Origin: Candidatus Zixiibacteriota bacterium
GTDB lineage: Bacteria > Zixibacteria > MSB-5A5 > GN15 > FEB-12
Assembly: GCA_036826635.1 (NCBI GenBank)
Contig: DAISVY010000008.1
Location: 64,292-128,291, forward strand
DNA: 64,000 nucleotides
Direction: 5' to 3'
Shown piece by piece: positions 1 through 64,000 of the stretch. Both the position numbers and the translations under genes were made by a program. Positions within the stretch are counted from its first letter, which is position 1. Each line of letters starts with the position of its first letter. The notes beneath the pieces were generated by a model. It had not been told where the DNA came from. It searched no databases and saw only the letters and a list, made by a program, of their open reading frames with translations.

Positions 1-1252
1 GCTGATTATCAATCTGATTGGACAGAAGTTCGTAATTATTCGCAAAAGAGGAGGCTTCCTTGGATTGAACACCCAGGCTGCCTACCACACTATTATAGAA
101 TTCATTGAAAGTCGTCGTCCCGTTATCCATCAGGGCGGAGTCGCGCAGGCCGCTTATGGCCAGCGCTATATTGCCGTCGCGTACATCCGGATCGGACGAC
201 TCGGAACAGGCGATGCGATTAATATTGTTGGCCACTTCCTGGTTCAGACGTATCCCGGCCGCGTCGGTATAATTGGGATCGAAAAAGGCGACGTTGGTGG
301 AGCCGTCCAGGCCATAACCGCTCTGATGCAGGTTGTTGATTTCGGTCACGATGGCCGACGCCAGTTCATCGAGTTGCTCAAGATAATCGGGAATGATTTC
401 GTCACGGCTTTTCATAAGTCCGGCCAGCTCACCGTTCGTATTCTTGAGACTAACCTCCGTCCCCTGCCAAACCAGACGGTGCGTTAACTGACCATCCTTG
501 TTTTCGGCTTTGGCCTCGATATTCATCGATGCGGAGCCGTCCACCAGGATCATGGAACCCATCGAAACCGCTACGGCGCCGTCCGCGTCCTCACGCACAT
601 TGACGTCAATGATAGCGGAAAGCTCGTCGATCAGAAGACCGCGCGCATCACGAAGGTCACTGGCCTCTTCCCCGCCCAGTTCCTGAGTCTTAATCTGCTG
701 GTTCAACTGGGCAATCTCGTTGGTCATGCGGTTTATTTCGGAGGTGAGATTGGTCAGATCACGGTCGGTGGCATCGCGCAGATCGGTGAGACTGTCGGAC
801 AACTGATGAAAACCGTTGATCAACTGCTCGGTGGATGACAGCAAAGCATTGCGATTGCTGGCATCGTCGGAATCGGTCGATAACTGCGACCAGGCATTCC
901 AAAATTCACTCAGCATGTCGTTGAGGGAATTGTCCTGCGGTTCGTTGAAAACGGATTCGATCTGAGAGAGAGTTTTTTCCTGATAAGACCAGTTGCCCAG
1001 CGATTCCTGGGCCTGGCGATATTGCGTAATCAGAAACGAATCCCGGATACCGACGATACCATCGACTTTGACTCCGGATCCGATTGTACCGTACACACTC
1101 GATTCGGGCATGGATGTACTGATCAGCACGCGCTGGCGGCTGAAGCCCGGGGTATCGACATTGGCAATGTTGTGCCCTATCGTCTGCATCGAGGCCTGAT
1201 AGGTCATCATGGCACGCTTGCCTATCTCCAGTCCCTGCATAAGTCCGGCCAT
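1..1252 (-). CDS. flgK: flagellar hook-associated protein 1 FlgK, N-terminal part (C-terminus runs off the window start)
   Basis: Absent from the ORF track because it is open to the window edge. My translation from the ATG at 1252 gives MAGLMQGLEIGKRAMMTYQASMQTIGHNIANVDTPGFSRQRVLIS, the conserved axial-protein N-terminal motif. The ATG overlaps the flgN stop by 1 nt (TAATG). Confidence 0.85.
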   Translation of the reverse strand, partial: MAGLMQGLEIGKRAMMTYQASMQTIGHNIANVDTPGFSRQRVLISTSMPESSVYGTIGSGVKVDGIVGIRDSFLITQYRQAQESLGNWSYQEKTLSQIESVFNEPQDNSLNDMLSEFWNAWSQLSTDSDDASNRNALLSSTEQLINGFHQLSDSLTDLRDATDRDLTNLTSEINRMTNEIAQLNQQIKTQELGGEEASDLRDARGLLIDELSAIIDVNVREDADGAVAVSMGSMILVDGSASMNIEAKAENKDGQLTHRLVWQGTEVSLKNTNGELAGLMKSRDEIIPDYLEQLDELASAIVTEINNLHQSGYGLDGSTNVAFFDPNYTDAAGIRLNQEVANNINRIACSESSDPDVRDGNIALAISGLRDSALMDNGTTTFNEFYNSVVGSLGVQSKEASSFANNYELLSNQIDNQ

Positions 1253-1737
1253 TATATCCTCCTGTCGACCATGACAGTTCCGTTTGTCCTCGGCGCTTCT
1301 CCATTGCGGCCATAAGCGATATCGGGGCTGTTCAACTGGGAGAGCATAACCATGGTGCGCGCGATAAACTCACGCGACTGATTGAGCAATAAAGCGTTGG
1401 TATTGCGTGCTTCGCTTATGCGTTCGTTCAGACTGAGAATAGCCTCGCGCAGGCTCAACAAACGCTCCGCCTGATTCTCGTCGACAAACTCCAACAGCCG
1501 CGCCACGGTAATGTCTCCCTGCAACGCATTGGCCTTTTTAATAGCCGCGATCACTTCCTCGCGCCGGCGATTAAGTTCCTGGCTCTCCAACAACTTTTGC
1601 TGCTGCAACGCGACGACGGCCTTGAGTTGGTCGACATCATTGGCCACGAGCACGTCTTTCTGTCGATCCAAAAGATCGAGGAATTCTTCAAAAAGAAGAC
1701 TTTCCTGGCCGATAATTTCAATGAGTCGGTTAATCAT
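1252..1737 (-). CDS. flgN: flagellar export chaperone FlgN
   Basis: 161-aa helical protein (LLFEEFLDLLDRQKDVLV, LLLNQSREFI) typical of the FlgN family, immediately upstream of flgK. Confidence 0.75.
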   Translation of the reverse strand: MINRLIEIIGQESLLFEEFLDLLDRQKDVLVANDVDQLKAVVALQQQKLLESQELNRRREEVIAAIKKANALQGDITVARLLEFVDENQAERLLSLREAILSLNERISEARNTNALLLNQSREFIARTMVMLSQLNSPDIAYGRNGEAPRTNGTVMVDRRI

Positions 1738-1782
1738 ATCCTATATCGCCGGTTTCATCCTGTATTATTTTATTCGACTGTT

Positions 1783-2715
1783 TCACTTCCGGTCTTTAGC
1801 TATTGACACACCTTTTGCTTCACTCACCTGCCGGTTCACGCGCTCCAGATATTGGTGGGTTTCGGTAAACGGCGGCACACCACCGTATTTATCCACATTG
1901 CCGGGACCCGCATTATAGGCCGCCAGAGCCAGTTCCAGGTCGCCATAGCGGTCCAGAAGGCGCTTCAGATAGCGGCTGCCGGCCCGAATGTTCTCGCGCG
2001 GGTCGAATACGTCACTCACTTCCAGTTCGTGTGCCGTGGAATCCATCAACTGCATAAGCCCTTTGGCCCCGGCATCGGACACCGCACCGGGGTCGCCGTC
2101 CGACTCCACCCTGATGACCGAGGCTATCAGGGTCGAGTCCAGCTCGGTCTCCCGGGCAGCCTCTTCGATATACTCACCGTACCGGCTGATAATGTGATCG
2201 GTAGTGACCTTGCGCGGCGCCGACTGCACGGGCAAAGCCGAAGGCTCACGCTCGATCGGTATGGGATCGGAGTCGGGAGACTGGATCGGCTGCTGGGATG
2301 TATCATCAAGCGGCAGAGGCTCCGATGCGGTAGAACGAAGCGACTCCAGTTCCTTCGAATCTTCGCCATCAGCGTACTTGGCATCGATCAGCTTTTCCAG
2401 TGAATTGTAAAGAAGACCGGCAATGGAATTCTGACCGCCGGTGCTGACTTTACGGGCCACCTCCATATCGAAAATGTCAGTGTAGGCGTCCTTGCCCATC
2501 CCCCCGGACATGGGGGTATCCTCGGTGAGGGGGTTTTCCGGTATGGTCTGCCGCATTGTCTTGAGCATCTGATACAGGAAGAAAGACTCGAATTCCCCGG
2601 CCGCTTTGCGCAGACGGACTTTCTCCGTCTCGGGATCATCCGACCGCGAACTCCTGAGTTTCTCCAGAGCCGTTTGATCGGCACCGGGGGAAATGCTTTT
2701 GACCACCAGGCTCAT
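1783..2715 (-). CDS. flgJ: FlgJ-like rod-binding protein fused to a C-terminal SLT-type lytic transglycosylase domain
   Basis: N-terminus AAGEFESFFLYQMLKTMRQT is the FlgJ rod-binding motif. C-terminus ASVIRVESDGDPGAVSDAGAKGLMQLM...AAYNAGPGNV is the SLT catalytic signature (ES...GLMQ...AYNAG). It follows flgI. Confidence 0.8.
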   Translation of the reverse strand: MSLVVKSISPGADQTALEKLRSSRSDDPETEKVRLRKAAGEFESFFLYQMLKTMRQTIPENPLTEDTPMSGGMGKDAYTDIFDMEVARKVSTGGQNSIAGLLYNSLEKLIDAKYADGEDSKELESLRSTASEPLPLDDTSQQPIQSPDSDPIPIEREPSALPVQSAPRKVTTDHIISRYGEYIEEAARETELDSTLIASVIRVESDGDPGAVSDAGAKGLMQLMDSTAHELEVSDVFDPRENIRAGSRYLKRLLDRYGDLELALAAYNAGPGNVDKYGGVPPFTETHQYLERVNRQVSEAKGVSIAKDRK

Positions 2716-3851
2716 TACAATATTACCAGCTCCGCCCGCAAAGCCCCGGACTGCTTAAGCGCCTGAAAAATGGCTATTATGTCACGCGGCGTGGCCCCGA
2801 TCTTGTTCAGGGCGCTGGCGACATCCGAGAGATTGGCTGATTGTTTGAGATTGACCACGCGCGCATTTTCCGGCTCGACGGTGATATATGATTCCTGGGT
2901 GACAATCGTTTCGCCTTCGGAAAACGCCTCCGGCTGAGAGATTATCGGTCGCGACTGAATACTTACCGTGATAGTCCCGTGAGCTACCGCGACCGGCTCG
3001 ATGGTCACGTGTTGCCCGGCCACGATGGTGCCGGTCTTTTCGTTTATGACCACGCGCGCGATATTATCCGGAGAAATGAGAAGGTGACCGATATCCGACA
3101 TGAATTTGGAACGAAGCGTCGGATACATGATGCTGTCGGGGACCACTACTTTTACCGTACCACCGTCGACCGAATAGGCGACCGTACCGTACTTGATGTT
3201 GATCCGTTCGGCGACCCGATGTGACGTGGTCAAATCGGGATTGATCAGCGACAGATAGAATTCACGCTCACTGCCGGGATCAGGCTCGACCGGCAGGGTC
3301 ACCTTGGCCCCGCCCGGTACCCGTCCGACCAGCGTATAGTTGTTGACTATTTTATTGCCTTCGTCGACCTGAACATTGAAACCACCGATAGATACCGGCC
3401 CCTGCGCCACGGCCCGGGTTATCCCGGACGGGTCCGACAGGGGAGTCATCAACAGCGTCCCTCCCTGCAAAGAGGAAGCGTCGCCGATAGACGACACGGT
3501 AACATCGAAATAGGCGCCGGTCGATTGCTGGCTGGAAAGTTTGGCCGTTACCAATACGGCCGCGATATTCTTTACCTTTATCTTGTTCGGATCGACGGTC
3601 AGCCCCATGCGCTCCATCATGTTGGCCAAAGCCTGCATGGTAAACTGCGCACCGGTACCGTCGCCGGTACCGTCGAGACCGACTATCAACCCGTAGCCGA
3701 TAAGATCAACTTCCTGTTTGTTCTGGAAAGCACAGATATCTTTAATCCGGACCTTGGCGCCGTCAGCCGGAGCGGCGAATAAAACGACAATCATAACGGC
3801 GATCATGAGACCGGCCGGCACAACGAGCCGGGAATGCAAATTGCCAAGCAT
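2715..3851 (-). CDS. flgI: flagellar P-ring protein FlgI
   Basis: 378 aa with a signal peptide, GYGLIVGLDGTGD and a C-terminal ALKQSGALRAELVIL; typical FlgI. Confidence 0.9.
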   Translation of the reverse strand: MLGNLHSRLVVPAGLMIAVMIVVLFAAPADGAKVRIKDICAFQNKQEVDLIGYGLIVGLDGTGDGTGAQFTMQALANMMERMGLTVDPNKIKVKNIAAVLVTAKLSSQQSTGAYFDVTVSSIGDASSLQGGTLLMTPLSDPSGITRAVAQGPVSIGGFNVQVDEGNKIVNNYTLVGRVPGGAKVTLPVEPDPGSEREFYLSLINPDLTTSHRVAERINIKYGTVAYSVDGGTVKVVVPDSIMYPTLRSKFMSDIGHLLISPDNIARVVINEKTGTIVAGQHVTIEPVAVAHGTITVSIQSRPIISQPEAFSEGETIVTQESYITVEPENARVVNLKQSANLSDVASALNKIGATPRDIIAIFQALKQSGALRAELVIL

Positions 3852-3859
3852 ACGGCCTC

Positions 3860-4447
3860 CTAAAAGATCCAGTTAAGAAGACGGGTGAAGAAACCGGGAC
3901 GCGAACCGGTACTGGCGTTGCCCTTGCCGGTATACGAAATCTCCGCGTCCGCTATCATATAAGAGTCGACCGTATTCTCCGCCGTGACGTCACGGGGACG
4001 CACCACCCCGGAAACATAGATCGTCTCTTCATCGCCGTTGATACCGATAACCCGCGAGCCTTCAATCACCAGGTCACCGTTGGGACGTATTTCGGTGACC
4101 GTGACCGTTATTTTGGCCCGTATCGACCCGGTGCGAAGGTTCTCCCCTTTACCGTCAAACGTGTTGCTGTTGTCGGCGCTGCCACCGAACAACGGGATAA
4201 AATCAAGGGAACCTATTCCCGGACCGCCGCTGGTGCTGATCTCTGTGCTTTTTTCGGTTTTCGTCTCAACCTGGTTGGAGGCGCGGTTCTGCTCGACGAT
4301 CAGGACAGTCAGAATGTCTCCGACCTGGTGTGCCTTTATATCGGCGAACAGAGACTGCCCCTGCCCGAACGTTTGTCCCTTGAGTTTCAACGAAAACGGC
4401 AGCAACAGAAGCACTGCCAGCAGGATGATAAACCGCTTGTAATTCAT
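3860..4447 (-). CDS. flgH: flagellar L-ring lipoprotein FlgH
   Basis: 195 aa with a signal peptide; DIKAHQVGDILTVLIVE and the ITVTVTEIRPNGDLVIEG core are typical of FlgH. Confidence 0.88.
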   Translation of the reverse strand: MNYKRFIILLAVLLLLPFSLKLKGQTFGQGQSLFADIKAHQVGDILTVLIVEQNRASNQVETKTEKSTEISTSGGPGIGSLDFIPLFGGSADNSNTFDGKGENLRTGSIRAKITVTVTEIRPNGDLVIEGSRVIGINGDEETIYVSGVVRPRDVTAENTVDSYMIADAEISYTGKGNASTGSRPGFFTRLLNWIF

Positions 4448-4472
4448 GGTAGTATCCTCGAATCCAATTCGT

Positions 4473-5168
4473 TTACGGATCTACGGCAACCGAGCGGTCG
4501 TCAACCACCCGGGCGGAAATGATTTTTCCCGAGACCTCATTCTTTACGCGGACGGCGTGACCGACCCAGCCGGTCTGAAGAACCTTGCCGGGCACGGTGA
4601 TATTGCACAGACCGTCGGAATAAACGATGGTAACCTCCTCACCGACTTCAATGTCAGGGATCGATTCCATAGCTTCTTTGGTCAGGATGTCGCCTTTGTG
4701 CAGATTTCTCTTCAAACGCTGGTGCAGAATTTCATCAAAGGAGCCAATCGACTGCTCGCGCAGGGAGGTTACCTCCGTCCTTTTCAATTCGAACAGTTCC
4801 GCCGTCAATTGTTGATAGCGGTTGAGCCGGCCGGCGCTGACCAGAACATCTTCAAAACGCCTGATCCTCATCCGCACCTGCCCTTTATCGATCACCTCTC
4901 CCCCGTGGTTGATCGTCGCCATGATCGTGAACAAACCGATGGGATCTTTGCGCGATATCTCACAAAAAGTCAGATCTTCGGGATCCACCAGCCGGGTTTC
5001 GAGACGGTTGGACAAAATCTCTATCTCGTAGTGTTCCGGATCGAGATCATAAGTCTGCAACACAAGGTCACAGACAGCCTGGGGAGTGTCCACCGCCCAG
5101 GCGCTGGTCACACCGGCACCGATCAGAACCGACAGAACGATCACGACAATGTGCAGCGGTATCTTCAT
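4473..5168 (-). CDS. flgA: flagellar P-ring assembly chaperone FlgA
   Basis: 231 aa with a signal peptide and a SAF-like C-terminal region (GHAVRVKNEVSGKIISARVVD), positioned between flgG and flgH. Confidence 0.75.
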   Translation of the reverse strand: MKIPLHIVVIVLSVLIGAGVTSAWAVDTPQAVCDLVLQTYDLDPEHYEIEILSNRLETRLVDPEDLTFCEISRKDPIGLFTIMATINHGGEVIDKGQVRMRIRRFEDVLVSAGRLNRYQQLTAELFELKRTEVTSLREQSIGSFDEILHQRLKRNLHKGDILTKEAMESIPDIEVGEEVTIVYSDGLCNITVPGKVLQTGWVGHAVRVKNEVSGKIISARVVDDRSVAVDP

Positions 5169-5170
5169 GG

Positions 5171-5959
5171 TTATCTCTTCAGATTGTTTGCGATCTGGGC
5201 CATATCGTCGCCGGTCTGAATAGCTTTGGAGTTCATTTCGTACGAACGCTGGGCCACGATCATGTCGACCATTTCATCGACCACGCTGACGTTCGACATC
5301 TCCAGGTATCCCTGGTCGATCTGTCCCATACCACTCTGGCCGGGGGTGTCGGTCACGGGATCACCGGAAGCTCCGGTTTGCAGCGCAAGGTTGCGGCCGA
5401 CAGAAGCCAGACCGGCCGAATTCATGAAACGGGCCAGTTCGATCTGGCCAACTTCGGTCGGCGAATCCTGACCATACTGCTGCACCTCAATGGTGCCATC
5501 GGTACCCACGGATACGGATACGGCGTCCTCGGGTATACTCACCTCGGGAAGCAGGTAATAACCGTCGGTAGTCACGATCTGTCCCTCGGCCGAGAGCTTA
5601 AACGTTCCGTCGCGGGTGTACGCCGTGCTGCCGTCGGGCATCTGGATCTGGAAAAAACCGTCACCTTCAATGGCCAAATCGAGCGCATTGCCGGTATGGG
5701 AAAGATCGCCGGTCGAAAATTCCCTGACGGTTGCCGCCGCTTTTGTCCCGTAACCCACGTCAAGACCGACCGGAGTCTGCGAACCGACCGCCGTAGCCGT
5801 ACCGGCCCGCCGGTAGTTCTGGTAGAGAACATCCTGAAACTGCAGCTTGCTTTTCTTGAAGCCGGTGGTATTGACGTTGGAAAGGTTGTTGGCGATGTTG
5901 TCGACATTCATCTGCTGAGCGGCCATACCACTGGCGGCTGTTCGCATCGCTTTTATCAT
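5171..5959 (-). CDS. flgG: flagellar distal rod protein FlgG
   Basis: MIKAMRTAASGMAAQQMNVDNIANNLSNVNTTGFKK N-terminus and SNVSVVDEMVDMIVAQRSYEMNSK C-terminus. Confidence 0.9.
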   Translation of the reverse strand: MIKAMRTAASGMAAQQMNVDNIANNLSNVNTTGFKKSKLQFQDVLYQNYRRAGTATAVGSQTPVGLDVGYGTKAAATVREFSTGDLSHTGNALDLAIEGDGFFQIQMPDGSTAYTRDGTFKLSAEGQIVTTDGYYLLPEVSIPEDAVSVSVGTDGTIEVQQYGQDSPTEVGQIELARFMNSAGLASVGRNLALQTGASGDPVTDTPGQSGMGQIDQGYLEMSNVSVVDEMVDMIVAQRSYEMNSKAIQTGDDMAQIANNLKR

Positions 5960-5991
5960 CTCTCAACTCCTAAAGTTGACGTTTATTCGCT

Positions 5992-6723
5992 TTATCCTTC
6001 TCCGGCCACCCGCGAGAACAGGTTGCTCAAACTGGAATCCTGTTGCTGCAGGGCCTTGGCATTAGCTTCATAGGTTCTGTAAGCCACAATCATATCAACC
6101 ATGGCGTTAACCACGTCGACGTTGGATGTCTCCAGATATCCCTGGCTGATAGTCGCCTGAATGGGCGCTATGAGTTCTTCCGTCTCGGGTACACCGAAAA
6201 GCGAACCGCCGAGACGTTCCAAATGGTCAAGATCGGCAATTGTCCGGGGAACCACCCGACCTACCGACTGACCGTTGACTTCAATCTCGCCGTTCTTCGC
6301 CACGGAGATATCACCGTTGCCCACTTGAATCGGGCCGCCATCGCCCAGCAAACGGAAACCACCCGGGAAAGACAGGAACCCTTCGTCATCAACCACGAAA
6401 GAGCCGGAACGAGTCAGAGCCGTAGTCCCTTCGGGTGTCTGAAGCGGGAAGAATCCGTCTCCCTCAATCGCCAGATCAAGCGGATTACCGGTCTTGTCAA
6501 ACACACCCGGCGAATAATCGACATGCACCCGGGCATCCAGAGACTGTTGCCAGTCGGTCTTCCGAGACTCTGTGCGCTGCTCGGCCCGACTGAGTTCCCG
6601 GCTGAAGGTGACGTCCTTCTTGAAACCGGTAGTCCCGGCATTGGCCAGGTTGTTGGCGATCACTTCCTGCTCCTTCACGCGCGGAAGCATTCCCGAGGCG
6701 GATCTATACATACCTTTAATCAT
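5992..6723 (-). CDS. flgF: flagellar proximal rod protein FlgF (FlgG paralog)
   Basis: MIKGMYRSASGMLPRVKEQEVIANNLANAGTTGFKK. I prefer the ATG at 6723 (GGAGGA 6 nt upstream) to the track start at 6753, which would overlap a sigma-54-like promoter. Confidence 0.8.
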   Translation of the reverse strand: MIKGMYRSASGMLPRVKEQEVIANNLANAGTTGFKKDVTFSRELSRAEQRTESRKTDWQQSLDARVHVDYSPGVFDKTGNPLDLAIEGDGFFPLQTPEGTTALTRSGSFVVDDEGFLSFPGGFRLLGDGGPIQVGNGDISVAKNGEIEVNGQSVGRVVPRTIADLDHLERLGGSLFGVPETEELIAPIQATISQGYLETSNVDVVNAMVDMIVAYRTYEANAKALQQQDSSLSNLFSRVAGEG

Positions 6724-6744
6724 AGAGTCCTCCATCCCGACTAT

Positions 6745-6760
6745 AGCAGTCACTATGCCA
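6745..6760 (-). promoter_or_regulatory. sigma-54 (-24/-12) promoter candidate for the flgF operon
   Basis: Minus strand reads TGGCAT-AGTGA-CTGCT with correct GG/GC spacing. It shares the TTTGGCAT flank with the flgB site. Only about 22 nt separate it from the ATG at 6723, so the leader would be very short. Confidence 0.5.
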
Positions 6761-6882
6761 AACTTCGACCTGTCGACATAACGACCTGTACGATAAAGAC
6801 TTAACTGTTCGAGTGGAGTGTGACGAAGCCGAGAAAAAAGATTATTCGGGAATGGATTTCTATGAGAAGGCGGAAAAGTTTT

Positions 6883-7134
6883 CTAAGCCGAGGGCTTATC
6901 AATTGAAATTGCCGGCGAACTCTTTTCTTCCGCGTCGGCATCCGAGGTCAGACGCTCGTGTTTCTCTTTTGTCTTGGAGATGAGCTTGTCCACGGCGGCA
7001 TGAAAACGGGCTTCGCTGCATGGTTCGCCGTTAGATCGCAGATAGAGCGGACAGTCGGACTTGAAACCGTAACACATAAGCCCTTCGGCCAGATAGCAAC
7101 CCTTGAAATACTGGCACTGAACCGAATTTTTCAT
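6883..7134 (-). CDS. hypothetical small Cys-rich protein (83 aa from the internal ATG)
   Basis: MKNSVQCQYFKGCYLAEGLMCYGFKSDCPLYLRSNGEPCSE... has 6 Cys in the first 41 residues followed by an acidic/Lys-rich tail. No family recognised. Promoter-like GTTCA-N16-GCCGATAC lies 22 nt upstream of the ATG at 7134. Confidence 0.5.
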   Translation of the reverse strand: MKNSVQCQYFKGCYLAEGLMCYGFKSDCPLYLRSNGEPCSEARFHAAVDKLISKTKEKHERLTSDADAEEKSSPAISIDKPSA

Positions 7135-7156
7135 AATTGACCCCTTGTATATACTT

Positions 7157-7185
7157 GTATCGGCAATTAGAGAATAAACGTGAAC
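7157..7185 (-). promoter_or_regulatory. sigma-28-type promoter candidate for the Cys-rich small ORF
   Basis: Minus strand reads GTTCA-N16-GCCGATAC, the same architecture as the motA site, 22 nt upstream of the ATG at 7134. Confidence 0.5.
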
Positions 7186-7430
7186 CGGCCAAAACACCCG
7201 AGAATAGAAAGATATATGCAGAAACATGCACATAGAAGGGTCAGGGGTAAAAAGAAATTGGTCGAGAGGAAGGATTGTCTTATATTGTCATTATCGAAAA
7301 AGGCTGAAAGACTTCAAGTACTTACGGGTTTATTTCGTCGTTAAACTCAACTCTGGCAGGAATCTAAAATCGGCCGCTCGGAAATGCATGTTTTTTGCTC
7401 CATAGCGAAGCACAACTAATGGGCGGAAAT

Positions 7431-8741
7431 ATGATACAACGTCTTGGTTTATCGCTATTAATGGTAATTGCGCTGCTGGCCGGGGTTTCGTCCGGCAACG
7501 CTCAGGTCGGGGTTGACCCCAATCAACCGGACACGCTGAAGGTGGACTCGTCCGTAGCTTTCATCTACGGCTCCGGGGTGGTACCGGTTAATTTCTTCAA
7601 TGACGAAAAGCTGTCGGCCATGGAGGTCGTGTTGCACCACAACTGCCCCCATGTGTTAATCGACTCCTTCTCCTTCGCCGGTGGCCGTCTGGAAGAAGAA
7701 GGATTCGCCAACGGTTTTACCATCGATACCACCGACCGTGTTATCACCATCTTCTCGACTATCGGCAGTTCGCTGATACCGTCGGGCGACGGACTATTGG
7801 GGAAGCTTTACCTTTCGTATCCCCAGACAATCACGGAGCAGGTCATTCCGATTGACACCATCACGTGGATGTCGGGCTTGATCGAACATCGGACCAGTTT
7901 CGTGGGTGAGGATTTCTTATCCGATCCTTTCACGCCTCAGTTCGCCAAAGGATACCTGGATATCCAGGAAACTCCCGTAACTTTCGACTCGGTCTGGGTG
8001 TCCGACGTAGCCACCATGGCCAACGAACCGACGGCGGTCGGCATCTACACATATAACGAGCGCGACCTCAACAAAATCGCCGTAGCTCTCGAATACGGTA
8101 CCGGCCTGCTGCATTTCGACAGTATCTCCTACCTCGACGGCCGGGGAGCGGCCGCCTCCAAAAAAACCATCAGGTCGGACACGACGAATCATACTCTGCG
8201 CCTGGTTCTGACTTTCGGTGATTTCGTTCCCCTGGTACCGGGCTCAGGCCTGCTGGCCACCATACATTTCACGGTCGGAAGCGGTAACGCCGACACCATC
8301 GTGGTCATCGACTCGACTACGGTGGGAACGGATGGCAACACCCGTTTCACTCTGACCTCGGTTGATGGCTCGGTGTCTTATGTCCCGCGTTTTCACCCGG
8401 GATCGGTAGCGGTAACCATGTCCACCGACGTGAAGGACATTACGGACGAGGACAATCTGCCAACGGACTACAGCCTCGCACAGAACTACCCGAACCCGTT
8501 CAACCCGACTACCGATATCGAGTTCACTCTGCCCGTCGCGGCCCGGGTGAAACTCGACGTATTCAATATCCTGGGACGTAAAGTCCGACGATTAATCGAT
8601 CAGGATTTACCCGCCGGAGTGCACCGGGTGACATTCAACGGACAAGGAGATAACGGCAAAACTCTGGCTACCGGCGTATACTTCTACCGGTTGAACACGG
8701 AATCGTATACCGAGACCAAGAAGATGTTGTTACTGAAATAA
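7431..8741 (+). CDS. secreted protein with two cohesin-like modules and a T9SS (Por) C-terminal sorting domain
   Basis: Signal peptide MIQRLGLSLLMVIALLAGVSSGNAQ. C-terminus YSLAQNYPNPFNPTTDIEFTLP...GVYFYRL...KKMLLLK is the classic T9SS CTD. Two internally similar modules of about 150 aa look cohesin-like (weak call). Confidence 0.7.
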   Translation: MIQRLGLSLLMVIALLAGVSSGNAQVGVDPNQPDTLKVDSSVAFIYGSGVVPVNFFNDEKLSAMEVVLHHNCPHVLIDSFSFAGGRLEEEGFANGFTIDTTDRVITIFSTIGSSLIPSGDGLLGKLYLSYPQTITEQVIPIDTITWMSGLIEHRTSFVGEDFLSDPFTPQFAKGYLDIQETPVTFDSVWVSDVATMANEPTAVGIYTYNERDLNKIAVALEYGTGLLHFDSISYLDGRGAAASKKTIRSDTTNHTLRLVLTFGDFVPLVPGSGLLATIHFTVGSGNADTIVVIDSTTVGTDGNTRFTLTSVDGSVSYVPRFHPGSVAVTMSTDVKDITDEDNLPTDYSLAQNYPNPFNPTTDIEFTLPVAARVKLDVFNILGRKVRRLIDQDLPAGVHRVTFNGQGDNGKTLATGVYFYRLNTESYTETKKMLLLK

Positions 8742-8772
8742 CGTCGGGACAGATTTACGAAGATATCGTCAG

Positions 8773-8803
8773 GGCAGCGAAGCTATTCGCTGCCTTTCTT
8801 TTT
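8773..8803 (+). terminator. rho-independent terminator after the T9SS cargo gene
   Basis: GGCAGCGAA-GCTA-TTCGCTGCC followed by TTTCTTTTT. It overlaps the last codons of the convergent fliJ. Confidence 0.7.
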
Positions 8804-9247
8804 GCGGCGTCGGTCAGTGTTGGCACCGATTTCGTCAAGTTCTTTCTGCTCGGCTTTCTCGAGTTCCTGCATATGTTTGAACTGCCAGGTTTCTTTGAGA
8901 GTCTGAAAAATCTTTCGTTCCTTAGCCGCCTCGACCAGCTTCACCCGGCGCTCCTCGGCTTTAAGCTGCAAACCGTGCAGGAGTTCGGCACCACCGAGAC
9001 GTTCCCGTCTCAGCTTCATCAGATAGCGCGAATACACCAATGCCTCGGCCACCGAGATTGACCCGGACAAATGGTTGCGTTGCTGTTTCAACGCGGTCAG
9101 GCGCATATTATCTATCCGGTCCAATTGCTCTTTCTGACGCACGACTTTCTCGACAGCCTCGGCGTGTTCTTTCTGACGTTCCTTTTCTTTGTGACGCCGC
9201 ACGTTGAGCATCGGCTCGAACCGGAATTTGAACTTCTTCCCCGCCAT
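8783..9247 (-). CDS. fliJ: flagellar export chaperone FliJ
   Basis: 154-aa coiled-coil protein (FRFEPMLNVRRHKEKERQKE...) directly after fliI. Confidence 0.75.
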   Translation of the reverse strand: MAGKKFKFRFEPMLNVRRHKEKERQKEHAEAVEKVVRQKEQLDRIDNMRLTALKQQRNHLSGSISVAEALVYSRYLMKLRRERLGGAELLHGLQLKAEERRVKLVEAAKERKIFQTLKETWQFKHMQELEKAEQKELDEIGANTDRRRKKKGSE

Positions 9248-9250
9248 GAC

Positions 9251-10573
9251 CTACTCGCCGATTATTTCCTGCAAACGGGCCATCGACTCATCATAATGGC
9301 ACTGCTCGTTTATACCCTGACGGAAATGTCGATTGAGATCGTCGATCTTTTCAATAGCTCGATCAATCCGGGGGTTGGAACCTTTGACATACGCCCCGAT
9401 GTTAATGAGGTCCTCGGCTTCTCGATAGGTAGCCAACAATTCGCGCGCCTTGCCCGCCAGTTCCTGGACCTCCGGCGGAACAATATCTTTCATCAGACGA
9501 CTGATGGAATCCAGACAATCCACGGCCGGATATTGGTTGAGCGAGGCCAGACGCCGCGAGAGAGCCACGTGCCCATCGAGAATCGAGCGTACGGCATCGG
9601 ATATCGGTTCGTTGAAATCATCGGCTTCCACCAATACGGTATACATCCCGGTAATCGAACCCTGCTCATTACGTCCGGCGCGTTCCAGAAGGCTCGGCAG
9701 CAGAGACAGGACCGACGGCGTGTATCCCTTGGTGGCCGGCGGTTCTCCGATGGCGAGACCGATTTCACGTTGCGCCATAGCGATACGCGTAACGGAGTCC
9801 ATCAGAAGCATGACATCCTTGCCCTGATCACGGAAATACTCAGCTATAGCCGTGGCCACCATGGCGCCTTTAATACGAATCAGTGCCGGTTGATCGGAAC
9901 TTACCGCCACCACGACCGATCTTTTGAGACCTTCCGGGCCCAGATCGCGCTCGATGAATTCGCGGACCTCTCGCCCGCGTTCCCCCACCAGAGCGATGAC
10001 GTTGACATCGGCCGACGAGTTCCGGGCGATCATCCCCAGCATGACGGATTTGCCCACACCGGAACCGGCGAATATACCCATGCGCTGTCCCTTGCCGATT
10101 GTGGTCATGGTGTCGATCACTTTTATTCCAGTATAAACCGGTTCCTTAATACGACGACGCTGCAACACCGGGATCGGTTCGGCTGAAACCGGCTGGGTTA
10201 TGGCCGTGGTGATGGGCCCTTTGCCGTCAATCGGTTGTCCCAACCCGCCGAGCACACGCCCCACCAGAGTCGGCCCCACGGGAACGCGCAACTGATCGGC
10301 GGTCGAGGTGACAATGGCCCCGGGATTTATTCCACCTATCGAATCATAGGGCATAAGCAGGATACGGTTGTCGCGAAAACCGACAACTTCAGCGAGAATG
10401 CGCGATGATCCGTCATAATTTTCGATATTACAGAGACGCCCGATAGAGATAGCCGGGCCGGCCGATTCGATAACCAGACCTATAACCTGGGTAACTTTGC
10501 CGAAATGCTTGACCGTGCTGGCTCGTGCAATCCGGTCCGCATACATATCGTAGGTCTCAGTCATCGGGATCAC
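9251..10573 (-). CDS. fliI: flagellum-specific ATPase FliI
   Basis: 440 aa with Walker A FAGSGVGKS and the F1/T3SS ATPase fold motifs (LLMDSVTR, PPSV-like). Confidence 0.92.
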   Translation of the reverse strand: MIPMTETYDMYADRIARASTVKHFGKVTQVIGLVIESAGPAISIGRLCNIENYDGSSRILAEVVGFRDNRILLMPYDSIGGINPGAIVTSTADQLRVPVGPTLVGRVLGGLGQPIDGKGPITTAITQPVSAEPIPVLQRRRIKEPVYTGIKVIDTMTTIGKGQRMGIFAGSGVGKSVMLGMIARNSSADVNVIALVGERGREVREFIERDLGPEGLKRSVVVAVSSDQPALIRIKGAMVATAIAEYFRDQGKDVMLLMDSVTRIAMAQREIGLAIGEPPATKGYTPSVLSLLPSLLERAGRNEQGSITGMYTVLVEADDFNEPISDAVRSILDGHVALSRRLASLNQYPAVDCLDSISRLMKDIVPPEVQELAGKARELLATYREAEDLINIGAYVKGSNPRIDRAIEKIDDLNRHFRQGINEQCHYDESMARLQEIIGE

Positions 10574-11265
10574 TCCCTTTCCGAAAGCAGGGTGTCCTTT
10601 ATAACCTCGAACTGCGATTCCAAACGGGCATCGATATCACCGCTGGGGGTTTCGATAAAACACCCCCCCATACGGACGCGGGGATCGGCCTCGAACCGCA
10701 ACTCTTTGATCGCCGCAGATCCCGACAAAAAGCGTTCCATGTTCTGCTCTACGATTGGCAGATGATCCGGGTGCACTTTAATACACAGCCTGGAGCGGTC
10801 GACCAGTTGACCGATCACGTTCTCTATAAGAGCAACCGTGGCCTCGTGGTCGATTTCCATGGCTTCGAATGTAACTTTCTTGCTTATCTGAACTACCAGT
10901 TCGAGGATTTTCTGTTTCGCTTCCACAAGCATGGTGGTGCGCTGGTCGACAGCATCCTTAATCGCCGACTGAAACTGATTCAGCACTTTGCGTGCTTCAT
11001 CGAGACCTTCTTTCAGACCGGTCTTATAACCATCATCGTATCCCTGCCGGTGCGCCTGCTCACAATCGACCCGCAGCTTTTCGTCGAGCTTGTAAATCTC
11101 CTGGATGGGAATCATCCTGGCGCCATCGGGACTGGTAATAAGAGACACGAGCGGGAACGTCTTACCGAGTATGGCTTCCGCCCGCTCTTCGGCTTCGACA
11201 TCACACTGTCTCTCCCCGATAAAAACCGCCGGAGCCTCCGAAGTATAGCGAATAATCTTAGACAA
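10570..11265 (-). CDS. fliH: flagellar assembly protein FliH
   Basis: 231 aa; the position between fliG and fliI with 4-8 nt overlaps, and the C-terminal GGCFIETPSGDIDARLESQ, are typical of FliH. Confidence 0.75.
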   Translation of the reverse strand: MSKIIRYTSEAPAVFIGERQCDVEAEERAEAILGKTFPLVSLITSPDGARMIPIQEIYKLDEKLRVDCEQAHRQGYDDGYKTGLKEGLDEARKVLNQFQSAIKDAVDQRTTMLVEAKQKILELVVQISKKVTFEAMEIDHEATVALIENVIGQLVDRSRLCIKVHPDHLPIVEQNMERFLSGSAAIKELRFEADPRVRMGGCFIETPSGDIDARLESQFEVIKDTLLSERE

Positions 11266-12274
11266 TTACATCCTCTTTACCGCCGCGACCGGAAATGATA
11301 ATCTGACCTTCTTCTTCCAGACGACGGACAGCTTCGACAATACGTCCCTGGGCCGCCTCGACATCGGACAGTCGAATAGGCCCCATGAATTCCATTTCTT
11401 CCTGGATCATAGCCGAAACACGCTCGGATACGTTCGTAAAGATCTTGTTCTTGACCCCGTCCCCGGCGGCCTTGAGAGCCATCGACAGATCCTTCGTCTC
11501 GACCTCTTTGAGCAAACGCTGAACCGAACGGTCATCGAGCAGAACCAGATCGTCGAAGACGAACATCATGTTCTTCACTTCGGCGGCCAGATCGGGATCG
11601 TCGGCCTCAAGCGATTGCAGGATATTTTTCTCCGCAGAGGTATCGATCAGATTGAGAATTTCCGCAATCGCCTTGGCGCCGCCCGACACCGACAAGTCGC
11701 GGCCGGACACATCGCCGAAATGACTTTCCAGAGTCGTTTCTATTTCCTTGAGGATCTCCGGCGAAATTTTCTCCATCGTAGCCACGCGCAGCGATACTTC
11801 GGCCTGCAACTCCGGGGCCAGTTCCGAAAGGACGGCCGCGGCCTGCTGCGGAGCAAGCTGCGTGAGGACCAGAGCGGTAGTCTGAGGATGCTCGTTCTGG
11901 AAAAAACCGCTCAATTGTTTGGAATCAATATCTTTCAGGAGGGAGAATCCCCGAGTCTGAAAAGACGATTCCAGCCGGCCCATTATTTCTCTGGCCTTTT
12001 GTGCTCCGACGGCTTTCTGCAAAATCTCCGAGGCAAAGTCGATACCGCCCTGGGAAATATACTGGCGGGCCATAAAGATGCTGTAGCATTCACCGATGAC
12101 TTTTTCCTCGATGTCGGAAGGCACGTCACGGAGGTTGGCGATCTCGATTGTAATCTTCTCCAGATCGGACTCGCTCATCCCTTTCAGGACGAGAGCGGAA
12201 ACCTCGGGACCGAACGCCACGAGGGCTACGGCTGCCTTTTGCAGGGCTGTCATGTTATCGAAGTCCATAACCAA
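11258..12274 (-). CDS. fliG: flagellar motor switch protein FliG
   Basis: 338 aa; MTALQKAAVALVAFGPE, ...EEMEFMGPIRLSDVEAAQGRIVEAVRRLEEEGQI. Confidence 0.92.
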   Translation of the reverse strand: MVMDFDNMTALQKAAVALVAFGPEVSALVLKGMSESDLEKITIEIANLRDVPSDIEEKVIGECYSIFMARQYISQGGIDFASEILQKAVGAQKAREIMGRLESSFQTRGFSLLKDIDSKQLSGFFQNEHPQTTALVLTQLAPQQAAAVLSELAPELQAEVSLRVATMEKISPEILKEIETTLESHFGDVSGRDLSVSGGAKAIAEILNLIDTSAEKNILQSLEADDPDLAAEVKNMMFVFDDLVLLDDRSVQRLLKEVETKDLSMALKAAGDGVKNKIFTNVSERVSAMIQEEMEFMGPIRLSDVEAAQGRIVEAVRRLEEEGQIIISGRGGKEDVIV

Positions 12275-12275
12275 C

Positions 12276-13835
12276 CTACTCGATCATCATCGTTTTGATT
12301 ACTTTGGCGATTTCGTCCGGGCGATCCTTGGCTGTCTTCTGCATTTGATCCACCAGCCTGGGCTTGCGTTTTTCGGGCTGAATCGGCGGCACGAGTTCTT
12401 CTTCGGCTTCCTCCGCGGTTATCGGTTCGGGTTGGGGAGGAGCAGCCGGACGCGCCGGCATCAGTCGACTCAAATTGGCGAAAAGATTTTTGGACTTTTT
12501 CTTAAAGTACAGCAAAGCCAGAATGGCCAGAACCACCAGTCCGATCTTCTTACCCAGATCGAGATAGAAATCGCGAAGGTACATGGAATCCAGCATATCG
12601 CGGTCGGTTTGCAAATCGCGGCGGTCGAACGGGATATTTACGATTTCTATCTGGTCGTTCCGCTGCGAATCGAACCCCACGGCATTCTTGACAATAGCCG
12701 AAAGTCGATCCAGCTCATCCTGTGTTCTCGGTTGGTATACCTGCTCGACCTCCCCGGCCTCGTTCGCCACCTCGCTGTATGTGCCGTCGACCATAAGAGC
12801 AACCGAAAGACGCTGAATACCTCCGACGGCGTTGATAATGTGCTCGACGGTTTTATTCAGTTCGTAATTGGTAACCGTAGTCTCGCTGTTACCTTCCTCG
12901 GTACTCTCGTTATCTTCCTTGGCCTTGTCGCTGAGAGCGGAACTGCTGCGAGTACGTTCTTCACTTCGTACCGAAGGCGCATTGGGGTCGTATAACTCCG
13001 AGGTTCTTTCCAATTGCTGGAAATCGAGATCGGCCGTTACACGAACCATTGCGGTCGACGGTCCCAAAACACCATCAAGCAAAGTCTGGGCTTTTTCTTC
13101 GAGATAAGTCTCGACATTTTTGCGTACTTCCAACTGGGTCGCAGACAAGCCCGCCACGGGGTCGCTTTCTCGCCCGCTGGTCAGAAGATTACCATCATAG
13201 TCAACGATGGCGATATTACTCGGCTTCAATCCTTCCACCGAGGCCGCCACCAGATGCGTGATCCCGTTGATCTGGTGAGCCGTAAGGTTACGGCCGCCGG
13301 CCAGTTTAAGGACCACCGAGGCGCTGGCGTCCTTCTTATCTTCCTTGAACAAGCGTTCCTTCGGCATTACGATATGAACACGAGCCGCCTGGACCTCATT
13401 GAGCTGAACAATGGTGCGGGTCAACTCACCTTCAAGAGCCCGTCTGAAATTCAGGTTTTGCAGAAAATCGGTCATCCCCAGATTGCTTTTGTCGAATATG
13501 GAATACCCCATACTCCCCGACTGCGGCAGACCCTCGGCGGCCAGCGAAATGCGCGTCTGATAAACCTGATCCGACGGCACCTCTATCGCGCCGCCGTTGT
13601 CCTTCAAATGGAAGGGGATCTTCTGATCGTTGAGGTAATTGATTACATTTCCGGCCTCGGCTTCATCCAGATTGGAATAAAGCCGCGAATACGTGACGTC
13701 TCCCAGCCAGCCGATGACGAACACGGCGCCGACTACCGTACCGGCAATGACGCCGAAAAGCATCATTATCTGACTGGCCGTCATGCGGCCGACAAACCCG
13801 CTGAAGTTCTTGAAAAATTGCTTCAGATTATCCAT
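12276..13835 (-). CDS. fliF: flagellar MS-ring protein FliF
   Basis: 519 aa with N- and C-terminal TM segments; YSNLDEAEAGNVINYLNDQKIPF and RISLAAEGLPQ motifs. Confidence 0.9.
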   Translation of the reverse strand: MDNLKQFFKNFSGFVGRMTASQIMMLFGVIAGTVVGAVFVIGWLGDVTYSRLYSNLDEAEAGNVINYLNDQKIPFHLKDNGGAIEVPSDQVYQTRISLAAEGLPQSGSMGYSIFDKSNLGMTDFLQNLNFRRALEGELTRTIVQLNEVQAARVHIVMPKERLFKEDKKDASASVVLKLAGGRNLTAHQINGITHLVAASVEGLKPSNIAIVDYDGNLLTSGRESDPVAGLSATQLEVRKNVETYLEEKAQTLLDGVLGPSTAMVRVTADLDFQQLERTSELYDPNAPSVRSEERTRSSSALSDKAKEDNESTEEGNSETTVTNYELNKTVEHIINAVGGIQRLSVALMVDGTYSEVANEAGEVEQVYQPRTQDELDRLSAIVKNAVGFDSQRNDQIEIVNIPFDRRDLQTDRDMLDSMYLRDFYLDLGKKIGLVVLAILALLYFKKKSKNLFANLSRLMPARPAAPPQPEPITAEEAEEELVPPIQPEKRKPRLVDQMQKTAKDRPDEIAKVIKTMMIE

Positions 13836-13895
13836 ACAACGTCCTATTTACCTACCGGCCCGGCCATCCATAGCCGAACGCATCGAAAAACCACG

Positions 13896-14222
13896 TTACA
13901 TAGGCATTTGCATTATCTGGTTAAAAGCGGAAACCAGCTTGTTGCGAATCGCCAGAAGCAGATCCATACTGATCCCGGCTTCCTCCGCCTTGATCATGAC
14001 TTCGTGCAGTTCTATCGGTTCACCTGCAATAAAAGCCTCCTGAGCCTGGGCGGATTGCTGCTGCGCCTGGTTTACCGATTCGACAAGGTCGGATACCATA
14101 TCGGCGAACTTTGGTTCGTTTGCGACTTCGTTCCCGCCGACCGCCAGTTGTTTCCCGCCGGCTTGTTCAATCAACCCCGGCACAAGGCGCTGGATATTCG
14201 ACACCGATCCACTCATGATCAC
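13896..14222 (-). CDS. fliE: flagellar hook-basal body protein FliE
   Basis: 108 aa; FADMVSDLVESVNQAQQQSAQAQEAFIAGE...LLAIRNKLVSAFNQIMQMPM is typical FliE. Confidence 0.85.
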   Translation of the reverse strand: MIMSGSVSNIQRLVPGLIEQAGGKQLAVGGNEVANEPKFADMVSDLVESVNQAQQQSAQAQEAFIAGEPIELHEVMIKAEEAGISMDLLLAIRNKLVSAFNQIMQMPM

Positions 14223-14539
14223 ACCTTAATATCGACCATCTGGCCGATTCCCTGTTCCTCGTCGGCTCCGCCGGTATCCGACTGATACCCCGCCCCGAAA
14301 CGACCGGCCTCCCGAAAACGAGAGAACAGCAGATCAAGGGCCTGACGTTCATCCTCGGAGAGATACTTAGCATAGTCGCCGGAAGGACCCTTCACGGCTA
14401 CCGCCGACTTCTGCACCGAAGTCTGCGGCTCAATGACCACCTTCTGATCGGCCGCCTTATCCTGGGCCTGGGTGATCGACGAGTTGTCCTGACGATTCAG
14501 TTGCTGATAAGATTGAATCGCAACCGGGTTGATCTTCAT
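14219..14539 (-). CDS. hypothetical 106-aa protein inserted between flgC and fliE
   Basis: MKINPVAIQSYQQLNRQD...YLSEDERQALDLLFSRF...GIGQMVDIKV. Its stop overlaps the fliE start (ATGA) and it begins 19 nt after flgC. No family confidently recognised. Confidence 0.65.
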   Translation of the reverse strand: MKINPVAIQSYQQLNRQDNSSITQAQDKAADQKVVIEPQTSVQKSAVAVKGPSGDYAKYLSEDERQALDLLFSRFREAGRFGAGYQSDTGGADEEQGIGQMVDIKV

Positions 14540-14558
14540 CTTCTACTCCTGCACTTTC

Positions 14559-15053
14559 TTAAATATCCAGAGCGTCCTGGGCCATCTGCTTGGACGCTGA
14601 AATGACCGACGTATTGGCTTCATACGCCCGTGTGGCGGTCATCATGTCAACCATCTCGGTTATCACATCGATATCCGGCATGCATACGTATCCATCTTCG
14701 TCCGCGTTCGGGTGACCGGGATCATATACCAGGCGGAAGCTGGAATCAGGATCGGTAACTTCCTCGTACGACACCGAAGACACCGTTTCTTTCTCGCCCG
14801 TTACCGCCGCCCTGGCGGGCCGGTGCGCCGCGTTAGTGCGAGCCAGGCGAGTGTTCGCCTGAGACAACAGCTTATTGAAAGAAACGGCTTTCTTGTCCTC
14901 GCTAACCACCACCCGACGCCGACGATACGGACCGCCCTCGTCGGTTTCCACGGTCTCGGCATTGGCCATATTCTCAGCGATGACGTTCATCTTGGCTCGC
15001 TGTGTCGACAAGCCCTGAGAAGATATCTCTATCGCGTTTATTAACCCGCCCAT
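14559..15053 (-). CDS. flgC: flagellar basal-body rod protein FlgC
   Basis: 164 aa; AIEISSQGLSTQRAKMNVIAENMANAETV and DVITEMVDMMTATRAYEANTSVI. Confidence 0.9.
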   Translation of the reverse strand: MGGLINAIEISSQGLSTQRAKMNVIAENMANAETVETDEGGPYRRRRVVVSEDKKAVSFNKLLSQANTRLARTNAAHRPARAAVTGEKETVSSVSYEEVTDPDSSFRLVYDPGHPNADEDGYVCMPDIDVITEMVDMMTATRAYEANTSVISASKQMAQDALDI

Positions 15054-15065
15054 GGTCTATACTTC

Positions 15066-15479
15066 CTACTCACTGGTAATGGCGGTGTGAAGTGCCGAAA
15101 ACTTTTTCTGCAACAGCCGGGCCGCCGTGGTATACACCAGTTCGTTCTGCGCCATCTTGGGAACTTCTTCATCAATGTTTACGGAATTGACTTCGCCCGA
15201 TTCCACCCTATCCCGGTCGACCTTCGGGGAACGCTGCGAATGCTCACCGAGAGGAATATGGTCCGGGTCAGTGGTCGTGCCCGCCAGGTGCTTCGTCTCG
15301 CCACCGATACGAGCCAGTTCTCCTTTGAAATCAATATCACCGGAGCGGTAACCCGGAGTGGAAACATTGGCGACATTGGCCGAAATCAATCGGTGCCGAA
15401 GGCTGGTTAGATCCAACAACCTATTATAGTCTCCGACACCGACCTTATCGAAGATGAAGCTGGTAAGTTTATTTTCCAT
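15066..15479 (-). CDS. flgB: flagellar basal-body rod protein FlgB
   Basis: LRHRLISANVANVSTPGYR motif. I use the ATG at 15479 (MENKLTSF...) because the track extension to 15533 overlaps a near-consensus sigma-54 promoter. Confidence 0.85.
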   Translation of the reverse strand: MENKLTSFIFDKVGVGDYNRLLDLTSLRHRLISANVANVSTPGYRSGDIDFKGELARIGGETKHLAGTTTDPDHIPLGEHSQRSPKVDRDRVESGEVNSVNIDEEVPKMAQNELVYTTAARLLQKKFSALHTAITSE

Positions 15480-15516
15480 ATTCCACGTCGAGTTACAACT
15501 TTTCACCGGCGTGGAA

Positions 15517-15532
15517 AGCAAGAGAAATGCCA
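15517..15532 (-). promoter_or_regulatory. sigma-54 (-24/-12) promoter candidate for the flgB operon
   Basis: Minus strand reads TGGCAT-TTCTC-TTGCT; GG and GC are at consensus spacing (TGGCAC-N5-TTGCW). It lies 38 nt upstream of the flgB ATG at 15479. Confidence 0.6.
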
Positions 15533-15652
15533 AACCGCGTCCGCTTCACACACTCTATTGTCACACATGCAGTTAGAGCGTGCAAGCCAGGTCGACACTC
15601 GGGCTGTCAGGAACACACAGAAGGAACGGATTTCCGGTCCGTGGGGAATAAT

Positions 15653-16396
15653 TTACCGGTCTTTATCGGAATAATATAATTGTGAAGTGGGTTCGGTCAG
15701 GGTTAGCTCCATAGTCAGAATTACAACGTCCACCCGACGGTTGCGGGACCGGCCTTCGACCGTGCTGTTCGGCTGGATGGGGCGAAATTCCCCGTAACCA
15801 AGGGCCGAAATCCGATCCGGTGGAATGGGGTGATTCTCGATCAGGTATCTTGCCACGGTTGTTGCCCGCGCCGATGAAAGCTCCCAGTTGGACGGATAAA
15901 CAGAAGTGTGAATAGGCCGATTATCGGTATGCCCCTCCACTCTGACATGATTGGGGCGCCCTTTAACCTGTTCCGCGATCAAATCAAGGACATCGCGCGC
16001 CTTGAGCTTAAGCTCGGCCGAACCTTCATCGAAAAGGGCCGACTCTAAAATGTGAATAACCAGTCCCCGCTCGGTCACCTCGGACTGCAATTCCTCGTTC
16101 TTTCCAAGTTGCTTGAACCTGTCGTCGATACGCTGCTGAACCATACGCAGGTTTCCGAATTTGAGCAGGCCATGACCGGTTTTAGCCGGCATCAAACGGT
16201 ATTTCAACGCCGAATTGCCACCTCGCAAAACGGTGTTAAGAGCATCGGAGACCAGACCGAATTTCTTGGCATCCACCTGGGACATCGAATACATGACAAT
16301 GAAAAAAGCCAGCAGCAGAGTGATCAGATCGGCGTAGGTAAGCAACCAGCGCTCGAGATTTTCCGAAGAATCGAGTTTTTTGCGTTGACGGCGCAC
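15653..16396 (-). CDS. motB: flagellar stator protein MotB
   Basis: WLLTYADLITLLLAFFIVM TM segment with the conserved Asp, plus an OmpA-like C-terminus (NRRVDVVIL). Confidence 0.88.
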   Translation of the reverse strand: MRRQRKKLDSSENLERWLLTYADLITLLLAFFIVMYSMSQVDAKKFGLVSDALNTVLRGGNSALKYRLMPAKTGHGLLKFGNLRMVQQRIDDRFKQLGKNEELQSEVTERGLVIHILESALFDEGSAELKLKARDVLDLIAEQVKGRPNHVRVEGHTDNRPIHTSVYPSNWELSSARATTVARYLIENHPIPPDRISALGYGEFRPIQPNSTVEGRSRNRRVDVVILTMELTLTEPTSQLYYSDKDR

Positions 16397-16399
16397 GGC

Positions 16400-17164
16400 C
16401 TAAACCTCTACAGGGCGCTCCGAAGGGGCTATGAATGACATGAGACGGGTCCGAATGTTACGCGGGTTATCTCCCGACTGAATCGCCACCACTCCTTCCA
16501 TGATGAGTTCCAGATAGGCCATCTCTTCGTCGTTTTTCATCCGCAGCTTGTCGGACACGGGCAGGAAAAACAGATTGGCCAAACCGACACCCCAAAGAGT
16601 AGCGATAAATGCCGCAGCGATAGCCCCGGCCATCTGGCCGGCATCGGAAGTGCTCCCTAAAGCGTGAATCATCCCGAGCACGGTGCCCAATATGCCCAGG
16701 GTCGGTGCGAAACCACCGGCCTTCTGGAAAAACGCAATACCGCGTTTGTGACGTTCCTGCACGTAGGCAATCTCCGTTTCAAGAACTTCACGCAAAACAG
16801 TAACCTCGGTTCCGTCGATCAGAAGCTGGACAGCCTTTTTGAAAAAGGACTGCTTAATTTCTCTCTGATCGGCTTCCAGCCCCAGGATACCCTCACGCCG
16901 GGCCTTCTCGGCCAGCCTCACGATGTGGTTTATGACCTCGGCACAACTATGCGATGGCCCGGCAAAAGCCATCTGCAAATACTGAGGTACCCGCATAACG
17001 GTCTGAGCCGAGGTGGTAATCATGGTCGCTCCCAGAGTACCGCCTATTACAATCAGCATAGGAGCCAACAGGAAAACCGACTGCGGGTCGCCGCCTTCCA
17101 GCGCGTAAGCACCACAGATCGCACCGACGGACAGCACGAGGCCTAATATAGTAGCAAGATCCAT
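16400..17164 (-). CDS. motA: flagellar stator protein MotA
   Basis: 254 aa, MotA/TolQ/ExbB-type four-TM protein, directly upstream of motB. Confidence 0.88.
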   Translation of the reverse strand: MDLATILGLVLSVGAICGAYALEGGDPQSVFLLAPMLIVIGGTLGATMITTSAQTVMRVPQYLQMAFAGPSHSCAEVINHIVRLAEKARREGILGLEADQREIKQSFFKKAVQLLIDGTEVTVLREVLETEIAYVQERHKRGIAFFQKAGGFAPTLGILGTVLGMIHALGSTSDAGQMAGAIAAAFIATLWGVGLANLFFLPVSDKLRMKNDEEMAYLELIMEGVVAIQSGDNPRNIRTRLMSFIAPSERPVEV

Positions 17165-17234
17165 TTAATCTGCGCCGTCTTAGCTGTATTTACACATCAA
17201 CTTCGGGCGGTATAATAACCGCCCCATGAATGCA

Positions 17235-17263
17235 GTATCGGCAGGAAAGTTCAATATATGAAC
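17235..17263 (-). promoter_or_regulatory. sigma-28-type promoter candidate for motAB
   Basis: Minus strand reads GTTCA-N16-GCCGATAC; GCCGATA is the FliA/SigD -10 hallmark. It lies 70 nt upstream of the motA ATG. Confidence 0.5.
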
Positions 17264-17289
17264 AAAAAGTGTGATGCCGGATGCGGCAT
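17264..17289 (-). terminator. weak terminator-like hairpin after the sigma-54 regulator gene
   Basis: Minus strand reads ATGCCG-CATC-CGGCAT, then CACAC, then TTTTT. The stem is short and the T-run displaced. Confidence 0.3.
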
Positions 17290-17315
17290 TTCACAAACAG
17301 AAGGCCGGAAAAGAC

Positions 17316-18686
17316 TTAATTCGTTTCCTGGGTCTGATATTCGGCGAGTTTATTACGAATAGTTCTGGCTGAGACCCCCAGGGCCTCGGCGGCTTTGGTC
17401 TTATTGCCGTTGAATTTCTCCAGAGTCTTGAGAATAAGGTACTTATTGCCGTCTTCCAGCTTCATTGGCACATGCAAACCGCCTTCCGGCGCGGCCGTTT
17501 CACCGATGGCCAACTCAACCGGAAAATCGTTTTCGGTCAGCCTGTCTTCCCTGGTAGTGACAACCGCCCGTTCGATCATATTCTCCAGTTCCCGCACGTT
17601 GCCCGGCCAGTGGTACTTCATCAGCATACGGAGAGCCTGCTGGCTGATACCAGTGATGTCTTTGCTGTTTTCACCGTTGTATTTCCGGATAAAGTGATCC
17701 ACCAACAGCGGGATATCTTCGCGCCGTTCTCTCAAGGCCGGCAAATGAATAGGAATGACATTGAGGCGATAGAAAAGGTCCTCACGGAACCGACCGGCCA
17801 GGATGTACTCTTTGAGATTGCGGTTGGAAGTTGCAATAACCCGAACATCAACCGATATCGTCTGGGATGACCCGACTCTTTCGAACTCACGTTCCTGAAT
17901 AACACGCAGGAGTTTCGACTGCAAATTCAGCGGCATCTCAGATATTTCATCAAGCAAAAGCGTACCTTCATGAGCCAGCTCGAAACGGCCCCGATGTGTT
18001 CTCTTGGCATCGGTAAAGGCACCCTTCTCATAACCGAACAGTTCGGCCTCCACCAACGTTTCAGGAAGAGCCGCGCAGTTGAGCTTGATAAAAGGACCTT
18101 CCCGCCGATTCGAACAATAATGAATGGCCCGGGCCACCATTTCTTTGCCGGAGCCCGAATCGCCCGTTATCATCACCGTAGAACGAGCCGCCGCCACCGA
18201 CTGGATGAGATCGAAAATCCCCTTCATGATGCTCGTTTTGCCTATCATGTTCTGGAATTTGTGTGCCAGGTCATTGCGCATGATCTCATTCTGGGTACGG
18301 AGATCGATCATTTCGGTAATACGGGAAAGAACGTGTTCGACCGTTTCCGGGGTGACCGGTTTCAGCAGAAAATCGTGAGCCCCCTTCTTGATAGCGCTGA
18401 CCGCTTTTTCCACCGTACCGTATGCGGTCATGATAACGACTATCGTTTCCGGGCTAATCCGCTTAATATGTTCCAACAGGGTCAGACCGTCCATTTCATG
18501 CATTTTCAGATCGGTCAGGACAATATCAAAACTCCTGGCTTTGATTTTCTCCAGGGCTTCTTCACCGGAATATACAGCGGCCGCATCGAAACCGGCTCGG
18601 GTCACCGTTTCGAGCACGTAGTCATTCACATACCTGTCATCATCCACCACCAGAACCGAGTAGTTCATCGTCAGATCTCCATCCAT
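17316..18686 (-). CDS. sigma-54-dependent response regulator (REC-AAA+-Fis HTH; FlrC/FleR-like by context)
   Basis: REC (VLVVDDD...TDLKMHEMDG), AAA+ Walker A GDSGSGKE, GAFTDA loop, C-terminal HTH GNKTKAAEALGVSARTIRNKL. The start may be the ATG at 18668. Confidence 0.88.
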   Translation of the reverse strand: MDGDLTMNYSVLVVDDDRYVNDYVLETVTRAGFDAAAVYSGEEALEKIKARSFDIVLTDLKMHEMDGLTLLEHIKRISPETIVVIMTAYGTVEKAVSAIKKGAHDFLLKPVTPETVEHVLSRITEMIDLRTQNEIMRNDLAHKFQNMIGKTSIMKGIFDLIQSVAAARSTVMITGDSGSGKEMVARAIHYCSNRREGPFIKLNCAALPETLVEAELFGYEKGAFTDAKRTHRGRFELAHEGTLLLDEISEMPLNLQSKLLRVIQEREFERVGSSQTISVDVRVIATSNRNLKEYILAGRFREDLFYRLNVIPIHLPALRERREDIPLLVDHFIRKYNGENSKDITGISQQALRMLMKYHWPGNVRELENMIERAVVTTREDRLTENDFPVELAIGETAAPEGGLHVPMKLEDGNKYLILKTLEKFNGNKTKAAEALGVSARTIRNKLAEYQTQETN

Positions 18687-18696
18687 GCTCCGGTCA

Positions 18697-20031
18697 TTAA
18701 CTCGTCTCTATCGATGATCGCATATTCGTCGGCAAAGCGAGGGTGAACCGGGCACCATCGGACCGGTTCTCCGCGGCAATATCGCCACCGTGCGCTTTCA
18801 TAATTTTCCATCCCACGGCCAGCCCCAGACCGTTCCCCCCTTCCTTGGTAGTGAAAAAGGGAGCGAACAGCTTTTCCAGCACGTCATCAGGAATACCCGG
18901 CCCGGTATCGGTGATCACGATCTGAAAAGCCGTCTCGTGCAGTCCCAGGAGAAGCCGGTCGCCGTATTGCTCGGCCGCCACCTGACGAGGCAGTTTTCGA
19001 TATTCTATCGTCACCCGGCCGCGCCCCCGGCAAGCCTCGCACGAGTTGGTCATAACGTTGAACAGCACCTCTCTAAAAAGCACGGGATCAATGAACACCT
19101 CAATATCCTCACGCTGGGGAGGTGTCTCCCGAAGAATCAGTTCCATATTGCGGACCAGGTCGGCATTTTCTCTTTGGAACTGCGCCAGCACATCGGGCAG
19201 ATACCGGTCGATTCGTATCTGTTCCCGATTCACTTCTTCATTGCGGGTATAGTTCAACAGGGTAGTCACGGTGCTGTTAAGCGTCTCTACCCCATCGGTG
19301 ATTTTATTGATAAGTTTCTGTCGGGGGTCATCGGGGTCAAGATCGCGCTTAAGCAAAGAACCATAGCCGAGGATTCCCGAAAGCGGATTGCGCACCTGAT
19401 GGGCAACCGTAGCGGCCATCTCACCCAGAGCCGCAAGCGTGTTCAGCCGCGCGATTTCCTGCTCCATTTTCTTGGTTCCGGTCAGATCGTGGAAAACTTC
19501 GACCGCCCCGTTGGCTCGCCCCTGTTTGTCGCGAAGAATGGCCGTGGAAACCGACACAACCATGCGAGTACCATCGGCAAGCTCCAGCCGTTTTTCGACC
19601 GAAGCCGCTTCCCGACCGGTCTCGGCAGACCGCAAGGCGTTGGCATCTACGGGGTTGCCCGGGGGGATAACGTCCCGATAAGGCTTCCCCAACGGTTCAC
19701 TCTGGGGTATACCGAGCATTATTGATGCGGCCGGGTTGAAATGGGTGATCTGTCCGTCCTGATTCACGGCGACCACCCCGGCCGATATGGAGTTAAGAAT
19801 ACTATTGAGGAACTCGGTCGCTTCCAAATTGCGCGTGGTCATTTCCATGAGTTGTCGATTGGTCTCAGCCAACCGGTCGTTTTGGGCCGAGAATTCCTCT
19901 TTCAACTCGATATACTTGCGCTGAAGGGTATTAATTATCCGATTGAAGGAAGCGTACGAGTCGGCGAACTGGGAAAGATCGTCTATCGACTCAACGCCGC
20001 AATTACCTGCCATATCCCGCTTGTCAACCAT
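18697..20031 (-). CDS. cytoplasmic PAS-domain sensor histidine kinase (FlrB/FleS-like by context)
   Basis: No TM segment; PAS (ISAGVVAVNQDGQITHFNPAA), H-box AATVAHQVRNPLSGI, HATPase N/G boxes (DTGPGIP, GNGLGLA). Confidence 0.85.
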   Translation of the reverse strand: MVDKRDMAGNCGVESIDDLSQFADSYASFNRIINTLQRKYIELKEEFSAQNDRLAETNRQLMEMTTRNLEATEFLNSILNSISAGVVAVNQDGQITHFNPAASIMLGIPQSEPLGKPYRDVIPPGNPVDANALRSAETGREAASVEKRLELADGTRMVVSVSTAILRDKQGRANGAVEVFHDLTGTKKMEQEIARLNTLAALGEMAATVAHQVRNPLSGILGYGSLLKRDLDPDDPRQKLINKITDGVETLNSTVTTLLNYTRNEEVNREQIRIDRYLPDVLAQFQRENADLVRNMELILRETPPQREDIEVFIDPVLFREVLFNVMTNSCEACRGRGRVTIEYRKLPRQVAAEQYGDRLLLGLHETAFQIVITDTGPGIPDDVLEKLFAPFFTTKEGGNGLGLAVGWKIMKAHGGDIAAENRSDGARFTLALPTNMRSSIETS

Positions 20032-20098
20032 TGCTATATCCCATCCTCCGAGAACAGGATATTAGAAGCAACGCTTGTTCAGTTCAACTAAAACTTGA

Positions 20099-21199
20099 CT
20101 AAAAATAGCTGGTAATCTCAGCGGCGATGTTGTCAATGGGAGCAATGTGATCGGTAATATCAGCCTCGATAACGGCCTTCGGCATACCGTAAACAATACT
20201 GGTTCCTTCATCCTGGGCAATCAGAATACCGCCGCGGCTCTTAAGTAACCTGCCCCCCACGAGCCCATTGGAACCCATACCGGTCAGAATGACCGCCATG
20301 GCTCTGTTGCCGAAAGCTTCCGCTACCGAGTTGATCATCACGTCAATGCAGGGTTTATACAGAGTATCCGCGGGCTCGTCGGTAACCTGAGCGCGAGTCC
20401 GGCCACCGTAGCGCCGAACTTTAAGGTGCTTGCCGCCCGGAGCTATCAACACCAGGCCCGGTTCGACCGGGTCACCGTTTTCCGCTTCTCTGACCGTAAC
20501 CTGCGACAGGCTGTTCAACCGTTCGGCCAGCGATTTGGTGAAAGTCGCCGGCATATGCTGCGCGATAACGATACCGACCGGAAAGTTTTTTGGCAAAGCG
20601 GAAACGACGGTCTGAAGAGCCTGCGGTCCTCCGGTGGATGCCCCTATCGCCACGATGCTGATCCCGTGATGTCTCCGGGGCGGAGATGAGATCTCGACCG
20701 GATGGGTATGAGCAGGTTTGGGAGCAGGAGGCGCCGGGGCGGTAGAAACATGCCGCACATGGTATCGGGCCATCAGGATATGTTTACGCCGAACAACATC
20801 TTTGATCTTGGCCAGCAAACCGTCTTTGATCTTGACGATGTCAAGACTGACGTATGACATCTGCTTGGGGATAAAATCGACCGCCCCCAGTTCCAGCGCC
20901 TGAAGCGTGGCGTTGGCCCCCTCCGTGGTGACCGACGAGATCATCATGACGAGAGTGGGCATGGCCGACATGATCTGGCGCAATGCCGTCAGACCGTCCA
21001 TGCGCGGCATCTCGATATCCATAGTAACCAGGTCGGGCTTGAGCTGCCTGACCTTGGCCACGCCTTCTTCGCCGTCGCGTGCCGTACCGACCACTTTTAT
21101 AGCCGGGTCCGATTCCAGCATCATGGTCAGAGCCTTGCGCATGAATGCGGAGTCGTCGACCACCAGAACTCTTATTGGCGGTGATGTTGTATCGACCAC
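20099..21199 (-). CDS. cheB: chemotaxis methylesterase/deamidase CheB
   Basis: N-terminal REC (RVLVVDDSAFMR...MDIEMPRMDG) plus a CheB esterase domain (GASTGGPQAL, GMGSNG). Confidence 0.92.
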   Translation of the reverse strand: MVDTTSPPIRVLVVDDSAFMRKALTMMLESDPAIKVVGTARDGEEGVAKVRQLKPDLVTMDIEMPRMDGLTALRQIMSAMPTLVMMISSVTTEGANATLQALELGAVDFIPKQMSYVSLDIVKIKDGLLAKIKDVVRRKHILMARYHVRHVSTAPAPPAPKPAHTHPVEISSPPRRHHGISIVAIGASTGGPQALQTVVSALPKNFPVGIVIAQHMPATFTKSLAERLNSLSQVTVREAENGDPVEPGLVLIAPGGKHLKVRRYGGRTRAQVTDEPADTLYKPCIDVMINSVAEAFGNRAMAVILTGMGSNGLVGGRLLKSRGGILIAQDEGTSIVYGMPKAVIEADITDHIAPIDNIAAEITSYF

Positions 21200-21212
21200 T
21201 GATCCGTCCCGG

Positions 21213-22946
21213 TTAACTCAGTTTTTTAGCGATACCGAACAATCCCATCAAATCGACGATCAACCGTATGCGACCGTCACCGAGTATCGCAGCGCCGGCC
21301 ACTCCTTCCGTAGCACCCAAATACCCACCGAGCGATTTGATCACAACCTCTTCCTGCCCCAGGAAACGGTCGGTGATTATACCCAGTTTGCGGTCGGCCA
21401 ACCCAACAATCACAATGTAAGGTTTCTCGGTCAGAACAAAACCCCGAGTCGAGGAACGGAGAATTTCCCCCAAGTTGACAACCGGAACCACCTCATCTCG
21501 CAGGCGCAACACGGGACGTTGATTTACATATGATATGTTGGCACCGGCGGTCCTGACCGTCTCAGAAACCGACGACAACGGCAGAATAAAAACCTCGTCA
21601 TCGGACTGAATAAGTAAACCCCGAATGATAGCCAGCGTAAGCGGCAGTTTTATCGAAATAGTGGTGCCGACATCTTTGGTCGACGCTATCTCGACCAGGC
21701 CGTTAAGTTTTTCTATATTCGTACGGACCACGTCCATACCGACACCACGTCCGGAAACATCGGTAACAACTTTCGCCGTCGAGAAACCCGGCTCGAAAAT
21801 GAATCCGAAAATATCGCGATCAGGCAAGCGCTCGACGTCGGCCCGTGAAACCAGCCCTCTCTCCACCGCTTTCTCTTTGATGGCCTCCACGTTGAGACCT
21901 TTACCGTCATCCTCGATCTTGATCACGATATGCGAACCTTCCTGACTGGCGGAAAGCCTGACGACCCCCTCGGCCGGTTTCCCTTTGGCCACCCGGTCGG
22001 CGGGAGATTCAATACCGTGGTCGCAGGAATTTCTAACAAGATGAACCAGCGGATCGCCTATCTCATCGATGACGGATTTGTCCAGTTCGGTTGTTTCACC
22101 CGAGATTTTCAGTTCAATGTTTTTTCCGTTCTCACGAGTCAAATCACGAACCAGCCGCGGGAACTTACCGAACACCTTTCCCACCGGCTGCATGCGCATT
22201 TTCATAACAGCCAATTGCAACTCGGTGGAGATATAGTTAACGGAAGCGCCTTCGCGACCGAGTCGCTCCTTGATCGCCGCTATGCTGTCGTTGTCCTCGA
22301 AAGAGTTGATCGTCTGAAGCAAGCTATTGCGAGAAAGTACCAGCTCCCCGACCAGATTCATCAAAGCATCGAGACGATTGACATCAACACGTATGGTCTG
22401 CTCGGACATTTTCCTGTCGCCCACACTCCGGACCGAATCGGCTTTCACCGGATCGGGAGCAACAACCGAGGTCTCATCTTCCCCGACAGCCGCCGACACC
22501 TCTTCCATCAGCGACGACAGGGATTCGACCGGGTCCGGCTGCTCGCCACAGACACTGGCCAAGCGGCCGATTATATCATCGAGAGCGACCTCTTCCTGAT
22601 TGCCTTTCCGAACGTTATCAAGAAGGACCTTAAGAACGTCCACCGATTCAAGCAGCAAATCCATAATATCCGGAGTCACCGCTATTTCTGATCGGCGCAG
22701 CTTATTAAGGACATCCTCCATGCTGTGGGTGAGATTGGTAACCTGTTCAAAGCCCAGAAAACAGGAAGTACCTTTAATAGTATGAGCGGCACGAAAAATT
22801 TCGTTCAGAAGATCAAGGTCTCCGGGGGAAGCTTCCAGCCTGACCAGATTCTGGTCCAGTGAAGCGATCAGTTCATCCGCTTCCACCAGGAAATCATCAA
22901 CGATCTCCTGCATCTCGTCCAATTCAAAGTCAGTGTCATTACTCAT
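21213..22946 (-). CDS. cheA: chemotaxis histidine kinase CheA (P1-P3-P4-P5; no obvious P2)
   Basis: HPt AHTIKGTS, dimerisation IRVDVNRLDALMNLVGELVL, HATPase (DDGKGL, GRGVGMDVV), C-terminal CheW-like domain. Only about 50 acidic residues lie between P1 and P3. Confidence 0.92.
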   Translation of the reverse strand: MSNDTDFELDEMQEIVDDFLVEADELIASLDQNLVRLEASPGDLDLLNEIFRAAHTIKGTSCFLGFEQVTNLTHSMEDVLNKLRRSEIAVTPDIMDLLLESVDVLKVLLDNVRKGNQEEVALDDIIGRLASVCGEQPDPVESLSSLMEEVSAAVGEDETSVVAPDPVKADSVRSVGDRKMSEQTIRVDVNRLDALMNLVGELVLSRNSLLQTINSFEDNDSIAAIKERLGREGASVNYISTELQLAVMKMRMQPVGKVFGKFPRLVRDLTRENGKNIELKISGETTELDKSVIDEIGDPLVHLVRNSCDHGIESPADRVAKGKPAEGVVRLSASQEGSHIVIKIEDDGKGLNVEAIKEKAVERGLVSRADVERLPDRDIFGFIFEPGFSTAKVVTDVSGRGVGMDVVRTNIEKLNGLVEIASTKDVGTTISIKLPLTLAIIRGLLIQSDDEVFILPLSSVSETVRTAGANISYVNQRPVLRLRDEVVPVVNLGEILRSSTRGFVLTEKPYIVIVGLADRKLGIITDRFLGQEEVVIKSLGGYLGATEGVAGAAILGDGRIRLIVDLMGLFGIAKKLS

Positions 22947-22958
22947 AATACGAAAACG

Positions 22959-23579
22959 TTACTTGTCCTTGACTTCGTTGAAAATCGTGTCGATATCCTC
23001 CTGTTTCGTCTTCTGGTTAAACAAGTCGGCATGAGGATCGTAGGCACGTTTCTTCCTGTTACCATCGCCCGGCTCGGCCACACATTCCTGATCGTCGCCG
23101 GTCCGAGAAAGAATGTTCTGTAGTTTACCTTCGATATCTTCCAGAATAGACGCGGCATGGTCCATCTGCTGAGCCGTAATATCCTGAAACTGGAGCGCAT
23201 CCATAATCAGATAGACATCGTTGAGATTGGCGTTGGCTCTTTCCGCGACAGCCTCGGCCGTTGCATTGACGGCTTCGACATCTCCGGCCAGGACTTTTTC
23301 CTTGAGTTGCGCCATATCGTTTACGATTTCTTCCTCTCGTTGCATAACATGCTCTACTTTATCGAGCATCTGCTGAGTGGCCGCCTCGGTCTGCTGGCTG
23401 ATCTTGTCGAGTTGATCGGTCGCTTGTGGCACCTGGGCACGGGATTCCACCAGCGGTCGTTTCAGGCTTCTCAAATTATCCACCAATTTGGATATGGCTT
23501 CGCTAAGACCGCTTATTTCGTGCTGTATTTTCATCTGTACGTTCTCCGTGACCGACATATTTCCCTGTCTCCCGTTCAT
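22959..23579 (-). CDS. cheZ: CheZ-like CheY-P phosphatase
   Basis: Long helical hairpin with the catalytic signature ALQFQDITAQQ (CheZ D/Q motif) and an acidic C-terminal peptide QEDIDTIFNE resembling the CheY-binding tail. It sits between cheY and cheA. Confidence 0.7.
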   Translation of the reverse strand: MNGRQGNMSVTENVQMKIQHEISGLSEAISKLVDNLRSLKRPLVESRAQVPQATDQLDKISQQTEAATQQMLDKVEHVMQREEEIVNDMAQLKEKVLAGDVEAVNATAEAVAERANANLNDVYLIMDALQFQDITAQQMDHAASILEDIEGKLQNILSRTGDDQECVAEPGDGNRKKRAYDPHADLFNQKTKQEDIDTIFNEVKDK

Positions 23580-23585
23580 GGTCTG

Positions 23586-23960
23586 CTAACCCGCCAACAC
23601 CTGATCGATTTTATCTCTTAGTGTATCGGGAGTAAACGGCTTGACGATATAATTGTTAACACCCGCCTTCATGGCCTCCATGATGTCATCCTTGACGGAG
23701 CGAGTCGTCACCATCAGAATCGGCAACGACTTATATTCGTCCATAGATCGCAGCGTAGTCACAAATGTCAGCCCGTCCATTTCCGGCATATTCCAGTCGG
23801 TAATGACGAAATCAGGTTGCTCGATTTTGATCTTGACCAGCGCGTCTTTACCGTCGCTGGCTTCGATAACATCGGTATAACCGGCCCGTTTCAAAGTATT
23901 GATAATAATCCGACGCATGGTTGGACTATCGTCAACCGCAAGGATCTTGATATTACCCAC
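23586..23960 (-). CDS. cheY: chemotaxis response regulator CheY
   Basis: 124 aa; ILAVDDSPTMRR, ITDWNMPEMDG, NNYIVKPFT. Confidence 0.9.
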   Translation of the reverse strand: MGNIKILAVDDSPTMRRIIINTLKRAGYTDVIEASDGKDALVKIKIEQPDFVITDWNMPEMDGLTFVTTLRSMDEYKSLPILMVTTRSVKDDIMEAMKAGVNNYIVKPFTPDTLRDKIDQVLAG

Positions 23961-23972
23961 AACGTCTCCTCG

Positions 23973-24380
23973 TTACCCCATGTTGCAGTTCAACAGCTTC
24001 GCCACCTCTGAGAGCAAAAGAGACGAATTGAAGGGCTTAACCAAATAAGAATCAGCCCCGGCAGCCATTCCCCTCTCGCGATCATCCTCGTCTCCTTCCG
24101 AGGACAGAATAATGATTGGTGTCTCTCGATGTACCTGGTTTTGCCTGACTGTTTCAATCAACCCGTAACCGTCAAGATTCGGCATATTCAAATCAGTAAT
24201 AATGAGCATCACTTCATCGGGTAGACTGGACATCTTCTCCAGAGCATCCATCCCATCGCAGGCTGTCATCACTTCGTATCCCCCACTCTTGAGAGAGTAC
24301 GAAACGAATTTGACCACGGTCGGAGAGTCGTCGACAACAAGAATCGTCTGGCTCATAAACTGTTCCCTATCTTCTGACAA
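23973..24380 (-). CDS. single-domain response regulator (second CheY-like)
   Basis: 135 aa; ILVVDDSPTV, ITDLNMPNLDG, DSYLVKPF. Confidence 0.85.
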   Translation of the reverse strand: MSEDREQFMSQTILVVDDSPTVVKFVSYSLKSGGYEVMTACDGMDALEKMSSLPDEVMLIITDLNMPNLDGYGLIETVRQNQVHRETPIIILSSEGDEDDRERGMAAGADSYLVKPFNSSLLLSEVAKLLNCNMG

Positions 24381-24390
24381 GCGTATTCGT

Positions 24391-25386
24391 TCACTTCTTA
24401 ACAGCCCCCCGCTTTATTTTACTGAGCAGGTCCAGAGCGCGAGTAGCTCCTTCGCCCGGGGCCACTCCGGTGGGCACGGCGGAGGCCTGTACCGTCTGAG
24501 ACTTCGCTCGCGACGAGGATTCGGCGGTCACATTCTCTTTTTGATAAACCAGGGCGTTTTTGAAATAGACGAGCTTGAACGCCTTGGAGATCCCGTGCAG
24601 CGTCTCGGAATGACCGATATATAAATAGCCACCCGGATTGAGAGCGTTGAAGAAACCTCGCACCAGTTGCTTCTTGACTTCGTCGGAGAAGTAAATCATG
24701 ACATTGCGACAGAAGATAACGTCCATGCCGCTGACCATCGAGACCTTCCGCGGTTCATTGAGGTTCATATGCGAGAACTTGACCATCGCTCTCACTTCGG
24801 GTTTAACCCGATACATGTCGCCCTGTTTTACGAAATATCTCTCCAACAACCTCGGGGGTACATTTCGCAGCGTGAGCCCAGAGTATTCACCGTACCGAGC
24901 TCTTTGCAACACATACTCGGAAATATCATTGGCTATTATTTCAACATTCCACCCGGCCATGCTTATCAGTTTTTCAAGAATCATAACGCCGAGTGTATAT
25001 GGTTCCTCCCCGGTAGAGCACCCGGCCGACCAAATCTTTATATTTTTGGGTGCGTGTTCCCGTTTTTTGCGTTCCAGTAACTGCGGCAGGACTTCGTCGG
25101 AGAAACACTTGAGCTGCGGCTCGTTTCTGAAGAAGCTCGTCTCATTGGTGGTCATGAGCACCATGAGCTGGTTGAACTCTTTCAGCGATACGTCATACTT
25201 GACACGGTAGAAGTAATCGCGCACCGATTTTATATTCAACTCGCCCATGCGCTTCTGCAGCCTGTTCTTGACCAGATACATCTTGTTCTCTGCGAAGAAG
25301 ATGCCGCTTTTTTCATGGATGAAGTCGCGGATCATGCGAAATTCATCCAGTGATATTTCGAGCTCAGACTCAAAACCGGAAATCAT
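24391..25386 (-). CDS. cheR: chemotaxis methyltransferase CheR with a C-terminal extension of about 50 aa
   Basis: TNETSFFRNEPQL, IWSAGCSTGEEPYTL and VIFCRNVMIYF motifs, followed by a low-complexity tail. Confidence 0.9.
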   Translation of the reverse strand: MISGFESELEISLDEFRMIRDFIHEKSGIFFAENKMYLVKNRLQKRMGELNIKSVRDYFYRVKYDVSLKEFNQLMVLMTTNETSFFRNEPQLKCFSDEVLPQLLERKKREHAPKNIKIWSAGCSTGEEPYTLGVMILEKLISMAGWNVEIIANDISEYVLQRARYGEYSGLTLRNVPPRLLERYFVKQGDMYRVKPEVRAMVKFSHMNLNEPRKVSMVSGMDVIFCRNVMIYFSDEVKKQLVRGFFNALNPGGYLYIGHSETLHGISKAFKLVYFKNALVYQKENVTAESSSRAKSQTVQASAVPTGVAPGEGATRALDLLSKIKRGAVKK

Positions 25387-25428
25387 ACAGCGCCCTTTTT
25401 CAGCGGTCCACTCGTTAATTCGACGAGC

Positions 25429-25803
25429 TTATTGCTCCCTGTCTTTCAACTTCGATTCCAGCAACTTGTAAAGTCGGTTGATGTTGAACGGCTTAATAAT
25501 GTAGTCCTCAACCTTGTTTCTCAAACCATTCACGGCCGTCTCGACCGACGGATATCCCGTCATGAGAACAACCGGCATATTCGGATTGGTCTCCTTTACC
25601 CGACTGGTAAGAGCCAGACCATCCATTTCCGGCATTTTGATATCAGTCAGAAGCAAGTCGATCTTCCTGGCGCGGAGAATTTCCAGCGCCTTTTCTCCGT
25701 TCTCCGCAACCGAGATATCCCATCCCTGGCCGGTGAAGAAATCATAGAGCAAATCGCGTATGAGCAACTCGTCGTCAACAACCAGTATAGACGGCCTATT
25801 CAT
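25429..25803 (-). CDS. stand-alone receiver-domain response regulator
   Basis: 124 aa; ILVVDDELLIRD, LTDIKMPEMDG, DYIIKPF. Its start overlaps the stop of the HEAT-repeat gene by 1 nt. Confidence 0.85.
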   Translation of the reverse strand: MNRPSILVVDDELLIRDLLYDFFTGQGWDISVAENGEKALEILRARKIDLLLTDIKMPEMDGLALTSRVKETNPNMPVVLMTGYPSVETAVNGLRNKVEDYIIKPFNINRLYKLLESKLKDREQ

Positions 25804-27716
25804 CAGGAATCCCCCTCGATTTTCCTCAGAGCCATTCTGGCGGCATCGGCCAAGTCCTGGTTGCGGCTGTCTGTCAGCCTGCTGAGCTGAGAGATTGCCT
25901 GGTTACTGCCGATTTGAGACAGCGCCTTGGCGGCTGCTATCTTGATGATATCCATCTCGTCCTCAAGGTACGGGATGATATATTCGGCATACCCCGGTTC
26001 GGCCAGTTCGGCAATAGATACAATCGTATGATATTTCACCCACACGTCTTCATCGTCCAGCAGGAACCGAATATCGGGAACGGCTTTCTTGCCCTTGAGC
26101 GTAATGAGAGCACTGACAGCAGCCTTGCGAACGGCGCTGTCCTCGTCGTTGAGAGCCGTTATTATCGATTCCGTGCTGTCCACCTGACCGATTCTGGCCA
26201 GGGAAGCCACGGCCGATTTGCGTACTCCCGAATCGGGATGATTGACCGCTTTAATCAGCGGCTCCACCACGTCCTGCTCGCCGATCCAGCCAAGAGCGGT
26301 CACGGCCAGCCGTTGTCTCTCGGCATCATCGTGGTAAAGGTCCGACGTAAACTTGGCGACCACTTTGGGACCACCTATAATAATCATGGCCCCGACCGCC
26401 GCCTCGCGGACGTCGGCATATTTGTCGTCGAGACCCGTGGCGACAAAGTCGACTTCATCGTCGGTACACAACCAGCCCAGCGCCGAGAAAGCAGCCGCAC
26501 GAACGTGCCCGTTGGCATCCTCGGCCAGTCGCTTGAGATCTTCCACGGCCGGCGTATATCCCGAAATACCCAGTATATGTGCAACCTTCTGACGAATTTC
26601 GGGATCATCATCGTGAACGTACGGCAATATGTCGGGGGCGACTTTGTCATCGACCAACAATTTCATCACGTCCAGCAGCTTGAGCTTGAGACCTTTGGAA
26701 GCCTGAGGAATCTTCTTTATGATCGCTCCGGCCGCACCGTAGCCGACTTCGCCGAGTATCTCGGTGATACTTTGCAAACGATCGTCATCGACATAATCTA
26801 TAACCTCAAGCAAACCGTTGATAACTTCGCTGCCGTACCAATGCTTCAAATGCGAAAGAGTGAACTCCGTAATAGCCTCGTTGCGATTCTTGATGCCATC
26901 GAAGAGAAACCCGGTGTACCTCTCGAGGGGAATGTCCACGCCAACGCTACCACCGTGCTTTCGGCTTATATCGATGATGGCCGTCATGGCAACTTCACCA
27001 GCCGTACGTTCGGACCCGTCGAGGAATTCGGCCAGATGTGAAATCGACTCCTTTTGGCCGATCTTGCCTATTGCCTCAATAACGATATAGGTCGTAATCG
27101 GATCTTCATTACCCAGGTAACGATAGAGATGTCCCAGAGCCGCAGGATCACCGATCTTACCCAGCGCTTCTATGGCCGGCAGCCGGGCATCTTCGATCCT
27201 TTCGGCAACAGCGATCAGGTCTCCCACAGCGCGGTGCGAGCCTATCTCCCCCAGCGCCTCGGCAGCCGAGCAAACGACGTTGGCATTTTCATCCCAGAGC
27301 CGTTGAAGCAAAGGTTCCACGGCCTCCCCATCACGGATAAGACCGAGAACATCGCATATGAACTTGCGCACGTCGTGATCGTCGTTGTCCAGATTCTCGA
27401 TAAGAGAAGACACCGCCCCGGAACCAATCCTCACCAGAATCTCCGAGGCCAGGTTACGCGTACCGATGTCATCATTGGCAAGGAAACGAATCAATAGCTG
27501 AGCCGCCGTGGCTCCCTTGATACGCGCCAGGTGATCCGCGGCAAGCTCTCGAATGCCCAGATCGGGATCTTCCATAGCGATGACCAGCCCGGCAACCGCT
27601 TCATCCTCGGAATACGTCCCGAGTTCTTTGACGGCTTCCTCACGTTCGAAAAAATCAGGCGACTGCAGCTTGGCCAGCAAGTCCCCGATTTGCTCTTCCA
27701 CTGTGTTCATAACCAT
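25803..27716 (-). CDS. HEAT-repeat (PBS-lyase-type) protein, 637 aa
   Basis: Many tandem repeats of about 31 aa with the pattern D.D..VR..A..ALG.IG (e.g. DPDLGIRELAADHLARI, DHDVRKFICDVLGLI, DSGVRKSAVASLARIG, DSAVRKAAVSALITL). No TM segment or signal peptide. Confidence 0.8.
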   Translation of the reverse strand: MVMNTVEEQIGDLLAKLQSPDFFEREEAVKELGTYSEDEAVAGLVIAMEDPDLGIRELAADHLARIKGATAAQLLIRFLANDDIGTRNLASEILVRIGSGAVSSLIENLDNDDHDVRKFICDVLGLIRDGEAVEPLLQRLWDENANVVCSAAEALGEIGSHRAVGDLIAVAERIEDARLPAIEALGKIGDPAALGHLYRYLGNEDPITTYIVIEAIGKIGQKESISHLAEFLDGSERTAGEVAMTAIIDISRKHGGSVGVDIPLERYTGFLFDGIKNRNEAITEFTLSHLKHWYGSEVINGLLEVIDYVDDDRLQSITEILGEVGYGAAGAIIKKIPQASKGLKLKLLDVMKLLVDDKVAPDILPYVHDDDPEIRQKVAHILGISGYTPAVEDLKRLAEDANGHVRAAAFSALGWLCTDDEVDFVATGLDDKYADVREAAVGAMIIIGGPKVVAKFTSDLYHDDAERQRLAVTALGWIGEQDVVEPLIKAVNHPDSGVRKSAVASLARIGQVDSTESIITALNDEDSAVRKAAVSALITLKGKKAVPDIRFLLDDEDVWVKYHTIVSIAELAEPGYAEYIIPYLEDEMDIIKIAAAKALSQIGSNQAISQLSRLTDSRNQDLADAARMALRKIEGDS

Positions 27717-27743
27717 TCACCCATCCTTTGCAGCTCATTGATC

Positions 27744-28094
27744 CTAATTGGCCGGCACGGATTGGAATGACTGCACTGCCTCTTCCTCGGTAGAGTAAAT
27801 CTCGAAGATGTGAGACAGTTGGGTAATCTCGAAAATCTCCTGGACATAACTGGCCAGATTGGAAAGCGTCAGGCGACCTTTAAGCAGCCGAATTTCTTTC
27901 ATGATCGACACCAACGCTCCCAGACCGGAACTGTTGATAAACTCAACCTCTGACAGATTGAGATGTATCAAGGTTATATTCTTGTCGAACTGTTCCTTGA
28001 GATGCTGCTTGAGCGTGGCCCCGCTGACCAGATCAAGACGACCGCTCAACGAAAGAACGGCAACATTCCCCTCTTCCCTCATTGTAACGTCCAT
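27744..28094 (-). CDS. STAS-domain anti-sigma-factor antagonist (RsbV/SpoIIAA-like)
   Basis: 116 aa; LSGRLDLVSG...NLSEVEFINSSGLGALV includes the phosphorylatable Ser context. Confidence 0.85.
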   Translation of the reverse strand: MDVTMREEGNVAVLSLSGRLDLVSGATLKQHLKEQFDKNITLIHLNLSEVEFINSSGLGALVSIMKEIRLLKGRLTLSNLASYVQEIFEITQLSHIFEIYSTEEEAVQSFQSVPAN

Positions 28095-28112
28095 AATCTC
28101 CTCCGAAGAATG

Positions 28113-28538
28113 TTATCTTTCGAATATCTCCGTTTTCTTTTCTTTCTCAAACGACAGGGAAACCCGCAGCCCTCCATCTGCACATTCCGAGAACTCGGTT
28201 GATACCGCGAGCAAGCGCATGAGTCCGATCCCCCGACCTCTTTCGGCCGAAGGCCCCACCGGGCGATGAGCCCGGATTTGTGCCAACCCACCATTTCCCT
28301 GATCCGTTATATCGGCACGAATCTCGCATTCGTTTACTTCCAGTTCCAGGTGAATCAACTTTTCGGGATTGCAACCATTGCCATGGACCAGAGCATTGGT
28401 AAACGCCTCTGATATGGCTACCGTAACTTTCCACAGGAGCTTCTGCGGAACCCCATGCTGCTCCATGAGTTCAATTGCCTCATCCAACATGCGGTTGGGG
28501 GCATCAAGCGTTGACGAATAACTCCGGTGATATATCAC
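28113..28538 (-). CDS. RsbW/SpoIIAB-like serine kinase anti-sigma factor
   Basis: 141 aa HATPase_c-type; AISEAFTNALVHG N-box and ERGRGIGLM G-box. Confidence 0.8.
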   Translation of the reverse strand: MIYHRSYSSTLDAPNRMLDEAIELMEQHGVPQKLLWKVTVAISEAFTNALVHGNGCNPEKLIHLELEVNECEIRADITDQGNGGLAQIRAHRPVGPSAERGRGIGLMRLLAVSTEFSECADGGLRVSLSFEKEKKTEIFER

Positions 28539-28543
28539 GGTTC

Positions 28544-29830
28544 TTAATCCACCCTGACCTGAACAATAGTGAAATCATCCTGGCTGTCTTCAGGAGCACC
28601 ATCGGTGAAACGATCCACCCAATCTTTAACCCTCAAACAGAAGTCCTCGGGATTCATACCAATTTCCGCGGAAAAGACCTGCTCGGCCCGTTCCCGCCCG
28701 AAAAGATTACCCTCTATATCGCGAGCCTCGGTCAAACCGTCGGTAAACAGAAACAACCGATCCCGGCTGGAAAAAGCGCGCTCCCCGAGACTATATGAAG
28801 TGCCCTCGAACTGGCCCAGAATAGGCCCGCCCTCGGACAGTTCCTCAATACGACCTTCACGATTATCCCAAAAAAGGCCCGGCATATGGCCCGCGTTGCA
28901 ATAAGTAAGTTTACGAGTGGCCAAATCGAACTTGCAGAAGAACAGGGTAACAAACATCTCTCTTTTCTTGATTATCTTAGCCGCCATCAGGTCGTTAACC
29001 CGTTCAGCCAGCGCGGACATACTGATAGTGGGATTGCTCGTCAGGATCGACTTGATAACAGCCGAACAGGCCGACATGATCAGCGCGGCCGGTACGCCTT
29101 TGTTGGAGACATCCCCGATAATGACGATAAAACGACGTTCATCGATTTTGAGAATATCATAGAAATCGCCACCCACTTCGCGAGCCGGGAAATACACCGC
29201 TCCGATACTGGCGCCGAAGATATCCCCCACATCACCCGGCAGAATCGTTTCCTGAATCTGCTTGGCGATGGCCATTTCCTGGCCGACTTTCTGCTGCTTT
29301 AGCTTGTCTTTAATAAGGGTAGAGTTTTCTACCGCGACCGCGACAAAGCTCAGAAGCATCTCAAGGATATCCCTATCCTCATCCGTGTAGTTACCCCCGC
29401 CAGCCTTATTGATAACGATCATTACGCCGAGACATCTCTGCCGGGCATGGATCGGGGCAGCGATAACCGTATCCAGAACGATACCTTCGGATTTCAGATC
29501 CAGATCAGACAGGAGGATCATCTGATCGCGCTTGAAGCAATAGCTGGCCAGATCCAGACCATCCTCATACATCAGCGAGCGGACAAAAGAATCGGAAACT
29601 CCCCAGGCTACCCTGGGCTTGAGTTCCCCGTCTTCTTCGATAAGTATAACCCCCACTTCGCCATCGACCAGCCGAAGGGCCATGTCCATCGTAACGGACA
29701 AAACGGCATCAATTTCAAGGAATGCCGTAATAACCGCCCCCATGGTGGCGAGGTCGCGGACCTGGGCTCGCTGAGCCGCGAGTTTGGCCTCGAGCTTCTC
29801 GACCGTAGTTGTCTGTTCCACCGACGCCAT
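28544..29830 (-). CDS. GAF-domain PP2C (SpoIIE/RsbU-type) serine phosphatase
   Basis: 428 aa; N-terminal GAF-like region and C-terminal FYDI...IGDVSNKGVPAALIMS...LFTDGLTEA, the PP2C SpoIIE signature. Confidence 0.85.
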   Translation of the reverse strand: MASVEQTTTVEKLEAKLAAQRAQVRDLATMGAVITAFLEIDAVLSVTMDMALRLVDGEVGVILIEEDGELKPRVAWGVSDSFVRSLMYEDGLDLASYCFKRDQMILLSDLDLKSEGIVLDTVIAAPIHARQRCLGVMIVINKAGGGNYTDEDRDILEMLLSFVAVAVENSTLIKDKLKQQKVGQEMAIAKQIQETILPGDVGDIFGASIGAVYFPAREVGGDFYDILKIDERRFIVIIGDVSNKGVPAALIMSACSAVIKSILTSNPTISMSALAERVNDLMAAKIIKKREMFVTLFFCKFDLATRKLTYCNAGHMPGLFWDNREGRIEELSEGGPILGQFEGTSYSLGERAFSSRDRLFLFTDGLTEARDIEGNLFGRERAEQVFSAEIGMNPEDFCLRVKDWVDRFTDGAPEDSQDDFTIVQVRVD

Positions 29831-29838
29831 CGGTCAAT

Positions 29839-29876
29839 ATATCGGCAGATCGACTTTACAATTGACGAATTAGCCG
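29839..29876 (-). promoter_or_regulatory. sigma-28-type -10 element immediately upstream of the GAF-PP2C gene
   Basis: Minus strand reads GTCAA-N15-GCCGATAT, then 8 nt, then the ATG at 29830. The -35 match is weak, and the transcript would be leaderless. Confidence 0.3.
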
Positions 29877-29938
29877 GATTTGGAACCCGGTTCGGGAAGA
29901 TAAGCGCCAGAATATCAGACTTTTACGAGAGATATCAG

Positions 29939-29954
29939 AGCAGTTCCAGGGCCA
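29939..29954 (-). promoter_or_regulatory. possible sigma-54 promoter upstream of the GAF-PP2C gene
   Basis: Minus strand reads TGGCCC-TGGAA-CTGCT; GG/GC spacing is correct. It lies about 109 nt upstream of the ATG at 29830. Confidence 0.35.
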
Positions 29955-30001
29955 GCATTCTGAACCAGCCCCGGAACCAAATTCGATTCAAACACTTGAG
30001 G

Positions 30002-30496
30002 TTAATCAGAAACGTCGACATGCACGTTGATCGGTTCTCCGTCCGATTCTAATCGTATTTTGCCATCAGTAGTAGCTATTTTTACCTCTATTTTGTCCGG
30101 CCCTGCTGCTCCCATGTCTTCTTTCTCAAGTATGACCGGGAGTGTTTCGGGCTTGATACCATTCCAGCCGCCTGTTACCGCATCGACCACAACTCCAACC
30201 AAACCCGTAAAGAAAACATCCAGAAAGACATACCCAAACTTTGCGGATGCTTGCAGATGCTTATTGCATGTCTTGTAACCTTCCTTGCTGAAGGTCAGAT
30301 CGTAGCTGTATTTTCTGGACACCTGGATACTTGCCGGGGTCGTATACTCTCCAATCCCCGGTGATGCCTCTATCTGAGCCCCCGATGGAGAACTCTCAAT
30401 TTCTACAATCTGTGTGGAACCTTGAAACATAGTCCCACAACCGACTGTCAACAGCAATAAACCAACCAAAACAAACAGGGACATGAAGCTTCTCAT
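30002..30496 (-). CDS. PEGA-domain lipoprotein
   Basis: MRSFMSLFVLVGLLLLTVGCG lipobox, then IESSPSGAQIE, a PEGA motif. Start taken at the ATG at 30496. Confidence 0.65.
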   Translation of the reverse strand: MRSFMSLFVLVGLLLLTVGCGTMFQGSTQIVEIESSPSGAQIEASPGIGEYTTPASIQVSRKYSYDLTFSKEGYKTCNKHLQASAKFGYVFLDVFFTGLVGVVVDAVTGGWNGIKPETLPVILEKEDMGAAGPDKIEVKIATTDGKIRLESDGEPINVHVDVSD

Positions 30497-30678
30497 ACAT
30501 CCTCCTCCCAAAAGATTTATTGTGATTACTGTACCCGAAAACTACCCCGAGCAGCGAGACTCGGTGAGTTGATTACACACCTCCACCCCTGAATACGTTC
30601 GGCTGTGCTCTCTATGATCGTTGTTCTATTACGTACCAGAAGATATCACTAACGAACCCGAAACAAACTCATGGTGGA

Positions 30679-30707
30679 ATTATATGGCGTTAATTCCATT
30701 GCGTCAA
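30679..30707 (-). promoter_or_regulatory. near-consensus sigma-70 promoter upstream of the PEGA lipoprotein gene
   Basis: Minus strand reads TTGACG-N17-TATAAT. It lies about 176 nt upstream of the ATG at 30496. Confidence 0.6.
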
Positions 30708-30766
30708 GCGAAAATTGAGATATCCCGAGCCACTATTCCGCGTCGCGTAAACCCGCCGGCGAAAAC

Positions 30767-32083
30767 TTACTTGCGGCGGCATTTTATCCGGATGGGCGTA
30801 CCCTCAAAACCGAACGTGGCCCGAAGCTGATTGGTCAGATAGCTAAGGTATGTTTTGTCCACCAGATGCGGACGATTGGTGAAAAACAAAAACGTCGGAG
30901 GAGCAACCTCACTCTGCGTGACGTATTTGAAATGGATATATTTGCCCTGTTTGGCCGGCGGCTTGCGACGAGCGAAAGCCTTTTGCAAAAAATCGTTCAA
31001 TTCCGACGTGGGTATCTGCTTGTGATGCTCGGCATTGACCCGGTCAACAAGCGAAAGAACTTTTTCCACCCGCTGGCCGGTCAGAGCGGAAACAAAAATA
31101 ATGGGAATAAAAGCGTAATGGGCCAGTTGCTCTTTGATGGCAACCGTGAATTTTTCGGCGGTCCCGGTATCTTTAGCCACCAGATCCCATTTGTTTACGG
31201 CCAGCACAGCCGCCCGACGACTCTGAATAACCTGCGTCATGACATGCTGGTCCTGGGCCGTAAAACCATCGGTGGCGTCTATCATAATAATAGCTACCTG
31301 ACAACTCTCGATTGCCCTGGTCACGCGCAGATTGGTATAAAACTCGATATTCTCGCGGACTTTGTACCTGCGCCGCAGCCCGGCCGTATCGATCAAAACA
31401 TATTTCCGGCCTTCCAGCTCAAACGGAGTGTCCACCGCATCCCGGGTTGTCCCGGCTTTGTCCGAAACCACCAGACGCTTCTGGCCCAGTAACGAATTGA
31501 TAAACGACGATTTGCCTACATTCGGCCGCCCTACCAGAGCCACCCGAACCGCCTCGCTCTCGCCTTCGGTTTCTTTCTGCTCGGGCAACCTGTTCACGAT
31601 TTCGTCGAGCAACTCCCCTATCCCCCGTCCGGCCGTGGCGGAAACAGGCACAGGGTCACCCATCCCCAAACGGGTGAAGGCATAGATATCGCTGTCCAGC
31701 AGGTCGTTGTCGGCTTTGTTGGCCACCAGAATAGTAGGTCGGTCGGTCCGATGCAGACTTCGGGCCAGTTTCTCGTCAACCTGGTCCACACCGACCTGAG
31801 TATCCACGAGCAGCAGAATCAGATCGGCCTCCTGCACGGCGAACTGGGACTGATCGAAAATCACGCGCTCCATGGCGTCATGCGAATCGGGCACCATCCC
31901 ACCCGTGTCCACCAGTTGGAACTCGCGACCGTTCCAGTCACAAACGGCGTAGTTGCGATCCCGCGTGACTCCGGAGTCGGGATGCACCACGGCCGCCTTC
32001 CGTTTCAACAGACGATTGAAAAGGGACGATTTCCCCACATTGGGACGTCCGATTATGGCCACCACCGGCAGACTCATACGCAT
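30767..32083 (-). CDS. der: ribosome-associated GTPase Der (EngA)
   Basis: Two G domains (GRPNVGKSSLFN and GRPNVGKSSFIN) plus a KH-like C-terminus. Confidence 0.93.
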   Translation of the reverse strand: MRMSLPVVAIIGRPNVGKSSLFNRLLKRKAAVVHPDSGVTRDRNYAVCDWNGREFQLVDTGGMVPDSHDAMERVIFDQSQFAVQEADLILLLVDTQVGVDQVDEKLARSLHRTDRPTILVANKADNDLLDSDIYAFTRLGMGDPVPVSATAGRGIGELLDEIVNRLPEQKETEGESEAVRVALVGRPNVGKSSFINSLLGQKRLVVSDKAGTTRDAVDTPFELEGRKYVLIDTAGLRRRYKVRENIEFYTNLRVTRAIESCQVAIIMIDATDGFTAQDQHVMTQVIQSRRAAVLAVNKWDLVAKDTGTAEKFTVAIKEQLAHYAFIPIIFVSALTGQRVEKVLSLVDRVNAEHHKQIPTSELNDFLQKAFARRKPPAKQGKYIHFKYVTQSEVAPPTFLFFTNRPHLVDKTYLSYLTNQLRATFGFEGTPIRIKCRRK

Positions 32084-33357
32084 ACTTCCCTGATTGTGTC
32101 GGCCAGGTTATACCGACCGATCACCACCTCTCGACCCAACATATGGCGAAAATCACCAAGAGGCAAATTGTCGAGGAAAAGCTCCTCACTGTTGAGACAA
32201 TTGGGCGGAATCACGAGCTGATCGAATTCCCCTTTGCGGGACTGGGCATACCGCAACAGGTCCTGACCGGTCAAAAGCCCCGAAACAGTCACGCTTTCTC
32301 CCCAAAACCGGTTGGGGATTTCGTCCAGCCGGATATCCAGCCCCAGTTCCTTCTGAAGGTATGGCATAATGCTTTCAGCCAGAAATTCGTGAGCCGAGTG
32401 ACCCGTAACCATGAGAACGCGCCGCCGAGTCTTAAGACCCTTCAGGTGTCGCCGGCGGCGATTGAAACTGCTGATGAAATGCCGGGCCATACCAACACCG
32501 TTTTCGAACTGGGCCATATCCTCGTAACTTCCGAGAGAAGGAAAAGCCCGCCCGGCGATGACATAAAATTCATCGGCCGGCCAGACAAAACGGCTGCCCA
32601 AACGAGGCAACAATTCTTCCTGACAAGATTCCAGATAATCCAACACATCGGCCGCCTCGGCGCGCGTCGGTGTCCTGAGTTGCGGTAACCGCTGCCGATA
32701 CCGGGTCAGCCCTACCGGAACCACGGCCAGTGTCTGAACGCCGGGATAGAGAGCCGCCAGATCATCGACCGTTTTCCGTAAATTATCGCCGTCGTTGATT
32801 CCCGGACACAGAACCACCTGCGCATGGACAGCGATGCCGTGCCCGGTAAGACGACGAAGCAGCGGAAGAACGGCCGGAAGTTTCGGGTTACGGAACATCG
32901 TACGCCGCAACTCATCGTCGGTAGTGTGCACCGAGACATACAGTGGCGAGAGGCGCTGTTCGATTATGCGCTCGATGTCGCCATCATTCAGATTGGATAA
33001 AGTAATAAAATTACCGTGAGTAAAAGAAAGACGATAATCCTCGTCTTTGACATACAGAGCTTTTCGCATTCCCTTTGGTTGTTGCGCCACAAAACAGAAA
33101 ATGCAGTTGTTTTTGCATATCCTGACCTTTCCTTCCTCGAAAGACAAACCCAACTCGCCACAGTCGGGGAAATCGAAAGAAAAAGTCTGCTGCGCGTCCC
33201 CGCGGTCGGCAAAGACCAGCGTTACCTTATCCTCGGCTATCTTGAAGCGGAAATCGATAGAATCAACAACCGGTTGGCCGTTAACGGAAATCAACCGCTG
33301 GCCGGGGCGGACATGGCCGTAGAGCGGAGAAGAAGGATCGACAGCCAGAATTTTCAT
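32074..33357 (-). CDS. PDZ/radical-SAM DUF512-family protein
   Basis: N-terminal PDZ-like region, CKNNCIFC (CxxxCxxC) cluster motif, DUF512-like C-terminus; the common neighbour upstream of der. Start at the ATG at 33357 (MKILAVD). Confidence 0.7.
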   Translation of the reverse strand: MKILAVDPSSPLYGHVRPGQRLISVNGQPVVDSIDFRFKIAEDKVTLVFADRGDAQQTFSFDFPDCGELGLSFEEGKVRICKNNCIFCFVAQQPKGMRKALYVKDEDYRLSFTHGNFITLSNLNDGDIERIIEQRLSPLYVSVHTTDDELRRTMFRNPKLPAVLPLLRRLTGHGIAVHAQVVLCPGINDGDNLRKTVDDLAALYPGVQTLAVVPVGLTRYRQRLPQLRTPTRAEAADVLDYLESCQEELLPRLGSRFVWPADEFYVIAGRAFPSLGSYEDMAQFENGVGMARHFISSFNRRRRHLKGLKTRRRVLMVTGHSAHEFLAESIMPYLQKELGLDIRLDEIPNRFWGESVTVSGLLTGQDLLRYAQSRKGEFDQLVIPPNCLNSEELFLDNLPLGDFRHMLGREVVIGRYNLADTIREVCV

Positions 33358-33391
33358 TGCACATACACCACCCGACACGGCCAACAAAAAA

Positions 33392-33463
33392 AGCGGGCGA
33401 GGAGGATCGAACTCCCGACGTCAAGCTTGGGAAGCTTGCATTCTACCGCTGAATTACGCCCGC
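33392..33463 (-). tRNA. tRNA-Gly (anticodon CCC)
   Basis: Folded by hand from GCGGGCG-TA-ATTC-AGCGGTA-GAAT-G-CAAGC-TTCCCAA-GCTTG-ACGTC-GGGAG-TTCGATC-CTCCT-CGCCCGC-T. Full cloverleaf with a TTCGATC T-loop; no encoded CCA. Confidence 0.9.
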
Positions 33464-33507
33464 TTGAATATCGTTTACCGACAATCTAACCCGGTCGCCC
33501 GATCTTG

Positions 33508-34260
33508 TCAACTGTCATCAGGTTGCCCGCCCCCCGCCTTGCGCTGCACCACTTTCACTACGATAATAGAAACTTCGTACAAAATGTACAAAGGCGCAGC
33601 CAGAAGAACCTGGGTAAATACGTCCGGAGGGGTAATTATAGCGGCCACGACCAGAATCAGCACGATGGCATAACGGCGCCCCTTAGCCAGAAATGGGGCC
33701 GACACGATGCCCATACGACCCAGAAAATAGGCCAGAATAGGCATCTGGAAACCGAACCCGAAGGCCAGCAACAACAGCCCGGCGAAACTGATATAGCTAC
33801 CAATAGTTATGTAATTGATTATCAGATCACCGGCAAAACCGATCAGAAATTTCAGAGCAATCGGCAAAACGACCACAAAACAGAACCCGCCGCCTATCAG
33901 AAAAAGAACAATCGAAGTCAGAATAAGCGGAATAATGGCCCGCTTCTCCCGCTGATACAGCCCCGGGGCGATAAAAGCCCACATCTGGTAAAACACCACC
34001 GGCAGCGCCCCCACCACACCGGAGATCAGCGATATCTTGAGATAGGCGTAAAAGGTCCCGGTCACCTGCAGATTATGCAGAGGAACACCATGAAGCGGAA
34101 CTATGATAAAGGCGAAGATTTCATCGGAAAAGTAAAAAGCGACCGCCGAAGCCACAATTATGGCCAGAAACGATTTGATCAGTCGGCGACGCAATTCCTC
34201 GAGATGTTCCAGGAAGGGCATGCGTGACACCGCCTGCGATTGCTCGTCTGTCTCAGCCAT
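33508..34260 (-). CDS. tatC: twin-arginine translocase subunit TatC
   Basis: 250 aa, six TM segments; MPFLEHLEELRRRLI N-terminal motif. Confidence 0.9.
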   Translation of the reverse strand: MAETDEQSQAVSRMPFLEHLEELRRRLIKSFLAIIVASAVAFYFSDEIFAFIIVPLHGVPLHNLQVTGTFYAYLKISLISGVVGALPVVFYQMWAFIAPGLYQREKRAIIPLILTSIVLFLIGGGFCFVVVLPIALKFLIGFAGDLIINYITIGSYISFAGLLLLAFGFGFQMPILAYFLGRMGIVSAPFLAKGRRYAIVLILVVAAIITPPDVFTQVLLAAPLYILYEVSIIVVKVVQRKAGGGQPDDS

Positions 34261-34333
34261 AGATCGAAAAGTTAGCGGCCGGGGTTTGATAATGTCAAAC
34301 GGAATCTCATTGCGAGCATCAAAGTACCGGAGC

Positions 34334-34783
34334 TTACTCCAGCAGCTTTTTCATTTCCTCCAGGAACTCGGCCTTGTCGGCAAACTTGCGGTAGACCGAG
34401 GCAAACCGAACATAAGCGATCTCATCGACTTCGCGAAGCTTGGCCATGACCATCTCACCGATCTGCTTGCTCTCGACCTCGGCTTTGCCCTGCGCATGCA
34501 ACTGCGCTTCTATGTCGTCGGCCATCGCGGCCATTTCAAAGGATGTCACCGGGCGCTTGTTGCAGGCGAGCTTGATCCCGTGGAGGACTTTGTTACGATC
34601 AAACGGCTCGCAGCGACTGTCGGTTTTGAGAACGGTCAGCGCCTGCTGTTCGACGTACTCGAAAGTAGTGAAGCGTTTACCGCACTTGAGACATTCGCGG
34701 CGACGGCGAACCGCCCGGCCTTCCTGATGCGGTCGGCTGTCGACAACCTTGTCTTCCTCATGTCCGCAATGGGGGCATCTCAC
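34334..34783 (-). CDS. nrdR: transcriptional repressor NrdR
   Basis: MRCPHCGHEEDKVVDSR zinc ribbon plus an ATP-cone. Confidence 0.92.
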   Translation of the reverse strand: MRCPHCGHEEDKVVDSRPHQEGRAVRRRRECLKCGKRFTTFEYVEQQALTVLKTDSRCEPFDRNKVLHGIKLACNKRPVTSFEMAAMADDIEAQLHAQGKAEVESKQIGEMVMAKLREVDEIAYVRFASVYRKFADKAEFLEEMKKLLE

Positions 34784-34837
34784 GATCCATCCCCCCGCCC
34801 GCGGACCATCGACAGGTTGTCCCGACCATCCGTGTTT

Positions 34838-35158
34838 TTACCCGGCATGGATCTCGTCGCGCACCCAGGCAAGGTACTCGGGCAGTCCGGCAGACACGTC
34901 CAGGGCAAGGATCTCAGGCGGATCGTACGGGTGGTTATCCTGTACATAGGTCATCAATTCGTCGAACTTGCCCTTTATCGTCTTGACCAGAAGCAGAGCC
35001 TCGGTATCGTTCTGCACGGTATCGTCCCACCAGAAATAGGATTCGATCTTGGGGATGATGTTGACGCAGGCGGCCAGCCGTTTTTCAACCAGCGTTCGCG
35101 CCAGCTTGTTCGTTTCCCCCAGCGGGACGGAGATGAACACTACTCGCACTGTTTCCAT
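34838..35158 (-). CDS. cutA: divalent-cation tolerance protein CutA
   Basis: 106 aa; LVEKRLAACVNI and YPYDPPEI motifs. Confidence 0.85.
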   Translation of the reverse strand: METVRVVFISVPLGETNKLARTLVEKRLAACVNIIPKIESYFWWDDTVQNDTEALLLVKTIKGKFDELMTYVQDNHPYDPPEILALDVSAGLPEYLAWVRDEIHAG

Positions 35159-35466
35159 TACTTGTTGACCTCCCTGCCTAACTTTTTTTCGACTGAGGCG
35201 GTCTTGCCCGTGAGACGCCCGCGGGCGCCTTTGCGATCATCAATGCTCATTACGATATATACGCGGCTGTATTTGCGGCGCAAAGCCAGCCGAGCCTTGT
35301 TTATAACCGCCAGCACCTCGTCCCAGCTTCCTTCGATGGCCGTCGACATCGGACCGAACTTGTACGGCAAACCGGACTTGTCGATGATGTCGATTACCCG
35401 GGCCACATCGGCCGAGGCCGAAGTCCCCCCCTTCGAGGTCGGGAACATACTCACCTGAAACAGCAT
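35158..35466 (-). CDS. MTH1187/YkoF-family (DUF77, UPF0045) protein
   Basis: 102 aa; MLFQVSMFPTSKGGTSASADVARVIDII...GPMSTAIEG is typical of UPF0045. Confidence 0.7.
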   Translation of the reverse strand: MLFQVSMFPTSKGGTSASADVARVIDIIDKSGLPYKFGPMSTAIEGSWDEVLAVINKARLALRRKYSRVYIVMSIDDRKGARGRLTGKTASVEKKLGREVNK

Positions 35467-35477
35467 GACCGTATCTC

Positions 35478-36725
35478 CTATTGACGCTCCGGGTACAACG
35501 GGAACTTCTTGCAGAATTCCGCAACCTCGACGGCTATCCCGGCCAAAGCGTCATCATCGCGACGATTCTGAATCGCTCGATCAATAAAGTCGGCAATTAT
35601 CGGCATTTCCCCAACGCCCATGCCCCGTGTCGTGATAGCCGGCGTACCGATACGGATACCCGAAGTCACGAAGGGCTTCTCCGGATCAAAAGGAACGGTG
35701 TTTTTGTTGGCCGTAATCCCCGCCTTATCCAGAGCCTTCTCCACCTTTTTGCCCGTCAACTTCGGAACATCGATAAAGGAAAGAAGCATCAAATGAGTGT
35801 CGGTACCGCCCGAGACCAGCTTGTAGCCTTTGTCAGTCAGGGCCTGGGCCAGCGCCTTGGCGTTATCGACGATCCTCTTCTGATAGGCGTTGAACTCGTC
35901 GGTCAAAGCTTCTTTGAAAGCGACGGCTTTGGCGGCGATGATATGCATCAGCGGTCCACCCTGGATACCCGGCATGACCATGCGGTCCAGATCGGCGGCG
36001 TACTGCTCTTTGCACATGACCATGCCACCACGCGGACCGCGCAGTGTTTTGTGCGTGGTGGTGGTGACGAAATCGGCGTACGGTATCGGTGATGGATGCA
36101 GACCGGCCGCGACCAGACCGGCTATGTGTGCGATATCCACCATCATGTATGCTCCGACGGCATCACAGGCGGCGCGTATCTTTTCGAAATCGAAAAAACG
36201 CGGATAAGCCGAAGCTCCCGACACGACCATCTTTGGTTTTACTTCTTTCACCTGCTTTATCAGTTTATCGTAGTCGATCACTTCGGTGTCCCGCTCCACC
36301 TGATAGGCGGTGAAATTGAAAAGAAACCCGGAGAAATTGATAGGGTGACCGTGAGTAAGATGGCCGCCGTGTGACAGGTCCAGCCCCATGACTTTATCAC
36401 CGGGTTTGAGGACGGTGAAATACACGGCCATGTTGGCCTGAGAACCGGAATGCGGCTGAACATTGGCATGGTCGCACCCGAAAAGTTTTTTGGCCCGGTC
36501 GCGAGCAAGATCCTCGGCAACGTCGACGAACTCACAACCACCATAGTAACGCTTGGCCGGGTAACCCTCGGCGTACTTGTTGGTCATCACACCGCCGGCC
36601 GCTTCCATAACCGCTTCCGAAACGAAATTCTCAGAAGCAATCAGTTCAAGCTTGGTCGACTGGCGATTCGTCTCCTTGGTCATCGCGTCATATATCTCAG
36701 GGTCGGTTTGCTGCAAATACGACAT
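35478..36725 (-). CDS. glyA: serine hydroxymethyltransferase GlyA
   Basis: [22 protein letters not shown]. Start taken at the ATG at 36725, preceded by GGAGGAG. Confidence 0.95.
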
Positions 36726-36760
36726 ACTCTCCTCCACGAGTGAAATATCAGAACCTGCCC

Positions 36761-36789
36761 AATGTAGCTAAAATACCATAACGGGTCAA
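36761..36789 (-). promoter_or_regulatory. sigma-70 promoter candidate for glyA
   Basis: Minus strand reads TTGACC-N17-TACATT, about 30 nt upstream of the glyA ATG at 36725. Confidence 0.5.
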
Positions 36790-36830
36790 CGGGTTACCGA
36801 CAGGTGATCCGGGACCTGTCGGGCCGCGGC

Positions 36831-36870
36831 AAAAAGCCGGATTCTCCGCCCAAAAACGCAGAATCCGGCT
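36831..36870 (-). terminator. rho-independent terminator after rpiB
   Basis: Minus strand reads AGCCGGATTCT-(14-nt loop)-AGAATCCGGCT followed by TTTTT. Confidence 0.7.
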
Positions 36871-36909
36871 CAGAATCGTGACTGTCCGGTGGCCATCCGG
36901 TGCGGTGGC

Positions 36910-37359
36910 TCAGTTGTCCCGGCTTTCCTCCCGGCGGATCTTTTCAAGCCGCCGTATGTGCCGCCCGCCTTCAAACGGGGTTTCCAGAAAAGTCCGGACT
37001 ATTTCCTCCAACTGATCCTCAGGCGTAAATTTGGCGGCCAGAGTGAGAACGTTGGCATCGTTGTGAAGACGCGTGAGCTGGGCCATCTCGACGTTAAGAG
37101 CCAGCCCGGCCCGTACGCCACGGACTTTATTGGCCGCGATATTCATACCGTTGCCGGTCCAGCACACGGTAATGCCATAATCCACCGTCCCGTTGGCGAC
37201 GTTGTGGGCCACCTGAAGCCCGAAATCGGGGTAATCGACAGAGTCGGTCGCATTGTCGGTACCCACATCCACAACCGAATGGCCGAGCTTCCGCAGAATC
37301 CGTTTAACCTTCTCTTTGAACTCGTAACCTTTGTGATCGGAGCCTATGGCTATCTTCAT
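36910..37359 (-). CDS. rpiB: ribose-5-phosphate isomerase B
   Basis: MKIAIGSDHKGYEFK, GITVCWTGNGM. Confidence 0.9.
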   Translation of the reverse strand: MKIAIGSDHKGYEFKEKVKRILRKLGHSVVDVGTDNATDSVDYPDFGLQVAHNVANGTVDYGITVCWTGNGMNIAANKVRGVRAGLALNVEMAQLTRLHNDANVLTLAAKFTPEDQLEEIVRTFLETPFEGGRHIRRLEKIRREESRDN

Positions 37360-38316
37360 TTAGGCCGAGACCTCCTTGTATTCCGGCACCGGCGTGAGCC
37401 AGCCGAATTTGTCTTCGGCCCGGCCCGAAACAATATCAAAATAAGCCTGCTGGAGTTTTTTGGTAATCGGTCCCCGGGTCCCGGACCCGATAGAAATGCC
37501 GTCGATTTCCCGAATCGGACTTATCTCGGCGGCGGAACCGGTAAAGAATACCTCGTCGGCCAGATAGAGTGCCTCGCGAGGGATATTTTGTTCGATAACC
37601 TTAATGCCCATATCTTCCGCCAGACAGATAACATTGTGGCGCGTTATACCCGGCAGAATCGAAGCCGTAAAAGTCGGCGTAATCAGTACACCGTTGCGTA
37701 CGATAAACAGATTCTCCCCCGACCCCTCGGAAACATGACCGGACACATCCAGCGCAATACCTTCCGTATAGCCATGCGCAATGGCCTCCAGTTTGATCAA
37801 CTGACCGTTCATATAATTGGCCCCGGCTTTGGCCATGGCCGGTATGGTGTTAGGAGCCATGCGATTCCATGACGACACACAAACTCGCACACCGTTCTCA
37901 ATAGCGTCATCGCCGAGATATTTACCCCAATACCAAACCGCAATAGCCACATCTATCGGACAGCCCCGAGGATCCACGCCCAGCGACTTGTAACCGCGAA
38001 ACACGACCGGGCGAATATAGCACGACTTAAGCCCATTGGCCCCGATAAGACTCAAAATGGCCTGGTTGATCTCTTCCTGACTATAGGGTATCTCCATGCG
38101 ATATATCTTGGCCGAATCGAACAAACGCTTGGTGTGCTCCTCCAGACACAACACCGCCGGTCCCCTTGATGTCTCATAGCATCGAGCCCCCTCGAAAACC
38201 GAGGAACCGTAGTGAACGACATGTGAGAGCACATGAATCTTCGCATCTTCCCATTTGACCAATTTACCGTTCATCCAGATGTATTCGACCTGTTCCATAA
38301 CCTTCTCCTTGTGCAA
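37360..38316 (-). CDS. ilvE: branched-chain amino acid aminotransferase
   Basis: 318 aa class-IV aminotransferase; [30 protein letters not shown]. The start may be the ATG at 38298. Confidence 0.88.
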
Positions 38317-38343
38317 CTGAGCAGTTCAGAATTCAACCTGAAA

Positions 38344-38372
38344 ATAATACGAAAATCCCACCGGCACTTCAA
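38344..38372 (-). promoter_or_regulatory. sigma-70 promoter candidate for ilvE-rpiB
   Basis: Minus strand reads TTGAAG-N17-TATTAT, just upstream of ilvE. Confidence 0.45.
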
Positions 38373-38425
38373 CGAAAATCGCTCCGTTCCCCCAAGCCCG
38401 AACCAGCCGCGCCGGCATTAAGCCT

Positions 38426-38454
38426 TTGACGAAAGGAAGGTTCCGGGGTATATT
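38426..38454 (+). promoter_or_regulatory. sigma-70 promoter candidate for the dockerin-like protein gene
   Basis: TTGACG-N17-TATATT, about 110 nt upstream of the ATG at 38572. Confidence 0.55.
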
Positions 38455-38571
38455 ACAGACAGCAACATCGGGGCTTTTTCTGATTACAATTCGAATCGCA
38501 AACGCAACGCCGCAGGGGATCGGTCTCTGCGGAAACGTTGTAGTACCGTCTAACTCCGGAGGGAACCGATC

Positions 38572-39414
38572 ATGAACAAGATCAGTGCATGTTGTGTGCT
38601 GGCCGTGTTAATTCTGGCCACACCGTCAATCTTCGCCGTGTGCGGAGACGTTAACGCCAGCGGTGGACTACCGAATTTAGCCGACATTTCCGCCCTGGTA
38701 AACTTTCTTTTTATCGATGCCACACTGGCCGCACCCGCCGACGCCGATCTCGACGATATGGCCGGGATAAGCATTGCCGACTTGAATCATCTCACCGATC
38801 ATCTCTTCGGTACTTTCCCTCCACTGGACTGCGTGATCGACAACTGTTATGATTTCGGCATCTCTCTTGAAGACACCGTCATCTTACCGATGGCCCAGTG
38901 TGTCGACTTCAGCCTGAACAACCTTGCACTGCCGGTTGAAACACGACTGGGGCCCAACACCACCTCGCTTTACCTGCCGATTGATCCTGTCGGATCGGGT
39001 TCCAACGGTTGTTTTTCGTTCGTCAACGCTACCCTGACCGGCCCTACGGGATCAGTCGGTCAGGCTGCCACCGGGACTATTGCCGTCGTGGGTGGCGTTG
39101 AACCCGGGAATTACGTCGGTACGAACACGTTTTTCGAATTAAACTACACCCGCACAGCCCCCGGCTACGGCACGGTAACGACCGGCCCCACGGACATAGA
39201 CTGGGACCGACGCTTTGTGATTCAGCATACCGATCCGATAACAGGAGAACGCGATCTGTTTCGTCCGGTTATCGAATACTGCTGGGTATATGATTATCCC
39301 GATGGTGATATTGACTGCAATTGCATGCGGGATATGGGGGACCTTACGATCATGATCGACGGGCTGTTCATCAGCCTCACCTGGCCGCCATCCTGCCCCC
39401 ATCTGCCATTTTGA
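38572..39414 (+). CDS. secreted protein with N-terminal dockerin-like duplicated Ca-binding segments
   Basis: Signal peptide, then CGDVNASGGLPNLADISALVNFLF and ADLDDMAGISIADLNHLTDHLF (dockerin-type paired EF-hand-like repeats). A third DGDIDCN...DLTIMIDGLF lies near the C-terminus. Confidence 0.6.
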   Translation: MNKISACCVLAVLILATPSIFAVCGDVNASGGLPNLADISALVNFLFIDATLAAPADADLDDMAGISIADLNHLTDHLFGTFPPLDCVIDNCYDFGISLEDTVILPMAQCVDFSLNNLALPVETRLGPNTTSLYLPIDPVGSGSNGCFSFVNATLTGPTGSVGQAATGTIAVVGGVEPGNYVGTNTFFELNYTRTAPGYGTVTTGPTDIDWDRRFVIQHTDPITGERDLFRPVIEYCWVYDYPDGDIDCNCMRDMGDLTIMIDGLFISLTWPPSCPHLPF

Positions 39415-39480
39415 TGACACCTGCGGCAACCGGGCAGTAGAAGCGAATCGGAAAAACACGGCTCGCAATCAAGCGCCGCC

Positions 39481-39506
39481 GCTGGGGGTTTTCAGGAACC
39501 CCCAGC
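39481..39506. terminator. hairpin between convergent genes (dockerin-like gene and acyl-CoA dehydrogenase)
   Basis: GCTGGGGGTT-TTCAGG-AACCCCCAGC, a 10-bp stem. The T-run on the plus strand comes only after an 8-nt gap. Confidence 0.4.
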
Positions 39507-39548
39507 GCGAACACTTTTATTTTCCTGCGCTATCCGATTCGATTAATT

Positions 39549-40691
39549 CTAATCTCTCAAGAGATCCCGAGATATCACCATCCGCTGGGCCTCGGTCGTT
39601 CCCTCGTAAAGCTCCGTGACCCGGGCGTCCCGGAAATAGCGTTCGACGGGATACTCTTTTATGTATCCATAACCACCATGGATTTGCACCGCTTCATTAC
39701 ACACGTAATTGGCCGTTCGGCTGCAAAACAGCTTGGCCATGGATGACTCGCGATGACATGGTTTCCCCTCGTCTTTCAACTGAGCGGCCCGATAGGCCAG
39801 CAAACGACCGGCGTCCAGACGAGTGGCCATTTCCGCCAGCTTGAACTGAATAGCCTGGAAATTGCTGATCGTCTGACCGAACTGCTTGCGTTCCTTAGAA
39901 TACTTGACGGCCTCATTGAGCGCCGCCTGGGCAATACCGATAGACTGGAAAGAAACCCCTATACGTCCCGAGTTGAGAATAGTAACGCACTGTTTGAAAC
40001 CGTCACCTTCATTCCCTACCAGGTTTTCCCTGGGCACTTTCACGTCCTGGAGACTTATCTCCCGGGTGTCCGACGCCTTCATGCCGCACTTCTCTTCGGC
40101 CTTCCCCACCGTGATTCCCTCGGCATCACCGTCTACCACAAGGCAGGATATACCCTTGCGGCCGGCCTCGGGGTTCGTTTTCGTAAAGACAACAAGCACC
40201 TTGGCCAGGGAACCGTTGGTCACGAAGGTTTTGGTCCCATTGAGCAGATAATGATCGCCTTTGTTCACCGCCGTGGTGCTGAGCGAGGCCACATCCGTTC
40301 CGGCGTTCGGCTCGGTGATACAATAAGCCCCGATCTTCTGACCGGTAGCCATGGCCGGGAGATACTTCTGCTGAAGTTCCTTTGAGCCGAAGAGACGAAG
40401 AATCTCACAGGCCAGAGAGTTGTGTACCGAGAGCATGATACCGAACCCGGCCGAGGCGGCGCAGATTTCTTCCAGCACCCCCATAAACGAGGTGGAATTC
40501 ATGCCCAGACCGTCGAATTCCTCCGGCACCGTAAAACCGAAATATCCCAACTCGGCGCATTCGTCGATCAGGTCCTGGGGCGATTCGCCTTTTTCGTCCA
40601 TTTCCATGGCACGCGGGTAAATCCGTTTCTCGGCCAACTCGCGGGCCATTTGCTTCAGTTCCAGATCCTCTTCAGACAGATGAAAATCCAT
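39549..40691 (-). CDS. acyl-CoA dehydrogenase (short-chain/butyryl type)
   Basis: 380 aa; GAYCITEPNAGTD, QIHGGYGYIKEYPVERYFRDARVTELYEGT. Confidence 0.9.
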   Translation of the reverse strand: MDFHLSEEDLELKQMARELAEKRIYPRAMEMDEKGESPQDLIDECAELGYFGFTVPEEFDGLGMNSTSFMGVLEEICAASAGFGIMLSVHNSLACEILRLFGSKELQQKYLPAMATGQKIGAYCITEPNAGTDVASLSTTAVNKGDHYLLNGTKTFVTNGSLAKVLVVFTKTNPEAGRKGISCLVVDGDAEGITVGKAEEKCGMKASDTREISLQDVKVPRENLVGNEGDGFKQCVTILNSGRIGVSFQSIGIAQAALNEAVKYSKERKQFGQTISNFQAIQFKLAEMATRLDAGRLLAYRAAQLKDEGKPCHRESSMAKLFCSRTANYVCNEAVQIHGGYGYIKEYPVERYFRDARVTELYEGTTEAQRMVISRDLLRD

Positions 40692-40702
40692 GGTGACGCT
40701 CC

Positions 40703-41566
40703 TTATTGGTCATAAGTATAAAATCCGCGTCCCGCTTTCCGACCGAGATACCCGGCCTGCACCATCTTGCGCAGGAGAGGACAGGGACGATATTTCGGAT
40801 CGCCCAAACCCTCGTGCATTACTTCCAAAATAGCCAGGCAAACATCGAGACCGATAAAATCGGCCAGGAAGAGCGGCCCCATGGGGTGCCCCATCCCGAG
40901 TTTCATAACCTCGTCAATCGCCTCCACCGTGCCCACGCCTTCCATGCGGGCGAAAATCGCCTCGTTAATCATAGGCATAAGGATGCGATTAGCGATAAAC
41001 CCGGGATAGTCGTTCACTTCCACCGGTGTCTTGCCAAGCTTCACGGACAACTCTTTTATGAGAGTAAAGGTGTCATCCGATGTGGCCATGCCCCGGATAA
41101 GTTCGATCAATCTCATCATCGGAACCGGATTCATGAAATGCATTCCAATGAATTTGTCCGGGTGATTCGTAGCGGCCGCCAGACGTGTAATAGGTAACGA
41201 TGAAGTGTTCGAAGCCAGGATCACGTCGCCCGTACAGACATCGCCAAGCTTTCGGAACAAGTCCAGCTTGACGTCCAGATCTTCGGTCACGGCTTCGATG
41301 ACCAGTTGCGAGCCGGCTACGGCCTTTACGTCGATGGCGGCGGTTATTCGCCCCAGCGCGGCCTGTTTGTCGGCATCGGTAATCTTCTCTTTTTTGATCA
41401 TACGGTCGAGCGACTTACCTATCACGGCCAGCGCTCGATCCAGAAAAGACTGTTCCATATCAACCAGGGTCACATCGTACCCGGTCTGGGCAAATACCTG
41501 GGCAATACCGTTGCCCATGGTGCCACAGCCTATCACCGAAATATTCTTGATGTCGTCAATTTTCAT
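40703..41566 (-). CDS. 3-hydroxyacyl/3-hydroxybutyryl-CoA dehydrogenase
   Basis: ISVIGCGTMGNGIAQ Rossmann motif; NTSSLPIT, FMNPVPMM. Confidence 0.9.
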   Translation of the reverse strand: MKIDDIKNISVIGCGTMGNGIAQVFAQTGYDVTLVDMEQSFLDRALAVIGKSLDRMIKKEKITDADKQAALGRITAAIDVKAVAGSQLVIEAVTEDLDVKLDLFRKLGDVCTGDVILASNTSSLPITRLAAATNHPDKFIGMHFMNPVPMMRLIELIRGMATSDDTFTLIKELSVKLGKTPVEVNDYPGFIANRILMPMINEAIFARMEGVGTVEAIDEVMKLGMGHPMGPLFLADFIGLDVCLAILEVMHEGLGDPKYRPCPLLRKMVQAGYLGRKAGRGFYTYDQ

Positions 41567-41590
41567 TTCATTGTCTCCTGCCCTGATTGC

Positions 41591-42781
41591 TCACACCATC
41601 TCGATAGCCATGGCCACGGCGTTAGCACCCCCCAGACAAAGAGTGGCCAACCCATTTTTCAGGTCGCGGTCCTTAAGGGCATAAATAAGAGTGGTCAAAA
41701 CCCGAGCACCGGAAGCCCCGATGGGATGTCCCAGAGCCACCGCCCCGCCGTGCACATTGACCCGGTCGAAATCCCAGCCCAAACCGCGGCCGTCGGCAAT
41801 TGCCTGAGCCGAGAAGGCCTCGTTGGCTTCGATCAGACCCCAATGGTTGATGTCAACGTTCATTTTTTTCATCAACTTCTGAACCGCGTAAATCGGGGTA
41901 AAGAAAACGTCCATAGGTTCGGCGCCAGAGGCGGCATAGTCAACTACTTTCGCCAGCGGTTTGAGACCTTTCTCTCTGACGTATTCCCCGGAAGCGAGCA
42001 CGAGAGCAGAGGTGCCGTCGTTTAGTCCGGGAGAGTTACCGGCCGTCACGGTACCGTCCTTTTCAAAGGCCGGTCGCAACCGGGCCAGTTTTTCCAGGGA
42101 AATGTCTGGACGAGGGTTTTCGTCAGCCTTGAACACGATGGGGTCACCCTTGCGCTGCGGAATTATGACCGGGAAAATCTCGGCGTCGAATTTCCCCGCC
42201 CCCATCGCGGCAACCGCCTTGCGATGCGAATTGTACGCATACTCGTCCTGCTCTTCGCGGGTTATGCCGACTTTTCTGCACGTATACTCGGCGGCACTGC
42301 CCATGTGAACGTCGTTGAAACTGTCCCACAGACCGTCGGAGATCATGATGTCATCAAGTTTGCTGTGTCCGAACTTGGTGCCGGTTTTGGCCCCCCGGAT
42401 AATATACGGTGTCTGCGACATCGACTCCATGCCTCCGACCACGAAAAGGTTGCCGTCGCCGGCCCGAATGGCCTGGGTGGCCAGCATCACGGCTTTAAGG
42501 CCTGACCCGCACACTTTGTTTATCGTCATACAGGGAACATCCGCCGGGATACCACCGTGGATGGCCGCCTGACGGGCCGGTGCCTGACCACATCCCCCCT
42601 GCACAACCTGCCCCATAATGACTTCATCGATGTCCGCCGGGTCGATTTTGGCCCGTTTAACGGCCTCTTTGATAGCCTGTGCTCCCAGTTGTGTTGCAGA
42701 CATGGTCCCCAACCCGCCGTGAAGCACTCCAATGGCGCTTCGGCAAGCTGAGATGATATACGCTTCTTTCCCATCAGCCAT
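41591..42781 (-). CDS. acetyl-CoA acetyltransferase (thiolase II)
   Basis: 396 aa; NKVCGSGLKAV active-site Cys, NVHGGAVALGHPIGASG, CLGGANAVAM. Confidence 0.92.
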   Translation of the reverse strand: MADGKEAYIISACRSAIGVLHGGLGTMSATQLGAQAIKEAVKRAKIDPADIDEVIMGQVVQGGCGQAPARQAAIHGGIPADVPCMTINKVCGSGLKAVMLATQAIRAGDGNLFVVGGMESMSQTPYIIRGAKTGTKFGHSKLDDIMISDGLWDSFNDVHMGSAAEYTCRKVGITREEQDEYAYNSHRKAVAAMGAGKFDAEIFPVIIPQRKGDPIVFKADENPRPDISLEKLARLRPAFEKDGTVTAGNSPGLNDGTSALVLASGEYVREKGLKPLAKVVDYAASGAEPMDVFFTPIYAVQKLMKKMNVDINHWGLIEANEAFSAQAIADGRGLGWDFDRVNVHGGAVALGHPIGASGARVLTTLIYALKDRDLKNGLATLCLGGANAVAMAIEMV

Positions 42782-43009
42782 AAAGTAAAGCCTCCACTTG
42801 GATGATATGATTAAGTAGATGTGTGATGGAGCCTATATAACGAAATCGCCCGACCGGCGCAAGTAAGCCGACAACAAATTATCGATCCGGGGCCGCCCCT
42901 CTTGTCGGCCCTCCCCCTGAAACACCCGAGCTCAGAAAGGCTAAAGCCGGGTTCGAATGCGACCGATCTTAAACCGTGGTGTCCGTCAAAACCCTGAAAA
43001 GGAGAGACT

Positions 43010-43621
43010 ATGAAAAAACTATGGTGGCTGATTGCAATCCTGCTCACCTTCACCGTCGCCGCCTCGGCCCAGACGCCGGTGCCGTTCACGCTGTATGCCA
43101 GCGGGGCGTTCTCACTACCGAATTCGCCCGACGGTTTCAAGGACAATTTCAAAACAGGTTATCACGGCTCACTTGGTCTCGGCATTAAAATGATGCCCAA
43201 CTTCCAGATAATCGGAAAGGCAGAGCTCCATTCATTCAAGTTCGATTTCGACAATTCGGAGCTTTTTGCCGGGATGGACGGATATTCGGGCGGCACTAAC
43301 AACATGTGGATGTTTGGAGCCGACGGCCGCTTCTCGTTCAATCTGCCGGCAGCCCCCATCAGCCCGTTTGTTCTGGCCGGTGCGGGAGTCGCCAGCATAA
43401 AACAGACGGAGTTCGACGGACCGGCCAGCCTGGCCCTGAGCGCGCTGAACTCGTACCTTGACGAAACTCAAACCAAGTTCTACTGGAACGTAGGCGGTGG
43501 CTTTGACTTGAAGAGCGGGCCGCTTTTCAGTCTTTTCGTTCAGGCTCGCTATGTCAGTATTGCAACCGAAGGTGAAGCTTCAAGTTTTGTCCCTATCTCC
43601 CTGGGGATCAGACTCTTCTAA
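43010..43621 (+). CDS. small outer-membrane beta-barrel protein
   Basis: Signal peptide MKKLWWLIAILLTFTVAASAQ, alternating amphipathic strands, terminal LGIRLF. Confidence 0.7.
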   Translation: MKKLWWLIAILLTFTVAASAQTPVPFTLYASGAFSLPNSPDGFKDNFKTGYHGSLGLGIKMMPNFQIIGKAELHSFKFDFDNSELFAGMDGYSGGTNNMWMFGADGRFSFNLPAAPISPFVLAGAGVASIKQTEFDGPASLALSALNSYLDETQTKFYWNVGGGFDLKSGPLFSLFVQARYVSIATEGEASSFVPISLGIRLF

Positions 43622-43649
43622 TAAGAACCGGTCATCTGACACGATATCA

Positions 43650-43680
43650 AGCCGGGATTTCCGATCCCGGCTTTTCTTCT
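43650..43680 (+). terminator. rho-independent terminator after the OM barrel gene 43010-43621
   Basis: AGCCGGGAT-TTCCG-ATCCCGGCT followed by TTTCTTCT. Confidence 0.75.
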
Positions 43681-43748
43681 ATCCGGGCTTTCCTTTCTCA
43701 CCGATATTGCCTATTTTGGGACCCGGATAAGAGTCGCGGAACAGGAGT

Positions 43749-44312
43749 ATGACAGTGCGTCTGTCGCACGCGGTGCTGCTGACCCTGCTGGTGACGGCGA
43801 CGTCATTGCATGCCGGGGCTGGTCGGCCGATTCAGATATACGCAGCGGGGGAATTGGCTCAACCGGTCGGCGACCTGCATGATCGGGTCGATGGCAGTCC
43901 GGGAGGCTCGCTGGGGTTAGGGTATGCTCCCGGGTTTATCTCAACCGGTGAAATTGAGTTTGTACTGCGCGGGGGCTACGAGAGATTCAACACAAACCGT
44001 AATTACGGTCCCGACTTTCGTTTCATCACCATCGGGCTTGACTTCAAACTTAATCTCACCGCTGCTTCGACCAGCAATTACTACCTTCTATTGGGAGCCG
44101 GGTATAGCCATACCGGCCAGTGTAGTTTTGATGTCCCCGGCTACACCTTCAAAAGTCACACCGAACATAACCCCTACCTCTCGGCCGGAGTGGGCGTGGA
44201 ATATCGGCGCAATCCGGTCAGCCCGTTCGTTCAGATTCGTTTCACGGATGTGTCCGGCAAACAAATAGGCGATTACCAATTCTTCAAGTTCGCACTTGGC
44301 CTGAAGCTCTGA
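43749..44312 (+). CDS. small outer-membrane beta-barrel protein (paralog-like)
   Basis: Signal peptide; same size class and strand pattern as 43010-43621; terminal FALGLKL. Confidence 0.65.
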   Translation: MTVRLSHAVLLTLLVTATSLHAGAGRPIQIYAAGELAQPVGDLHDRVDGSPGGSLGLGYAPGFISTGEIEFVLRGGYERFNTNRNYGPDFRFITIGLDFKLNLTAASTSNYYLLLGAGYSHTGQCSFDVPGYTFKSHTEHNPYLSAGVGVEYRRNPVSPFVQIRFTDVSGKQIGDYQFFKFALGLKL

Positions 44313-44427
44313 CCTGTTCGGTCATAACCGAAACATACGGCGACAACCCTTCGTCCATACGCTTTGAGCTTGCTCCATCCTGCGGTTAATCGTATCCTCC
44401 AGCCGGAACGCAGAAGGACACAGCCGC

Positions 44428-45372
44428 TTGTCAAAAATCGTCAGACCTGTAATCGTTGTAAGTAAATGCCTGACCGGGGCAAAGTGTCGCTATGACGGTG
44501 TTTCCCGTGACAATTCGTTCGTACGAGGCCTCAGGGATTACGCCCGCCTGACAGCGGTTTGTCCCGAGATGGAAATCGGCCTCGGTTGTCCTCGCGACCG
44601 CATCATTGTTGTCCCGACCAGGTCCGACACAACCCTGCACCAGCCCGCTACCGGCCGTAACCTTACGCGCCAGATGACCGCTTTCTCTCGTCGCTACCTG
44701 AACGCGCTGGGCGAGGTAGACGGCTTTCTCCTCAAAAGCAAGTCTCCCTCGTGCGGTTTGAGAGATTGCAAATGGTTCGAGACCGCCGACGAAAACGCCC
44801 GTATCGTTGCTCGCGGTCCCGGCCTTTTCGCCAGGGAAGTTCTCAGGCAACACCCGGACCTTCCGCTGGAAGACGAACGCCGGACGCAACAACGCCGGAT
44901 TCGTGAACATTGGCTGACGGTTGTTTTTGCTCGGGCGGCTTTTCGAAGAATCAAAAAAAACCGGTCATACTCCGCCCTGAGAACGTTTCACGACAAGAAC
45001 CGGGACCTCTTACGACTGTACAGTCGCAAACACGAACGCCTGCTTGACCAGCTAATCTCCGAACCTTCAGCCCCAACCGCAACAACACTCATAAACACCT
45101 ATGAGCAACTCTTCACGGCCGCCTTCAAAAAAAGGCCCCGGCGCGGTTCAGCCAGACCGATGCTGCTGGCGGCCCTGGCCCATTACTCCCCCAACTTGTG
45201 GAAAAAAGACAAACGCGATTTTGAAAAGGCCCTTGAGTTGTATTCCGAAGGTCAGTGGGAACTTGGTGATATTATCAAAACCGTCCAGATCTGGGCGGTC
45301 CGCTACGACAAGACATTCACTCGCCAACAGACGTTCTGGCAACCTTACCCCAGGCAGCTCCTTAACACCTGA
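44428..45372 (+). CDS. DUF523 (TudS-like Fe-S) plus DUF1722 fusion protein (YbgA-like)
   Basis: VVSKCLTGAKCRYDG N-terminal Cys motif typical of DUF523; helical C-terminal half resembles DUF1722. TTG start per the track. Confidence 0.65.
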   Translation: MSKIVRPVIVVSKCLTGAKCRYDGVSRDNSFVRGLRDYARLTAVCPEMEIGLGCPRDRIIVVPTRSDTTLHQPATGRNLTRQMTAFSRRYLNALGEVDGFLLKSKSPSCGLRDCKWFETADENARIVARGPGLFAREVLRQHPDLPLEDERRTQQRRIREHWLTVVFARAAFRRIKKNRSYSALRTFHDKNRDLLRLYSRKHERLLDQLISEPSAPTATTLINTYEQLFTAAFKKRPRRGSARPMLLAALAHYSPNLWKKDKRDFEKALELYSEGQWELGDIIKTVQIWAVRYDKTFTRQQTFWQPYPRQLLNT

Positions 45373-45414
45373 AGCCATCCCTCGGCGTCTTCTCCCCCAC
45401 CGATAAAATCGCCC

Positions 45415-46215
45415 TCAACCCATTTTTCTTGCACAGACAATCATCTCACCGGGGTCTGTTGTCCCGAATGGCGTGCGATCATAGCCGCCCCAGATGTTCT
45501 CTATCGAGAAACCGACCCGCGCCAGAAGATGCTCCACTTCGTAACGGAACAAGTAACGTAGCGGAAAGGCCTGCACCAGGCGTTCCTCGGTTCCATCGGG
45601 GTATTTCACGTAGTAGATCATCTCGCAGCTTATGATTTGCTCGGCCCGATCCACCCGTTCGTTGCGATAGCGCATAATCACCCGTCGGCCGTCCGGCATC
45701 GTGAACGGAGGTTCCTCGCCGAATTCATCGGTGCCGCTGTCGTCCATGAGAACAGGCGGGTGCGGATTGAAAAGATCAAGAATCAGGCGACTGTCGGCGT
45801 CCATGTGACGATGAATCGAAGCCAGACAGGCGATCTGATCCGGCACCGTGACAAGAGCCTGAAACGACCGAAACGGCGTAATGATCAACCCGAATGTCCG
45901 GTCCAGATTAAACCCGCACATGCTCTGATGGACCAACTCAATCCGCTTTTGAGTTTCCTCGGGTTCGGAGAGCACTCTCGCCCGACAGATTTCAAGCATG
46001 TTCCGAGCGATATCCAGACCGACAATTTCAAACCCCGCCCGGGCGACCGGCAAAAGCACCCGTCCCGTACCGCAACCCAATTCCAGAACCGGTCCGCCAA
46101 ACTCGTTAGCCGATGCGATATAAAAATCAAGGTCGGCTCGTTCCTGAGCAAACGCAACGTGGTCGTAGAAGTCAGCGGCAAAATCGAAATCGGCGTAGCC
46201 TCCCGATGTATTCAT
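45415..46215 (-). CDS. class I SAM-dependent methyltransferase
   Basis: VLELGCGTGRV motif I; 266 aa. Confidence 0.8.
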   Translation of the reverse strand: MNTSGGYADFDFAADFYDHVAFAQERADLDFYIASANEFGGPVLELGCGTGRVLLPVARAGFEIVGLDIARNMLEICRARVLSEPEETQKRIELVHQSMCGFNLDRTFGLIITPFRSFQALVTVPDQIACLASIHRHMDADSRLILDLFNPHPPVLMDDSGTDEFGEEPPFTMPDGRRVIMRYRNERVDRAEQIISCEMIYYVKYPDGTEERLVQAFPLRYLFRYEVEHLLARVGFSIENIWGGYDRTPFGTTDPGEMIVCARKMG

Positions 46216-46335
46216 AAATCCGTTCTCACTCCTGCTTCTTAACTAACAACAATACCCGACAGCCGGCGGCTGGCATATTTATTATGATCTATCTGTCTGG
46301 GACAACCCCGTCACCTTACGACCGAGAGATGGTAC

Positions 46336-46364
46336 AGTATACGCACCGTCCCGCGCCGTGACAA
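46336..46364 (-). promoter_or_regulatory. sigma-70 promoter candidate for the methyltransferase gene
   Basis: Minus strand reads TTGTCA-N17-TATACT, about 113 nt upstream of the ATG at 46215. Confidence 0.55.
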
Positions 46365-46411
46365 GCAGTAACCCCGATCTCCCCGGTTGGTAAAACTAAC
46401 AAAAACGACAG

Positions 46412-46440
46412 GTTAATCGTCCCCTCCCTACCGCCGATAT
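46412..46440 (+). promoter_or_regulatory. sigma-28-type promoter candidate for the secreted ORF 46450-47022
   Basis: GTTAA-N16-GCCGATAT, then 9 nt, then ATG; implies a leaderless or near-leaderless mRNA. Confidence 0.4.
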
Positions 46441-46449
46441 AACTGGAAT

Positions 46450-47022
46450 ATGAGACGAATATCGCTTTACCTGTCGCTTCTGCTCGGCCTGACCCTGAGT
46501 AGCGCCACGGCGCAAACGGAGACAGACTTAGACAGCAACGTCGCGTTCTATGAAGGGGAATCGTTCAATTACGTCATCTATCCGCCGGACGGATTCAGGA
46601 TGGTTACCGACGAGGCTGCGTACGACGGTTATTCTTTCGCCTTTGTTCCGGAACCGTCGACTTACGACAGCTCGGATATAATGATCGGAGTGAACATCTT
46701 CAAAATTCGCGGGCTCGATTTCAATGACATGGTAAAACAGGACACGGCCAGTATCAGAGAGCATTACGGCGCGAACATGCTGATCCGTCCGGTCGATTCG
46801 GTCTTCAGTGGAAGTGGTGATATTCTGCCGACTTTCTATATCGACAACCGCGAGATATTTATCCCTAACGTGATGATCTCATATTACAACGGGAAAACCG
46901 AAGTGCTGATATTCGAACTGGTCATCTCCGAGGGAACGACCCGTTTCAAAGCCGAAGATCTCTTCATCGCTTGCCTGAAAGAATTCAAAGCCATGCCGGT
47001 GGGTGAGCTGGGATACGAATAA
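46450..47022 (+). CDS. hypothetical secreted protein
   Basis: Signal peptide MRRISLYLSLLLGLTLSSATAQ. No recognisable family. Confidence 0.6.
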   Translation: MRRISLYLSLLLGLTLSSATAQTETDLDSNVAFYEGESFNYVIYPPDGFRMVTDEAAYDGYSFAFVPEPSTYDSSDIMIGVNIFKIRGLDFNDMVKQDTASIREHYGANMLIRPVDSVFSGSGDILPTFYIDNREIFIPNVMISYYNGKTEVLIFELVISEGTTRFKAEDLFIACLKEFKAMPVGELGYE

Positions 47023-47049
47023 AAACTTCTCTTATTCCTTTTCGAACAA

Positions 47050-47086
47050 AGAAACCGGCCGGGACATTAAGTCGCGACCGGTTTCT
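47050..47086. terminator. shared hairpin between convergent genes (46450-47022 and clpB)
   Basis: AGAAACCGG...CCGGTTTCT outer stem (9 bp) plus an imperfect inner stem, with T-rich flanks on both strands. Confidence 0.55.
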
Positions 47087-47102
47087 TATTTATCGCAGGT
47101 TC

Positions 47103-49730
<2,628 letters not shown>

Positions 49731-49769
49731 ATATCACCACTCGCTTTCTTCATATATTACGACCGCCGG

Positions 49770-50762
49770 TTATACCTCCCATTCCTCCAGCAGTCGGCGC
49801 TGCTTGTCGGTCAGCGTTTTGGGAATAGAGACTTTGATCTCGACATACAGATCCCCCTGCGTACCGCCCACCGCCAGACCCATGCCCTTGAGTCGCATCG
49901 TTGCGCCCGGCTGGGTACCCGGCGGAACGGTCAAAGCTACGGTTTTCGTCAGGGTCTTCACATTCTTCTTGCAGCCCTTAATGGCTTCGACAAACGAAAT
50001 TTCCAGCGAACTGAAGATATCGTTGCCCTTGCGTTCGAATTGCTGATCCGGCATAACTCTCACCGTTATGATTAAATCACCGTTTTCACCACCGAAAGGC
50101 CCGGGCTGTCCCTGGCCGCGCAGACGGATCTTGCCGCCGTCATCTATTCCCGCCGGGATTTTCACCCGCAGCTTCTTGCCGCCATCGGGACCGCTGACCG
50201 CCATGATACGTTCCGTCCCGGAGATCATCTCCTGAAACGAGATAGTGATCGAACTCGCGATATCGGTCCCTCGCTGCGCTTTTCTGCGACCGCGCGTGAA
50301 TGTCTCCGGCCCCATGCGACTCCCGCTCGCTCCGCCGGCGCTATGCGCCCCACCGAAAAACGAAGACAGGATATCCTCCAGGCCGTTCATTCCGGTGTTG
50401 CCGCGTCCGCCGAAATGGACCTTGAAACCCTGCGCCCCACTGTCCGTGAAATCCGAGAAATCGAAACCATGGGCGCCGAAACCTCCCTGAGCGGCTCGTC
50501 CGAACTGCGAGAAATTGGCCCCGCCCGTCGGACCGCCGGCGAAAGCACCGTACTTGCGCAGCATATCATATTCCTGACGTTTCTGCTTGTCGGAAAGAGT
50601 GCTGTAAGCCTCGGAGATCTCTTTGAATTTCGCCTCGGCCGCCTTGTCGCCCTTGTTGTGATCGGGATGATGCTTCTTGGCCAGCTTGCGGTATGCACGC
50701 TTGATCTCGTCGATCTCGGCGTTTTCGGGAACACCCAATATTTTGTAATAATCAGCGGCCAT
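49770..50762 (-). CDS. DnaJ-class co-chaperone without the zinc-finger domain (CbpA-like)
   Basis: J domain DYYKILGV...[10 protein letters not shown]-rich linker, DnaJ C-terminal domains; no CxxCxGxG repeats. Confidence 0.85.
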
Positions 50763-50904
50763 GGTTTATTCAATCCTCGTCTTTCAAAGCATATCATCAA
50801 CTCTCACAACTTAGTCACATTAAACTCTTTTTACAAGAAAGGCCGACCGCAAGTGGCCGACCTTTCCTCTTGTCAGAGCAATGTAGAATGGCACAGAATG
50901 TCAC

Positions 50905-51342
50905 TTACGCAACCTTCACCTCGATCTGTTTCGGCTTGACTTCCTCAAGCTTCGGCATCGTCACTTCCAGCATGCCGTTCTTGTAGTCAGCCGAAATCTT
51001 CTCGTGGTTGACCGTCTCGGGCAAAGTGAACGAGCGGCAGAAAGCCCCGCTTGAAATCTCACTGCGCACATAGTCGTCTTCCTTGACCTCGCGCTTCAAT
51101 TCACGGGTACCGGAAACGGTCAGGGTACCGTCGTCCATCGTTACCTTGATGTCCTTCTTTTCCATGCCGGGCAGTTCGAAAGTCAGGCGAACATCATCCT
51201 TGGTTTCGTGGATGTTCACCCTCGGGACAAACTCACTGTCGTCTTCGGCAGACCGCCGCGGGAAACGTAAGAAATCATCAAAGAACTGGTCAAAGTCTCT
51301 GGCCCACAGGCTGCGGTTGGGGCGAATCATCATCTTGGTCAT
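50905..51342 (-). CDS. Hsp20/alpha-crystallin small heat-shock protein
   Basis: 145 aa; PRVNIHETKDDVRLTFELPGMEKKDIKV...GMLEVTMPK. Confidence 0.9.
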   Translation of the reverse strand: MTKMMIRPNRSLWARDFDQFFDDFLRFPRRSAEDDSEFVPRVNIHETKDDVRLTFELPGMEKKDIKVTMDDGTLTVSGTRELKREVKEDDYVRSEISSGAFCRSFTLPETVNHEKISADYKNGMLEVTMPKLEEVKPKQIEVKVA

Positions 51343-51393
51343 TTTACTTACCTCCTTATTTTCCTTCTTTTTCTGTCGTTCGACCCCAGGTAA

Positions 51394-51409
51394 GACAAGT
51401 GTCGTGCCA
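51394..51409 (-). promoter_or_regulatory. sigma-54-like element upstream of hsp20 (deviant -12)
   Basis: Minus strand reads TGGCACG-ACAC-TTGTC. The -24 half is perfect, but the -12 is GT instead of GC. It lies about 52 nt upstream of the ATG at 51342. Confidence 0.3.
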
Positions 51410-51518
51410 AAACATTTAAGTCGTTATTTTTCAATAAGTTAATAAAAAGGCCGCCAAGCGCACCAAAAGCCACACCGCCATTACGGCAGGCCAATGGCAC
51501 ATTTTGGCAGACACGACA

Positions 51519-51550
51519 CGCCGATATGACAGCAGTCTGCCATATCGGCG
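51519..51550. repeat. 14-bp inverted repeat (one mismatch) downstream of the 739-aa HEAT gene
   Basis: CGCCGATATGACAG-CAGT-CTGCCATATCGGCG. Each arm carries GCCGATAT on one strand. No T-run follows on the minus strand. Confidence 0.6.
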
Positions 51551-51569
51551 GTAAATCCAGCCTGTGAAC
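51542..51569 (-). promoter_or_regulatory. sigma-28-type promoter-like element about 200 nt upstream of hsp20
   Basis: Minus strand reads GTTCA-N15-GCCGATAT. The -10 is also one arm of the inverted repeat at 51519-51550. Confidence 0.35.
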
Positions 51570-51573
51570 TAAA

Positions 51574-53793
51574 TCAATAGCGAGAAAGAACCTCTGAAAT
51601 GGCCCTGTTAACCGCAGAATTCTTGAACAAAACCTTGGACGCAGTCGACTGACTTTCCCTGAACTTCTTTATATGCTCAATGGACGGTTTGTCGCCTATC
51701 TGACCGAGTGCCTTAATCACGGCCACTTTCAAATCGTCCCGGGAAACCCGACCACCGGCAAGATCGGCCAGTTTCTGCGGGTCACACAGCAGATCAGTCA
51801 GAAACATCCGGGCTTCTTCACCCCCAAGCTTGCCCAGGGCGGTGACCGCCCGGACAGCTTCCCCGCCTTGGCGACGGGCAATATCGATGAGAATAGGCGC
51901 CGCTTCCGGCTTCCCGGTCAAACCAATAGCGATAATAGCAGCCTCGCGGACTTCCCTGAGCGGATCGTCAGCCATCAGGGTCAAACAATCGACCGCCTCC
52001 TCGCCGCCGATTTTTTCCAGCGCGGCAATGATCTCCCGCCTGACCCGAACATCCTTGTCGGATATCCGCGCGCGAAGAGCCGGAATCCCCTGCTGATCGT
52101 GCAGCGAACCGAGAACGAATATACAATTGCGCACGATGTACCATTTCTCATCCGGGAGCTCATGACGGTCGGACGGTCGTTCCAGCATACTGTCATCGAG
52201 CAGCATACGGGAAAACACCTTCAGCGACGACTTGCCCAGCTCGGCCAGTATTTTCAACGTTAACTGTCTTACTGCGCGAAGAGGATGAGAAATAATACGG
52301 GACAAAGCCAGAGCAACACTCTCCGAACCGATATTAACCAGGGTTTCTTTGATAAACCCGGCCTGATCGTGCTGAGCGGTTGTCAGCTCGGCAATCAATC
52401 GATCTATTATCTCGGGCCGGGCGATATTCTCGAACCCTTTTTTCACGGCCATGGAATCGTAAACGGTCACGTTGTCGTTCACCGTTCGCCGCCCGGCCAT
52501 AGCCTGAACCAGCCGCGCCATCAGATCGTATTGCTTCTCGGCATGACACGACTCGAAGATCTTCCACAGAAGCTCCGAGTATTCGTAGGTTTCGCGGTGC
52601 GACTCCAGACGCCTGACCACACCGTCAACCGCGGCTTCCATCACCACCCGATCGGTAAGAGAGCTTAACTGCCCCACCACGGTTACCAGAAGATTAAGCG
52701 CCAACTGACGGAAACCGGGATTATCGGAACCCATATAATCAATCAGGCGACCGAGCAATTCCTGAGCTTTTATCTGTTGACCGGTTTTCAGCAGACGCAG
52801 GAAACTATCGCTGAATTCCGAGATGTCATACTTGCGCTGCCCCTCCGCAAACATGCTGTCGACCAGTTTGTCAACCTGCCGAACCAGTTCTATCTTTATG
52901 GCTCCGGTCTGAGAATGCGGATCATCCACGCCGCCCGCGACATCAAGCCCACTCGACAGTTTCTGATCGAACCCGTCCACGATGAGGTCATGCTGCGGAT
53001 GACTTTCCACCAGCTTGAACATCGACATATAGCGCCAGGTGGCGTCCTCTTTCTTCTGCGGATCGGCGGCGGGGTCGTTGATCTCACACGTCAGATCGGT
53101 CAGGTAGTCGCGGATTCTCTCTGGCGAAATCGTCGCGATTTTCTCCGCCAGCAGATATTCAAGAATGGCCGGATCGAAATCTATACCGTATTTAAGCAGG
53201 GTCGTATCATGCGCTCCCTGGACTCGGGTAAGCAATCCCAAATCGGTCCCGAACTGATCCATGGCCAAATGCCTGACCGAAAAATCCCCACCGGCGTCGC
53301 CACGATACTTCCGGCGATTCTCAAACAGCTCGAAGGCCGTTTCCGTATTGACCTGAATGGCCTCTACCCCCTGTTTTCTGAGGTAGTCGCTGAAAATGAA
53401 ATCGGGCGTGTTGGCGATCTCCCGCCTGGTCATACTTTCGATAAACGTGGTCAACTCACCGATGGTCATGCGTCGCTCGAAGATGATCGTCTTGACATCG
53501 AGCACCTGGAGCAATTGCACGATCTGATCACTGAACACCGATTCCTTAAGCTGGATATTCATCATGTACAAACGGCCGCGTTCGATGTTCAGAGTCACAA
53601 CGGTTTTGAATCTGAAAATACCGTCGATAACGAAAAACGGTTTCTCGACGGCCTTGGCCGACTGCGGGTGGTCCTTGCCGTAGACCGTCACTTTGCGACA
53701 GGCCATGGCCAACTCACGCACCAGAGCGTGAGCCTCGTCGCAGAGATTGGTACTCAATGTTGATTCTTTAATCGACGTTGTAGATCGCTTCAT
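51574..53793 (-). CDS. 739-aa cytoplasmic protein with an unknown N-terminal region and C-terminal HEAT repeats
   Basis: C-terminal repeats DKDVRVRREIIAALEKIG, DPLREVREAAIIAIGLTG, GGEAVRAVTALGKLG. No TM segment or signal peptide. The ATG at 53793 overlaps the upstream gene by 26 nt (alternative TTG at 53757). Confidence 0.7.
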   Translation of the reverse strand: MKRSTTSIKESTLSTNLCDEAHALVRELAMACRKVTVYGKDHPQSAKAVEKPFFVIDGIFRFKTVVTLNIERGRLYMMNIQLKESVFSDQIVQLLQVLDVKTIIFERRMTIGELTTFIESMTRREIANTPDFIFSDYLRKQGVEAIQVNTETAFELFENRRKYRGDAGGDFSVRHLAMDQFGTDLGLLTRVQGAHDTTLLKYGIDFDPAILEYLLAEKIATISPERIRDYLTDLTCEINDPAADPQKKEDATWRYMSMFKLVESHPQHDLIVDGFDQKLSSGLDVAGGVDDPHSQTGAIKIELVRQVDKLVDSMFAEGQRKYDISEFSDSFLRLLKTGQQIKAQELLGRLIDYMGSDNPGFRQLALNLLVTVVGQLSSLTDRVVMEAAVDGVVRRLESHRETYEYSELLWKIFESCHAEKQYDLMARLVQAMAGRRTVNDNVTVYDSMAVKKGFENIARPEIIDRLIAELTTAQHDQAGFIKETLVNIGSESVALALSRIISHPLRAVRQLTLKILAELGKSSLKVFSRMLLDDSMLERPSDRHELPDEKWYIVRNCIFVLGSLHDQQGIPALRARISDKDVRVRREIIAALEKIGGEEAVDCLTLMADDPLREVREAAIIAIGLTGKPEAAPILIDIARRQGGEAVRAVTALGKLGGEEARMFLTDLLCDPQKLADLAGGRVSRDDLKVAVIKALGQIGDKPSIEHIKKFRESQSTASKVLFKNSAVNRAISEVLSRY

Positions 53794-54919
53794 TTTTCTC
53801 TCCGAAGCAGACTATTTCTCCTGACTGAGTGGCAACGTAAACCCGCCGACCGTCCGTCACCGGACCAAAAGCTATTGCTCCCTCAAGTTCGGCCGCATCC
53901 ACCAGCGTCCCATCATCCGCCTTCAGAACCAGAACCCGTCCGGTCATCGTCCCGACAATTACAAACTCACCGACGGCCAAAGGCGATCCCTTGACGACTT
54001 CACCCGTGGAATAACGCCACAACTGGCGCCCACCGGCCGTTTCCAGGGCAACTACGCCCCCTCCGCTGTGACCGATGAACACCCTGCCGTGGGCCACCAC
54101 CGGGGTTGTCCATATCGGCGCCCCAATATCCTGCTGCCACAGAATCGCACCGCTGGCGGGCTCAAGGGCATATACCCGACCGAGCATATCAGCGACAAAG
54201 ATTCGTTCACCTGCCGCCACCGGACTGACTACGGGTCCGTCAAAGTCAACCTGATAAAGCTCCCGGGCGTCTTCTACTGAAAGAACACAGAGCCGTCCCC
54301 GGTCAACCGGTTGGTACAAGCGACCATCAGCATAACTGACAGCGGCTGCAAGTTGTTGTTCCGGCTCGAAAGCCCAATCCACCTGGCCGTCTTCAAGGGC
54401 GTATGCTTCAAGCTTACCCTCGGTCGACGAAACCAGAAGGCGATTATTCACTATTATCGGAGAAGGTTGAGCATCCTTAACGGGCCGGTTCCAGAGCACC
54501 TTATATCTTATCAGGTCATAGGCATACAGGCGGCTCCGTCGAGGTCCCAAAGCCACGAAACCGAGAGAATCGGCAGTCACCAAACCGCTCTGCGGTACCC
54601 CTTTCAGCTTAATACGCCCCAGCTTTTGTCCCGTAATCAGATCATAAAAGACGATCCTTTTCTTGGTATTGGGATAAATCAGGCAGCCATGGCCAATCGT
54701 CAGCGGCCCGGCGGGTTTCCCGCCATACCGGGTTTGCCAGACGATATTCAGATGCCCGCGAAACTCGCCCGACTCCACCGCACCTGTCGCGGCCGCCGTA
54801 CCGTGCGCAAAAGGCCATTTCTCCTCGAACGAAATCTGGTTTCGCTTCAGATGATAGCGCGCTCCGCAGGAAACCAGCAGAAACAACAAAGGAAACACGA
54901 GCAGCAAACGCCGGAACAT
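53768..54919 (-). CDS. PQQ-like beta-propeller lipoprotein (BamB-like)
   Basis: MFRRLLLVFPLLFLLVSCG lipobox. Repeated xxVYAxDxxxGxxxW blades (RLYAYDLIRYKVLW, GRVYALEPASGAILW, GGVVALETAGGRQLW). The ATG at 54919 overlaps the upstream stop (TGATG); the track GTG start is 54931. Confidence 0.75.
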   Translation of the reverse strand: MFRRLLLVFPLLFLLVSCGARYHLKRNQISFEEKWPFAHGTAAATGAVESGEFRGHLNIVWQTRYGGKPAGPLTIGHGCLIYPNTKKRIVFYDLITGQKLGRIKLKGVPQSGLVTADSLGFVALGPRRSRLYAYDLIRYKVLWNRPVKDAQPSPIIVNNRLLVSSTEGKLEAYALEDGQVDWAFEPEQQLAAAVSYADGRLYQPVDRGRLCVLSVEDARELYQVDFDGPVVSPVAAGERIFVADMLGRVYALEPASGAILWQQDIGAPIWTTPVVAHGRVFIGHSGGGVVALETAGGRQLWRYSTGEVVKGSPLAVGEFVIVGTMTGRVLVLKADDGTLVDAAELEGAIAFGPVTDGRRVYVATQSGEIVCFGEKNEAIYNVD

Positions 54920-57729
54920 CAGAAATTCCACCCGAAGAAAAAGTCAAAATCGAATTTGGGACTTACCGTTTCAAAGTCGGTGGTCCGCGTGAAATCAAAA
55001 CGAAGCTGGACAACATAGCCCAGATTAACCCGTACCCCGGCACCGAACGAACCCAGGAACCGGTCGAAATCATCGTCCCAGGCGTTACCGACATCGAAAA
55101 ACATTGCCCCGCGAATACCGCGGAAATCAAGACCGCCGATGGGGAAACCGATCAACAGAGCGTCAATAAGGGGGAAACGCAGTTCATTCGAGGCAAACAG
55201 TACATTACGATTATAGAAATGACGACGACCAAACCCCCGAAACGACCAGCTCCCGCCGAAATATATACGCTGAGGATCATAGCCCGCCGAGGAGTATGCA
55301 AAAAGGCGATTGGCCAGCGCGGAATAGCGCCCCAGGCGAAAATAATGGCGCACATCGGCAAAAGCCAGCCGGTTCCAACTACGACCCTCGTCAAGAGAGT
55401 AAGTCACCCCGGCTGAAAAATTGTAGCGACGACCTTCGATTGGTCCGGAGATGTCCCAGATTGAGTTGTCATAAACCCAGCTTAACAGACCGGTTACCAG
55501 AAACCCTTCCCGGTCTTCCTGCCCGTAACGCAGATCCTTCTTCTCATAGCGCACATACGTATTCAGGTCAAAGCGGTCGAATTTGGACACCGGGTACGAA
55601 AACATCCCCACCACCCCGGCCTGACGCTTATAGAAATACTGATCGTGGTCATTGTAGTACTCGTCGTAAAGATGAAACAGTCCCGCTCCCCAGTTCATCC
55701 GCTTTTCCCGATTGAGATAGCTGACCGCGACATTGAACGACGAGAGTATTTCGTCTTTGCTTTCGGCCGTGTTGGCCACCAGAAAATAGTAGGCATGGTT
55801 GCCCAGGATGTCAGACACGGCCGCCTGAACACCACCCATCGAACCATAGATGGGATCATAAGTAATCATGGACTGGGCAATATCGAACGAATAATCGGTG
55901 TCGTATCGTATCGAGGCCCGGGCGGTTTTTCCGTCGATCTGCCGGGGATACCAGCAGACGGAACCGGAATCGGGCGCCACGGTTGCAAGGGGCTGAGGAT
56001 CGGCGATCAGTTTCATGCTGTACACATGGTACTGCATATCCTGATAACCGGAGTAAATGAGCTCCGAACCGTCGGACGAAAGACGCGGATCATGCGCCCC
56101 CGTGACATAAGTCGACTGCCGTGTAATCTGACCGGAACTGTCGAGCAGAAAAAGATTGTACGAACCCAAACGGTCGGACGAGAAGAAAATCCCGTGCTCC
56201 GTCACCTCGGGCGTTTCGTCCCGGAAATTGCCGAAGGTGAGTTGTTTCACCCGGCGGCCGTTACGAAGGTCTATCTCGAATAAATTGACCGCTCCTTCTT
56301 CTCCGTGTGCACCCTGATCGGACGAAAAGACAATACGGCTGCCGTCCGTCGAAAAAGCCGGATCGATGTCGTTGTAAATATCCTCGGTGATGGCTTCGTA
56401 CTTACCGGTCTCCAGATGCAACAGGAAAATGTCCGCCTGCCCGCTCTTGCGTATACCGGAAAATACCACCTGCCGTTCATCGGGCGAAAAACGCGGTGAC
56501 CGCGCCGCCACCAAATCCTCGATACGATAACTGTCCGTCACCCGACTGCAATTCAGATCGTACACATACAACACGTCCCGGGCTTTGGATTTCGAAGAGA
56601 ACACGATCAGACCGGAGTTGGTGGCGTCAATCCCGGAGCGCAGCAGATAAAGCGATTCGAATCTGCTGGAACGTTCACCTTTTATCAACGTGCGAAGGCC
56701 TTTTCCGTTCGGCCGTCGCGGTTTGAGATATATACCCGTGTAGCCTCGGCGATAGGCCATGAAGACAAGCCACTCTTTGGTGCCATGACCGTCGTCCCAG
56801 GTAACAGGCACGCCTTTGACACAATAACCGTCGTAGGTCAGGCGGTCCGATTCCATTTCGGGCAAACCCAACTCGGCCATCTGCGGGTAATAACGTTTCT
56901 TCTGAGCATACTCCCATTTCGCCGAAAGCTCGTGAAGTCCGTCCCCGAGAGTATACCGGACGACCTCATCGAAAGTGCGCCCCTTGGTCCAGTTATCGAA
57001 CAGCCGGGTGAGTTTATCGGGACCGTACTCGTCGTTGATAAACATACACACGGACTGCCCCAGCTTGTACATGAAATAGCTTCCGCGAACCGTCCAGAAC
57101 TCGGAAATCGGCAGTAAGCCACCGCGAATGACCATATCCTTGATGATCAGGTCCGCCTCCGTATCCCAGCCTTCCGACCAGTATTCGGCGATGCCTTCGG
57201 TAAACCAGAGCGGCGGATAAAGGTAACGCGGACGAGACTGGCGTTCCATGCGCTCGGCCAGTTTCGAGAACATGAAAACATGCACCAGTTCATGCCGAAT
57301 GACATGAACGAAATCATAATAGGAACCGTAAAACGGCACCACCACTCGCCCCTTAAGAAATTCGGTAAAACCACCCACCGATTCCGGCAGAAGCTGCGTC
57401 ACCACGTTGGTCTGGGCGAAATGGCCGGGCGAGGAATAAATAATAAGCGGGATCTTTCGCGTTATCTCGTGGTTGAATTTCGCCGCCAGCGGGGCGTAGG
57501 CATCTTCGGCAATCCGAGCCGCAACGCGAGCGACCGAACCCTCGTCGACATAGAAATAGATACGGAAATGCTCCGTCGTCATGACCTGCCAGTCAAAACT
57601 GGCATACTGCACTTTGTTTTTACCGAAATAGAACTGCCCGACAGCCGGAGTTACCAGCAAACCGACCAGGGTAACAGCCAACAGCAGAGTGCCGAATTTC
57701 CGTATTCTGATATCCCTGAGGGGTGACAT
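54919..57729 (-). CDS. 936-aa outer-membrane protein: MA-clan peptidase-like domain, TolB-type PD40 propeller and C-terminal beta-barrel
   Basis: Signal peptide; HExxH (IRHELVHVF) followed by WFTEGIAEYW; PD40 repeats (SPRFSPDERQVVFSG, DPAFSTDGSRIVFSSD, DPRLSSDGSELIYSG); barrel ending FDFFFGWNF. Confidence 0.75.
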   Translation of the reverse strand: MSPLRDIRIRKFGTLLLAVTLVGLLVTPAVGQFYFGKNKVQYASFDWQVMTTEHFRIYFYVDEGSVARVAARIAEDAYAPLAAKFNHEITRKIPLIIYSSPGHFAQTNVVTQLLPESVGGFTEFLKGRVVVPFYGSYYDFVHVIRHELVHVFMFSKLAERMERQSRPRYLYPPLWFTEGIAEYWSEGWDTEADLIIKDMVIRGGLLPISEFWTVRGSYFMYKLGQSVCMFINDEYGPDKLTRLFDNWTKGRTFDEVVRYTLGDGLHELSAKWEYAQKKRYYPQMAELGLPEMESDRLTYDGYCVKGVPVTWDDGHGTKEWLVFMAYRRGYTGIYLKPRRPNGKGLRTLIKGERSSRFESLYLLRSGIDATNSGLIVFSSKSKARDVLYVYDLNCSRVTDSYRIEDLVAARSPRFSPDERQVVFSGIRKSGQADIFLLHLETGKYEAITEDIYNDIDPAFSTDGSRIVFSSDQGAHGEEGAVNLFEIDLRNGRRVKQLTFGNFRDETPEVTEHGIFFSSDRLGSYNLFLLDSSGQITRQSTYVTGAHDPRLSSDGSELIYSGYQDMQYHVYSMKLIADPQPLATVAPDSGSVCWYPRQIDGKTARASIRYDTDYSFDIAQSMITYDPIYGSMGGVQAAVSDILGNHAYYFLVANTAESKDEILSSFNVAVSYLNREKRMNWGAGLFHLYDEYYNDHDQYFYKRQAGVVGMFSYPVSKFDRFDLNTYVRYEKKDLRYGQEDREGFLVTGLLSWVYDNSIWDISGPIEGRRYNFSAGVTYSLDEGRSWNRLAFADVRHYFRLGRYSALANRLFAYSSAGYDPQRIYFGGSWSFRGFGRRHFYNRNVLFASNELRFPLIDALLIGFPIGGLDFRGIRGAMFFDVGNAWDDDFDRFLGSFGAGVRVNLGYVVQLRFDFTRTTDFETVSPKFDFDFFFGWNF

Positions 57730-57941
57730 ATTACCGTATGGGGCTTCGGAGGTTCCTTCACATCATTAACGGCTCGGCGAGAGCGACGGTTCCAATCGCC
57801 ACCGACCGCCGAAATCCGACGGCCGTACGATTATCCCTATATCTGCTGTATCGACCGCCGGCTCGCATAGTTGACTTCTTGCCGGATATCTCTCGGAAAC
57901 TCTCCCCGGTGGCCAGGTCGCCCGGTACCAAAAGAATGACG

Positions 57942-59528
57942 TCAGCCCACACCCGCATGTTCAATCCGGCACTCAACCGCAGCGAGCAGATTGTCGAACA
58001 CCAGTTGCTCGCCCCCGCGCCCGGACTCAATGAGTTGCTGAATCATCTTCGGTCCATACCCGGTCCGCACCAGACAGGATTCGGCCCCGATCACCCGCCC
58101 CAGGTACGCATCCACCAGCGAATCGCCCACCACCAGAGATCGGCGGAGATCAATTCCCAAATCCAGCGCGGCCGCCTCGGCCATCCCGGCCGCGGGCTTG
58201 CGGCTGCCACTTTCGCGCGCGAATTCGGTTACCCGACCGCGAGAATGGTAAGGACAGTAGTACAACCCGTCCACCTCCACTTTTTCCCGAGCCAGGATTT
58301 CGAGCAACCGACCGTTTACCCTCTCAACGTCTTCAATACCGAACAACCCGCGGGCCACCCCCGATTGATTGGAAACAATAACGATCTTGTAACCGGCGGC
58401 TTTCGCTCGTCGAAGAGCTTCGGCCGACCCCGGAATCAACTCCACCTGATCCGGATCGGACAGGAAATACTTATCCGCTATGATCGTGCCGTCCCTGTCG
58501 GCAATCAGCGCCGGCGAGTTGTCTTTGGTCGCGGCCAGCATTTCCTCGATTGTTCGGACCACGTCTTCGGGCGTTATGCCGGTAAGACAATAGCGCTCAT
58601 CGCGGATACAGGGACCTTCGCCATGCAGAGAACACGGTCGGCAGGCCTCGTCCACTTCGATTATCCGGTCATGCAACCCGCGCGGAGCAAAACCAAGCAC
58701 CGGATGAGTCGGTCCGAAAACAGCCAGCACCGGCGTACCGACCGCCGACGACAGATGGGCAACTCCGGAATCATTGGCCAGAGTAAGATCGGCCCGGGCC
58801 ATCACCGCCGCCAGCTTGTCTATGGGACAGTCGACCAGTTGTATCACGTCTTCTTCCGGCAACGAACCGGTCCACGCCACCGCGTGCGCATCGGCGGCCG
58901 TCAGAGCCCGGATTATCCGAATCCCATGCGATGAATTAAGCTCTTCGGCCACCGCCGCAAAACGTTCCGGCGGCCACTGCTTGACCGCATGAGCCGCCCC
59001 GGGCGCTATCACCACGACACGGTGAGCCGCAAAGAATTCGTCGCTGATCTCATCGGGAAGAGTCCCGACATGCATAACCGGCCGCCGACAGAAGACACTC
59101 TGTCCGATTTGTCGCAGGACATCATTGTATAAGTCGATAGTGTGAGGATATTCAGCGGGGAAAATCTTCTTCCGCACGGCTTGGCGACGTTCCCCTCGTC
59201 TCCGGGGATAAACCAGCCGGGTGTTGGCAGTCAGCAGCTTTCGTACACACCAGGAACGGAAATTGCCGTGAAGATCGACAATAAGGTCGAAACCGGTTTT
59301 GTCCAATTCAGTAAGGGTGGAAAACAACTCCCGGGCCGAGGCATGGTCGGGGACGGTTCTGATTTCGTCCACTCCGTCGAAACACTCCACGACCGGGCGA
59401 AAGCGTTCTTTGGTCAGAAAAACCAGATGGCTGCCGGGATTGTTAAGATGCAGGTTGAGCACCGTAGCTGAGGTCAGGACAACGTCTCCCAGCGACCCGA
59501 AGCGTACAACAAGGATCTTCTTCCGCAT
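57942..59528 (-). CDS. bifunctional glycosyltransferase family 9 (heptosyltransferase-like) / GmhB-type HAD phosphatase
   Basis: N-terminus MRKKILVVRFGSLGDVVLTSA (GT9 hallmark). C-terminal 185 aa carry HAD motifs IADRDGTII, VSNQSGVARG and VGDSLVD (D,D-heptose-1,7-bisphosphate phosphatase type). Confidence 0.75.
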   Translation of the reverse strand: MRKKILVVRFGSLGDVVLTSATVLNLHLNNPGSHLVFLTKERFRPVVECFDGVDEIRTVPDHASARELFSTLTELDKTGFDLIVDLHGNFRSWCVRKLLTANTRLVYPRRRGERRQAVRKKIFPAEYPHTIDLYNDVLRQIGQSVFCRRPVMHVGTLPDEISDEFFAAHRVVVIAPGAAHAVKQWPPERFAAVAEELNSSHGIRIIRALTAADAHAVAWTGSLPEEDVIQLVDCPIDKLAAVMARADLTLANDSGVAHLSSAVGTPVLAVFGPTHPVLGFAPRGLHDRIIEVDEACRPCSLHGEGPCIRDERYCLTGITPEDVVRTIEEMLAATKDNSPALIADRDGTIIADKYFLSDPDQVELIPGSAEALRRAKAAGYKIVIVSNQSGVARGLFGIEDVERVNGRLLEILAREKVEVDGLYYCPYHSRGRVTEFARESGSRKPAAGMAEAAALDLGIDLRRSLVVGDSLVDAYLGRVIGAESCLVRTGYGPKMIQQLIESGRGGEQLVFDNLLAAVECRIEHAGVG

Positions 59529-60302
59529 TCAGATGAAAAGATAAAGCCCTATCACACCGACCGCAAAGCAATAGTACGCAAAGTACTCGAATTTCCCGCG
59601 CCTGATCGTCGCCAGCACACCGTATACGGCGATAAGGCCGAAAACAAAAGCGGACAGAGCCCCGGCCAGATAATGCCACAGGCTCACGCTGTCAAGCTGT
59701 ATCAACTCTTCCGACTTGAACAAAACAGCCCCGGCAATAGCGGGAATAGCCAGCAAAAAAGAGTATTCGGCTGCCTCGCGTGGTTTTACCCCCAGCATCA
59801 TTCCGGTCGCTATGGTCGTCCCCGACCGCGATATGCCCGGCAATACGGCGGCGGCCTGGGCCAGTCCTATTATCACCGCCGAAAACCAGCCTACCGACTC
59901 TGCCCGTTTGGGAACAAAGCGAGTACTCAACAATACCGCCCCGGTCACCAGCAACATAGCCGAGGTAAAAACCGGATTGCTGAAAACACGCTCGAACAAA
60001 CCGTTGAAAATCAGCCCCAGAAAAGCAACGGGAAGCGTCCCCACGACCAGAAGAGCCAGCAGTCGACGCTCCGATTTCATTCCACGGACGAAAACAGAAC
60101 GGATCAGCCTGAATATCCGAGTCCGAAAATACACCAGTACCGCTACCAGTGTACCCAGATGAGCCAGCAACTCAAATATCACCCCGGGCGGGTTTACACC
60201 CATTATTTCCTGAACAAGAACAAGGTGCCCTGAAGAGGAGATGGGAAGAAATTCGGTCAGCCCCTGAATGATGCCCAGAAAAACAGCCTCAAGATAGGTC
60301 AT
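59529..60302 (-). CDS. uppP: undecaprenyl-diphosphate phosphatase UppP (BacA)
   Basis: 257 aa polytopic; GIIQGLTEFLPISSSGH and PGISRSGTTI motifs. Confidence 0.92.
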   Translation of the reverse strand: MTYLEAVFLGIIQGLTEFLPISSSGHLVLVQEIMGVNPPGVIFELLAHLGTLVAVLVYFRTRIFRLIRSVFVRGMKSERRLLALLVVGTLPVAFLGLIFNGLFERVFSNPVFTSAMLLVTGAVLLSTRFVPKRAESVGWFSAVIIGLAQAAAVLPGISRSGTTIATGMMLGVKPREAAEYSFLLAIPAIAGAVLFKSEELIQLDSVSLWHYLAGALSAFVFGLIAVYGVLATIRRGKFEYFAYYCFAVGVIGLYLFI

Positions 60303-60351
60303 GCCGTTCGGGCCCTGTGCGACGGGTTGCTGTCAATCAAGGCGTTTTTGC

Positions 60352-61005
60352 CTACATCACGTTCATATCAATACCGAAGAACACCCCGTCGTTTCCGTCG
60401 ATCTGAAACTCACCGTAGAGCCCCCAGACGGGTGTCATTTGCCACATGAGACCACCGTTGAGCCCCATTTCCAGATTGCTCTCGGAATCGTCTCCTCTGG
60501 CTCCGGCGGGCAGGTCCAGACTGATCGATTCCACCCGCGCATTGATTCGACCGTAGGGAATAATCGTGCTCTTACCCTCGTTGAAGACAATCGGGTAAGA
60601 GGCTATCGCCTGTGCCCCCACCTGCAACACCGACACCCCCTCCAGATCACTGTATTCGAAGAAACCGCCGAGAGAAAGATCGAACGGTTTATCACCGACC
60701 GGTGTCGCACTCCAGAACTGCCAGGTAAAATCGGCCCCCAATACAAGCTTGGCATCGCTGTAATCGGTATCAAGCAACCCCAGTTTGATCCGCCCATCGG
60801 TATATTTGGATAGCCCGTATTTGAAACTCCCGGTAAACGATGTGGCGTCGGCCAGACCGACACTAAATCCAAAAGTCCCCTTTCCCTGCCCTATCGCCTG
60901 GGCCGTGGTCAGTCCACCGAAAGCGGAGCCTACAGCATCCACCCCATATGCCGAACCAGCCCCTAACACTATCAAAACTACCAGGGAAATCAGTTGCCGT
61001 TTCAT
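60352..61005 (-). CDS. small outer-membrane beta-barrel protein
   Basis: Signal peptide MKRQLISLVVLIVLGAGSAYG, amphipathic strands, aromatic-rich C-terminus. Confidence 0.65.
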   Translation of the reverse strand: MKRQLISLVVLIVLGAGSAYGVDAVGSAFGGLTTAQAIGQGKGTFGFSVGLADATSFTGSFKYGLSKYTDGRIKLGLLDTDYSDAKLVLGADFTWQFWSATPVGDKPFDLSLGGFFEYSDLEGVSVLQVGAQAIASYPIVFNEGKSTIIPYGRINARVESISLDLPAGARGDDSESNLEMGLNGGLMWQMTPVWGLYGEFQIDGNDGVFFGIDMNVM

Positions 61006-61045
61006 ACCGATGTCCTTTTTTACTTATACCTTACCATTCAAAACC

Positions 61046-61074
61046 AACCTATTTTTCCCTTCTGCCAGTGTCAA
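61046..61074 (-). promoter_or_regulatory. sigma-70 promoter candidate for the OM barrel gene 60352-61005
   Basis: Minus strand reads TTGACA-N17-TAGGTT; perfect -35, weak -10. Confidence 0.35.
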
Positions 61075-61246
61075 TAAAAAACGCGACCGACCCGACGGCA
61101 ATAATAGTTGACAGTTCTCCGCTCGCTTTCTTTCTTCTGTGCCGACAGTAATTTGTATTCTTCGGGTGTCCGACGACGTCCGTTCACCATGGCCAGCCCA
61201 TGCGATCTGACGCACGCCAAGACAATAATCGGCAGGGAGACATCAC

Positions 61247-62638
61247 ATGGCGGACATACCTGCATTGAATAACTCTCTCCCGGGTACGACCGGGAAAACC
61301 ACCCGCGCTCATTGGAGCAGCCGTTTCGGTTTCATTCTGGCCGCATCCGGTTCGGCTGTCGGTCTGGGCAATATCTGGAAATTTCCTTATATCACCGGTG
61401 TCTACGGAGGCGGAGCGTTCGTAATCGTATACCTCGGCTGTGTCGCCATTGTCGGTCTTCCCCTGATGATTGCCGAATTCATGATCGGCCGTCACGCTCA
61501 GGAAAACCCGGTCGGGGCGTTCCAGCGACTGCACCGCAACGGTTCACCCTGGCAGATAACCGGCTGGCTGGGGGTTGCCTCGGGATTCATAATTCTCGCT
61601 TTCTACTCCGTCGTTGCCGGGTGGGCACTGGCCTATATTTTCAAAGCCTTGGTCGGATTCACCGGTACCCCGGATCAGATTCAGTCCCAGTTCACGGCCC
61701 TGATCGACAGCCCCTTCTGGTCAATCTTCTGGCACACCATCTTCATGGCCCTGACTATCGGCATCGTATTGGGAGGAATCCGCGAAGGCATTGAGCGCTG
61801 GTCGAAGATTCTCATGCCGGCCCTTTTGATCATTCTGATCGGCCTGGTTTTCTATGGCCTGTTCGATACCGACGGCGGCACGAGGGCAATCAATTTCCTC
61901 TTTCAACCGGACTTCTCCAAGCTTTCGGCCGAGGGCATGCTGTCGGCTCTCGGTCATGCCTTCTTTACTCTTTCGCTTGGAATGGGGGCAATGATCACCT
62001 ACGGCAGCTATATGGAGCGAGGCTCCCGACTGGTGCGTGACGCCGTGACAATTTCCATCTTGGACACGGTGATCGCCCTTCTGGCCGGGCTGGCCATATT
62101 CTCGATGGTTTTCGCCTACAATCTGGAGCCGGGCGCCGGACCGGGCCTTATTTTTCAGACGTTGCCGGTTCTTTTTGCCCAGACCGGACCGCTGATTTCC
62201 GTACCGTTTTTCATCCTGCTTACTTTTGCCGCTCTCAGTTCGGCGATATCGCTGCTTGAGGTCGTTGTCTCTTATTTCGTGGACGAACGAGGCTGGAGCC
62301 GAACCAAGGCAACCAGTCTGATGGGCCTTGTCATTTATGTCCTGGGGCTGCTGTGTGCCATCACGGCGATCAAAGTCCCCTTCAGAGGGTGCGAACAAGG
62401 ATTCCAGGACATATTCGATTTCATAACCACCAACTACATGCTGCCCGTAGGAGGTCTGCTGACCTGCCTGTTCGTGGCCTGGGTTATGAAACGCGCCGCG
62501 ATAGTCGAAGAATTGGGGACCTCGGGACCGTTGTTACACGTGCTCGTGTTCGTGCTGCGATACGTCACGCCGATTGCGGTCCTCTTAGTCTTGCTGCACG
62601 GCCTGGAGTTGTTACCGTTCATGAATTACGGACAGTAG
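61247..62638 (+). CDS. sodium-dependent transporter, SNF (neurotransmitter:sodium symporter) family
   Basis: WSSRFGFILAASGSAVGLGNIWKFPY signature; about 11-12 TM segments. Confidence 0.9.
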   Translation: MADIPALNNSLPGTTGKTTRAHWSSRFGFILAASGSAVGLGNIWKFPYITGVYGGGAFVIVYLGCVAIVGLPLMIAEFMIGRHAQENPVGAFQRLHRNGSPWQITGWLGVASGFIILAFYSVVAGWALAYIFKALVGFTGTPDQIQSQFTALIDSPFWSIFWHTIFMALTIGIVLGGIREGIERWSKILMPALLIILIGLVFYGLFDTDGGTRAINFLFQPDFSKLSAEGMLSALGHAFFTLSLGMGAMITYGSYMERGSRLVRDAVTISILDTVIALLAGLAIFSMVFAYNLEPGAGPGLIFQTLPVLFAQTGPLISVPFFILLTFAALSSAISLLEVVVSYFVDERGWSRTKATSLMGLVIYVLGLLCAITAIKVPFRGCEQGFQDIFDFITTNYMLPVGGLLTCLFVAWVMKRAAIVEELGTSGPLLHVLVFVLRYVTPIAVLLVLLHGLELLPFMNYGQ

Positions 62639-62665
62639 ATACTACCGCCACGAAATGACCGGTGC

Positions 62666-63778
62666 TCATTCGTCACCGCGAAGGTATCCCAGAGCCTGAC
62701 GCAACAGACGTTCCTTGTCGAAGCCTTCCAGTGAAGCGGTCTTGAGGTATTCGGCAAAAGCCTGATCGAGCTGCCCCACCGCCGAGCGACCAAACTGTGT
62801 TTGTTCCTGTTCCGGTTCCCTTTGAAAGCGTATATCCAGCGAGAAGGAACCGTGCTTCAACTCGGCCAGGGCATCGGCCGGCATGGTCTTGAGAGTCTCG
62901 GGCGACGCACTCTCGATATTGACCCGCACGATCTTGTCGGAACTGTTTATTTCCTTAAGCTGTTCGCGGATCATTTCAACCAATTGATCCCCCCGTTTGC
63001 CGGCCGCATTGATAACCGGAACATCCACCATCTCCCGGGTCGAAACTTCACGGAATCTCGTCCTGAACGGCTCCAGCTCGACCTCAACGTACCCCTTGGT
63101 GGCCTGACGCTCCGATTGCGATAGCCGCTCGGTAGACCCGCTGTAAAAAGCCCGTGGAGCAACCTGCACGAAATTGTGAAAATGCCCCAGAGCCGTGTAA
63201 TCGAAAGGCTCCATCGCCTTCAGAGGAATCTCCAGCTCGCCCAGATCGGCCATCGAAAACTGGGGCATCCCGGCCGCCACCCCATGCAGAATAAGAACGT
63301 TGAAATCCGCCTCCGGATCAGGCTGACAAAGGGCCAGTTGTTCCTGAAACGCCTTACCGGTAAGACAATGCGGCAGGGCAAAAAAACGGGCCCCCTTGAT
63401 CTCGAAAGTCTCCAGTTTGCCTCCGGCCGCTATGTACAGGTTGTCGATCTGACGAAAGACATCAAGTGCCGCACCTACGTGAGGTTGTCTGGGGGCATCG
63501 TGATTACCCGCGATTACGACAGTCGGAATACCGTGTTCCGCCGCCAGTCGGTGTAACTGATGCGCCGCAACCGCCATGATGGAGTTGAGCGGCCGCACGG
63601 TGTGAAAAAGGTCACCGGCATGAATACAGACATCCGGACGACAGGCAATGATGCTGTCGACAGCCTCCACGAAACTGCCGATTATATCCTCCTGGCGTTC
63701 CGTGAGTCCGCTGGGAGCGCGACGCGGATGCGTTTCCCCGGCACCGAGGTGACTGTCGGCAAGATGGCAGATTTTCAT
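62666..63778 (-). CDS. sbcD: SbcD/Mre11-family metallophosphoesterase nuclease
   Basis: MKICHLADSHLG, HAGDLFH, AGNHD and GHFH motifs in canonical order. Confidence 0.8.
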   Translation of the reverse strand: MKICHLADSHLGAGETHPRRAPSGLTERQEDIIGSFVEAVDSIIACRPDVCIHAGDLFHTVRPLNSIMAVAAHQLHRLAAEHGIPTVVIAGNHDAPRQPHVGAALDVFRQIDNLYIAAGGKLETFEIKGARFFALPHCLTGKAFQEQLALCQPDPEADFNVLILHGVAAGMPQFSMADLGELEIPLKAMEPFDYTALGHFHNFVQVAPRAFYSGSTERLSQSERQATKGYVEVELEPFRTRFREVSTREMVDVPVINAAGKRGDQLVEMIREQLKEINSSDKIVRVNIESASPETLKTMPADALAELKHGSFSLDIRFQREPEQEQTQFGRSAVGQLDQAFAEYLKTASLEGFDKERLLRQALGYLRGDE

Positions 63779-63864
63779 AGAACTGAATATACAAAGACAC
63801 GCCGCATCGCAAAATCACAAACGGTAACGAAGAAATAAAGCACGCCGCCGACCCGGGCGAGCGA

Positions 63865-64000
63865 TCAATAAAGACCGTACTTGGCTATTCGGTCTCGAAG
63901 AGTGTTACGAGAAATACCGAGCGTTTCCGAAGTTTTAACCTGGTTGCCGTTGAACTGCCGCAGGCAGGAGGCTATAACCGCTCGCTCCAGGGCCGATTCG
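63865..64000 (-). CDS. C-terminal Fis-type HTH of a transcriptional activator (N-terminus beyond the window end)
   Basis: My translation gives ESALERAVIASCLRQFNGNQVKTSETLGISRNTLRDRIAKYGLY*, the typical C-terminus of sigma-54 enhancer-binding proteins. Confidence 0.6.
   Translation of the reverse strand, partial: ESALERAVIASCLRQFNGNQVKTSETLGISRNTLRDRIAKYGLY

Follow-up and report, generated by a model that had tools for sequence, protein, structure and literature searches.

Occurrence and orientation of the motif

A short sequence, GCCGATAY, recurs in front of genes in a 64,000-nt stretch of a Candidatus Zixiibacteriota MAG (GCA_036826635.1 DAISVY010000008.1:64292-128291; this whole stretch is called the window below). 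The question that this locus raises is whether the sequence is a promoter element and, if so, which sigma factor would read it. The window holds 13 copies as against 4.64 +/- 1.9 expected, and at least 13 copies were reached in 0 of 100 shuffles. An earlier note on this DNA had claimed an intergenic excess over chance, and this is confirmed: the intergenic DNA, about 4.7 kb in total, holds six copies, as against 0.34 predicted by a first-order Markov model of this DNA (maximum 3 in 2000 simulations). The comparison of genes with intergenic DNA, which that note had itself proposed, gave seven copies in about 59 kb of coding sequence, i.e. roughly the chance rate. GCCGATA is the commonest 7-mer of the intergenic DNA in the window, and the composite pattern GTTCA-N15/16-GCCGATAY occurs three times (0.01 expected). 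All five reported instances, with their -35 words, were found on the strands given for them, and all five independent intergenic sites are oriented toward the downstream gene. One correction concerns the GAF-PP2C site, where the motif is present but begins at 29866 and not at 29876, a slip of 10 nt. Four of the five sites, i.e. those of motAB, the GAF-PP2C operon, the Cys4 protein and the secreted protein, are conserved across Zixibacteria.

A promoter of the sigma-28 type

The logo built from 34 aligned sites, taken from the window and about 25 related Zixibacteria loci, reads T-N-A-A followed by (T)GCCGATA. In the -10 element CGAT is invariant and GC nearly so, and the five window sites carry the exact GCCGATAY. 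The -35 element has T in 26 of 34 sites at -21, A in 24 at -19 and A in 19 at -18. The -35 T and the -10 G stand 19 nt apart, exactly as in the E. coli consensus TAAAGTTT-N11-GCCGATAA. Three features of sigma-28 promoters are present: a GCCGATAA-like -10 with a CGATA core after GC, a TAAA(G)-type -35 about 15 nt upstream of it, and a placement before genes of the late flagellar and chemotaxis set, which in the window are motAB, the che operon and flgN-flgK and in four relatives flagellin. In the latter four genomes the flagellin ATG is preceded, at a distance of about 220 nt, by a conserved island, (G/C)TTAAGTC-N13-(G/A)CCGA... A matrix trained solely on the relatives returned, as its best five matches in the window, the Cys ORF, motA, PP2C, a site internal to the anti-sigma-kinase gene, and the secreted ORF.

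The -35 boxes of the window are TCAT, TCAA, TCAC and TAAT, with TAAA at flgN and at the internal site. It was previously stated that the canonical -35 is missing and that the upstream box resembles that of SigB promoters, and neither statement holds. The -35 sequences bound by E. coli FliA in ChIP-seq include TCAAGT (flgKL), TCAAGA (fliL), TCAACT (modA) and TTAAGT (ycgR), and the promoters bound there often carry TGCCGATA (PMC4183435 Table 2). Since T[A/C/T]AA is conserved at the canonical sigma-28 distance and E. coli FliA binds TCAA and TTAA, the -35 is neither missing nor SigB-like; the flgN site of the window even has a plain CTAAAG. On the other hand, sigma-28 as the family is supported.

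The motif is therefore very probably the promoter of the flagellar sigma-28 factor (FliA/SigD/WhiG family) of a Candidatus Zixiibacteriota bacterium. We infer the identity of the sigma factor and assume that FliA is present in this genome: a sigma-28 gene was found neither in the window (Pfam, essentially all ORFs) nor in about 40 Zixibacteria loci (phmmer with RpoD regions 2-4), and no FlgM was recognised. The sigma-28 holoenzyme would read T[A/C/T]AA together with an extended -10 of the form (T)GCCGATA(Y), the two elements being 15-16 nt apart, and would begin to transcribe about 7 nt beyond the -10. The units marked in this way, and presumably dependent on this factor, would be flgN-flgK, the Cys4 protein, motAB, an 11-gene che operon and the secreted protein, that is, 'late' flagellar and chemotaxis genes plus two lineage-specific ones. 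The promoter type itself is well known, and we describe here another example, in the genome of an uncultured member of the Zixibacteria.

The transcription units behind the promoters

The motA promoter (17235..17263, minus strand) reads GTTCA(TCAT -35)-N16-GCCGATAC and is a sigma-28-type site 70 nt before the motA ATG. All 15 Zixibacteria loci have GCCGATA in this position, with diverged flanks, and the score of 21.9 obtained with the matrix from relatives exceeds all 30 null maxima. The motA-motB genes assigned to it (15653..17164, minus strand) match Pfam MotA_ExbB/MotA_N and MotB_plug/OmpA. As a terminator-like hairpin (17289..17274) lies immediately upstream of the promoter, and flgB and flgF have sigma-54-type promoters of their own, we regard this unit as separate. 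We also considered motA as the head of the basal-body operon behind it, and rejected this because of the conserved sigma-54-type promoter of flgB.

The promoter of the GAF-PP2C gene (29839..29866, minus strand) reads GTCAA(TCAA -35)-N15-GCCGATAT, is likewise of the sigma-28 type, and scores 21.6 with the matrix from relatives. In eight relatives (L001-L006, L010, L020) the corresponding (G/T)CCGATA or TCGATA is found 7-9 nt before the ATG, again with diverged flanks. Behind it lies an operon (20099..29830, minus strand) that encodes, as assigned by Pfam and NCBIfam, GAF-PP2C, an RsbW-like kinase, STAS, HEAT, a response regulator, cheR, a further response regulator, cheY, cheZ, cheA and cheB; this gene order is kept in 15 loci. 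A second sigma-28-type site, TAAA-N16-GCCGATAT (28309..28336, minus strand; score 17.9, rank 4 in the window), is located within the anti-sigma-kinase gene, 215 nt before STAS. In close relatives the codons that contain it are fixed at synonymous sites (Ala GCC in 8 of 8, Asp GAT in 9 of 9), and GCCGATA(A/T) occurs 119-250 nt before STAS in 11 of 11 loci, in non-homologous codons in L009, L049 and L023. In E. coli, 30 of 52 FliA sites are intragenic (PMC4183435). This internal site and the flgN site had both been overlooked earlier.

The flgN promoter (1771..1799, minus strand), CTAAAG-N15-GTCGAATA, precedes the flgN ATG by about 34 nt; its -35 falls within the end of flgJ, and it escaped notice because its -10 is degenerate. 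The sequence CTAAAG-N15-G(C/T)CGA(T/C)(A/G/T)(A/G/C) occupies the same place in four relatives (L161, L162, L164, L166). The downstream unit flgN-flgK (2..1737, minus strand; Pfam FlgN and FlgK_D1) is the late hook-filament-junction unit, and flgK extends beyond the window. Behind flgK, relatives carry csrA, flgL, fliW, two glycosyltransferases, flagellin and fliD.

Two further promoters precede genes that are specific to this lineage. The first (7157..7185, minus strand; GTTCA(TCAC -35)-N16-GCCGATAC, sigma-28-type) lies 22 nt before the ATG of a Cys-rich ORF and has a score of 22.1 (matrix from relatives). Its orthologous sites are GTCAA-N16-GCCGATAC (L086), GTTCA-N16-GTCGATAC (L089), GTCAA-N16-GCCGATCT (L161), TAAG-N15-GCCGATAT (L166) and GCCGATAT (L081/L162); in our summary count the site is kept in five relatives, with diverged flanks. 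The ORF itself (6883..7134, minus strand, 83 aa) has four conserved cysteines (C7, C13, C21, C28) and a C-terminal helix. It gave no match in Pfam or NCBIfam, and its AF2 model (pLDDT 68) no fold match; the family is small, with 30 representatives among 1.84 billion proteins. The ORF sits inside the flagellar gene cluster. That it heads the basal-body operon behind it was rejected, as flgF has its own conserved sigma-54-type promoter.

The second (46412..46440, plus strand; GTTAA(TAAT -35)-N16-GCCGATAT, sigma-28-type) lies 9 nt before the ATG of a secreted ORF (46450..47022, plus strand, 190 aa) that has a signal peptide, is conserved in Zixibacteria, and contains no known domain according to Pfam and NCBIfam. 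Its score (14.1-15.8, the latter with a two-block matrix) reaches only the top of the null range, and we assign it as a putative promoter on the strength of its conservation: it is kept in three relatives as CTAAA-N16-GCCGATAA-N8-ATG (L168), CTAAA-N16-GCCGATAT-N9-ATG (L169) and TCAA-N16-ACCGATAT-N7-ATG (L170), while the flanking sequence has diverged.

As noted earlier, two of these sites suggest leaderless transcripts, and the arrangement turns out to be conserved: the ATG follows the -10 by 7-9 nt in nine genomes at PP2C and in four at the secreted ORF. In the window the distances are 8 nt (GAF-PP2C) and 9 nt (secreted ORF), so the two mRNAs, with their predicted starts, would be leaderless or nearly so. 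Both genes are without GGAGG; hsp20 and flagellin have a strong one.

The site upstream of hsp20

The fifth site, GTTCA-N15-GCCGATAT in the gap between HEAT2 and hsp20 (51542..51569, minus strand), is doubtful. GCCGATA is missing from this gap in five of five relatives (L167-L171), and the two-block matrix score of 12.8 (rank 10) is within the null range, where about four hits of at least 12 are obtained. The -10 is one arm of a 30-bp palindrome, GCCGATATGrCAG-N4-CTGyCATATCGGC (51520..51549), just after the HEAT2 stop, and the pair of GCCGATAY copies described earlier as an inverted repeat is indeed this one palindrome. The predicted RNA fold of 51455-51580 (minus strand) contains two hairpins (z = -4.6), and a second terminator-like hairpin with a T-run is located at 51489..51469. 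In each relative this position is taken by a long hairpin whose arms (GCGCCACA, CCTCTA, GCCTTAA) differ but are complementary to each other, around a common core TGrCAG..CTGyCA; TGCCA repeats follow, and then a GGCAC-N5-TG promoter that precedes hsp20 by about 50-65 nt. We consider it rather probable that the GCCGATAT pair is either the stem of a hairpin at the 3' end of the PD40-PQQ-HEAT2 operon or the first in an array of sites for a sigma-54 activator, and no sigma-28 promoter, the match to the motif being coincidental; the palindrome is thus a candidate 3'-end hairpin and/or activator site. What speaks against a coincidence is the exact GTTCA 15 nt upstream, as in two true sites, in a composite pattern that is so rarely expected in the window. 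The probability of a third GTTCA copy by chance among the remaining GCCGATAY sites is about 0.02 (an estimate), which leaves some room for a lineage-specific promoter, perhaps of a short RNA that would end at the 51489..51469 hairpin.

The hsp20 site is most likely not a member of the regulon. Of the single group-3 sigma regulon that the earlier note had suggested, motAB, the partner-switch/che operon and the two unknown proteins are supported; the stress operon is not, given the five relatives, the null-range score and the conserved sigma-54-type promoter of hsp20.

Alternative readings of the motif

One alternative is a SigB/SigF-like group-3 sigma factor under the control of the RsbU/RsbW/RsbV-like switch of the same operon, with GTTCA/GTTAA as a SigB-type -35; the same note had leaned this way in likening that box to the -35 of SigB promoters. 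SigB promoters have the form GTTTAA-N12-15-GGGTAT, and the SigF -10 is GGnnAnAnT. The proposal has some appeal, as GTT precedes the -35 at four window sites and the operon behind one site encodes GAF-PP2C, a HATPase_c_2 kinase with weak SpoIIAB/RsbW matches and a STAS antagonist; such an anti-sigma kinase in the main operon leaves room for a SigF/SigB-like factor that converged on the motif. We nevertheless think it improbable. Every site carries GCCGATA and not a SigB or SigF -10, GTTTAA is not conserved, and among the 34 sites neither the G (-23) nor the first T (-22) of 'GTT' is conserved, the core being T-N-A-A at the sigma-28 distance. In addition, relatives and the flgN site of the window have a plain CTAAAG, and the targets (flagellin, motAB, che, flgN-K) are the classical sigma-28 set.

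Still less credible is the reading of GCCGATA as the operator of a DNA-binding regulator and not as a sigma recognition element. One copy is palindromic, and the inverted repeat GTTCA-N5-TGAAC reported at the motA -35 is present (17249-17263) and overlaps that element, but the palindrome is not conserved, nor is the inverted repeat across the 15 related motA promoters. The motif is asymmetric and gene-directed in every conserved case, its spacing to a second box is fixed at 15-16 nt, and so is, at 7-9 nt, its distance to the ATG of the two leaderless genes. Finally, a chance or compositional artefact, with which the near-chance rate of the intragenic copies would agree, is hardly conceivable in view of the intergenic and composite excess and of the sites being conserved in orthologous places across as many as 15 genomes; at all but one of the five sites it is already refuted.

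Sigma-54-type promoters and a proposed flagellar cascade

The sigma-28-type sites share the locus with promoters of a different kind. Three matches to the pattern GGCA[CT]-N5-[CT]TG[CT] are found in the window, all of them before flgF, flgB or hsp20, and the pattern is conserved in relatives; these sites agree with the sigma-54 consensus TGGCAC-N5-TTGCW (GG and GC 10 nt apart) and stand at operon heads. Their total is at chance level (about 4 expected, an estimate), and it is placement and conservation that carry the argument. The basal-body and rod operons flgB...fliJ and flgF...flgJ would be driven from these promoters, and a pair consisting of a PAS kinase and a sigma-54 activator from a sigma-70-like promoter. 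Of the NCBIfam models, FlgR and FlbD match the sigma-54-dependent response regulator, with scores that stay under the respective cut-offs. Sigma-70-like, sigma-54-type and sigma-28-type promoters would thus make up a three-tier cascade as in Campylobacter, Helicobacter, Vibrio and Pseudomonas.

Comparison with known systems

It is instructive to set this locus beside better known flagellar systems. With the FliA class 3 promoters of E. coli and Salmonella (TAAAGTTT-N11-GCCGATAA) it shares the GCCGATA -10, often with a preceding T, the 19-nt T-to-G distance and the target classes motAB, che genes, flagellin and flgN/flgK; E. coli likewise uses TCAA and TTAA at -35. In contrast to E. coli, the -10 ends in C or T and not in A in this genome, any of A, C or T may stand at the second -35 position, two promoters lie so close to the ATG that leaderless mRNAs would result, and there is no FlhDC tier. 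The B. subtilis SigD promoter (TAAA-N15-GCCGATAT) has the same GCCGATAT -10 and spacing. The CsrA-FliW-flagellin circuit of that species also has a parallel, as Zixibacteria relatives carry csrA and fliW adjoining flgL and flagellin, and their flagellin leader of about 220 nt contains three conserved GGA motifs. Most basal-body genes of B. subtilis are in one SigA/SigD fla/che operon, whereas here they have sigma-54-type promoters.

The latter arrangement resembles that of Campylobacter and Helicobacter (FlgS-FlgR) and of Vibrio and Pseudomonas (FlrBC/FleSR), which also have a PAS histidine kinase and a sigma-54-dependent regulator in the flagellar cluster, sigma-54-type promoters at flgB/flgF and sigma-28-type promoters at motAB, che and flagellin. 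In P. putida, for example, motA, cheA and fliC have FliA promoters, and flgB and flgF sigma-54 promoters (bioRxiv 10.1101/2021.08.29.457346). The differences are that the present organism belongs to another phylum (FCB group) and that a FlrA/FleQ-type master regulator was not seen in the window; the activator of the pair would be the one acting on the sigma-54-type promoters here.

The partner-switch genes recall the HptB-HsbR-HsbA system of P. aeruginosa, in which a PP2C phosphatase/kinase and a STAS antagonist are likewise found among flagellar/che genes. In Pseudomonas, unphosphorylated HsbA binds FlgM and thereby frees FliA (PMC5085249). Here, by contrast, the input domain of the phosphatase is a GAF and not a receiver, a separate RsbW-like protein serves as the kinase, a che operon under sigma-28-type promoters begins with the module, and FlgM was not recognised. 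The module has two such promoters, one leaderless and one internal before STAS. We speculate on a link between the module and sigma-28; that it controls sigma-28 in Zixibacteria, replacing FlgM or acting on it, seems unlikely at present. If it did, the late flagellar regulon would be under an autoregulated partner switch with GAF sensory input. In that case the Cys4 mini-protein and the secreted protein would be new flagellum-associated factors.

Occurrence of the motif in the window

The gene map of the window is based on Pfam, and the genes lie on the (-) strand unless marked. It contains flgK, flgN, flgJ, flgI, flgH, flgA, flgG and flgF followed by the Cys-rich ORF; fliJ, fliI, fliH, fliG, fliF, fliE, hyp106, flgC and flgB followed by motB and motA; a sigma-54 activator (17316-18686) with a PAS kinase; and the che operon (cheB, cheA, cheZ, cheY, RR, cheR, RR, HEAT, STAS, RsbW-like kinase, GAF-PP2C). 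Further along come the secreted ORF (+) and then clpB, a dnaJ-like gene, hsp20 and HEAT2 (-). The window belongs to a Candidatus Zixiibacteriota genome: CheA is 66% identical to its counterpart in Zixibacteria MAGs, and the matches of FlgK and ClpB are likewise Zixibacteria.

The five motif copies described in the earlier note are all found in the sequence on the strands it gave, i.e. before the Cys-rich ORF (GTTCA-N16-GCCGATAC, 7185..7157 (-)), motA (GTTCA-N16-GCCGATAC, 17263..17235 (-)), hsp20 (GTTCA-N15-GCCGATAT, 51569..51542 (-)), the secreted ORF (GTTAA-N16-GCCGATAT, 46412-46440 (+)) and GAF-PP2C (GTCAA-N15-GCCGATAT, 29866..29839 (-)); the last site starts at 29866 and not at 29876. GCCGATAY occurs 13 times in the window as compared to 4.6 expected: the intergenic DNA, about 4.7 kb in total, holds six copies (0.34 expected under a Markov model), and the seven copies in coding DNA are close to the number expected by chance. 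Among the intergenic 7-mers GCCGATA ranks first in frequency, and the composite GTTCA-N15/16-GCCGATAY is present three times vs 0.01 expected. An equal density inside genes had been named as an argument against the motif; given the intergenic excess and the chance-level coding copies, the background count does not refute it. The genes behind the sites are thus not a random set: the sites stand before motA, before the che operon and before one gene of the flagellar cluster.

Conservation in related genomes

The comparison covered about 40 syntenic Zixibacteria loci. GCCGATA is found 65-85 nt before the ATG of motA in 15/15 loci despite diverged flanks. Before GAF-PP2C, (G/T)CCGATA lies 7-9 nt from the ATG in eight relatives, and the secreted ORF has CTAAA-N16-GCCGATAA/T or TCAA-N16-ACCGATAT at the same distance in three; the two leaderless placements proposed earlier are in agreement with this spacing and are retained as predictions. 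The Cys ORF promoters of five relatives read GTCAA-N16-GCCGATAC, GTTCA-N16-GTCGATAC, GTCAA-N16-GCCGATCT, TAAG-N15-GCCGATAT and GCCGATAT. Flagellin, whose gene is outside the window, has a (G/C)TTAAGTC-N13-(G/A)CCGA.. island about 220 nt upstream in four relatives. In L161, a related locus on a 3.84-Mb contig, the late promoters of the Cys ORF and flagellin end in CCGATC instead of CCGATA, which may be a genome-specific -10 preference co-varying with its sigma factor.

A matrix trained on the sites of the relatives alone was used to scan the window. The Cys ORF (22.1), motA (21.9) and PP2C (21.6) sites each exceed all 30 null maxima; an intragenic site of the RsbW-like gene scores 17.9 and the secreted ORF 14.1. 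A second, two-block matrix with a spacer free by 1 nt places the identical five sites on top and the hsp20 site tenth (12.8), at a null expectation of about four matches scoring 12 or more.

There are also a few features of the leaders that deserve mention. Most motA leaders open with a stem-loop in the first 25-30 nt (window leader 17165-17228 (-)), whose sequence varies between genomes (GGGGCGGUUAUUAUACCGCCC in the window) and which may be a stabilising 5'-end hairpin. In the flagellin leaders of four related loci (L161:18803-19107, L162:18613-18890, L164:18678-18969, L166:18495-18754; each about 220 nt), three blocks with GGA are conserved, ACATnGGAAGTGA, GGTAAGGAAACCT and TCAAGGAGGA, and csrA and fliW flank flgL close to flagellin in relatives. 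The blocks together with csrA/fliW suggest a FliW-CsrA-flagellin translational circuit as in B. subtilis.

The motif is a sigma-28-type promoter

A logo of 34 sites aligned on CGAT shows T at -21 (26/34), A at -19 (24/34) and A at -18 (19/34) in the -35 element, and T, G, C at -3 to -1 followed by the invariant CGAT and then A in the -10 element. The distance from the -35 T to the -10 G is 19 nt, and the geometry is exactly the same as that of the E. coli sigma-28 consensus, TAAAGTTT-N11-GCCGATAA. The E. coli FliA promoters detected by ChIP-seq include the -35 variants TCAAGT (flgKL), TCAAGA (fliL), TCAACT (modA) and TTAAGT (ycgR), often with the -10 TGCCGATA (PMC4183435); therefore TCAT, TCAA, TCAC and TAAT of the window are ordinary sigma-28 variants.

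The earlier note had assigned the -10 to the sigma-28 family, but considered the canonical -35 missing and the shared -35 SigB-like. The family assignment is supported by both the -10 and the -35 geometry, and the motif is a promoter of the sigma-28 type, with dependence on the factor itself being a prediction. The SigB-like reading fails on the -10 as well as on the -35: the phylum as a whole does not keep the 'GTT' prefix, the sites carry T-N-A-A at sigma-28 spacing, and a canonical -35 exists in the window genome, since CTAAAG precedes flgN. This flgN site (CTAAAG-N15-GTCGAATA, 1799..1771 (-)), absent from the earlier list, is kept as CTAAAG-N15-G(C/T)CGA.. in four relatives. A different candidate, GGCGATAT located 6 nt before flgN, was rejected as it is not conserved; the conserved promoter is 30 nt further upstream.

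A further added site, TAAA-N16-GCCGATAT (28336..28309 (-)), lies within the coding sequence of the RsbW-like kinase, 215 nt ahead of STAS. In close relatives the Ala codon is fixed as GCC in 8/8 and the Asp codon as GAT in 9/9 cases, and in more distant lineages GCCGATAA is found at other codons, 119-197 nt before STAS. The fixed codons and the copies at non-homologous codons point to selection acting on the DNA, i.e. to a putative internal promoter. E. coli, too, frequently has FliA sites within genes (PMC4183435).

No sigma factor was detected by Pfam among nearly all ORFs of the window, and when every ORF of the collected loci was searched by phmmer with RpoD regions 2-4 as query, FliA-like genes came up in non-Zixibacteria loci only. 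No FlgM was seen in the window, and no report of a Zixibacteria FliA was found in the literature. A 106-aa ORF between flgC and fliE (14219-14539 (-)), present in most Zixibacteria loci covering the region, has no family match and no detectable FlgM C-terminal domain; its N-terminus, MKINPV..YQ, resembles the N-terminus of B. subtilis FlgM.

The hsp20 site

The single regulon of the earlier note holds for motAB, the che operon and the two lineage genes, but finds no support for the stress operon: besides the low matrix rank of the hsp20 site, GCCGATA is found at this position in 0/5 relatives. All five have a long hairpin right behind the HEAT2 stop, whose arms contain GCCGATA in the window vs GCGCCACA, CCTCTA or GCCTTAA elsewhere but always pair with each other around a TGrCAG..CTGyCA core. 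Behind the hairpin come TGCCA repeats and then a sigma-54-type GGCAC-N5-TG 50-65 nt before hsp20, and folding of the RNA at the site gives two strong hairpins (z = -4.6). Given the relatives without GCCGATA, the covarying hairpin and the sigma-54-type promoter, we read the palindrome as a 3'-end hairpin and/or an activator site and not as a regulon promoter. A lineage-specific promoter is less likely but quite conceivable because of the exact GTTCA 15 nt upstream. A short RNA starting at the site was dismissed, as RNA folding from the predicted start shows nothing remarkable (z = -1.2).

The TGCCA/TGGCA repeat array (window 51343-51573; related loci L167-L171) is located between the HEAT2 stop and the sigma-54-type promoter of hsp20 in every genome. 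Its first pair is embedded in the long hairpin, whose arms covary between genomes.

A predicted three-step flagellar cascade

The sigma-54-type pattern GGCA[CT]-N5-[CT]TG[CT] is found at three places in the window, each time heading an operon and each time conserved in relatives: flgF (6759..6746 (-)), flgB (15531..15518 (-)) and hsp20 (51408..51395 (-)). A sigma-54-type promoter on a heat-shock operon (hsp20, dnaJ-like, clpB) is noteworthy. The flgF and flgB promoters each have a conserved GGAAA-N3-TTTCC-like palindrome about 100 nt upstream (6872-6884; 15623-15635), a likely binding site of the sigma-54 activator (17316-18686). For the PAS-kinase/activator pair there is a sigma-70-like promoter between cheB and the PAS kinase (AAGTTTTWGTTGAA-N17-TAnnnT, 20096..20059 (-)), with TTGAAC/TAATAT and an upstream A/T element in 11 relatives, an indication that housekeeping promoters in Zixibacteria follow the proteobacterial and not the Bacteroidetes type. 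A terminator-like hairpin lies between this pair and the motA promoter.

From the placement of the sigma-54-, sigma-70- and sigma-28-type promoters we infer a three-step cascade: the housekeeping sigma factor would drive the two-component system, sigma-54 the basal-body and rod genes, and sigma-28 the stators, chemotaxis, flgN-K, flagellin and accessory genes. The order matches the cascades of Campylobacter, Helicobacter, Vibrio and Pseudomonas. It follows that the Cys ORF and motAB would be short sigma-28 units standing before sigma-54 operons without heading them.

Accessory genes and other repeats

The Cys-rich ORF has no family match even at E = 10 and no Foldseek match below E = 1 in PDB. 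The Cys4 family has 30 representatives worldwide with four conserved Cys, and the pLDDT of the AF2 model rises from 52 to 68 when 30 sequences are used in place of 3. Within the flagellar cluster a divergent gene (7395-8741 (+)) encodes a protein that combines a T9SS C-terminal sorting domain with an FlgD_ig-like domain; most relatives covering the region keep it in this position.

GTTCA-N5-TGAAC (17249-17263 (-)), considered as an operator over the motA -35, is found in the window genome only and not in 15 relatives, so it was rejected as a general feature. The intergenic 8-mer CGACAGGT/ACCTGTCG occurs 8 times exactly, and allowing up to one mismatch gives 64 copies vs 49 expected, in heterogeneous contexts. 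An inverted pair (46406-46413 / 46469-46476) brackets the secreted-ORF promoter and start codon, another inverted pair makes up a hairpin-like palindrome upstream of glyA (36798-36821), and further intergenic copies are at 6768-6775 and 34810-34817.

Biological meaning

The promoter is of a known kind and our understanding of sigma-28 itself is unchanged; what is added is modest, namely conserved, predicted leaderless late genes, a putative internal promoter and a partner switch under predicted sigma-28 control. The latter recalls the HsbR/HsbA-FlgM circuit of Pseudomonas (PMC5085249). In MAGs of Zixibacteria the motif can help to annotate leaderless starts and transcription units. Conserved candidates for late-flagellar genes are those of the Cys4 mini-protein, of the secreted 190-aa protein and of the partner-switch module at the head of the che operon. 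For Zixibacteria, an uncultured phylum, the comparison yields a first map of the flagellar and chemotaxis regulon, and the FCB group appears to have conserved both the promoter grammar of sigma-28 and a sigma-54/sigma-28 cascade like that of Proteobacteria and Campylobacterota.

Follow-up and report, generated by a model that had tools for sequence, protein, structure and literature searches.

The window, that is, the whole 64,000-nt stretch of DNA analysed here, carries five minus-strand open reading frames (ORFs) for a GAF-PP2C phosphatase, an RsbW-like kinase, a STAS protein, a HEAT-repeat protein and a receiver, here REC1 (Table 1). The common strand and the coordinates given in the first-pass annotation were reproduced exactly by the ORFs and their Pfam domains. 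The genes are spaced by 5 nt (PP2C-kinase), 18 nt (kinase-STAS) and 27 nt (STAS-HEAT), and the HEAT and REC1 genes overlap by 1 nt with the REC1 start on the HEAT stop, an overlap that is kept in relatives. As that annotation had also described, they lead into cheR, a second receiver gene (REC2), cheY, cheZ, cheA and cheB; these are followed by a PAS kinase and a sigma54 activator, past which lie motAB and then flgB...flgK. The genes from PP2C to the sigma54 regulator form one 13-gene operon (29830 to 17316, minus strand), closed by a terminator-like hairpin, which in Zixibacteria, an uncultured phylum, is the main chemotaxis operon.

Table 1. Features of the chemotaxis operon and its surroundings, in window coordinates.
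Feature	Position	Strand	Evidence and remarks
Sigma28-type promoter, operon head	29839..29865	-	TCAA (29865-29862), N15 spacer, GCCGATAT (29846-29839)
GAF-PP2C (SpoIIE-type) serine phosphatase, 428 aa	28544..29830	-	Pfam SpoIIE 1e-42, GAF 1e-09
RsbW/SpoIIAB-like serine kinase, 141 aa	28113..28538	-	Pfam HATPase_c_2 1e-18
STAS-only protein, anti-sigma antagonist fold, 116 aa	27744..28094	-	Pfam STAS 9e-22
PBS-type HEAT-repeat solenoid, 637 aa	25803..27716	-	Pfam HEAT_2, 8 stretches, 4e-76
REC1, stand-alone NtrC-type receiver, 124 aa	25429..25803	-	Pfam Response_reg 9e-30
cheR methyltransferase	24391..25386	-	Pfam CheR 1e-61
REC2, CheY-paralog receiver	23973..24380	-	38% identical to CheY, DDSpTvvK helix-1 signature
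cheY	23586..23960	-	NCBIfam CheY, 129 bits; identity phylum-wide 71-90%
cheZ	22959..23579	-	Pfam CheZ 6e-11
cheA	21213..22946	-	Hpt, dimerisation, HATPase, CheW-like domains
cheB	20099..21199	-	
Cytoplasmic PAS histidine kinase	18697..20031	-	Pfam PAS, HisKA, HATPase_c; FlrB/FleS-like by context
Sigma54-dependent response regulator	17316..18686	-	Pfam REC, Sigma54_activat, HTH_8; NCBIfam matches include FlbD, FlgR; FlrC/FleR/FlgR-like by context
Terminator-like hairpin	17274..17289	-	Closes the 13-gene operon
Second sigma28-type promoter	17236..17262	-	TCAT-N15-GCCGATAC, upstream of motAB

Conservation, promoters and sigma-factor genes

Gene order is kept in 80/80 species-level Zixibacteria genomes, the count covering species-level loci long enough for judging order (n = 80), so that the five-gene arrangement is beyond chance. 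The proposal that the five genes and the che genes make up one conserved unit thus held up in the neighbourhood query, the adjacency being present in all 80 species and lost in none.

The GCCGATAT element of the promoter at the operon head lies 8 nt from the PP2C ATG, a distance that makes the operon mRNA nearly leaderless. The strict promoter motif occurs twice in the window vs 0.12 occurrences expected. In related loci a G[CT]CGATA box stands 5' of PP2C (55/64) and 5' of motA (34/35), whereas 5' of other genes its frequency is 0-14%, and this conservation in the two places with rarity elsewhere marks the operon as a sigma28 target. Judged from these motifs, the operon depends on a sigma28-type factor for its transcription and shares its promoter type with motAB. 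The first-pass annotation had taken the GCCGATAT element to fit control of sigma28 by the switch; the element does belong to a conserved sigma28-type promoter, but switch control of sigma28 does not follow.

In a model that builds on the one put forward there, a Che or two-component signal would pass through REC1 and the HEAT protein to the switch and on to sigma28, directly or via FlgM like HsbA, and a sigma28-dependent operon that targets sigma28 would form a feedback loop. The promoter agrees with this model in that autoregulation is typical for anti-sigma modules, and so do the translational coupling of HEAT and REC1 and the precedent of Pseudomonas aeruginosa, where unphosphorylated HsbA binds FlgM and frees FliA (PMC6482189), hsbAR-hptB lying within the Pseudomonas flagellar cluster. 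We nevertheless regard the model as rather unlikely. A sigma28 promoter is expected on any che operon and is thus no pointer to sigma28 as the target, and neither a sigma factor nor FlgM was found near the module in 84 loci. Sigma-factor and FlgM domains were absent from the window ORFs scanned, in agreement with the earlier statement that no sigma factor gene adjoins the RsbW-like kinase. The 84 related loci gave no FliA/SigD-like sequence in the 10 kb to either side of the module, and fliA and flgM were not located in the stretches covered, ~74 kb around the flagellar cluster and the same 10-kb flanks in relatives. flgN, whose neighbours in the window are flgJ and flgK, has no flgM beside it in the window or in L085. 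This absence, which favours the model and had been pointed out before, is confirmed but carries little weight, given how difficult FlgM is to detect.

The serine-phosphorylation switch

The GAF-PP2C phosphatase has a coiled-coil-like stretch at its N-terminus, and its PP2C motifs GGDFYD, GDVSNKG, TDG and DDFT are all present and invariant among orthologs. The kinase contains the N-box, G1 and G2 motifs and gives a weak match to SpoIIAB in the PDB (1e-3). The nearest PDB relatives of the STAS protein are SpoIIAA, TM1442 and RsbV, and its predicted phospho-acceptor is Ser55, in FINSSGLG. With all catalytic and acceptor residues in place, the operon encodes an intact serine-phosphorylation partner switch consisting of GAF-PP2C, RsbW-like kinase and STAS with Ser55. 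The kinase and phosphatase probably act as one enzyme unit, as they are fused in 4/75 species from at least two lineages; in the other 71/75 each has its own gene.

No other protein of the operon evolves as fast as the kinase (mean distance 1.07 vs 0.45 for STAS). At least 80% conservation in orthologs is seen at 25 of the 141 kinase positions, all within the ATP motifs, with variability throughout the N-terminal 40 residues; in STAS, 63 of the 116 positions reach this level, from end to end and including the C-terminal YVQEIFEITQLSHIFEIY. A kinase conserved in its ATP motifs alone is unlike a sigma-gripping anti-sigma factor, and with STAS conserved throughout, a sigma-factor target of the switch, as suggested in the first-pass annotation, becomes less likely than a STAS-output design. 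We infer that STAS may well be the output of the switch, which fits this contrast.

The same contrast bears on a reading in which the RsbW-like kinase is an anti-sigma28 factor replacing the absent FlgM, and STAS dephosphorylated by GAF-PP2C releases sigma28. The module is indeed of the canonical three-part RsbU/V/W type, no FlgM could be detected in the flagellar cluster, and the operon is sigma28-dependent, like flgM in enterics. However, the rapid evolution of the kinase, the restriction of its conservation to the ATP motifs with a variable N-terminus, the count of 0/84 loci with a sigma gene in cis, the kinase-phosphatase fusion in some species and the occurrence at L086 (see below) of STAS and HEAT with no recognisable kinase beside them all argue against this reading, and we consider it very improbable.

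The HEAT solenoid, REC1 and a proposed mechanism

The AlphaFold2 model of the HEAT protein (pLDDT 91.9) comprises 38 helices in ~19 repeats, and the orthologs in Zixibacteria are 633-640 aa long. Outside Zixibacteria, STAS-HEAT pairing was found at one locus (L086) and a che-embedded HEAT gene at two (L087, L088). At L086, in a 26%-GC genome, a colinear HEAT homolog of 641 aa is preceded, at a distance of 4 nt, by a STAS ortholog (44% identity) that shares the C-terminal motif; che, PP2C and REC genes are missing from the vicinity of the pair, and no recognisable kinase adjoins it. At L087 and L088 the HEAT homolog is part of a full che cluster, flanked by cheB on one side and, directly downstream, by cheR; after cheR comes a REC whose closest match is REC2, and no partner switch was found in the recovered sequence (8-10 kb upstream, 4-5 kb downstream). 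The distant homologs are of the same length, retain 50-69% of the 166 positions that are conserved within Zixibacteria, have the same ordered motifs, and form one family with the Zixibacteria HEAT protein. Both the STAS-HEAT pair outside any flagellar or che context and the HEAT homologs in switch-free che clusters speak against sigma28 as the target. They render plausible the earlier idea that the HEAT protein links Che and the partner switch, as distant homologs occur in che clusters and, separately, beside an orthologous STAS. In an exploratory analysis, the rate covariation of HEAT was 0.43 with PP2C, 0.41 with the kinase and 0.34-0.39 with CheA; it was low with STAS (0.19) and negative with REC1 (-0.16) in what is an insensitive test, CheA-CheY giving just ~0.1.

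In REC1, residues DD10/11, D53, T82 and K104 are in place. The closest receiver to it in the window is that of the sigma54 activator (42% identity, vs 28% for CheY), its best NCBIfam matches are AtoC, ZraR and NtrC, and the DDS-x-x-M/V-R/K helix-1 signature common to CheY, REC2 and CheB is absent from it. Assignment of REC1 as a CheY-type receiver was rejected on this basis. Transfer from CheA to an NtrC-type receiver without this signature is doubtful, which weakens the earlier placing of REC1 in the Che pathway, and the missing CheA-substrate signature also counts against the sigma28 model. The candidate phosphodonor is the PAS kinase, which makes up a flagellar-type pair with the sigma54 activator and whose rate covariation with REC1 is 0.52-0.62 (exploratory).

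We tentatively propose, with somewhat less than even confidence, that the target of STAS is the HEAT scaffold associated with the che genes and that the switch tunes the chemotaxis machinery, not a sigma factor. The GAF domain would sense a cue, upon which kinase and phosphatase would set the phosphorylation state of STAS. As a diffusible output, as with HsbA and HmpV, STAS would then find its partner in the HEAT scaffold, whose gene is the next one downstream and occupies what is the sigma-factor slot of rsbV-rsbW-sigB-type operons. The scaffold may contact Che components, candidates being CheR, CheB, CheA and the CheY-like REC2; through such contacts the switch would tune chemotaxis signalling or adaptation post-translationally, without sigma-factor action. 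REC1 would be a His-Asp input into the scaffold, with the co-operonic PAS kinase a more likely donor than CheA.

Several points count against the STAS-HEAT model: outside Zixibacteria the pairing is seen at a single locus and the che-embedded HEAT gene at two, the covariation of HEAT is low with STAS and negative with REC1, albeit in an insensitive test, the kinase could bind a sigma factor via a fast-evolving surface, and the adjacency could be explained by co-transcription alone.

It may also be that there is no direct cross-talk, the switch, HEAT/REC1 and Che being co-transcribed for motile cells and the target of the switch being unlinked, for example a distant stress sigma factor or a c-di-GMP enzyme. 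Many partner switches have targets that are distant or unknown (PMC8256260), and HsbA also binds the diguanylate cyclase HsbD. This explanation appears unlikely, however, given that order and spacing are constant phylum-wide, also where the upstream context varies, that the promoter is still kept in this genome after insertion of a PEGA gene upstream of the operon, and that HEAT pairs with STAS and with che genes independently in distant lineages.

Comparison with known systems

The precedents named in the first-pass annotation, Shewanella CrsR/CrsA and Myxococcus Cpc7, are real and described in the literature. In the che1 locus of Shewanella oneidensis, CrsR is a single REC-PP2C-kinase protein whose kinase domain sequesters RpoS (PMC9855816, PMC6482189). 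As in Zixibacteria, a PP2C, kinase and STAS switch lies inside a che cluster, and kinase and phosphatase target one STAS. However, CrsR is one protein with a REC, whereas in Zixibacteria the phosphatase takes its input through a GAF domain and 71/75 species have a separate kinase gene; in place of an RpoS-sequestering kinase domain, the Zixibacteria kinase has no conserved surface beyond the ATP motifs; and che1, in another phylum, is without a HEAT protein, while the Zixibacteria cluster is a sigma28-driven flagellar che operon.

Pseudomonas HsbR likewise unites REC, PP2C and kinase in one fusion protein and receives its input from an Hpt protein, and the known targets of HsbA are FlgM, HsbD and RpoS (PMC6482189; bioRxiv 10.1101/2021.08.29.457346). 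HptB-HsbR-HsbA resembles the present system in being encoded among flagellar/che genes (after cheR in P. aeruginosa, at the start of a flagellar operon in P. putida) and in having a STAS (HsbA) as multi-partner output. It differs in that the P. putida promoter is sigma70-like, not sigma28-type, and that the system has neither a HEAT scaffold nor a stand-alone receiver.

HmpV, RbaV and BtrV are STAS outputs whose effector is non-sigma or unknown (PMC8256260, PMC6495340). HmpU/HmpV/HmpW of Nostoc punctiforme are PP2C, STAS and kinase encoded as three separate genes associated with a Che-like motility system, with STAS as output to a non-sigma effector; this system is cyanobacterial, serves type IV pilus motility, has another operon structure and promoter, and no HEAT partner is described for it in Nostoc (PMC6495340, PMC8256260).

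HEAT_PBS Che adaptors are represented by Myxococcus xanthus Cpc7, which, as cited in PMC11514114, binds CheY7 (Darnell et al. 2014), and by Halobacterium OE2401F, which binds CheD and CheF (PMC2666748). Both are PBS-type HEAT proteins from che clusters that serve as adaptor or output, and the 637-aa protein is likened to them by repeat type alone. Neither involves a partner switch, and the Zixibacteria receiver beside HEAT is NtrC-type, not CheY-type.

Gene content and conservation of the module

The five minus-strand genes that the first-pass annotation placed at the head of the che genes were recovered with unchanged boundaries, and Pfam profile searches confirmed all five of its domain assignments, including that of REC1, the stand-alone receiver (see table). 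Gaps of 5, 18 and 27 nt separate the first four, the fourth and fifth overlap by 1 nt, and the set runs, as had been claimed, directly into cheR, REC2 (a second receiver), cheY, cheZ, cheA and cheB, after which come a PAS histidine kinase, a sigma54-dependent response regulator, motAB and the basal-body cluster flgB to flgK. The 5' side of the operon is occupied by the housekeeping genes der, a radical-SAM gene, tatC, nrdR and glyA. We also noticed that a CheZ-family phosphatase (22959-23579, minus strand) is encoded in this non-proteobacterial, FCB-group che operon beside three single-domain receivers, and that the operon contains no cheW or MCP gene.

Coordinates of the five module genes and of the extra receiver gene in three related loci
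Feature	Location	Coordinates	Strand	Evidence
GAF + SpoIIE/PP2C phosphatase	Window	28544-29830	-	Pfam, SpoIIE 1e-42
RsbW-like serine kinase	Window	28113-28538	-	Pfam HATPase_c_2 1e-18
Single-domain STAS	Window	27744-28094	-	Pfam STAS 9e-22
HEAT protein	Window	25803-27716	-	Pfam, eight HEAT_2 stretches; HEAT_PBS matches too
REC1	Window	25429-25803	-	Pfam Response_reg
Extra receiver gene	L002	12307-12816
Extra receiver gene	L003	12317-12973
Extra receiver gene	L004	12312-12944

The components of the switch look catalytically competent as judged from their motifs. The phosphatase has its metal-binding Asp motifs (GGDFYD, GDVSNKG, TDG, DDFT), which do not vary among 63 orthologs, the N, G1 and G2 boxes of the kinase (EAFTNALVHG, DQGNG, GRGIG) are conserved in orthologs, and the STAS protein, which scores 79 bits against TIGR00377 (cut-off 53), carries an invariant Ser55 within FINSSGLG as the predicted phospho-acceptor. 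In its phosphatase, kinase and STAS protein, the set is a partner switch of the RsbU/V/W and SpoIIE/AA/AB type.

Scanning a single genome from each GTDB species gave 80 loci, and the order PP2C-kinase-STAS-HEAT-REC1-cheR-REC2-cheY-cheZ-cheA-cheB-HK-sigma54RR is kept in every locus long enough to judge, which disposes of the possibility, raised with the original proposal, that the adjacency is not conserved in relatives. The order also persists where the upstream neighbour differs (peptidase M1 in the related loci L003 and L004) and, in the window, downstream of an inserted PEGA gene; in about 25 loci an extra REC lies between REC1 and cheR. The HEAT protein family has a length of 633-640 aa at 37-71% identity, and its named matches are nearly all Zixibacteria/GN15.

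The extra receiver-domain gene, encoding 169-218 aa, occurs in several Zixibacterial clades and is absent from the window. The PEGA-domain lipoprotein gene (30002-30511, minus strand), located between der and the operon promoter, has a counterpart in none of the 80 related loci and is therefore a recent insertion, which left the promoter intact. One MAG (L045, 5400-6320) is missing cheR through most of cheB, with a 57-aa CheB C-terminal remnant, and retains the partner switch, HEAT, REC1 and the kinase/regulator pair; another (L062, 14200-15100) has a truncated cheA and is without cheZ and cheB. Among the flagellar genes, an opposite-strand gene between fliJ and flgF (7395-8741, plus strand) encodes a protein that combines a FlgD-Ig-like domain with a C-terminal sorting domain for type IX secretion, and the latter fits the FCB superphylum. 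A type IX sorting-domain gene lies in the same place in the relative L085 (2932-4170, minus strand); this is an odd conserved passenger of the flagellar cluster. The only Rfam match at the gathering threshold in the whole window is a tRNA gene (33392-33463, minus strand).

Promoters and the search for a sigma factor

Partner switches are textbook sigma-factor regulators, and the cognate sigma is usually encoded in cis. At this module it is not: in line with the first-pass annotation, no window ORF scanned contains a sigma-factor domain, and a sigma gene was found neither in the 64-kb window nor within +/-10 kb in 84 loci. Likewise, tblastn with approximate FliA and SigD sequences, used only as probes, gave nothing in the window or the 84 loci. 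FlgM domains were detected in none of the window ORFs scanned, and flgN is flanked by flgJ and flgK, with no flgM at its side. In L085, the stretch flgK-csrA-flgL-like-fliW-flagellin-fliD was recovered, and fliA and flgM are not in it. This region (11935-19753) comprises flgK, csrA, a 644-aa FlgL-like gene, fliW, a glycosyltransferase-TPR gene and, behind a leader of about 215 nt, the gene for a 731-aa flagellin, the context of a FliW-CsrA-flagellin translational switch.

A 106-aa ORF (14219-14539, minus strand), whose start, MKINP..., is reminiscent of Bacillus FlgM, was considered as a hidden FlgM and rejected (BLASTP E = 1.8, no Pfam or NCBIfam family). It lies between flgC and fliE and has 46 homologs of 101-115 aa, the few organism labels among them being mostly Zixibacteria; from sequence its product looks like a lineage-specific flagellar-cluster protein.

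Membership of the sigma28 (FliA) regulon is marked by promoters of the TAAA-N15-GCCGATAA type, and the operon has such a promoter at its head: TCAA-N15-GCCGATAT-N8-ATG, upstream of PP2C. The same site, T(C/A)AA-N15-G(C/T)CGATAG, is present in four relatives with 38-71% HEAT identity, and of the 30 strict matches in 1.28 Mb of these loci, both strands counted, 25 are upstream of PP2C. A G[CT]CGATA box within 150 nt upstream is seen for PP2C in 55/64 loci and for motA in 34/35, against 0-14% for each of 14 other genes and a background of 5.5%. Ahead of motA in the window come first a terminator hairpin and then TCAT-N15-GCCGATAC, and a flagellin gene of L085 has a near match, TTAA-N15-GTCGATT, upstream. 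Given the conserved promoter and a closing hairpin at 17274-17289, the 13 genes from PP2C to the sigma54 regulator probably form one sigma28-type transcription unit; sigma28-type control of such an operon would be new.

Further copies of the motif lie elsewhere in the window. TTAA-N16-GCCGATAT (46433-46440, plus strand) lies about 10 nt before ORF 46450-47022, which encodes a 190-aa secreted protein with a signal peptide and, because this near-leaderless geometry is that seen at PP2C, is a possible extra member of the sigma28 regulon. A strict TCAA-N15-GTCGATA (57849-57874, minus strand) is intergenic, 120 nt upstream of the gene for a 936-aa Peptidase_MA_2/PD40 protein (54919-57729), and two GCCGATAT boxes on opposite strands, 17 nt apart (51520-51549), are located between the end of a 739-aa HEAT-repeat gene and hsp20. 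Within the operon, a sigma70-like TTGAAC-N17-TAATAT (20058-20086, minus strand) in the 67 nt that separate cheB from the PAS kinase gene is a candidate internal promoter, from which the kinase and sigma54 regulator could possibly be expressed without sigma28.

Close in front of flgB (15517-15532, minus strand) is a near-perfect sigma54 promoter, TGGCAT-N5-TTGCT. The longest-ORF call takes it in, so that flgB probably starts in truth downstream of 15533. The idea that the module itself has a sigma54 promoter was considered and discarded: TGGCAC-N5-TTGCW is not enriched in the window, and the only good site is the one preceding flgB. These promoter sequences suggest a flagellar hierarchy of sigma54 followed by sigma28. 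With sigma54 at flgB, sigma28-type promoters at motAB and the che operon, and csrA-fliW-flagellin downstream in a relative, they give a first regulatory outline for Zixibacterial motility; a literature search on Zixibacterial chemotaxis regulation found no paper.

The first-pass annotation saw the GCCGATAT element as fitting a switch aimed at a FliA-like sigma factor or the flagellar export apparatus. The element does stand as a conserved sigma28-type promoter, and the operon as a sigma28 target, but by itself it is no evidence that the switch regulates sigma28. A sigma28 or FlgM target, which has the missing flgM on its side and the absence of a cis-encoded sigma against it, is in our view rather unlikely.

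The proteins of the switch bear on the same question. No protein of the operon evolves faster than the kinase (mean distance 1.07, compared with 0.45 for STAS), which has only 25 of 141 positions at least 80% conserved, all in ATP-binding motifs, and a variable N-terminal stretch of 40 residues. The STAS protein is conserved at 63 of 116 positions, including an almost invariant C-terminal YVQEIFEITQLSHIFEIY. Such a pattern is predicted for an enzyme dedicated to a STAS protein that has several partners, as in HsbA and HmpV, and it appears unlike that of an anti-sigma factor gripping a conserved sigma. That the kinase is itself an anti-sigma28 factor, a role in keeping with the canonical RsbU/V/W-type make-up of the set, is thus very unlikely.

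The receiver next to the HEAT gene

The original proposal had a Che signal entering through REC1, which the receiver comparisons make doubtful. REC1 keeps the receiver residues DD, D53, T82 and K104, and it shares 42% identity (E = 5e-30) with the receiver domain of the sigma54 regulator from its own operon, against just 27-29% with CheY, REC2 and CheB; REC2 is a paralog of CheY (38% identity). The top NCBIfam ranks for REC1 are the AtoC, ZraR, NtrX and NtrC receivers, while CheY ranks first for gene 23586-23960. In consensus sequences of 39-78 orthologs, helix 1 of the CheA-type receivers has a common DDS-x-x-M/V-R/K, REC1 an invariant DDELLIRDLLYDFF and the sigma54 regulator DD(D/E)xLv. The receiver that seems CheY-like by position is therefore corrected to an NtrC-type domain without the helix-1 signature of CheA substrates, and CheA is the less likely phosphodonor for it. 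In an exploratory comparison of evolutionary rates, REC1 covaries most closely with the PAS kinase (0.52-0.62) and negatively with CheA, a weak hint given 19-22 shared species and a CheA-CheY value of only about 0.1. REC1 is the receiver that adjoins HEAT; the CheY-type REC2 lies two genes away, and a REC2-like receiver co-occurs with HEAT in L087 and L088, two loci of distant HEAT homologs.

The proposed HEAT scaffold and its place among known systems

The AlphaFold2 model of the HEAT protein is a continuous 38-helix solenoid (pLDDT 91.9), and PDB searches with it, by sequence and by fold, gave nothing more specific than generic solenoids (alphaRep designs, SF3B1, CAND1, karyopherins and the PP2A A-subunit). 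An exhaustive search over 50%-identity representatives found a distant tail beyond the Zixibacterial orthologs, of 613-672 aa and matching end-to-end at 26-34% identity. These homologs have the same ordered motifs (DVRKFA, NV..AAEALG, VGHVR, Y.DVRE, WVRY) and keep 50-69% of the 166 positions conserved in Zixibacteria. A second HEAT protein in the window (51574-53793) was dismissed as a paralog of interest, as its 27% similarity is at the level of the repeats only.

Three of the distant homologs were placed in genomes. In L086, from a 26%-GC genome, the order is orf107-STAS-HEAT, with a gap of 4 nt, and che, PP2C and REC genes are lacking in the vicinity. The STAS encoded there matches the window STAS over the full length at 44% identity and has the same C-terminal motif. 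L087 reads MCP-CheW(x3)-CheR-CheD-CheD-CheR-CheB-HEAT-CheR-REC-CheA and L088 CheW-MCP-CheB-HEAT-CheR-REC-CheA; neither locus contains a partner switch in the 8-10 kb upstream and 4-5 kb downstream recovered, the REC of both is closest to the Zixibacterial REC2, and HEAT stands next to cheR in both as in Zixibacteria. A family found with che alone, with STAS alone and with both is what would be expected of a bridge, on the strength of three non-Zixibacterial contexts. Metagenome scans for more STAS-paired HEAT proteins added none: a nine-sequence alignment was too divergent, and a two-sequence alignment gave only L089, a giant generic HEAT-repeat protein without STAS or che neighbours. In Zixibacteria, the HEAT gene takes the position that the sigma factor has in rsbV-rsbW-sigB-type operons.

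We propose that GAF-PP2C and the kinase would set the phosphorylation state of STAS Ser55 on an intracellular cue, that STAS would bind the HEAT scaffold, and that the scaffold would contact Che components and so modulate chemotaxis signalling or adaptation, with REC1, translationally coupled to HEAT, adding a His-Asp input probably from the PAS kinase. As a whole, with every interaction step inferred, this mechanism is the likeliest of the readings considered, but a tentative one. Mere co-expression of the modules could draw on the shared transcription unit and has the separate STAS and che contexts of distant HEAT homologs against it; we regard it as unlikely. More tentative than the mechanism, though still a real possibility, is the specific claim that STAS targets the HEAT scaffold directly and that this scaffold is an auxiliary component integral to che clusters of a widespread class. 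If true, the scaffold would mark out a ~640-aa "Che-HEAT" family extending far outside Zixibacteria, and the switch a new output class in which serine phosphorylation gates chemotaxis signalling instead of a sigma factor. A candidate would then also be at hand for the binding partner of the non-canonical STAS outputs HmpV, RbaV and BtrV: STAS acts as the output in a growing set of systems (these three and partly HsbA), and for the present one comparative genomics nominates the ~640-aa scaffold as a candidate effector.

Known partner switches associated with chemotaxis genes include CrsR/CrsA, which lies in Shewanella che1 (PMC9855816, PMC6482189), HsbR/HsbA in a che/flagellar cluster of Pseudomonas (PMC6482189; bioRxiv 10.1101/2021.08.29.457346) and HmpU/V/W with a che-like cluster in Nostoc (PMC6495340), and STAS-only proteins are reviewed as occurring in motility and chemotaxis operons (PMC8256260). 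The present module sits in a che/flagellar gene cluster as the HsbR/HsbA - CrsR/CrsA subfamily does. However, that subfamily has a single REC-PP2C-kinase regulator, whereas here the phosphatase N-terminus is GAF, not REC, and the kinase is separate in 71/75 species; in the other four, from at least two lineages, the two are fused into one GAF-PP2C-kinase ORF. HEAT_PBS adaptors of Che pathways are represented by Cpc7-CheY7 (PMC11514114) and by OE2401F (PMC2666748); like these, the HEAT protein is of PBS type and encoded within a che cluster, but the receiver of the Cpc7 type is CheY-type and the HEAT-adjacent one here NtrC-type. What appears to be new, from gene order and sequence comparison, is the combination of a partner switch and a HEAT_PBS adaptor in one operon, an arrangement fixed phylum-wide; a phosphatase with a putative GAF input in place of the receiver seen in the known che-linked switches; an NtrC-type receiver next to HEAT; and evidence for a conserved STAS-HEAT pair, with HEAT apparently STAS-paired in one lineage, che-embedded in others and both in an entire candidate phylum.

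Follow-up and report, generated by a model that had tools for sequence, protein, structure and literature searches.

Organization of the locus

Three overlapping genes in the analyzed window, a 64,000-nt stretch of a Zixibacterial genome, encode two envelope proteins and a HEAT-repeat protein without an export signal. The question raised by this arrangement is whether the three products form one system and what such a system could do. The three overlapping open reading frames of an earlier, preliminary description were all found on the minus strand, at the coordinates given there:

54919..57729, minus strand: barrel gene, an open reading frame of 936 aa read from the sequence
54917..54921, minus strand: TGATG, a 1-nt overlap of the barrel gene stop and the lipoprotein ATG
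53768..54919, minus strand: gene of a BamB-like PQQ-propeller lipoprotein, 383 aa from ATG 54919
51574..53793, minus strand: HEAT gene, an open reading frame of 739 aa (α/β domain and a long alpha-solenoid with HEAT repeats)

The TGATG previously proposed to join the first two genes is seen in the sequence as a TGA/ATG overlap. Read from ATG 54919, the lipoprotein starts with MFRRLLLVFPLLFLLVSC and has the lipobox LVSC; a longer GTG open reading frame from 54931 ("MEFLM") was rejected, as it is only an out-of-frame reading of the conserved barrel C-terminus. For the HEAT gene, either a 26-nt overlap with the lipoprotein gene or a TTG start at 53757 had been considered. ATG 53793, which creates the 26-nt overlap, is preceded at a distance of 5 nt by the Shine-Dalgarno sequence GGAGAG, and the aligned HEAT orthologues begin at the equivalent position. 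Since the orthologue N-termini and the Shine-Dalgarno sequence agree, ATG 53793 is preferred; thus the overlap is retained and the TTG start is disfavored.

Domain structure of the 936-aa protein

The signal peptide, zincin module, PD40 blades and barrel ending in F that had been ascribed to the 936-aa protein were all recovered from the sequence, Pfam, NCBIfam and a structural model. The features are:

57637..57729, minus strand: signal peptide, residues 1-31 (...TPAVG/QF), from the sequence, with a helix at 7-24 in the model
56860..57591, minus strand: zincin (Peptidase_MA_2) domain, residues 47-290 (Pfam)
57280-57294, minus strand: zinc motif HELVH, residues 146-150
57181-57198, minus strand: EGIAEY with the downstream Glu, residues 178-183 (HELVH-X27-EGIAEY)
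56005..56832, minus strand: TolB/PD40-like beta-propeller of about six blades, residues ~300-575 (Pfam, NCBIfam, model, Foldseek)
54922..55920, minus strand: 16-strand Omp85-type barrel, residues ~604-936 (AlphaFold2 model, motifs, Foldseek)
55234-55257, minus strand: loop-6 motif GGSWSFRG, residues 825-832, between barrel strands 11 and 12 in the model
55087-55101, minus strand: FFDVG, residues 877-881, the Omp85 FxDxG motif

Together they identify the product, at the level of sequence and predicted structure, as a POTRA-less outer-membrane protein of the Omp85 superfamily, in which the barrel is preceded by a gluzincin peptidase and a TolB-like propeller. The Peptidase_MA_2 match covers residues 74-273 and scores above the Pfam threshold (E 3.7e-8, 33.8 bits, cut-off 32.4), and the HExxH motif with a downstream Glu is that of the gluzincins (clan MA). 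The preliminary description had left it to be seen whether these residues are conserved; HExxH…EGxAE proved to be invariant across phyla. Specifically, 40 sequences from several phyla all share H146, E147, H150, E178, G179, and A181, and the zincin residues are also invariant in 14 sequences at 26-34% identity. Because the motif is invariant, the 936-aa protein is likely to be an active peptidase. When the zincin-domain profile was compared with PDB, the sole match was an M9 collagenase around EGIAEY, which is not significant (E 0.13).

The AlphaFold2 model (pLDDT 82.4, pTM 0.79) has 16 long strands in the region of residues 613-934, preceded by a linker of 25-30 residues with little structure (576-603), and the barrel C-terminus is ...FFFGWNF, with F as the last residue. 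Foldseek matched the model to TolB (E 3.6e-11) and to the BamA/TamA barrels (E 1e-9 to 1e-7), with the TM-score, normalized by the target, of 0.56-0.62 for the BamA barrels. Thus the protein has a C-terminal 16-strand barrel of the BamA/TamA fold, as predicted by the model and Foldseek, as well as both Omp85/TpsB motifs, the loop-6 RG motif and FxDxG. G825, G826, R831, and D879 are invariant in the 40 sequences, and across phyla there is little or no variation in HExxH, EGxAE, GGxxxxRG[YF], and FxDxG. The Pfam Omp85 family PF01103 has no match to this barrel at E<0.1, and the NCBIfam Omp85/BamA models score weakly (TIGR03303, 15.5 bits vs. a cut-off of 297; NF047779, 24 vs. 200); precomputed PF01103 matches are present in some orthologues. 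No POTRA domain was found by Pfam or NCBIfam, and in the model the zincin and the propeller extend to residue 575, followed by the linker. The propeller scores 87.4 bits against the TolB model TIGR02800 (E 9e-25, cut-off 343), the match being to the propeller part only.

The possibilities that this protein is the BamA or the TolB of the organism were rejected, since a separate BamA (C3:184106-186523, 420 bits) and a separate TolB (C3:146182-147405, 388 bits), both above the respective cut-offs, are encoded elsewhere in the genome. Therefore, the barrel-lipoprotein module is additional to them.

The coupled lipoprotein

54866-54868, minus strand: lipobox Cys of the lipoprotein, LVSC residues 15-18 (from the sequence)

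The lipoprotein gene is, judging by its overlap with the barrel gene, translationally coupled to it, and the predicted product is a propeller of the eight-blade type (PQQ/BamB-like), with a strong Pfam match to PQQ_2 (E 1.6e-34). It possesses the lipobox Cys expected of a BamB signal peptide, and of the 78 orthologues nearly all have a Cys behind the hydrophobic region. Against the BamB equivalog TIGR03300 it scores 134.6 bits, below the cut-off of 285.2, and by this measure the protein is BamB-like, not BamB.

Conservation of the barrel-lipoprotein pair

An orthologue of the barrel protein is present in all sampled Zixibacterial genomes (151/151), and the family as a whole comprises >1000 clusters at 50% identity (E ≤ 1e-30). 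The lipoprotein gene adjoins the barrel gene in 20/20 sampled Zixibacterial loci, and the pair also occurs in Ignavibacteria, Calditrichia, Latescibacterota, Gemmatimonadota, and MAGs labelled as Bacteroidota. The 1-nt TGATG/TAATG junction itself is found in 36 of the 60 distinct Zixibacterial loci and also in loci from Ignavibacteria, Calditrichia, and Bacteroidota-labelled genomes. The barrel-lipoprotein pair is the conserved core of the locus, kept across several phyla of the FCB group. The Eisenbacteria homologues of the barrel protein have no recognizable lipoprotein neighbor and the in-genome paralogue has no adjacent lipoprotein gene, so the barrel protein can work without an adjacent partner gene.

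The HEAT-repeat protein

53299..53754, minus strand: N-terminal alpha/beta domain, residues ~14-165 (~150 aa; alignment, profile search)
51577..53196, minus strand: alpha-solenoid, residues ~200-739 (Pfam, NCBIfam, alignment, model, Foldseek)
52126-52143, minus strand: conserved WYxVRN (alignment)

The third protein had been described as lacking an export signal, and indeed neither the 739-aa protein nor its paralogues contain a signal peptide or a hydrophobic segment. Its N-terminal ~450 residues, earlier considered unrecognizable, resolve into an α/β domain of ~150 aa and the beginning of an alpha-solenoid. The HEAT_2 and HEAT_PBS repeats at residues 545-710 score above the Pfam thresholds (94.4 and 54.6 bits, respectively), and the model (pLDDT 88.2) is all-helical from residue ~200. 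Foldseek with this model retrieved only ARM/HEAT solenoids and gave no fold match for the N-terminal domain.

In the alignment of the N-terminal domain Y38, H42, and P52 are invariant and P43 is nearly invariant. The domain has no match in Pfam, NCBIfam, or PDB sequences and no other copy in its own genome. A single-sequence word search with it yielded orthologues only, and the HD-GYP proteins were reached by the profile search alone, which matched the HD_5/HD proteins P0340 (E 2e-8) and P0342. The comparison by hhalign with an HD-GYP protein gave a probability of 96.9% and an E-value of 1.9e-10 over 128 columns. By profile comparison, therefore, this domain and the one at the N-terminus of HD-GYP proteins are homologues: the shared region is ~130-150 aa with a YPxxHP motif. 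The HD domain of P0340/P0342 is at 195-355 (Pfam); the 739-aa protein has no HD/HD_5 catalytic domain according to Pfam, so that only the N-terminal domain is common, and an alpha-solenoid stands where HD-GYP proteins have the catalytic domain. This N-terminal domain is otherwise found on c-di-GMP phosphodiesterases. The window contains another large HEAT protein (25803-27716), whose kinship with this one was rejected, the two having only generic HEAT repeats in common.

The three genes are syntenic elsewhere, which had remained to be checked. In 70 of the 71 genomes of this taxonomic order with a HEAT orthologue, the lipoprotein gene is immediately followed by it, at a downstream distance of 1.1-1.3 kb from the barrel gene. 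Across the Zixibacteria, a HEAT-family gene and the barrel gene lie no more than about 3.5 kb apart in at least 111/151 genomes. Other Zixibacterial families have a HEAT paralogue directly upstream of the pair, with 4-nt overlaps, or both copies. In the tree, upstream and downstream copies fall into two separate clades (support 100/100), the upstream paralogue thus being anciently diverged from the downstream one. The linkage of HEAT genes to the pair persists in families where the neighborhood is otherwise different.

On the other hand, every non-Zixibacterial locus examined lacks the HEAT gene, and so do about a quarter of the Zixibacterial genomes, including whole lineages that keep the barrel and lipoprotein genes. 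The initial idea that all three products are stoichiometric partners is therefore abandoned: since the HEAT gene is absent from many loci that keep the pair, the HEAT protein is an accessory.

Candidate promoter and neighboring genes

59529-60302, minus strand: uppP, upstream of the GT9-GmhB fusion gene (Pfam)
57942-59528, minus strand: GT9 heptosyltransferase-GmhB fusion gene, upstream of the barrel gene (Pfam)
57849..57875, minus strand: candidate sigma-28-type promoter GTCAAC-N14-GTCGATA, about 120 nt upstream of the barrel ATG
51543-51569, minus strand: sigma-28-type motif of the hsp20 unit (motif search)
50905..51342, minus strand: hsp20 (Pfam)
49770-50762, minus strand: dnaJ-like gene, after hsp20 (Pfam)
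47103-49730, minus strand: clpB, after the dnaJ-like gene (Pfam)

The composite motif GTYVA-N13-17-BYCGATA occurs nine times in the window, compared to 1.7±1.4 expected, and precedes 11/102 orthologues, compared to 0.3 expected; it is also found upstream of motA, cheB, and the head of the che cluster. In this order, transcription of the operon seems to start from a sigma-28-type promoter like that of the adjacent hsp20-dnaJ-clpB unit. The motif is absent upstream of the operons headed by the upstream HEAT paralogue in other families. The order of uppP, the GT9-GmhB fusion gene, and the module is conserved within the taxonomic order. A gap of 231 nt separates the HEAT gene from hsp20, which follows the module in most Zixibacterial loci and in none from other phyla. 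The suggestion that the HEAT gene is tied to hsp20 and not to the pair was rejected, as the upstream paralogues abut the barrel gene, away from hsp20.

Comparison with known systems

The preliminary description could name no system of this composition. Our literature searches likewise yielded no characterized family member and no characterized complex of such composition, but a propeller-Omp85 fusion was catalogued in 2014 as the uncharacterized "WD40-Omp85" cluster, in which the Omp85 barrel is preceded by a TolB-like propeller (Heinz & Lithgow, Front Microbiol 5:370, PMC4104836). The same survey recognized non-POTRA subfamilies of Omp85 and considered the WD40-Omp85 family reminiscent of a BamA-BamB fusion. 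With its TolB-like propeller N-terminal to an Omp85 barrel and no POTRA, the 936-aa protein matches the published definition of this cluster, whereas a peptidase (0 occurrences), a coupled BamB-like lipoprotein gene, and a HEAT partner are not mentioned in PMC4104836.

Several other systems share single aspects of the module. The 16-strand barrel with the RG[FY] loop-6 and FxDxG motifs and the PQQ-type propeller lipoprotein recall BamA and BamB, but there is no POTRA, both TIGR03303 and TIGR03300 are far below their cut-offs, and the true BamA is elsewhere in the genome. In the BAM complex, BamB binds POTRA-3 of BamA. TolB, the best structural match of the propeller, shares its fold and PD40 repeats, but the 936-aa protein lacks the N-terminal (TolA-binding) domain of TolB. 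PlpD (type Vd, patatin-Omp85) likewise has an N-terminal enzyme domain fused to a C-terminal Omp85 barrel; it differs in having a POTRA domain and a lipase passenger and in lacking a propeller and a coupled lipoprotein. A possible functional parallel is offered by BepA, YcaL, and LoiP, M48 zinc proteases whose targets are BAM substrates (PMC13067283). As envelope zinc metalloproteases functionally linked to an Omp85 machine, they would resemble the 936-aa protein in function only. Their peptidase family is a different one (M48 with TPR, compared to Peptidase_MA_2 here), and none of them is fused to a barrel, being either soluble enzymes or lipoproteins.

Proposed function and alternatives

We suggest, with moderate confidence, that the locus most likely encodes an envelope metalloprotease complex anchored in the outer membrane, together with a cytoplasmic accessory or regulator specific to the lineage; the earlier idea of a machine for proteolysis or assembly, regulated from the cytoplasm, seems a reasonable one for such a gene set. 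The 936-aa protein and the lipoprotein would form an outer-membrane complex, with the peptidase and the propeller facing the periplasm, where POTRA domains normally sit, and the propellers could act as platforms for substrates or partners. The complex may cleave envelope proteins, either in quality control or in the processing of outer-membrane proteins or lipoproteins, and in function could resemble BAM-associated proteases like BepA. We infer complex formation, the periplasmic rather than surface topology, and the substrates. As many lineages dispense with the HEAT protein, which also lacks an export signal, it is most likely a regulator or scaffold and unlikely to be a structural subunit; in Zixibacteria it would be a lineage-specific one, co-expressed with the envelope pair.

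A different topology would follow if the protein were a type Vd-like autotransporter, whose Omp85 barrel exports its own peptidase-propeller passenger to the surface, as PlpD does with patatin. It would then serve as a nutritional or surface-remodelling protease, and the lipoprotein would help in assembly or also be displayed. The order of an N-terminal enzyme and a C-terminal Omp85 barrel is that of PlpD (PMC4104836), the poorly structured linker ahead of the barrel would fit, and so would the non-significant M9 collagenase similarity around EGIAEY. However, PlpD has a POTRA between the passenger and the barrel, which is missing here, a folded six-blade propeller with a 250-aa zincin makes a bulky passenger, and the N-terminal domains of Omp85 proteins are periplasmic by default. 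Moreover, the lipoprotein (CGARYH...) lacks the acidic stretch after the Cys that usually marks the surface lipoproteins of Bacteroidota. We consider this topology unlikely. Somewhat less probable still is a specialized BAM/TAM-like insertase, the barrel of which inserts or translocates dedicated substrates, with the propellers serving as platforms for substrates in place of POTRA domains and BamB, and the zincin domain being a binding module or a maturation peptidase. The loop-6 and FxDxG motifs conserved in insertases are kept, but every Omp85/TpsB member has them, irrespective of its function. The coupling to a BamB-like lipoprotein resembles the BamA-BamB arrangement, and the family was itself seen as reminiscent of a fusion of these two (Heinz & Lithgow, PMC4104836); at the same time, the strict conservation of the catalytic residues argues for real proteolysis, and no candidate substrate gene is conserved beside the pair across phyla.

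The role of the HEAT gene can also be read in two ways. It may be a mere passenger in a conserved neighborhood, with envelope genes upstream and heat-shock genes downstream, and have no functional tie to the pair. Its product has no export signal, the gene is missing from all non-Zixibacterial loci and about a quarter of the Zixibacterial genomes that retain the pair, and, within the taxonomic order, the genes from uppP to clpB keep their arrangement as a block. Yet two anciently separated HEAT paralogues abut the pair on opposite sides, with gene ends overlapping those of the pair, the linkage survives where the rest of the neighborhood differs, and the N-terminal domain has no other copy in the genome; we regard a passenger role as improbable, to about the same degree as the insertase. 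At the opposite extreme, and the most speculative of all, the locus could be a trans-envelope unit, in which a cytoplasmic sensor-scaffold, composed of the HD-GYP-type domain and the solenoid, tunes the production or precursor handling of the outer-membrane protease-barrel complex in step with the sigma-28-type and heat-shock regulons. The putative sensor-scaffold is present as two ancient paralogues flanking the pair.

Implications

The family of the barrel protein is large and has no characterized member, and each of the 151 sampled Zixibacterial genomes carries a copy. Outer-membrane biogenesis in the FCB group differs from that in E. coli. In this family a protease is fused directly to an Omp85 barrel, and identification of the substrate would reveal that the group puts the Omp85 scaffold to a new use. 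The conserved coupling to a BamB-like lipoprotein offers a concrete predicted two-protein complex. With the Zixibacteria-specific HEAT partner, an outer-membrane operon stably includes a gene for a cytoplasmic protein, which is rarely seen. If the trans-envelope unit were real, it would represent a new way to couple cytoplasmic signalling to outer-membrane proteolysis.

Organization of the locus

The source genome (2.8 Mb, 16 contigs) encodes window proteins whose closest relatives carry the label Zixibacteria. The three overlapping ORFs reported in the preliminary description are all present:

54919-57729, minus strand: barrel ORF, 936 aa
53768-54919, minus strand: lipoprotein ORF, 383 aa counted from its ATG
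51574-53793, minus strand: HEAT ORF, 739 aa

As described, the barrel and lipoprotein genes share 1 nt (TTC-TGA-TG, that is, TGATG). Of 60 distinct Zixibacterial loci, 36 keep this stop/ATG overlap, as do six loci from other phyla. A longer GTG-initiated lipoprotein frame ("MEFLM…") only reflects the conserved barrel C-terminus, GWNF-stop, read out of frame; its ghost prefix (MEFLM, MELLM, MGFLM) recurs in most lipoprotein orthologues. The 26-nt overlap between the lipoprotein and HEAT genes also stands. The HEAT ATG at 53793, directly preceded by GGAGAG-N5, is preferred over the alternative TTG at 53757, because orthologue N-termini align from that ATG.

The barrel protein

The peptidase and propeller modules read from the sequence were recovered by Pfam (Peptidase_MA_2 at residues 74-273, above threshold, and PD40). 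NCBIfam gave a partial TolB propeller match and weak Omp85/BamA matches on residues 666-936, and TolB was the only match in a PDB sequence search. An AlphaFold2 model (pLDDT 82.4, pTM 0.79), for which 40 sequences spanning several phyla were used, contains:

N-terminal part: signal-peptide helix
Residues 47-290: α/β zincin domain
Residues 300-575: propeller of about six blades, followed by a linker
Residues 613-934: 16 long β-strands

The GGSWSFRG loop lies between barrel strands 11 and 12, the position of loop 6 in BamA, and the protein has no POTRA domain. Foldseek matched the model to TolB (E 3.6e-11) and to BamA/TamA barrels (E 1e-9 to 1e-7, TM per target up to 0.62). The zincin residues H146, E147, H150, E178, G179, and A181, as well as the Omp85 hallmarks G825, G826, R831, and D879, are invariant both in a 40-sequence multi-phylum set and among 14 sequences with 26-34% identity; this conservation speaks for a genuine Omp85 barrel that carries a gluzincin competent for catalysis.

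The source genome also encodes a separate BamA (420 bits) and TolB (388 bits), both above cut-off. Contig 3 encodes a 1090-aa paralogue of the peptidase-propeller-barrel fusion (G000:C3:75724-78994; extracted locus L124, 7722-10994, minus strand), 35% identical to the 936-aa protein across the N-terminal 575 aa. Its gene is downstream of an EPSP-synthase-fold (MurA-like) gene, has no BamB-like lipoprotein neighbour, and is preceded at about 139 nt by the motif GCCGATAT. Most Zixibacterial genomes contain at least two matches.

Distribution of the pair

A word-indexed search returned at least 1999 relatives of the barrel protein, nearly all labelled Zixibacteria, and an exhaustive search 1029 clusters at 50% identity (E ≤ 1e-30). 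Each of the 151 sampled Zixibacterial genomes has an orthologue (151/151). When a genome collection was scanned, full-length homologues (35-42% identity) also turned up in MAGs labelled Eisenbacteria, Gemmatimonadota, Latescibacterota, Ignavibacteria, Calditrichia, and Bacteroidota. In ORF/BLAST maps of 100 loci, a BamB-like gene directly follows the barrel gene in 20/20 sampled Zixibacterial loci and in loci labelled Ignavibacteria, Calditrichia, Latescibacterota, Gemmatimonadota, and Bacteroidota (confirmed by Pfam for two loci outside Zixibacteria), but is not adjacent in most Eisenbacteria. In almost every partner protein, a hydrophobic leader is followed by a Cys. Judged by gene adjacency, the kept stop/ATG overlap, and this Cys, the conserved unit is the barrel-lipoprotein pair.

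Between the barrel gene and the genes for the lipoprotein and the HEAT protein, one Zixibacterial family has about 2.2 kb of other sequence (L026, G004:C9, 6920-9131). Several MAGs named 'uncultured Ignavibacteriales/Ignavibacteria' (loci L057-L059, L061, L064, L075, L107, L112, and others) contain 56-64% identical orthologues in the full Zixibacterial gene order from uppP to hsp20, and their taxonomic labels look wrong. In relatives, a radical-SAM gene (~330 aa) lies between the GT9-GmhB and barrel genes (L006 6858-7847, L007 6833-7819); this gap (window 57730-57941) is just a 150-210-nt spacer in the source genome and in genome G034.

Linkage of the HEAT gene

HEAT orthologues (31-56% identity) were found in 71 of 83 genomes of the order to which the source genome belongs. 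By hand comparison of gene coordinates, 70 of these 71 have the gene on the strand of the barrel gene and 1.1-1.3 kb downstream of it; the remaining genome is too fragmented for its position to be judged. Among the 12 genomes missing the gene are the complete genomes CP070777 and CP070756, where hsp20 directly follows the lipoprotein gene. In other families, the gene immediately before the barrel gene encodes a HEAT homologue (the two genes overlap by 4 nt in loci L087 and L103), and families f10 and f11 have copies on both sides of the pair. Upstream and downstream copies separate in a maximum-likelihood tree with 100/100 support, which points to an ancient duplication with differential loss afterwards. 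The upstream paralogues of one family (~880 aa; L023 6638-9292, L087 4302-6947, L103 4341-6977) have a long Gly/Ser-rich low-complexity insert straight after the conserved N-terminal domain.

In total, at least 111 of 151 Zixibacterial genomes contain a HEAT-family member within ~3.5 kb of the barrel gene, and none adjoins the pair in the mapped non-Zixibacterial loci. The suggestion that the coupled genes encode stoichiometric partners does not extend to the HEAT protein, missing from 12/83 genomes of the order and from all mapped non-Zixibacterial loci. The HEAT gene could alternatively be a neighbour functionally unrelated to the pair, a reading to be weighed against its persistent linkage; from its distribution, we regard the product as a phylum-specific, dispensable, persistently linked accessory and no core subunit. 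In most Zixibacterial loci, and in Zixibacteria only, hsp20 follows the module.

The HEAT protein

Pfam detects HEAT repeats only at residues 545-710, and the N-terminal ~450 aa had been said to match nothing recognisable. That part is now resolved by the structure model (pLDDT 88.2):

Residues ~17-160: α/β domain
From there to the C-terminus: continuous α-solenoid

Foldseek found only ARM/HEAT solenoids. A profile search with the first 320 residues matched the HD_5/HD (HD-GYP-type) proteins P0340 (E 2e-8) and P0342 and the Gemmatimonadales homologue P0341, and hhalign aligned the N-terminal domain with the N-terminus of P0340 (96.9% probability, E 1.9e-10, 128 columns), outside its HD domain (195-355). 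By this profile similarity, the domain is a module that c-di-GMP-phosphodiesterase-type proteins also carry. Y38, H42, and P52 are invariant in all family members, P43 and a later WYxVRN motif nearly so. The source genome has no second copy of the domain. A signal peptide is found in no family member, in line with the reported lack of an export signal. P0341 (partial, 516 aa, 3-kb contig) is a homologue, from outside Zixibacteria, of the HEAT-family protein as a whole, with YPPGHP in the N-terminal domain and a WYVIRN motif.

Candidate promoter motif

The barrel gene is preceded by GTCAAC-N14-GTCGATA. The composite motif GTYVA-N13-17-BYCGATA occurs nine times in the window versus 1.7±1.4 expected (about five-fold excess):

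57849-57875, minus strand: upstream of the barrel gene
54455-54481, minus strand: within the lipoprotein gene
51543-51569, minus strand: before hsp20 (hsp20-dnaJ-clpB)
46412-46439, plus strand: motif copy
29840-29866, minus strand: motif copy
21190-21217, minus strand: motif copy
17236-17263, minus strand: motif copy
9401-9427, plus strand: motif copy
7158-7185, minus strand: motif copy

The copy within the lipoprotein gene may be fortuitous or may act as an internal promoter. Besides hsp20, copies precede motA/motB, cheB, flagellar rod genes, the head of the che cluster, and a gene for a secreted 190-aa protein, which suggests a sigma-28-type regulon. The motif is upstream of 11/102 barrel orthologues (0.3 expected) and is missing before those operons of other families whose first gene is the upstream HEAT paralogue. 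Since motility genes, the barrel operon, and hsp20-dnaJ-clpB share it, envelope and chaperone genes of the source lineage may belong to the regulon of a motility-type sigma factor. A 14-bp inverted repeat (window 51519-51550; GCCGATAT in both arms, no T-tract) lies just past the HEAT stop, where it overlaps the putative -10 element of hsp20, and may be either an operator or the terminator of the upstream operon.

Proposed function

The analysis establishes the domain architecture, the conservation of the motifs, the coupling of the genes, and their distribution. Beyond this, we suggest that the barrel protein and the lipoprotein would form an outer-membrane complex, whose zincin would face the periplasm and cleave envelope proteins. 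The nearest functional analogues would be BepA, YcaL, and LoiP, BAM-associated zinc proteases (PMC13067283). The Omp85 barrel could instead serve PlpD-like surface display, or the module could be a specialised insertase. The preliminary description knew no described system made up of these three proteins. No experimental study of the barrel family was found in literature searches. The barrel-propeller type was catalogued by Heinz & Lithgow (2014), who compared their "WD40-Omp85" cluster, defined by a TolB-like propeller, to a BamA-BamB fusion; their text nowhere mentions a peptidase (PMC4104836). With its Zixibacteria-specific third gene, the module is a variant of a catalogued kind, and what the analysis adds is the quantified linkage of that gene to the pair, the two ancient HEAT paralogues flanking the pair, the identity of the N-terminal domain predicted from profiles, and the shared candidate promoter motif.
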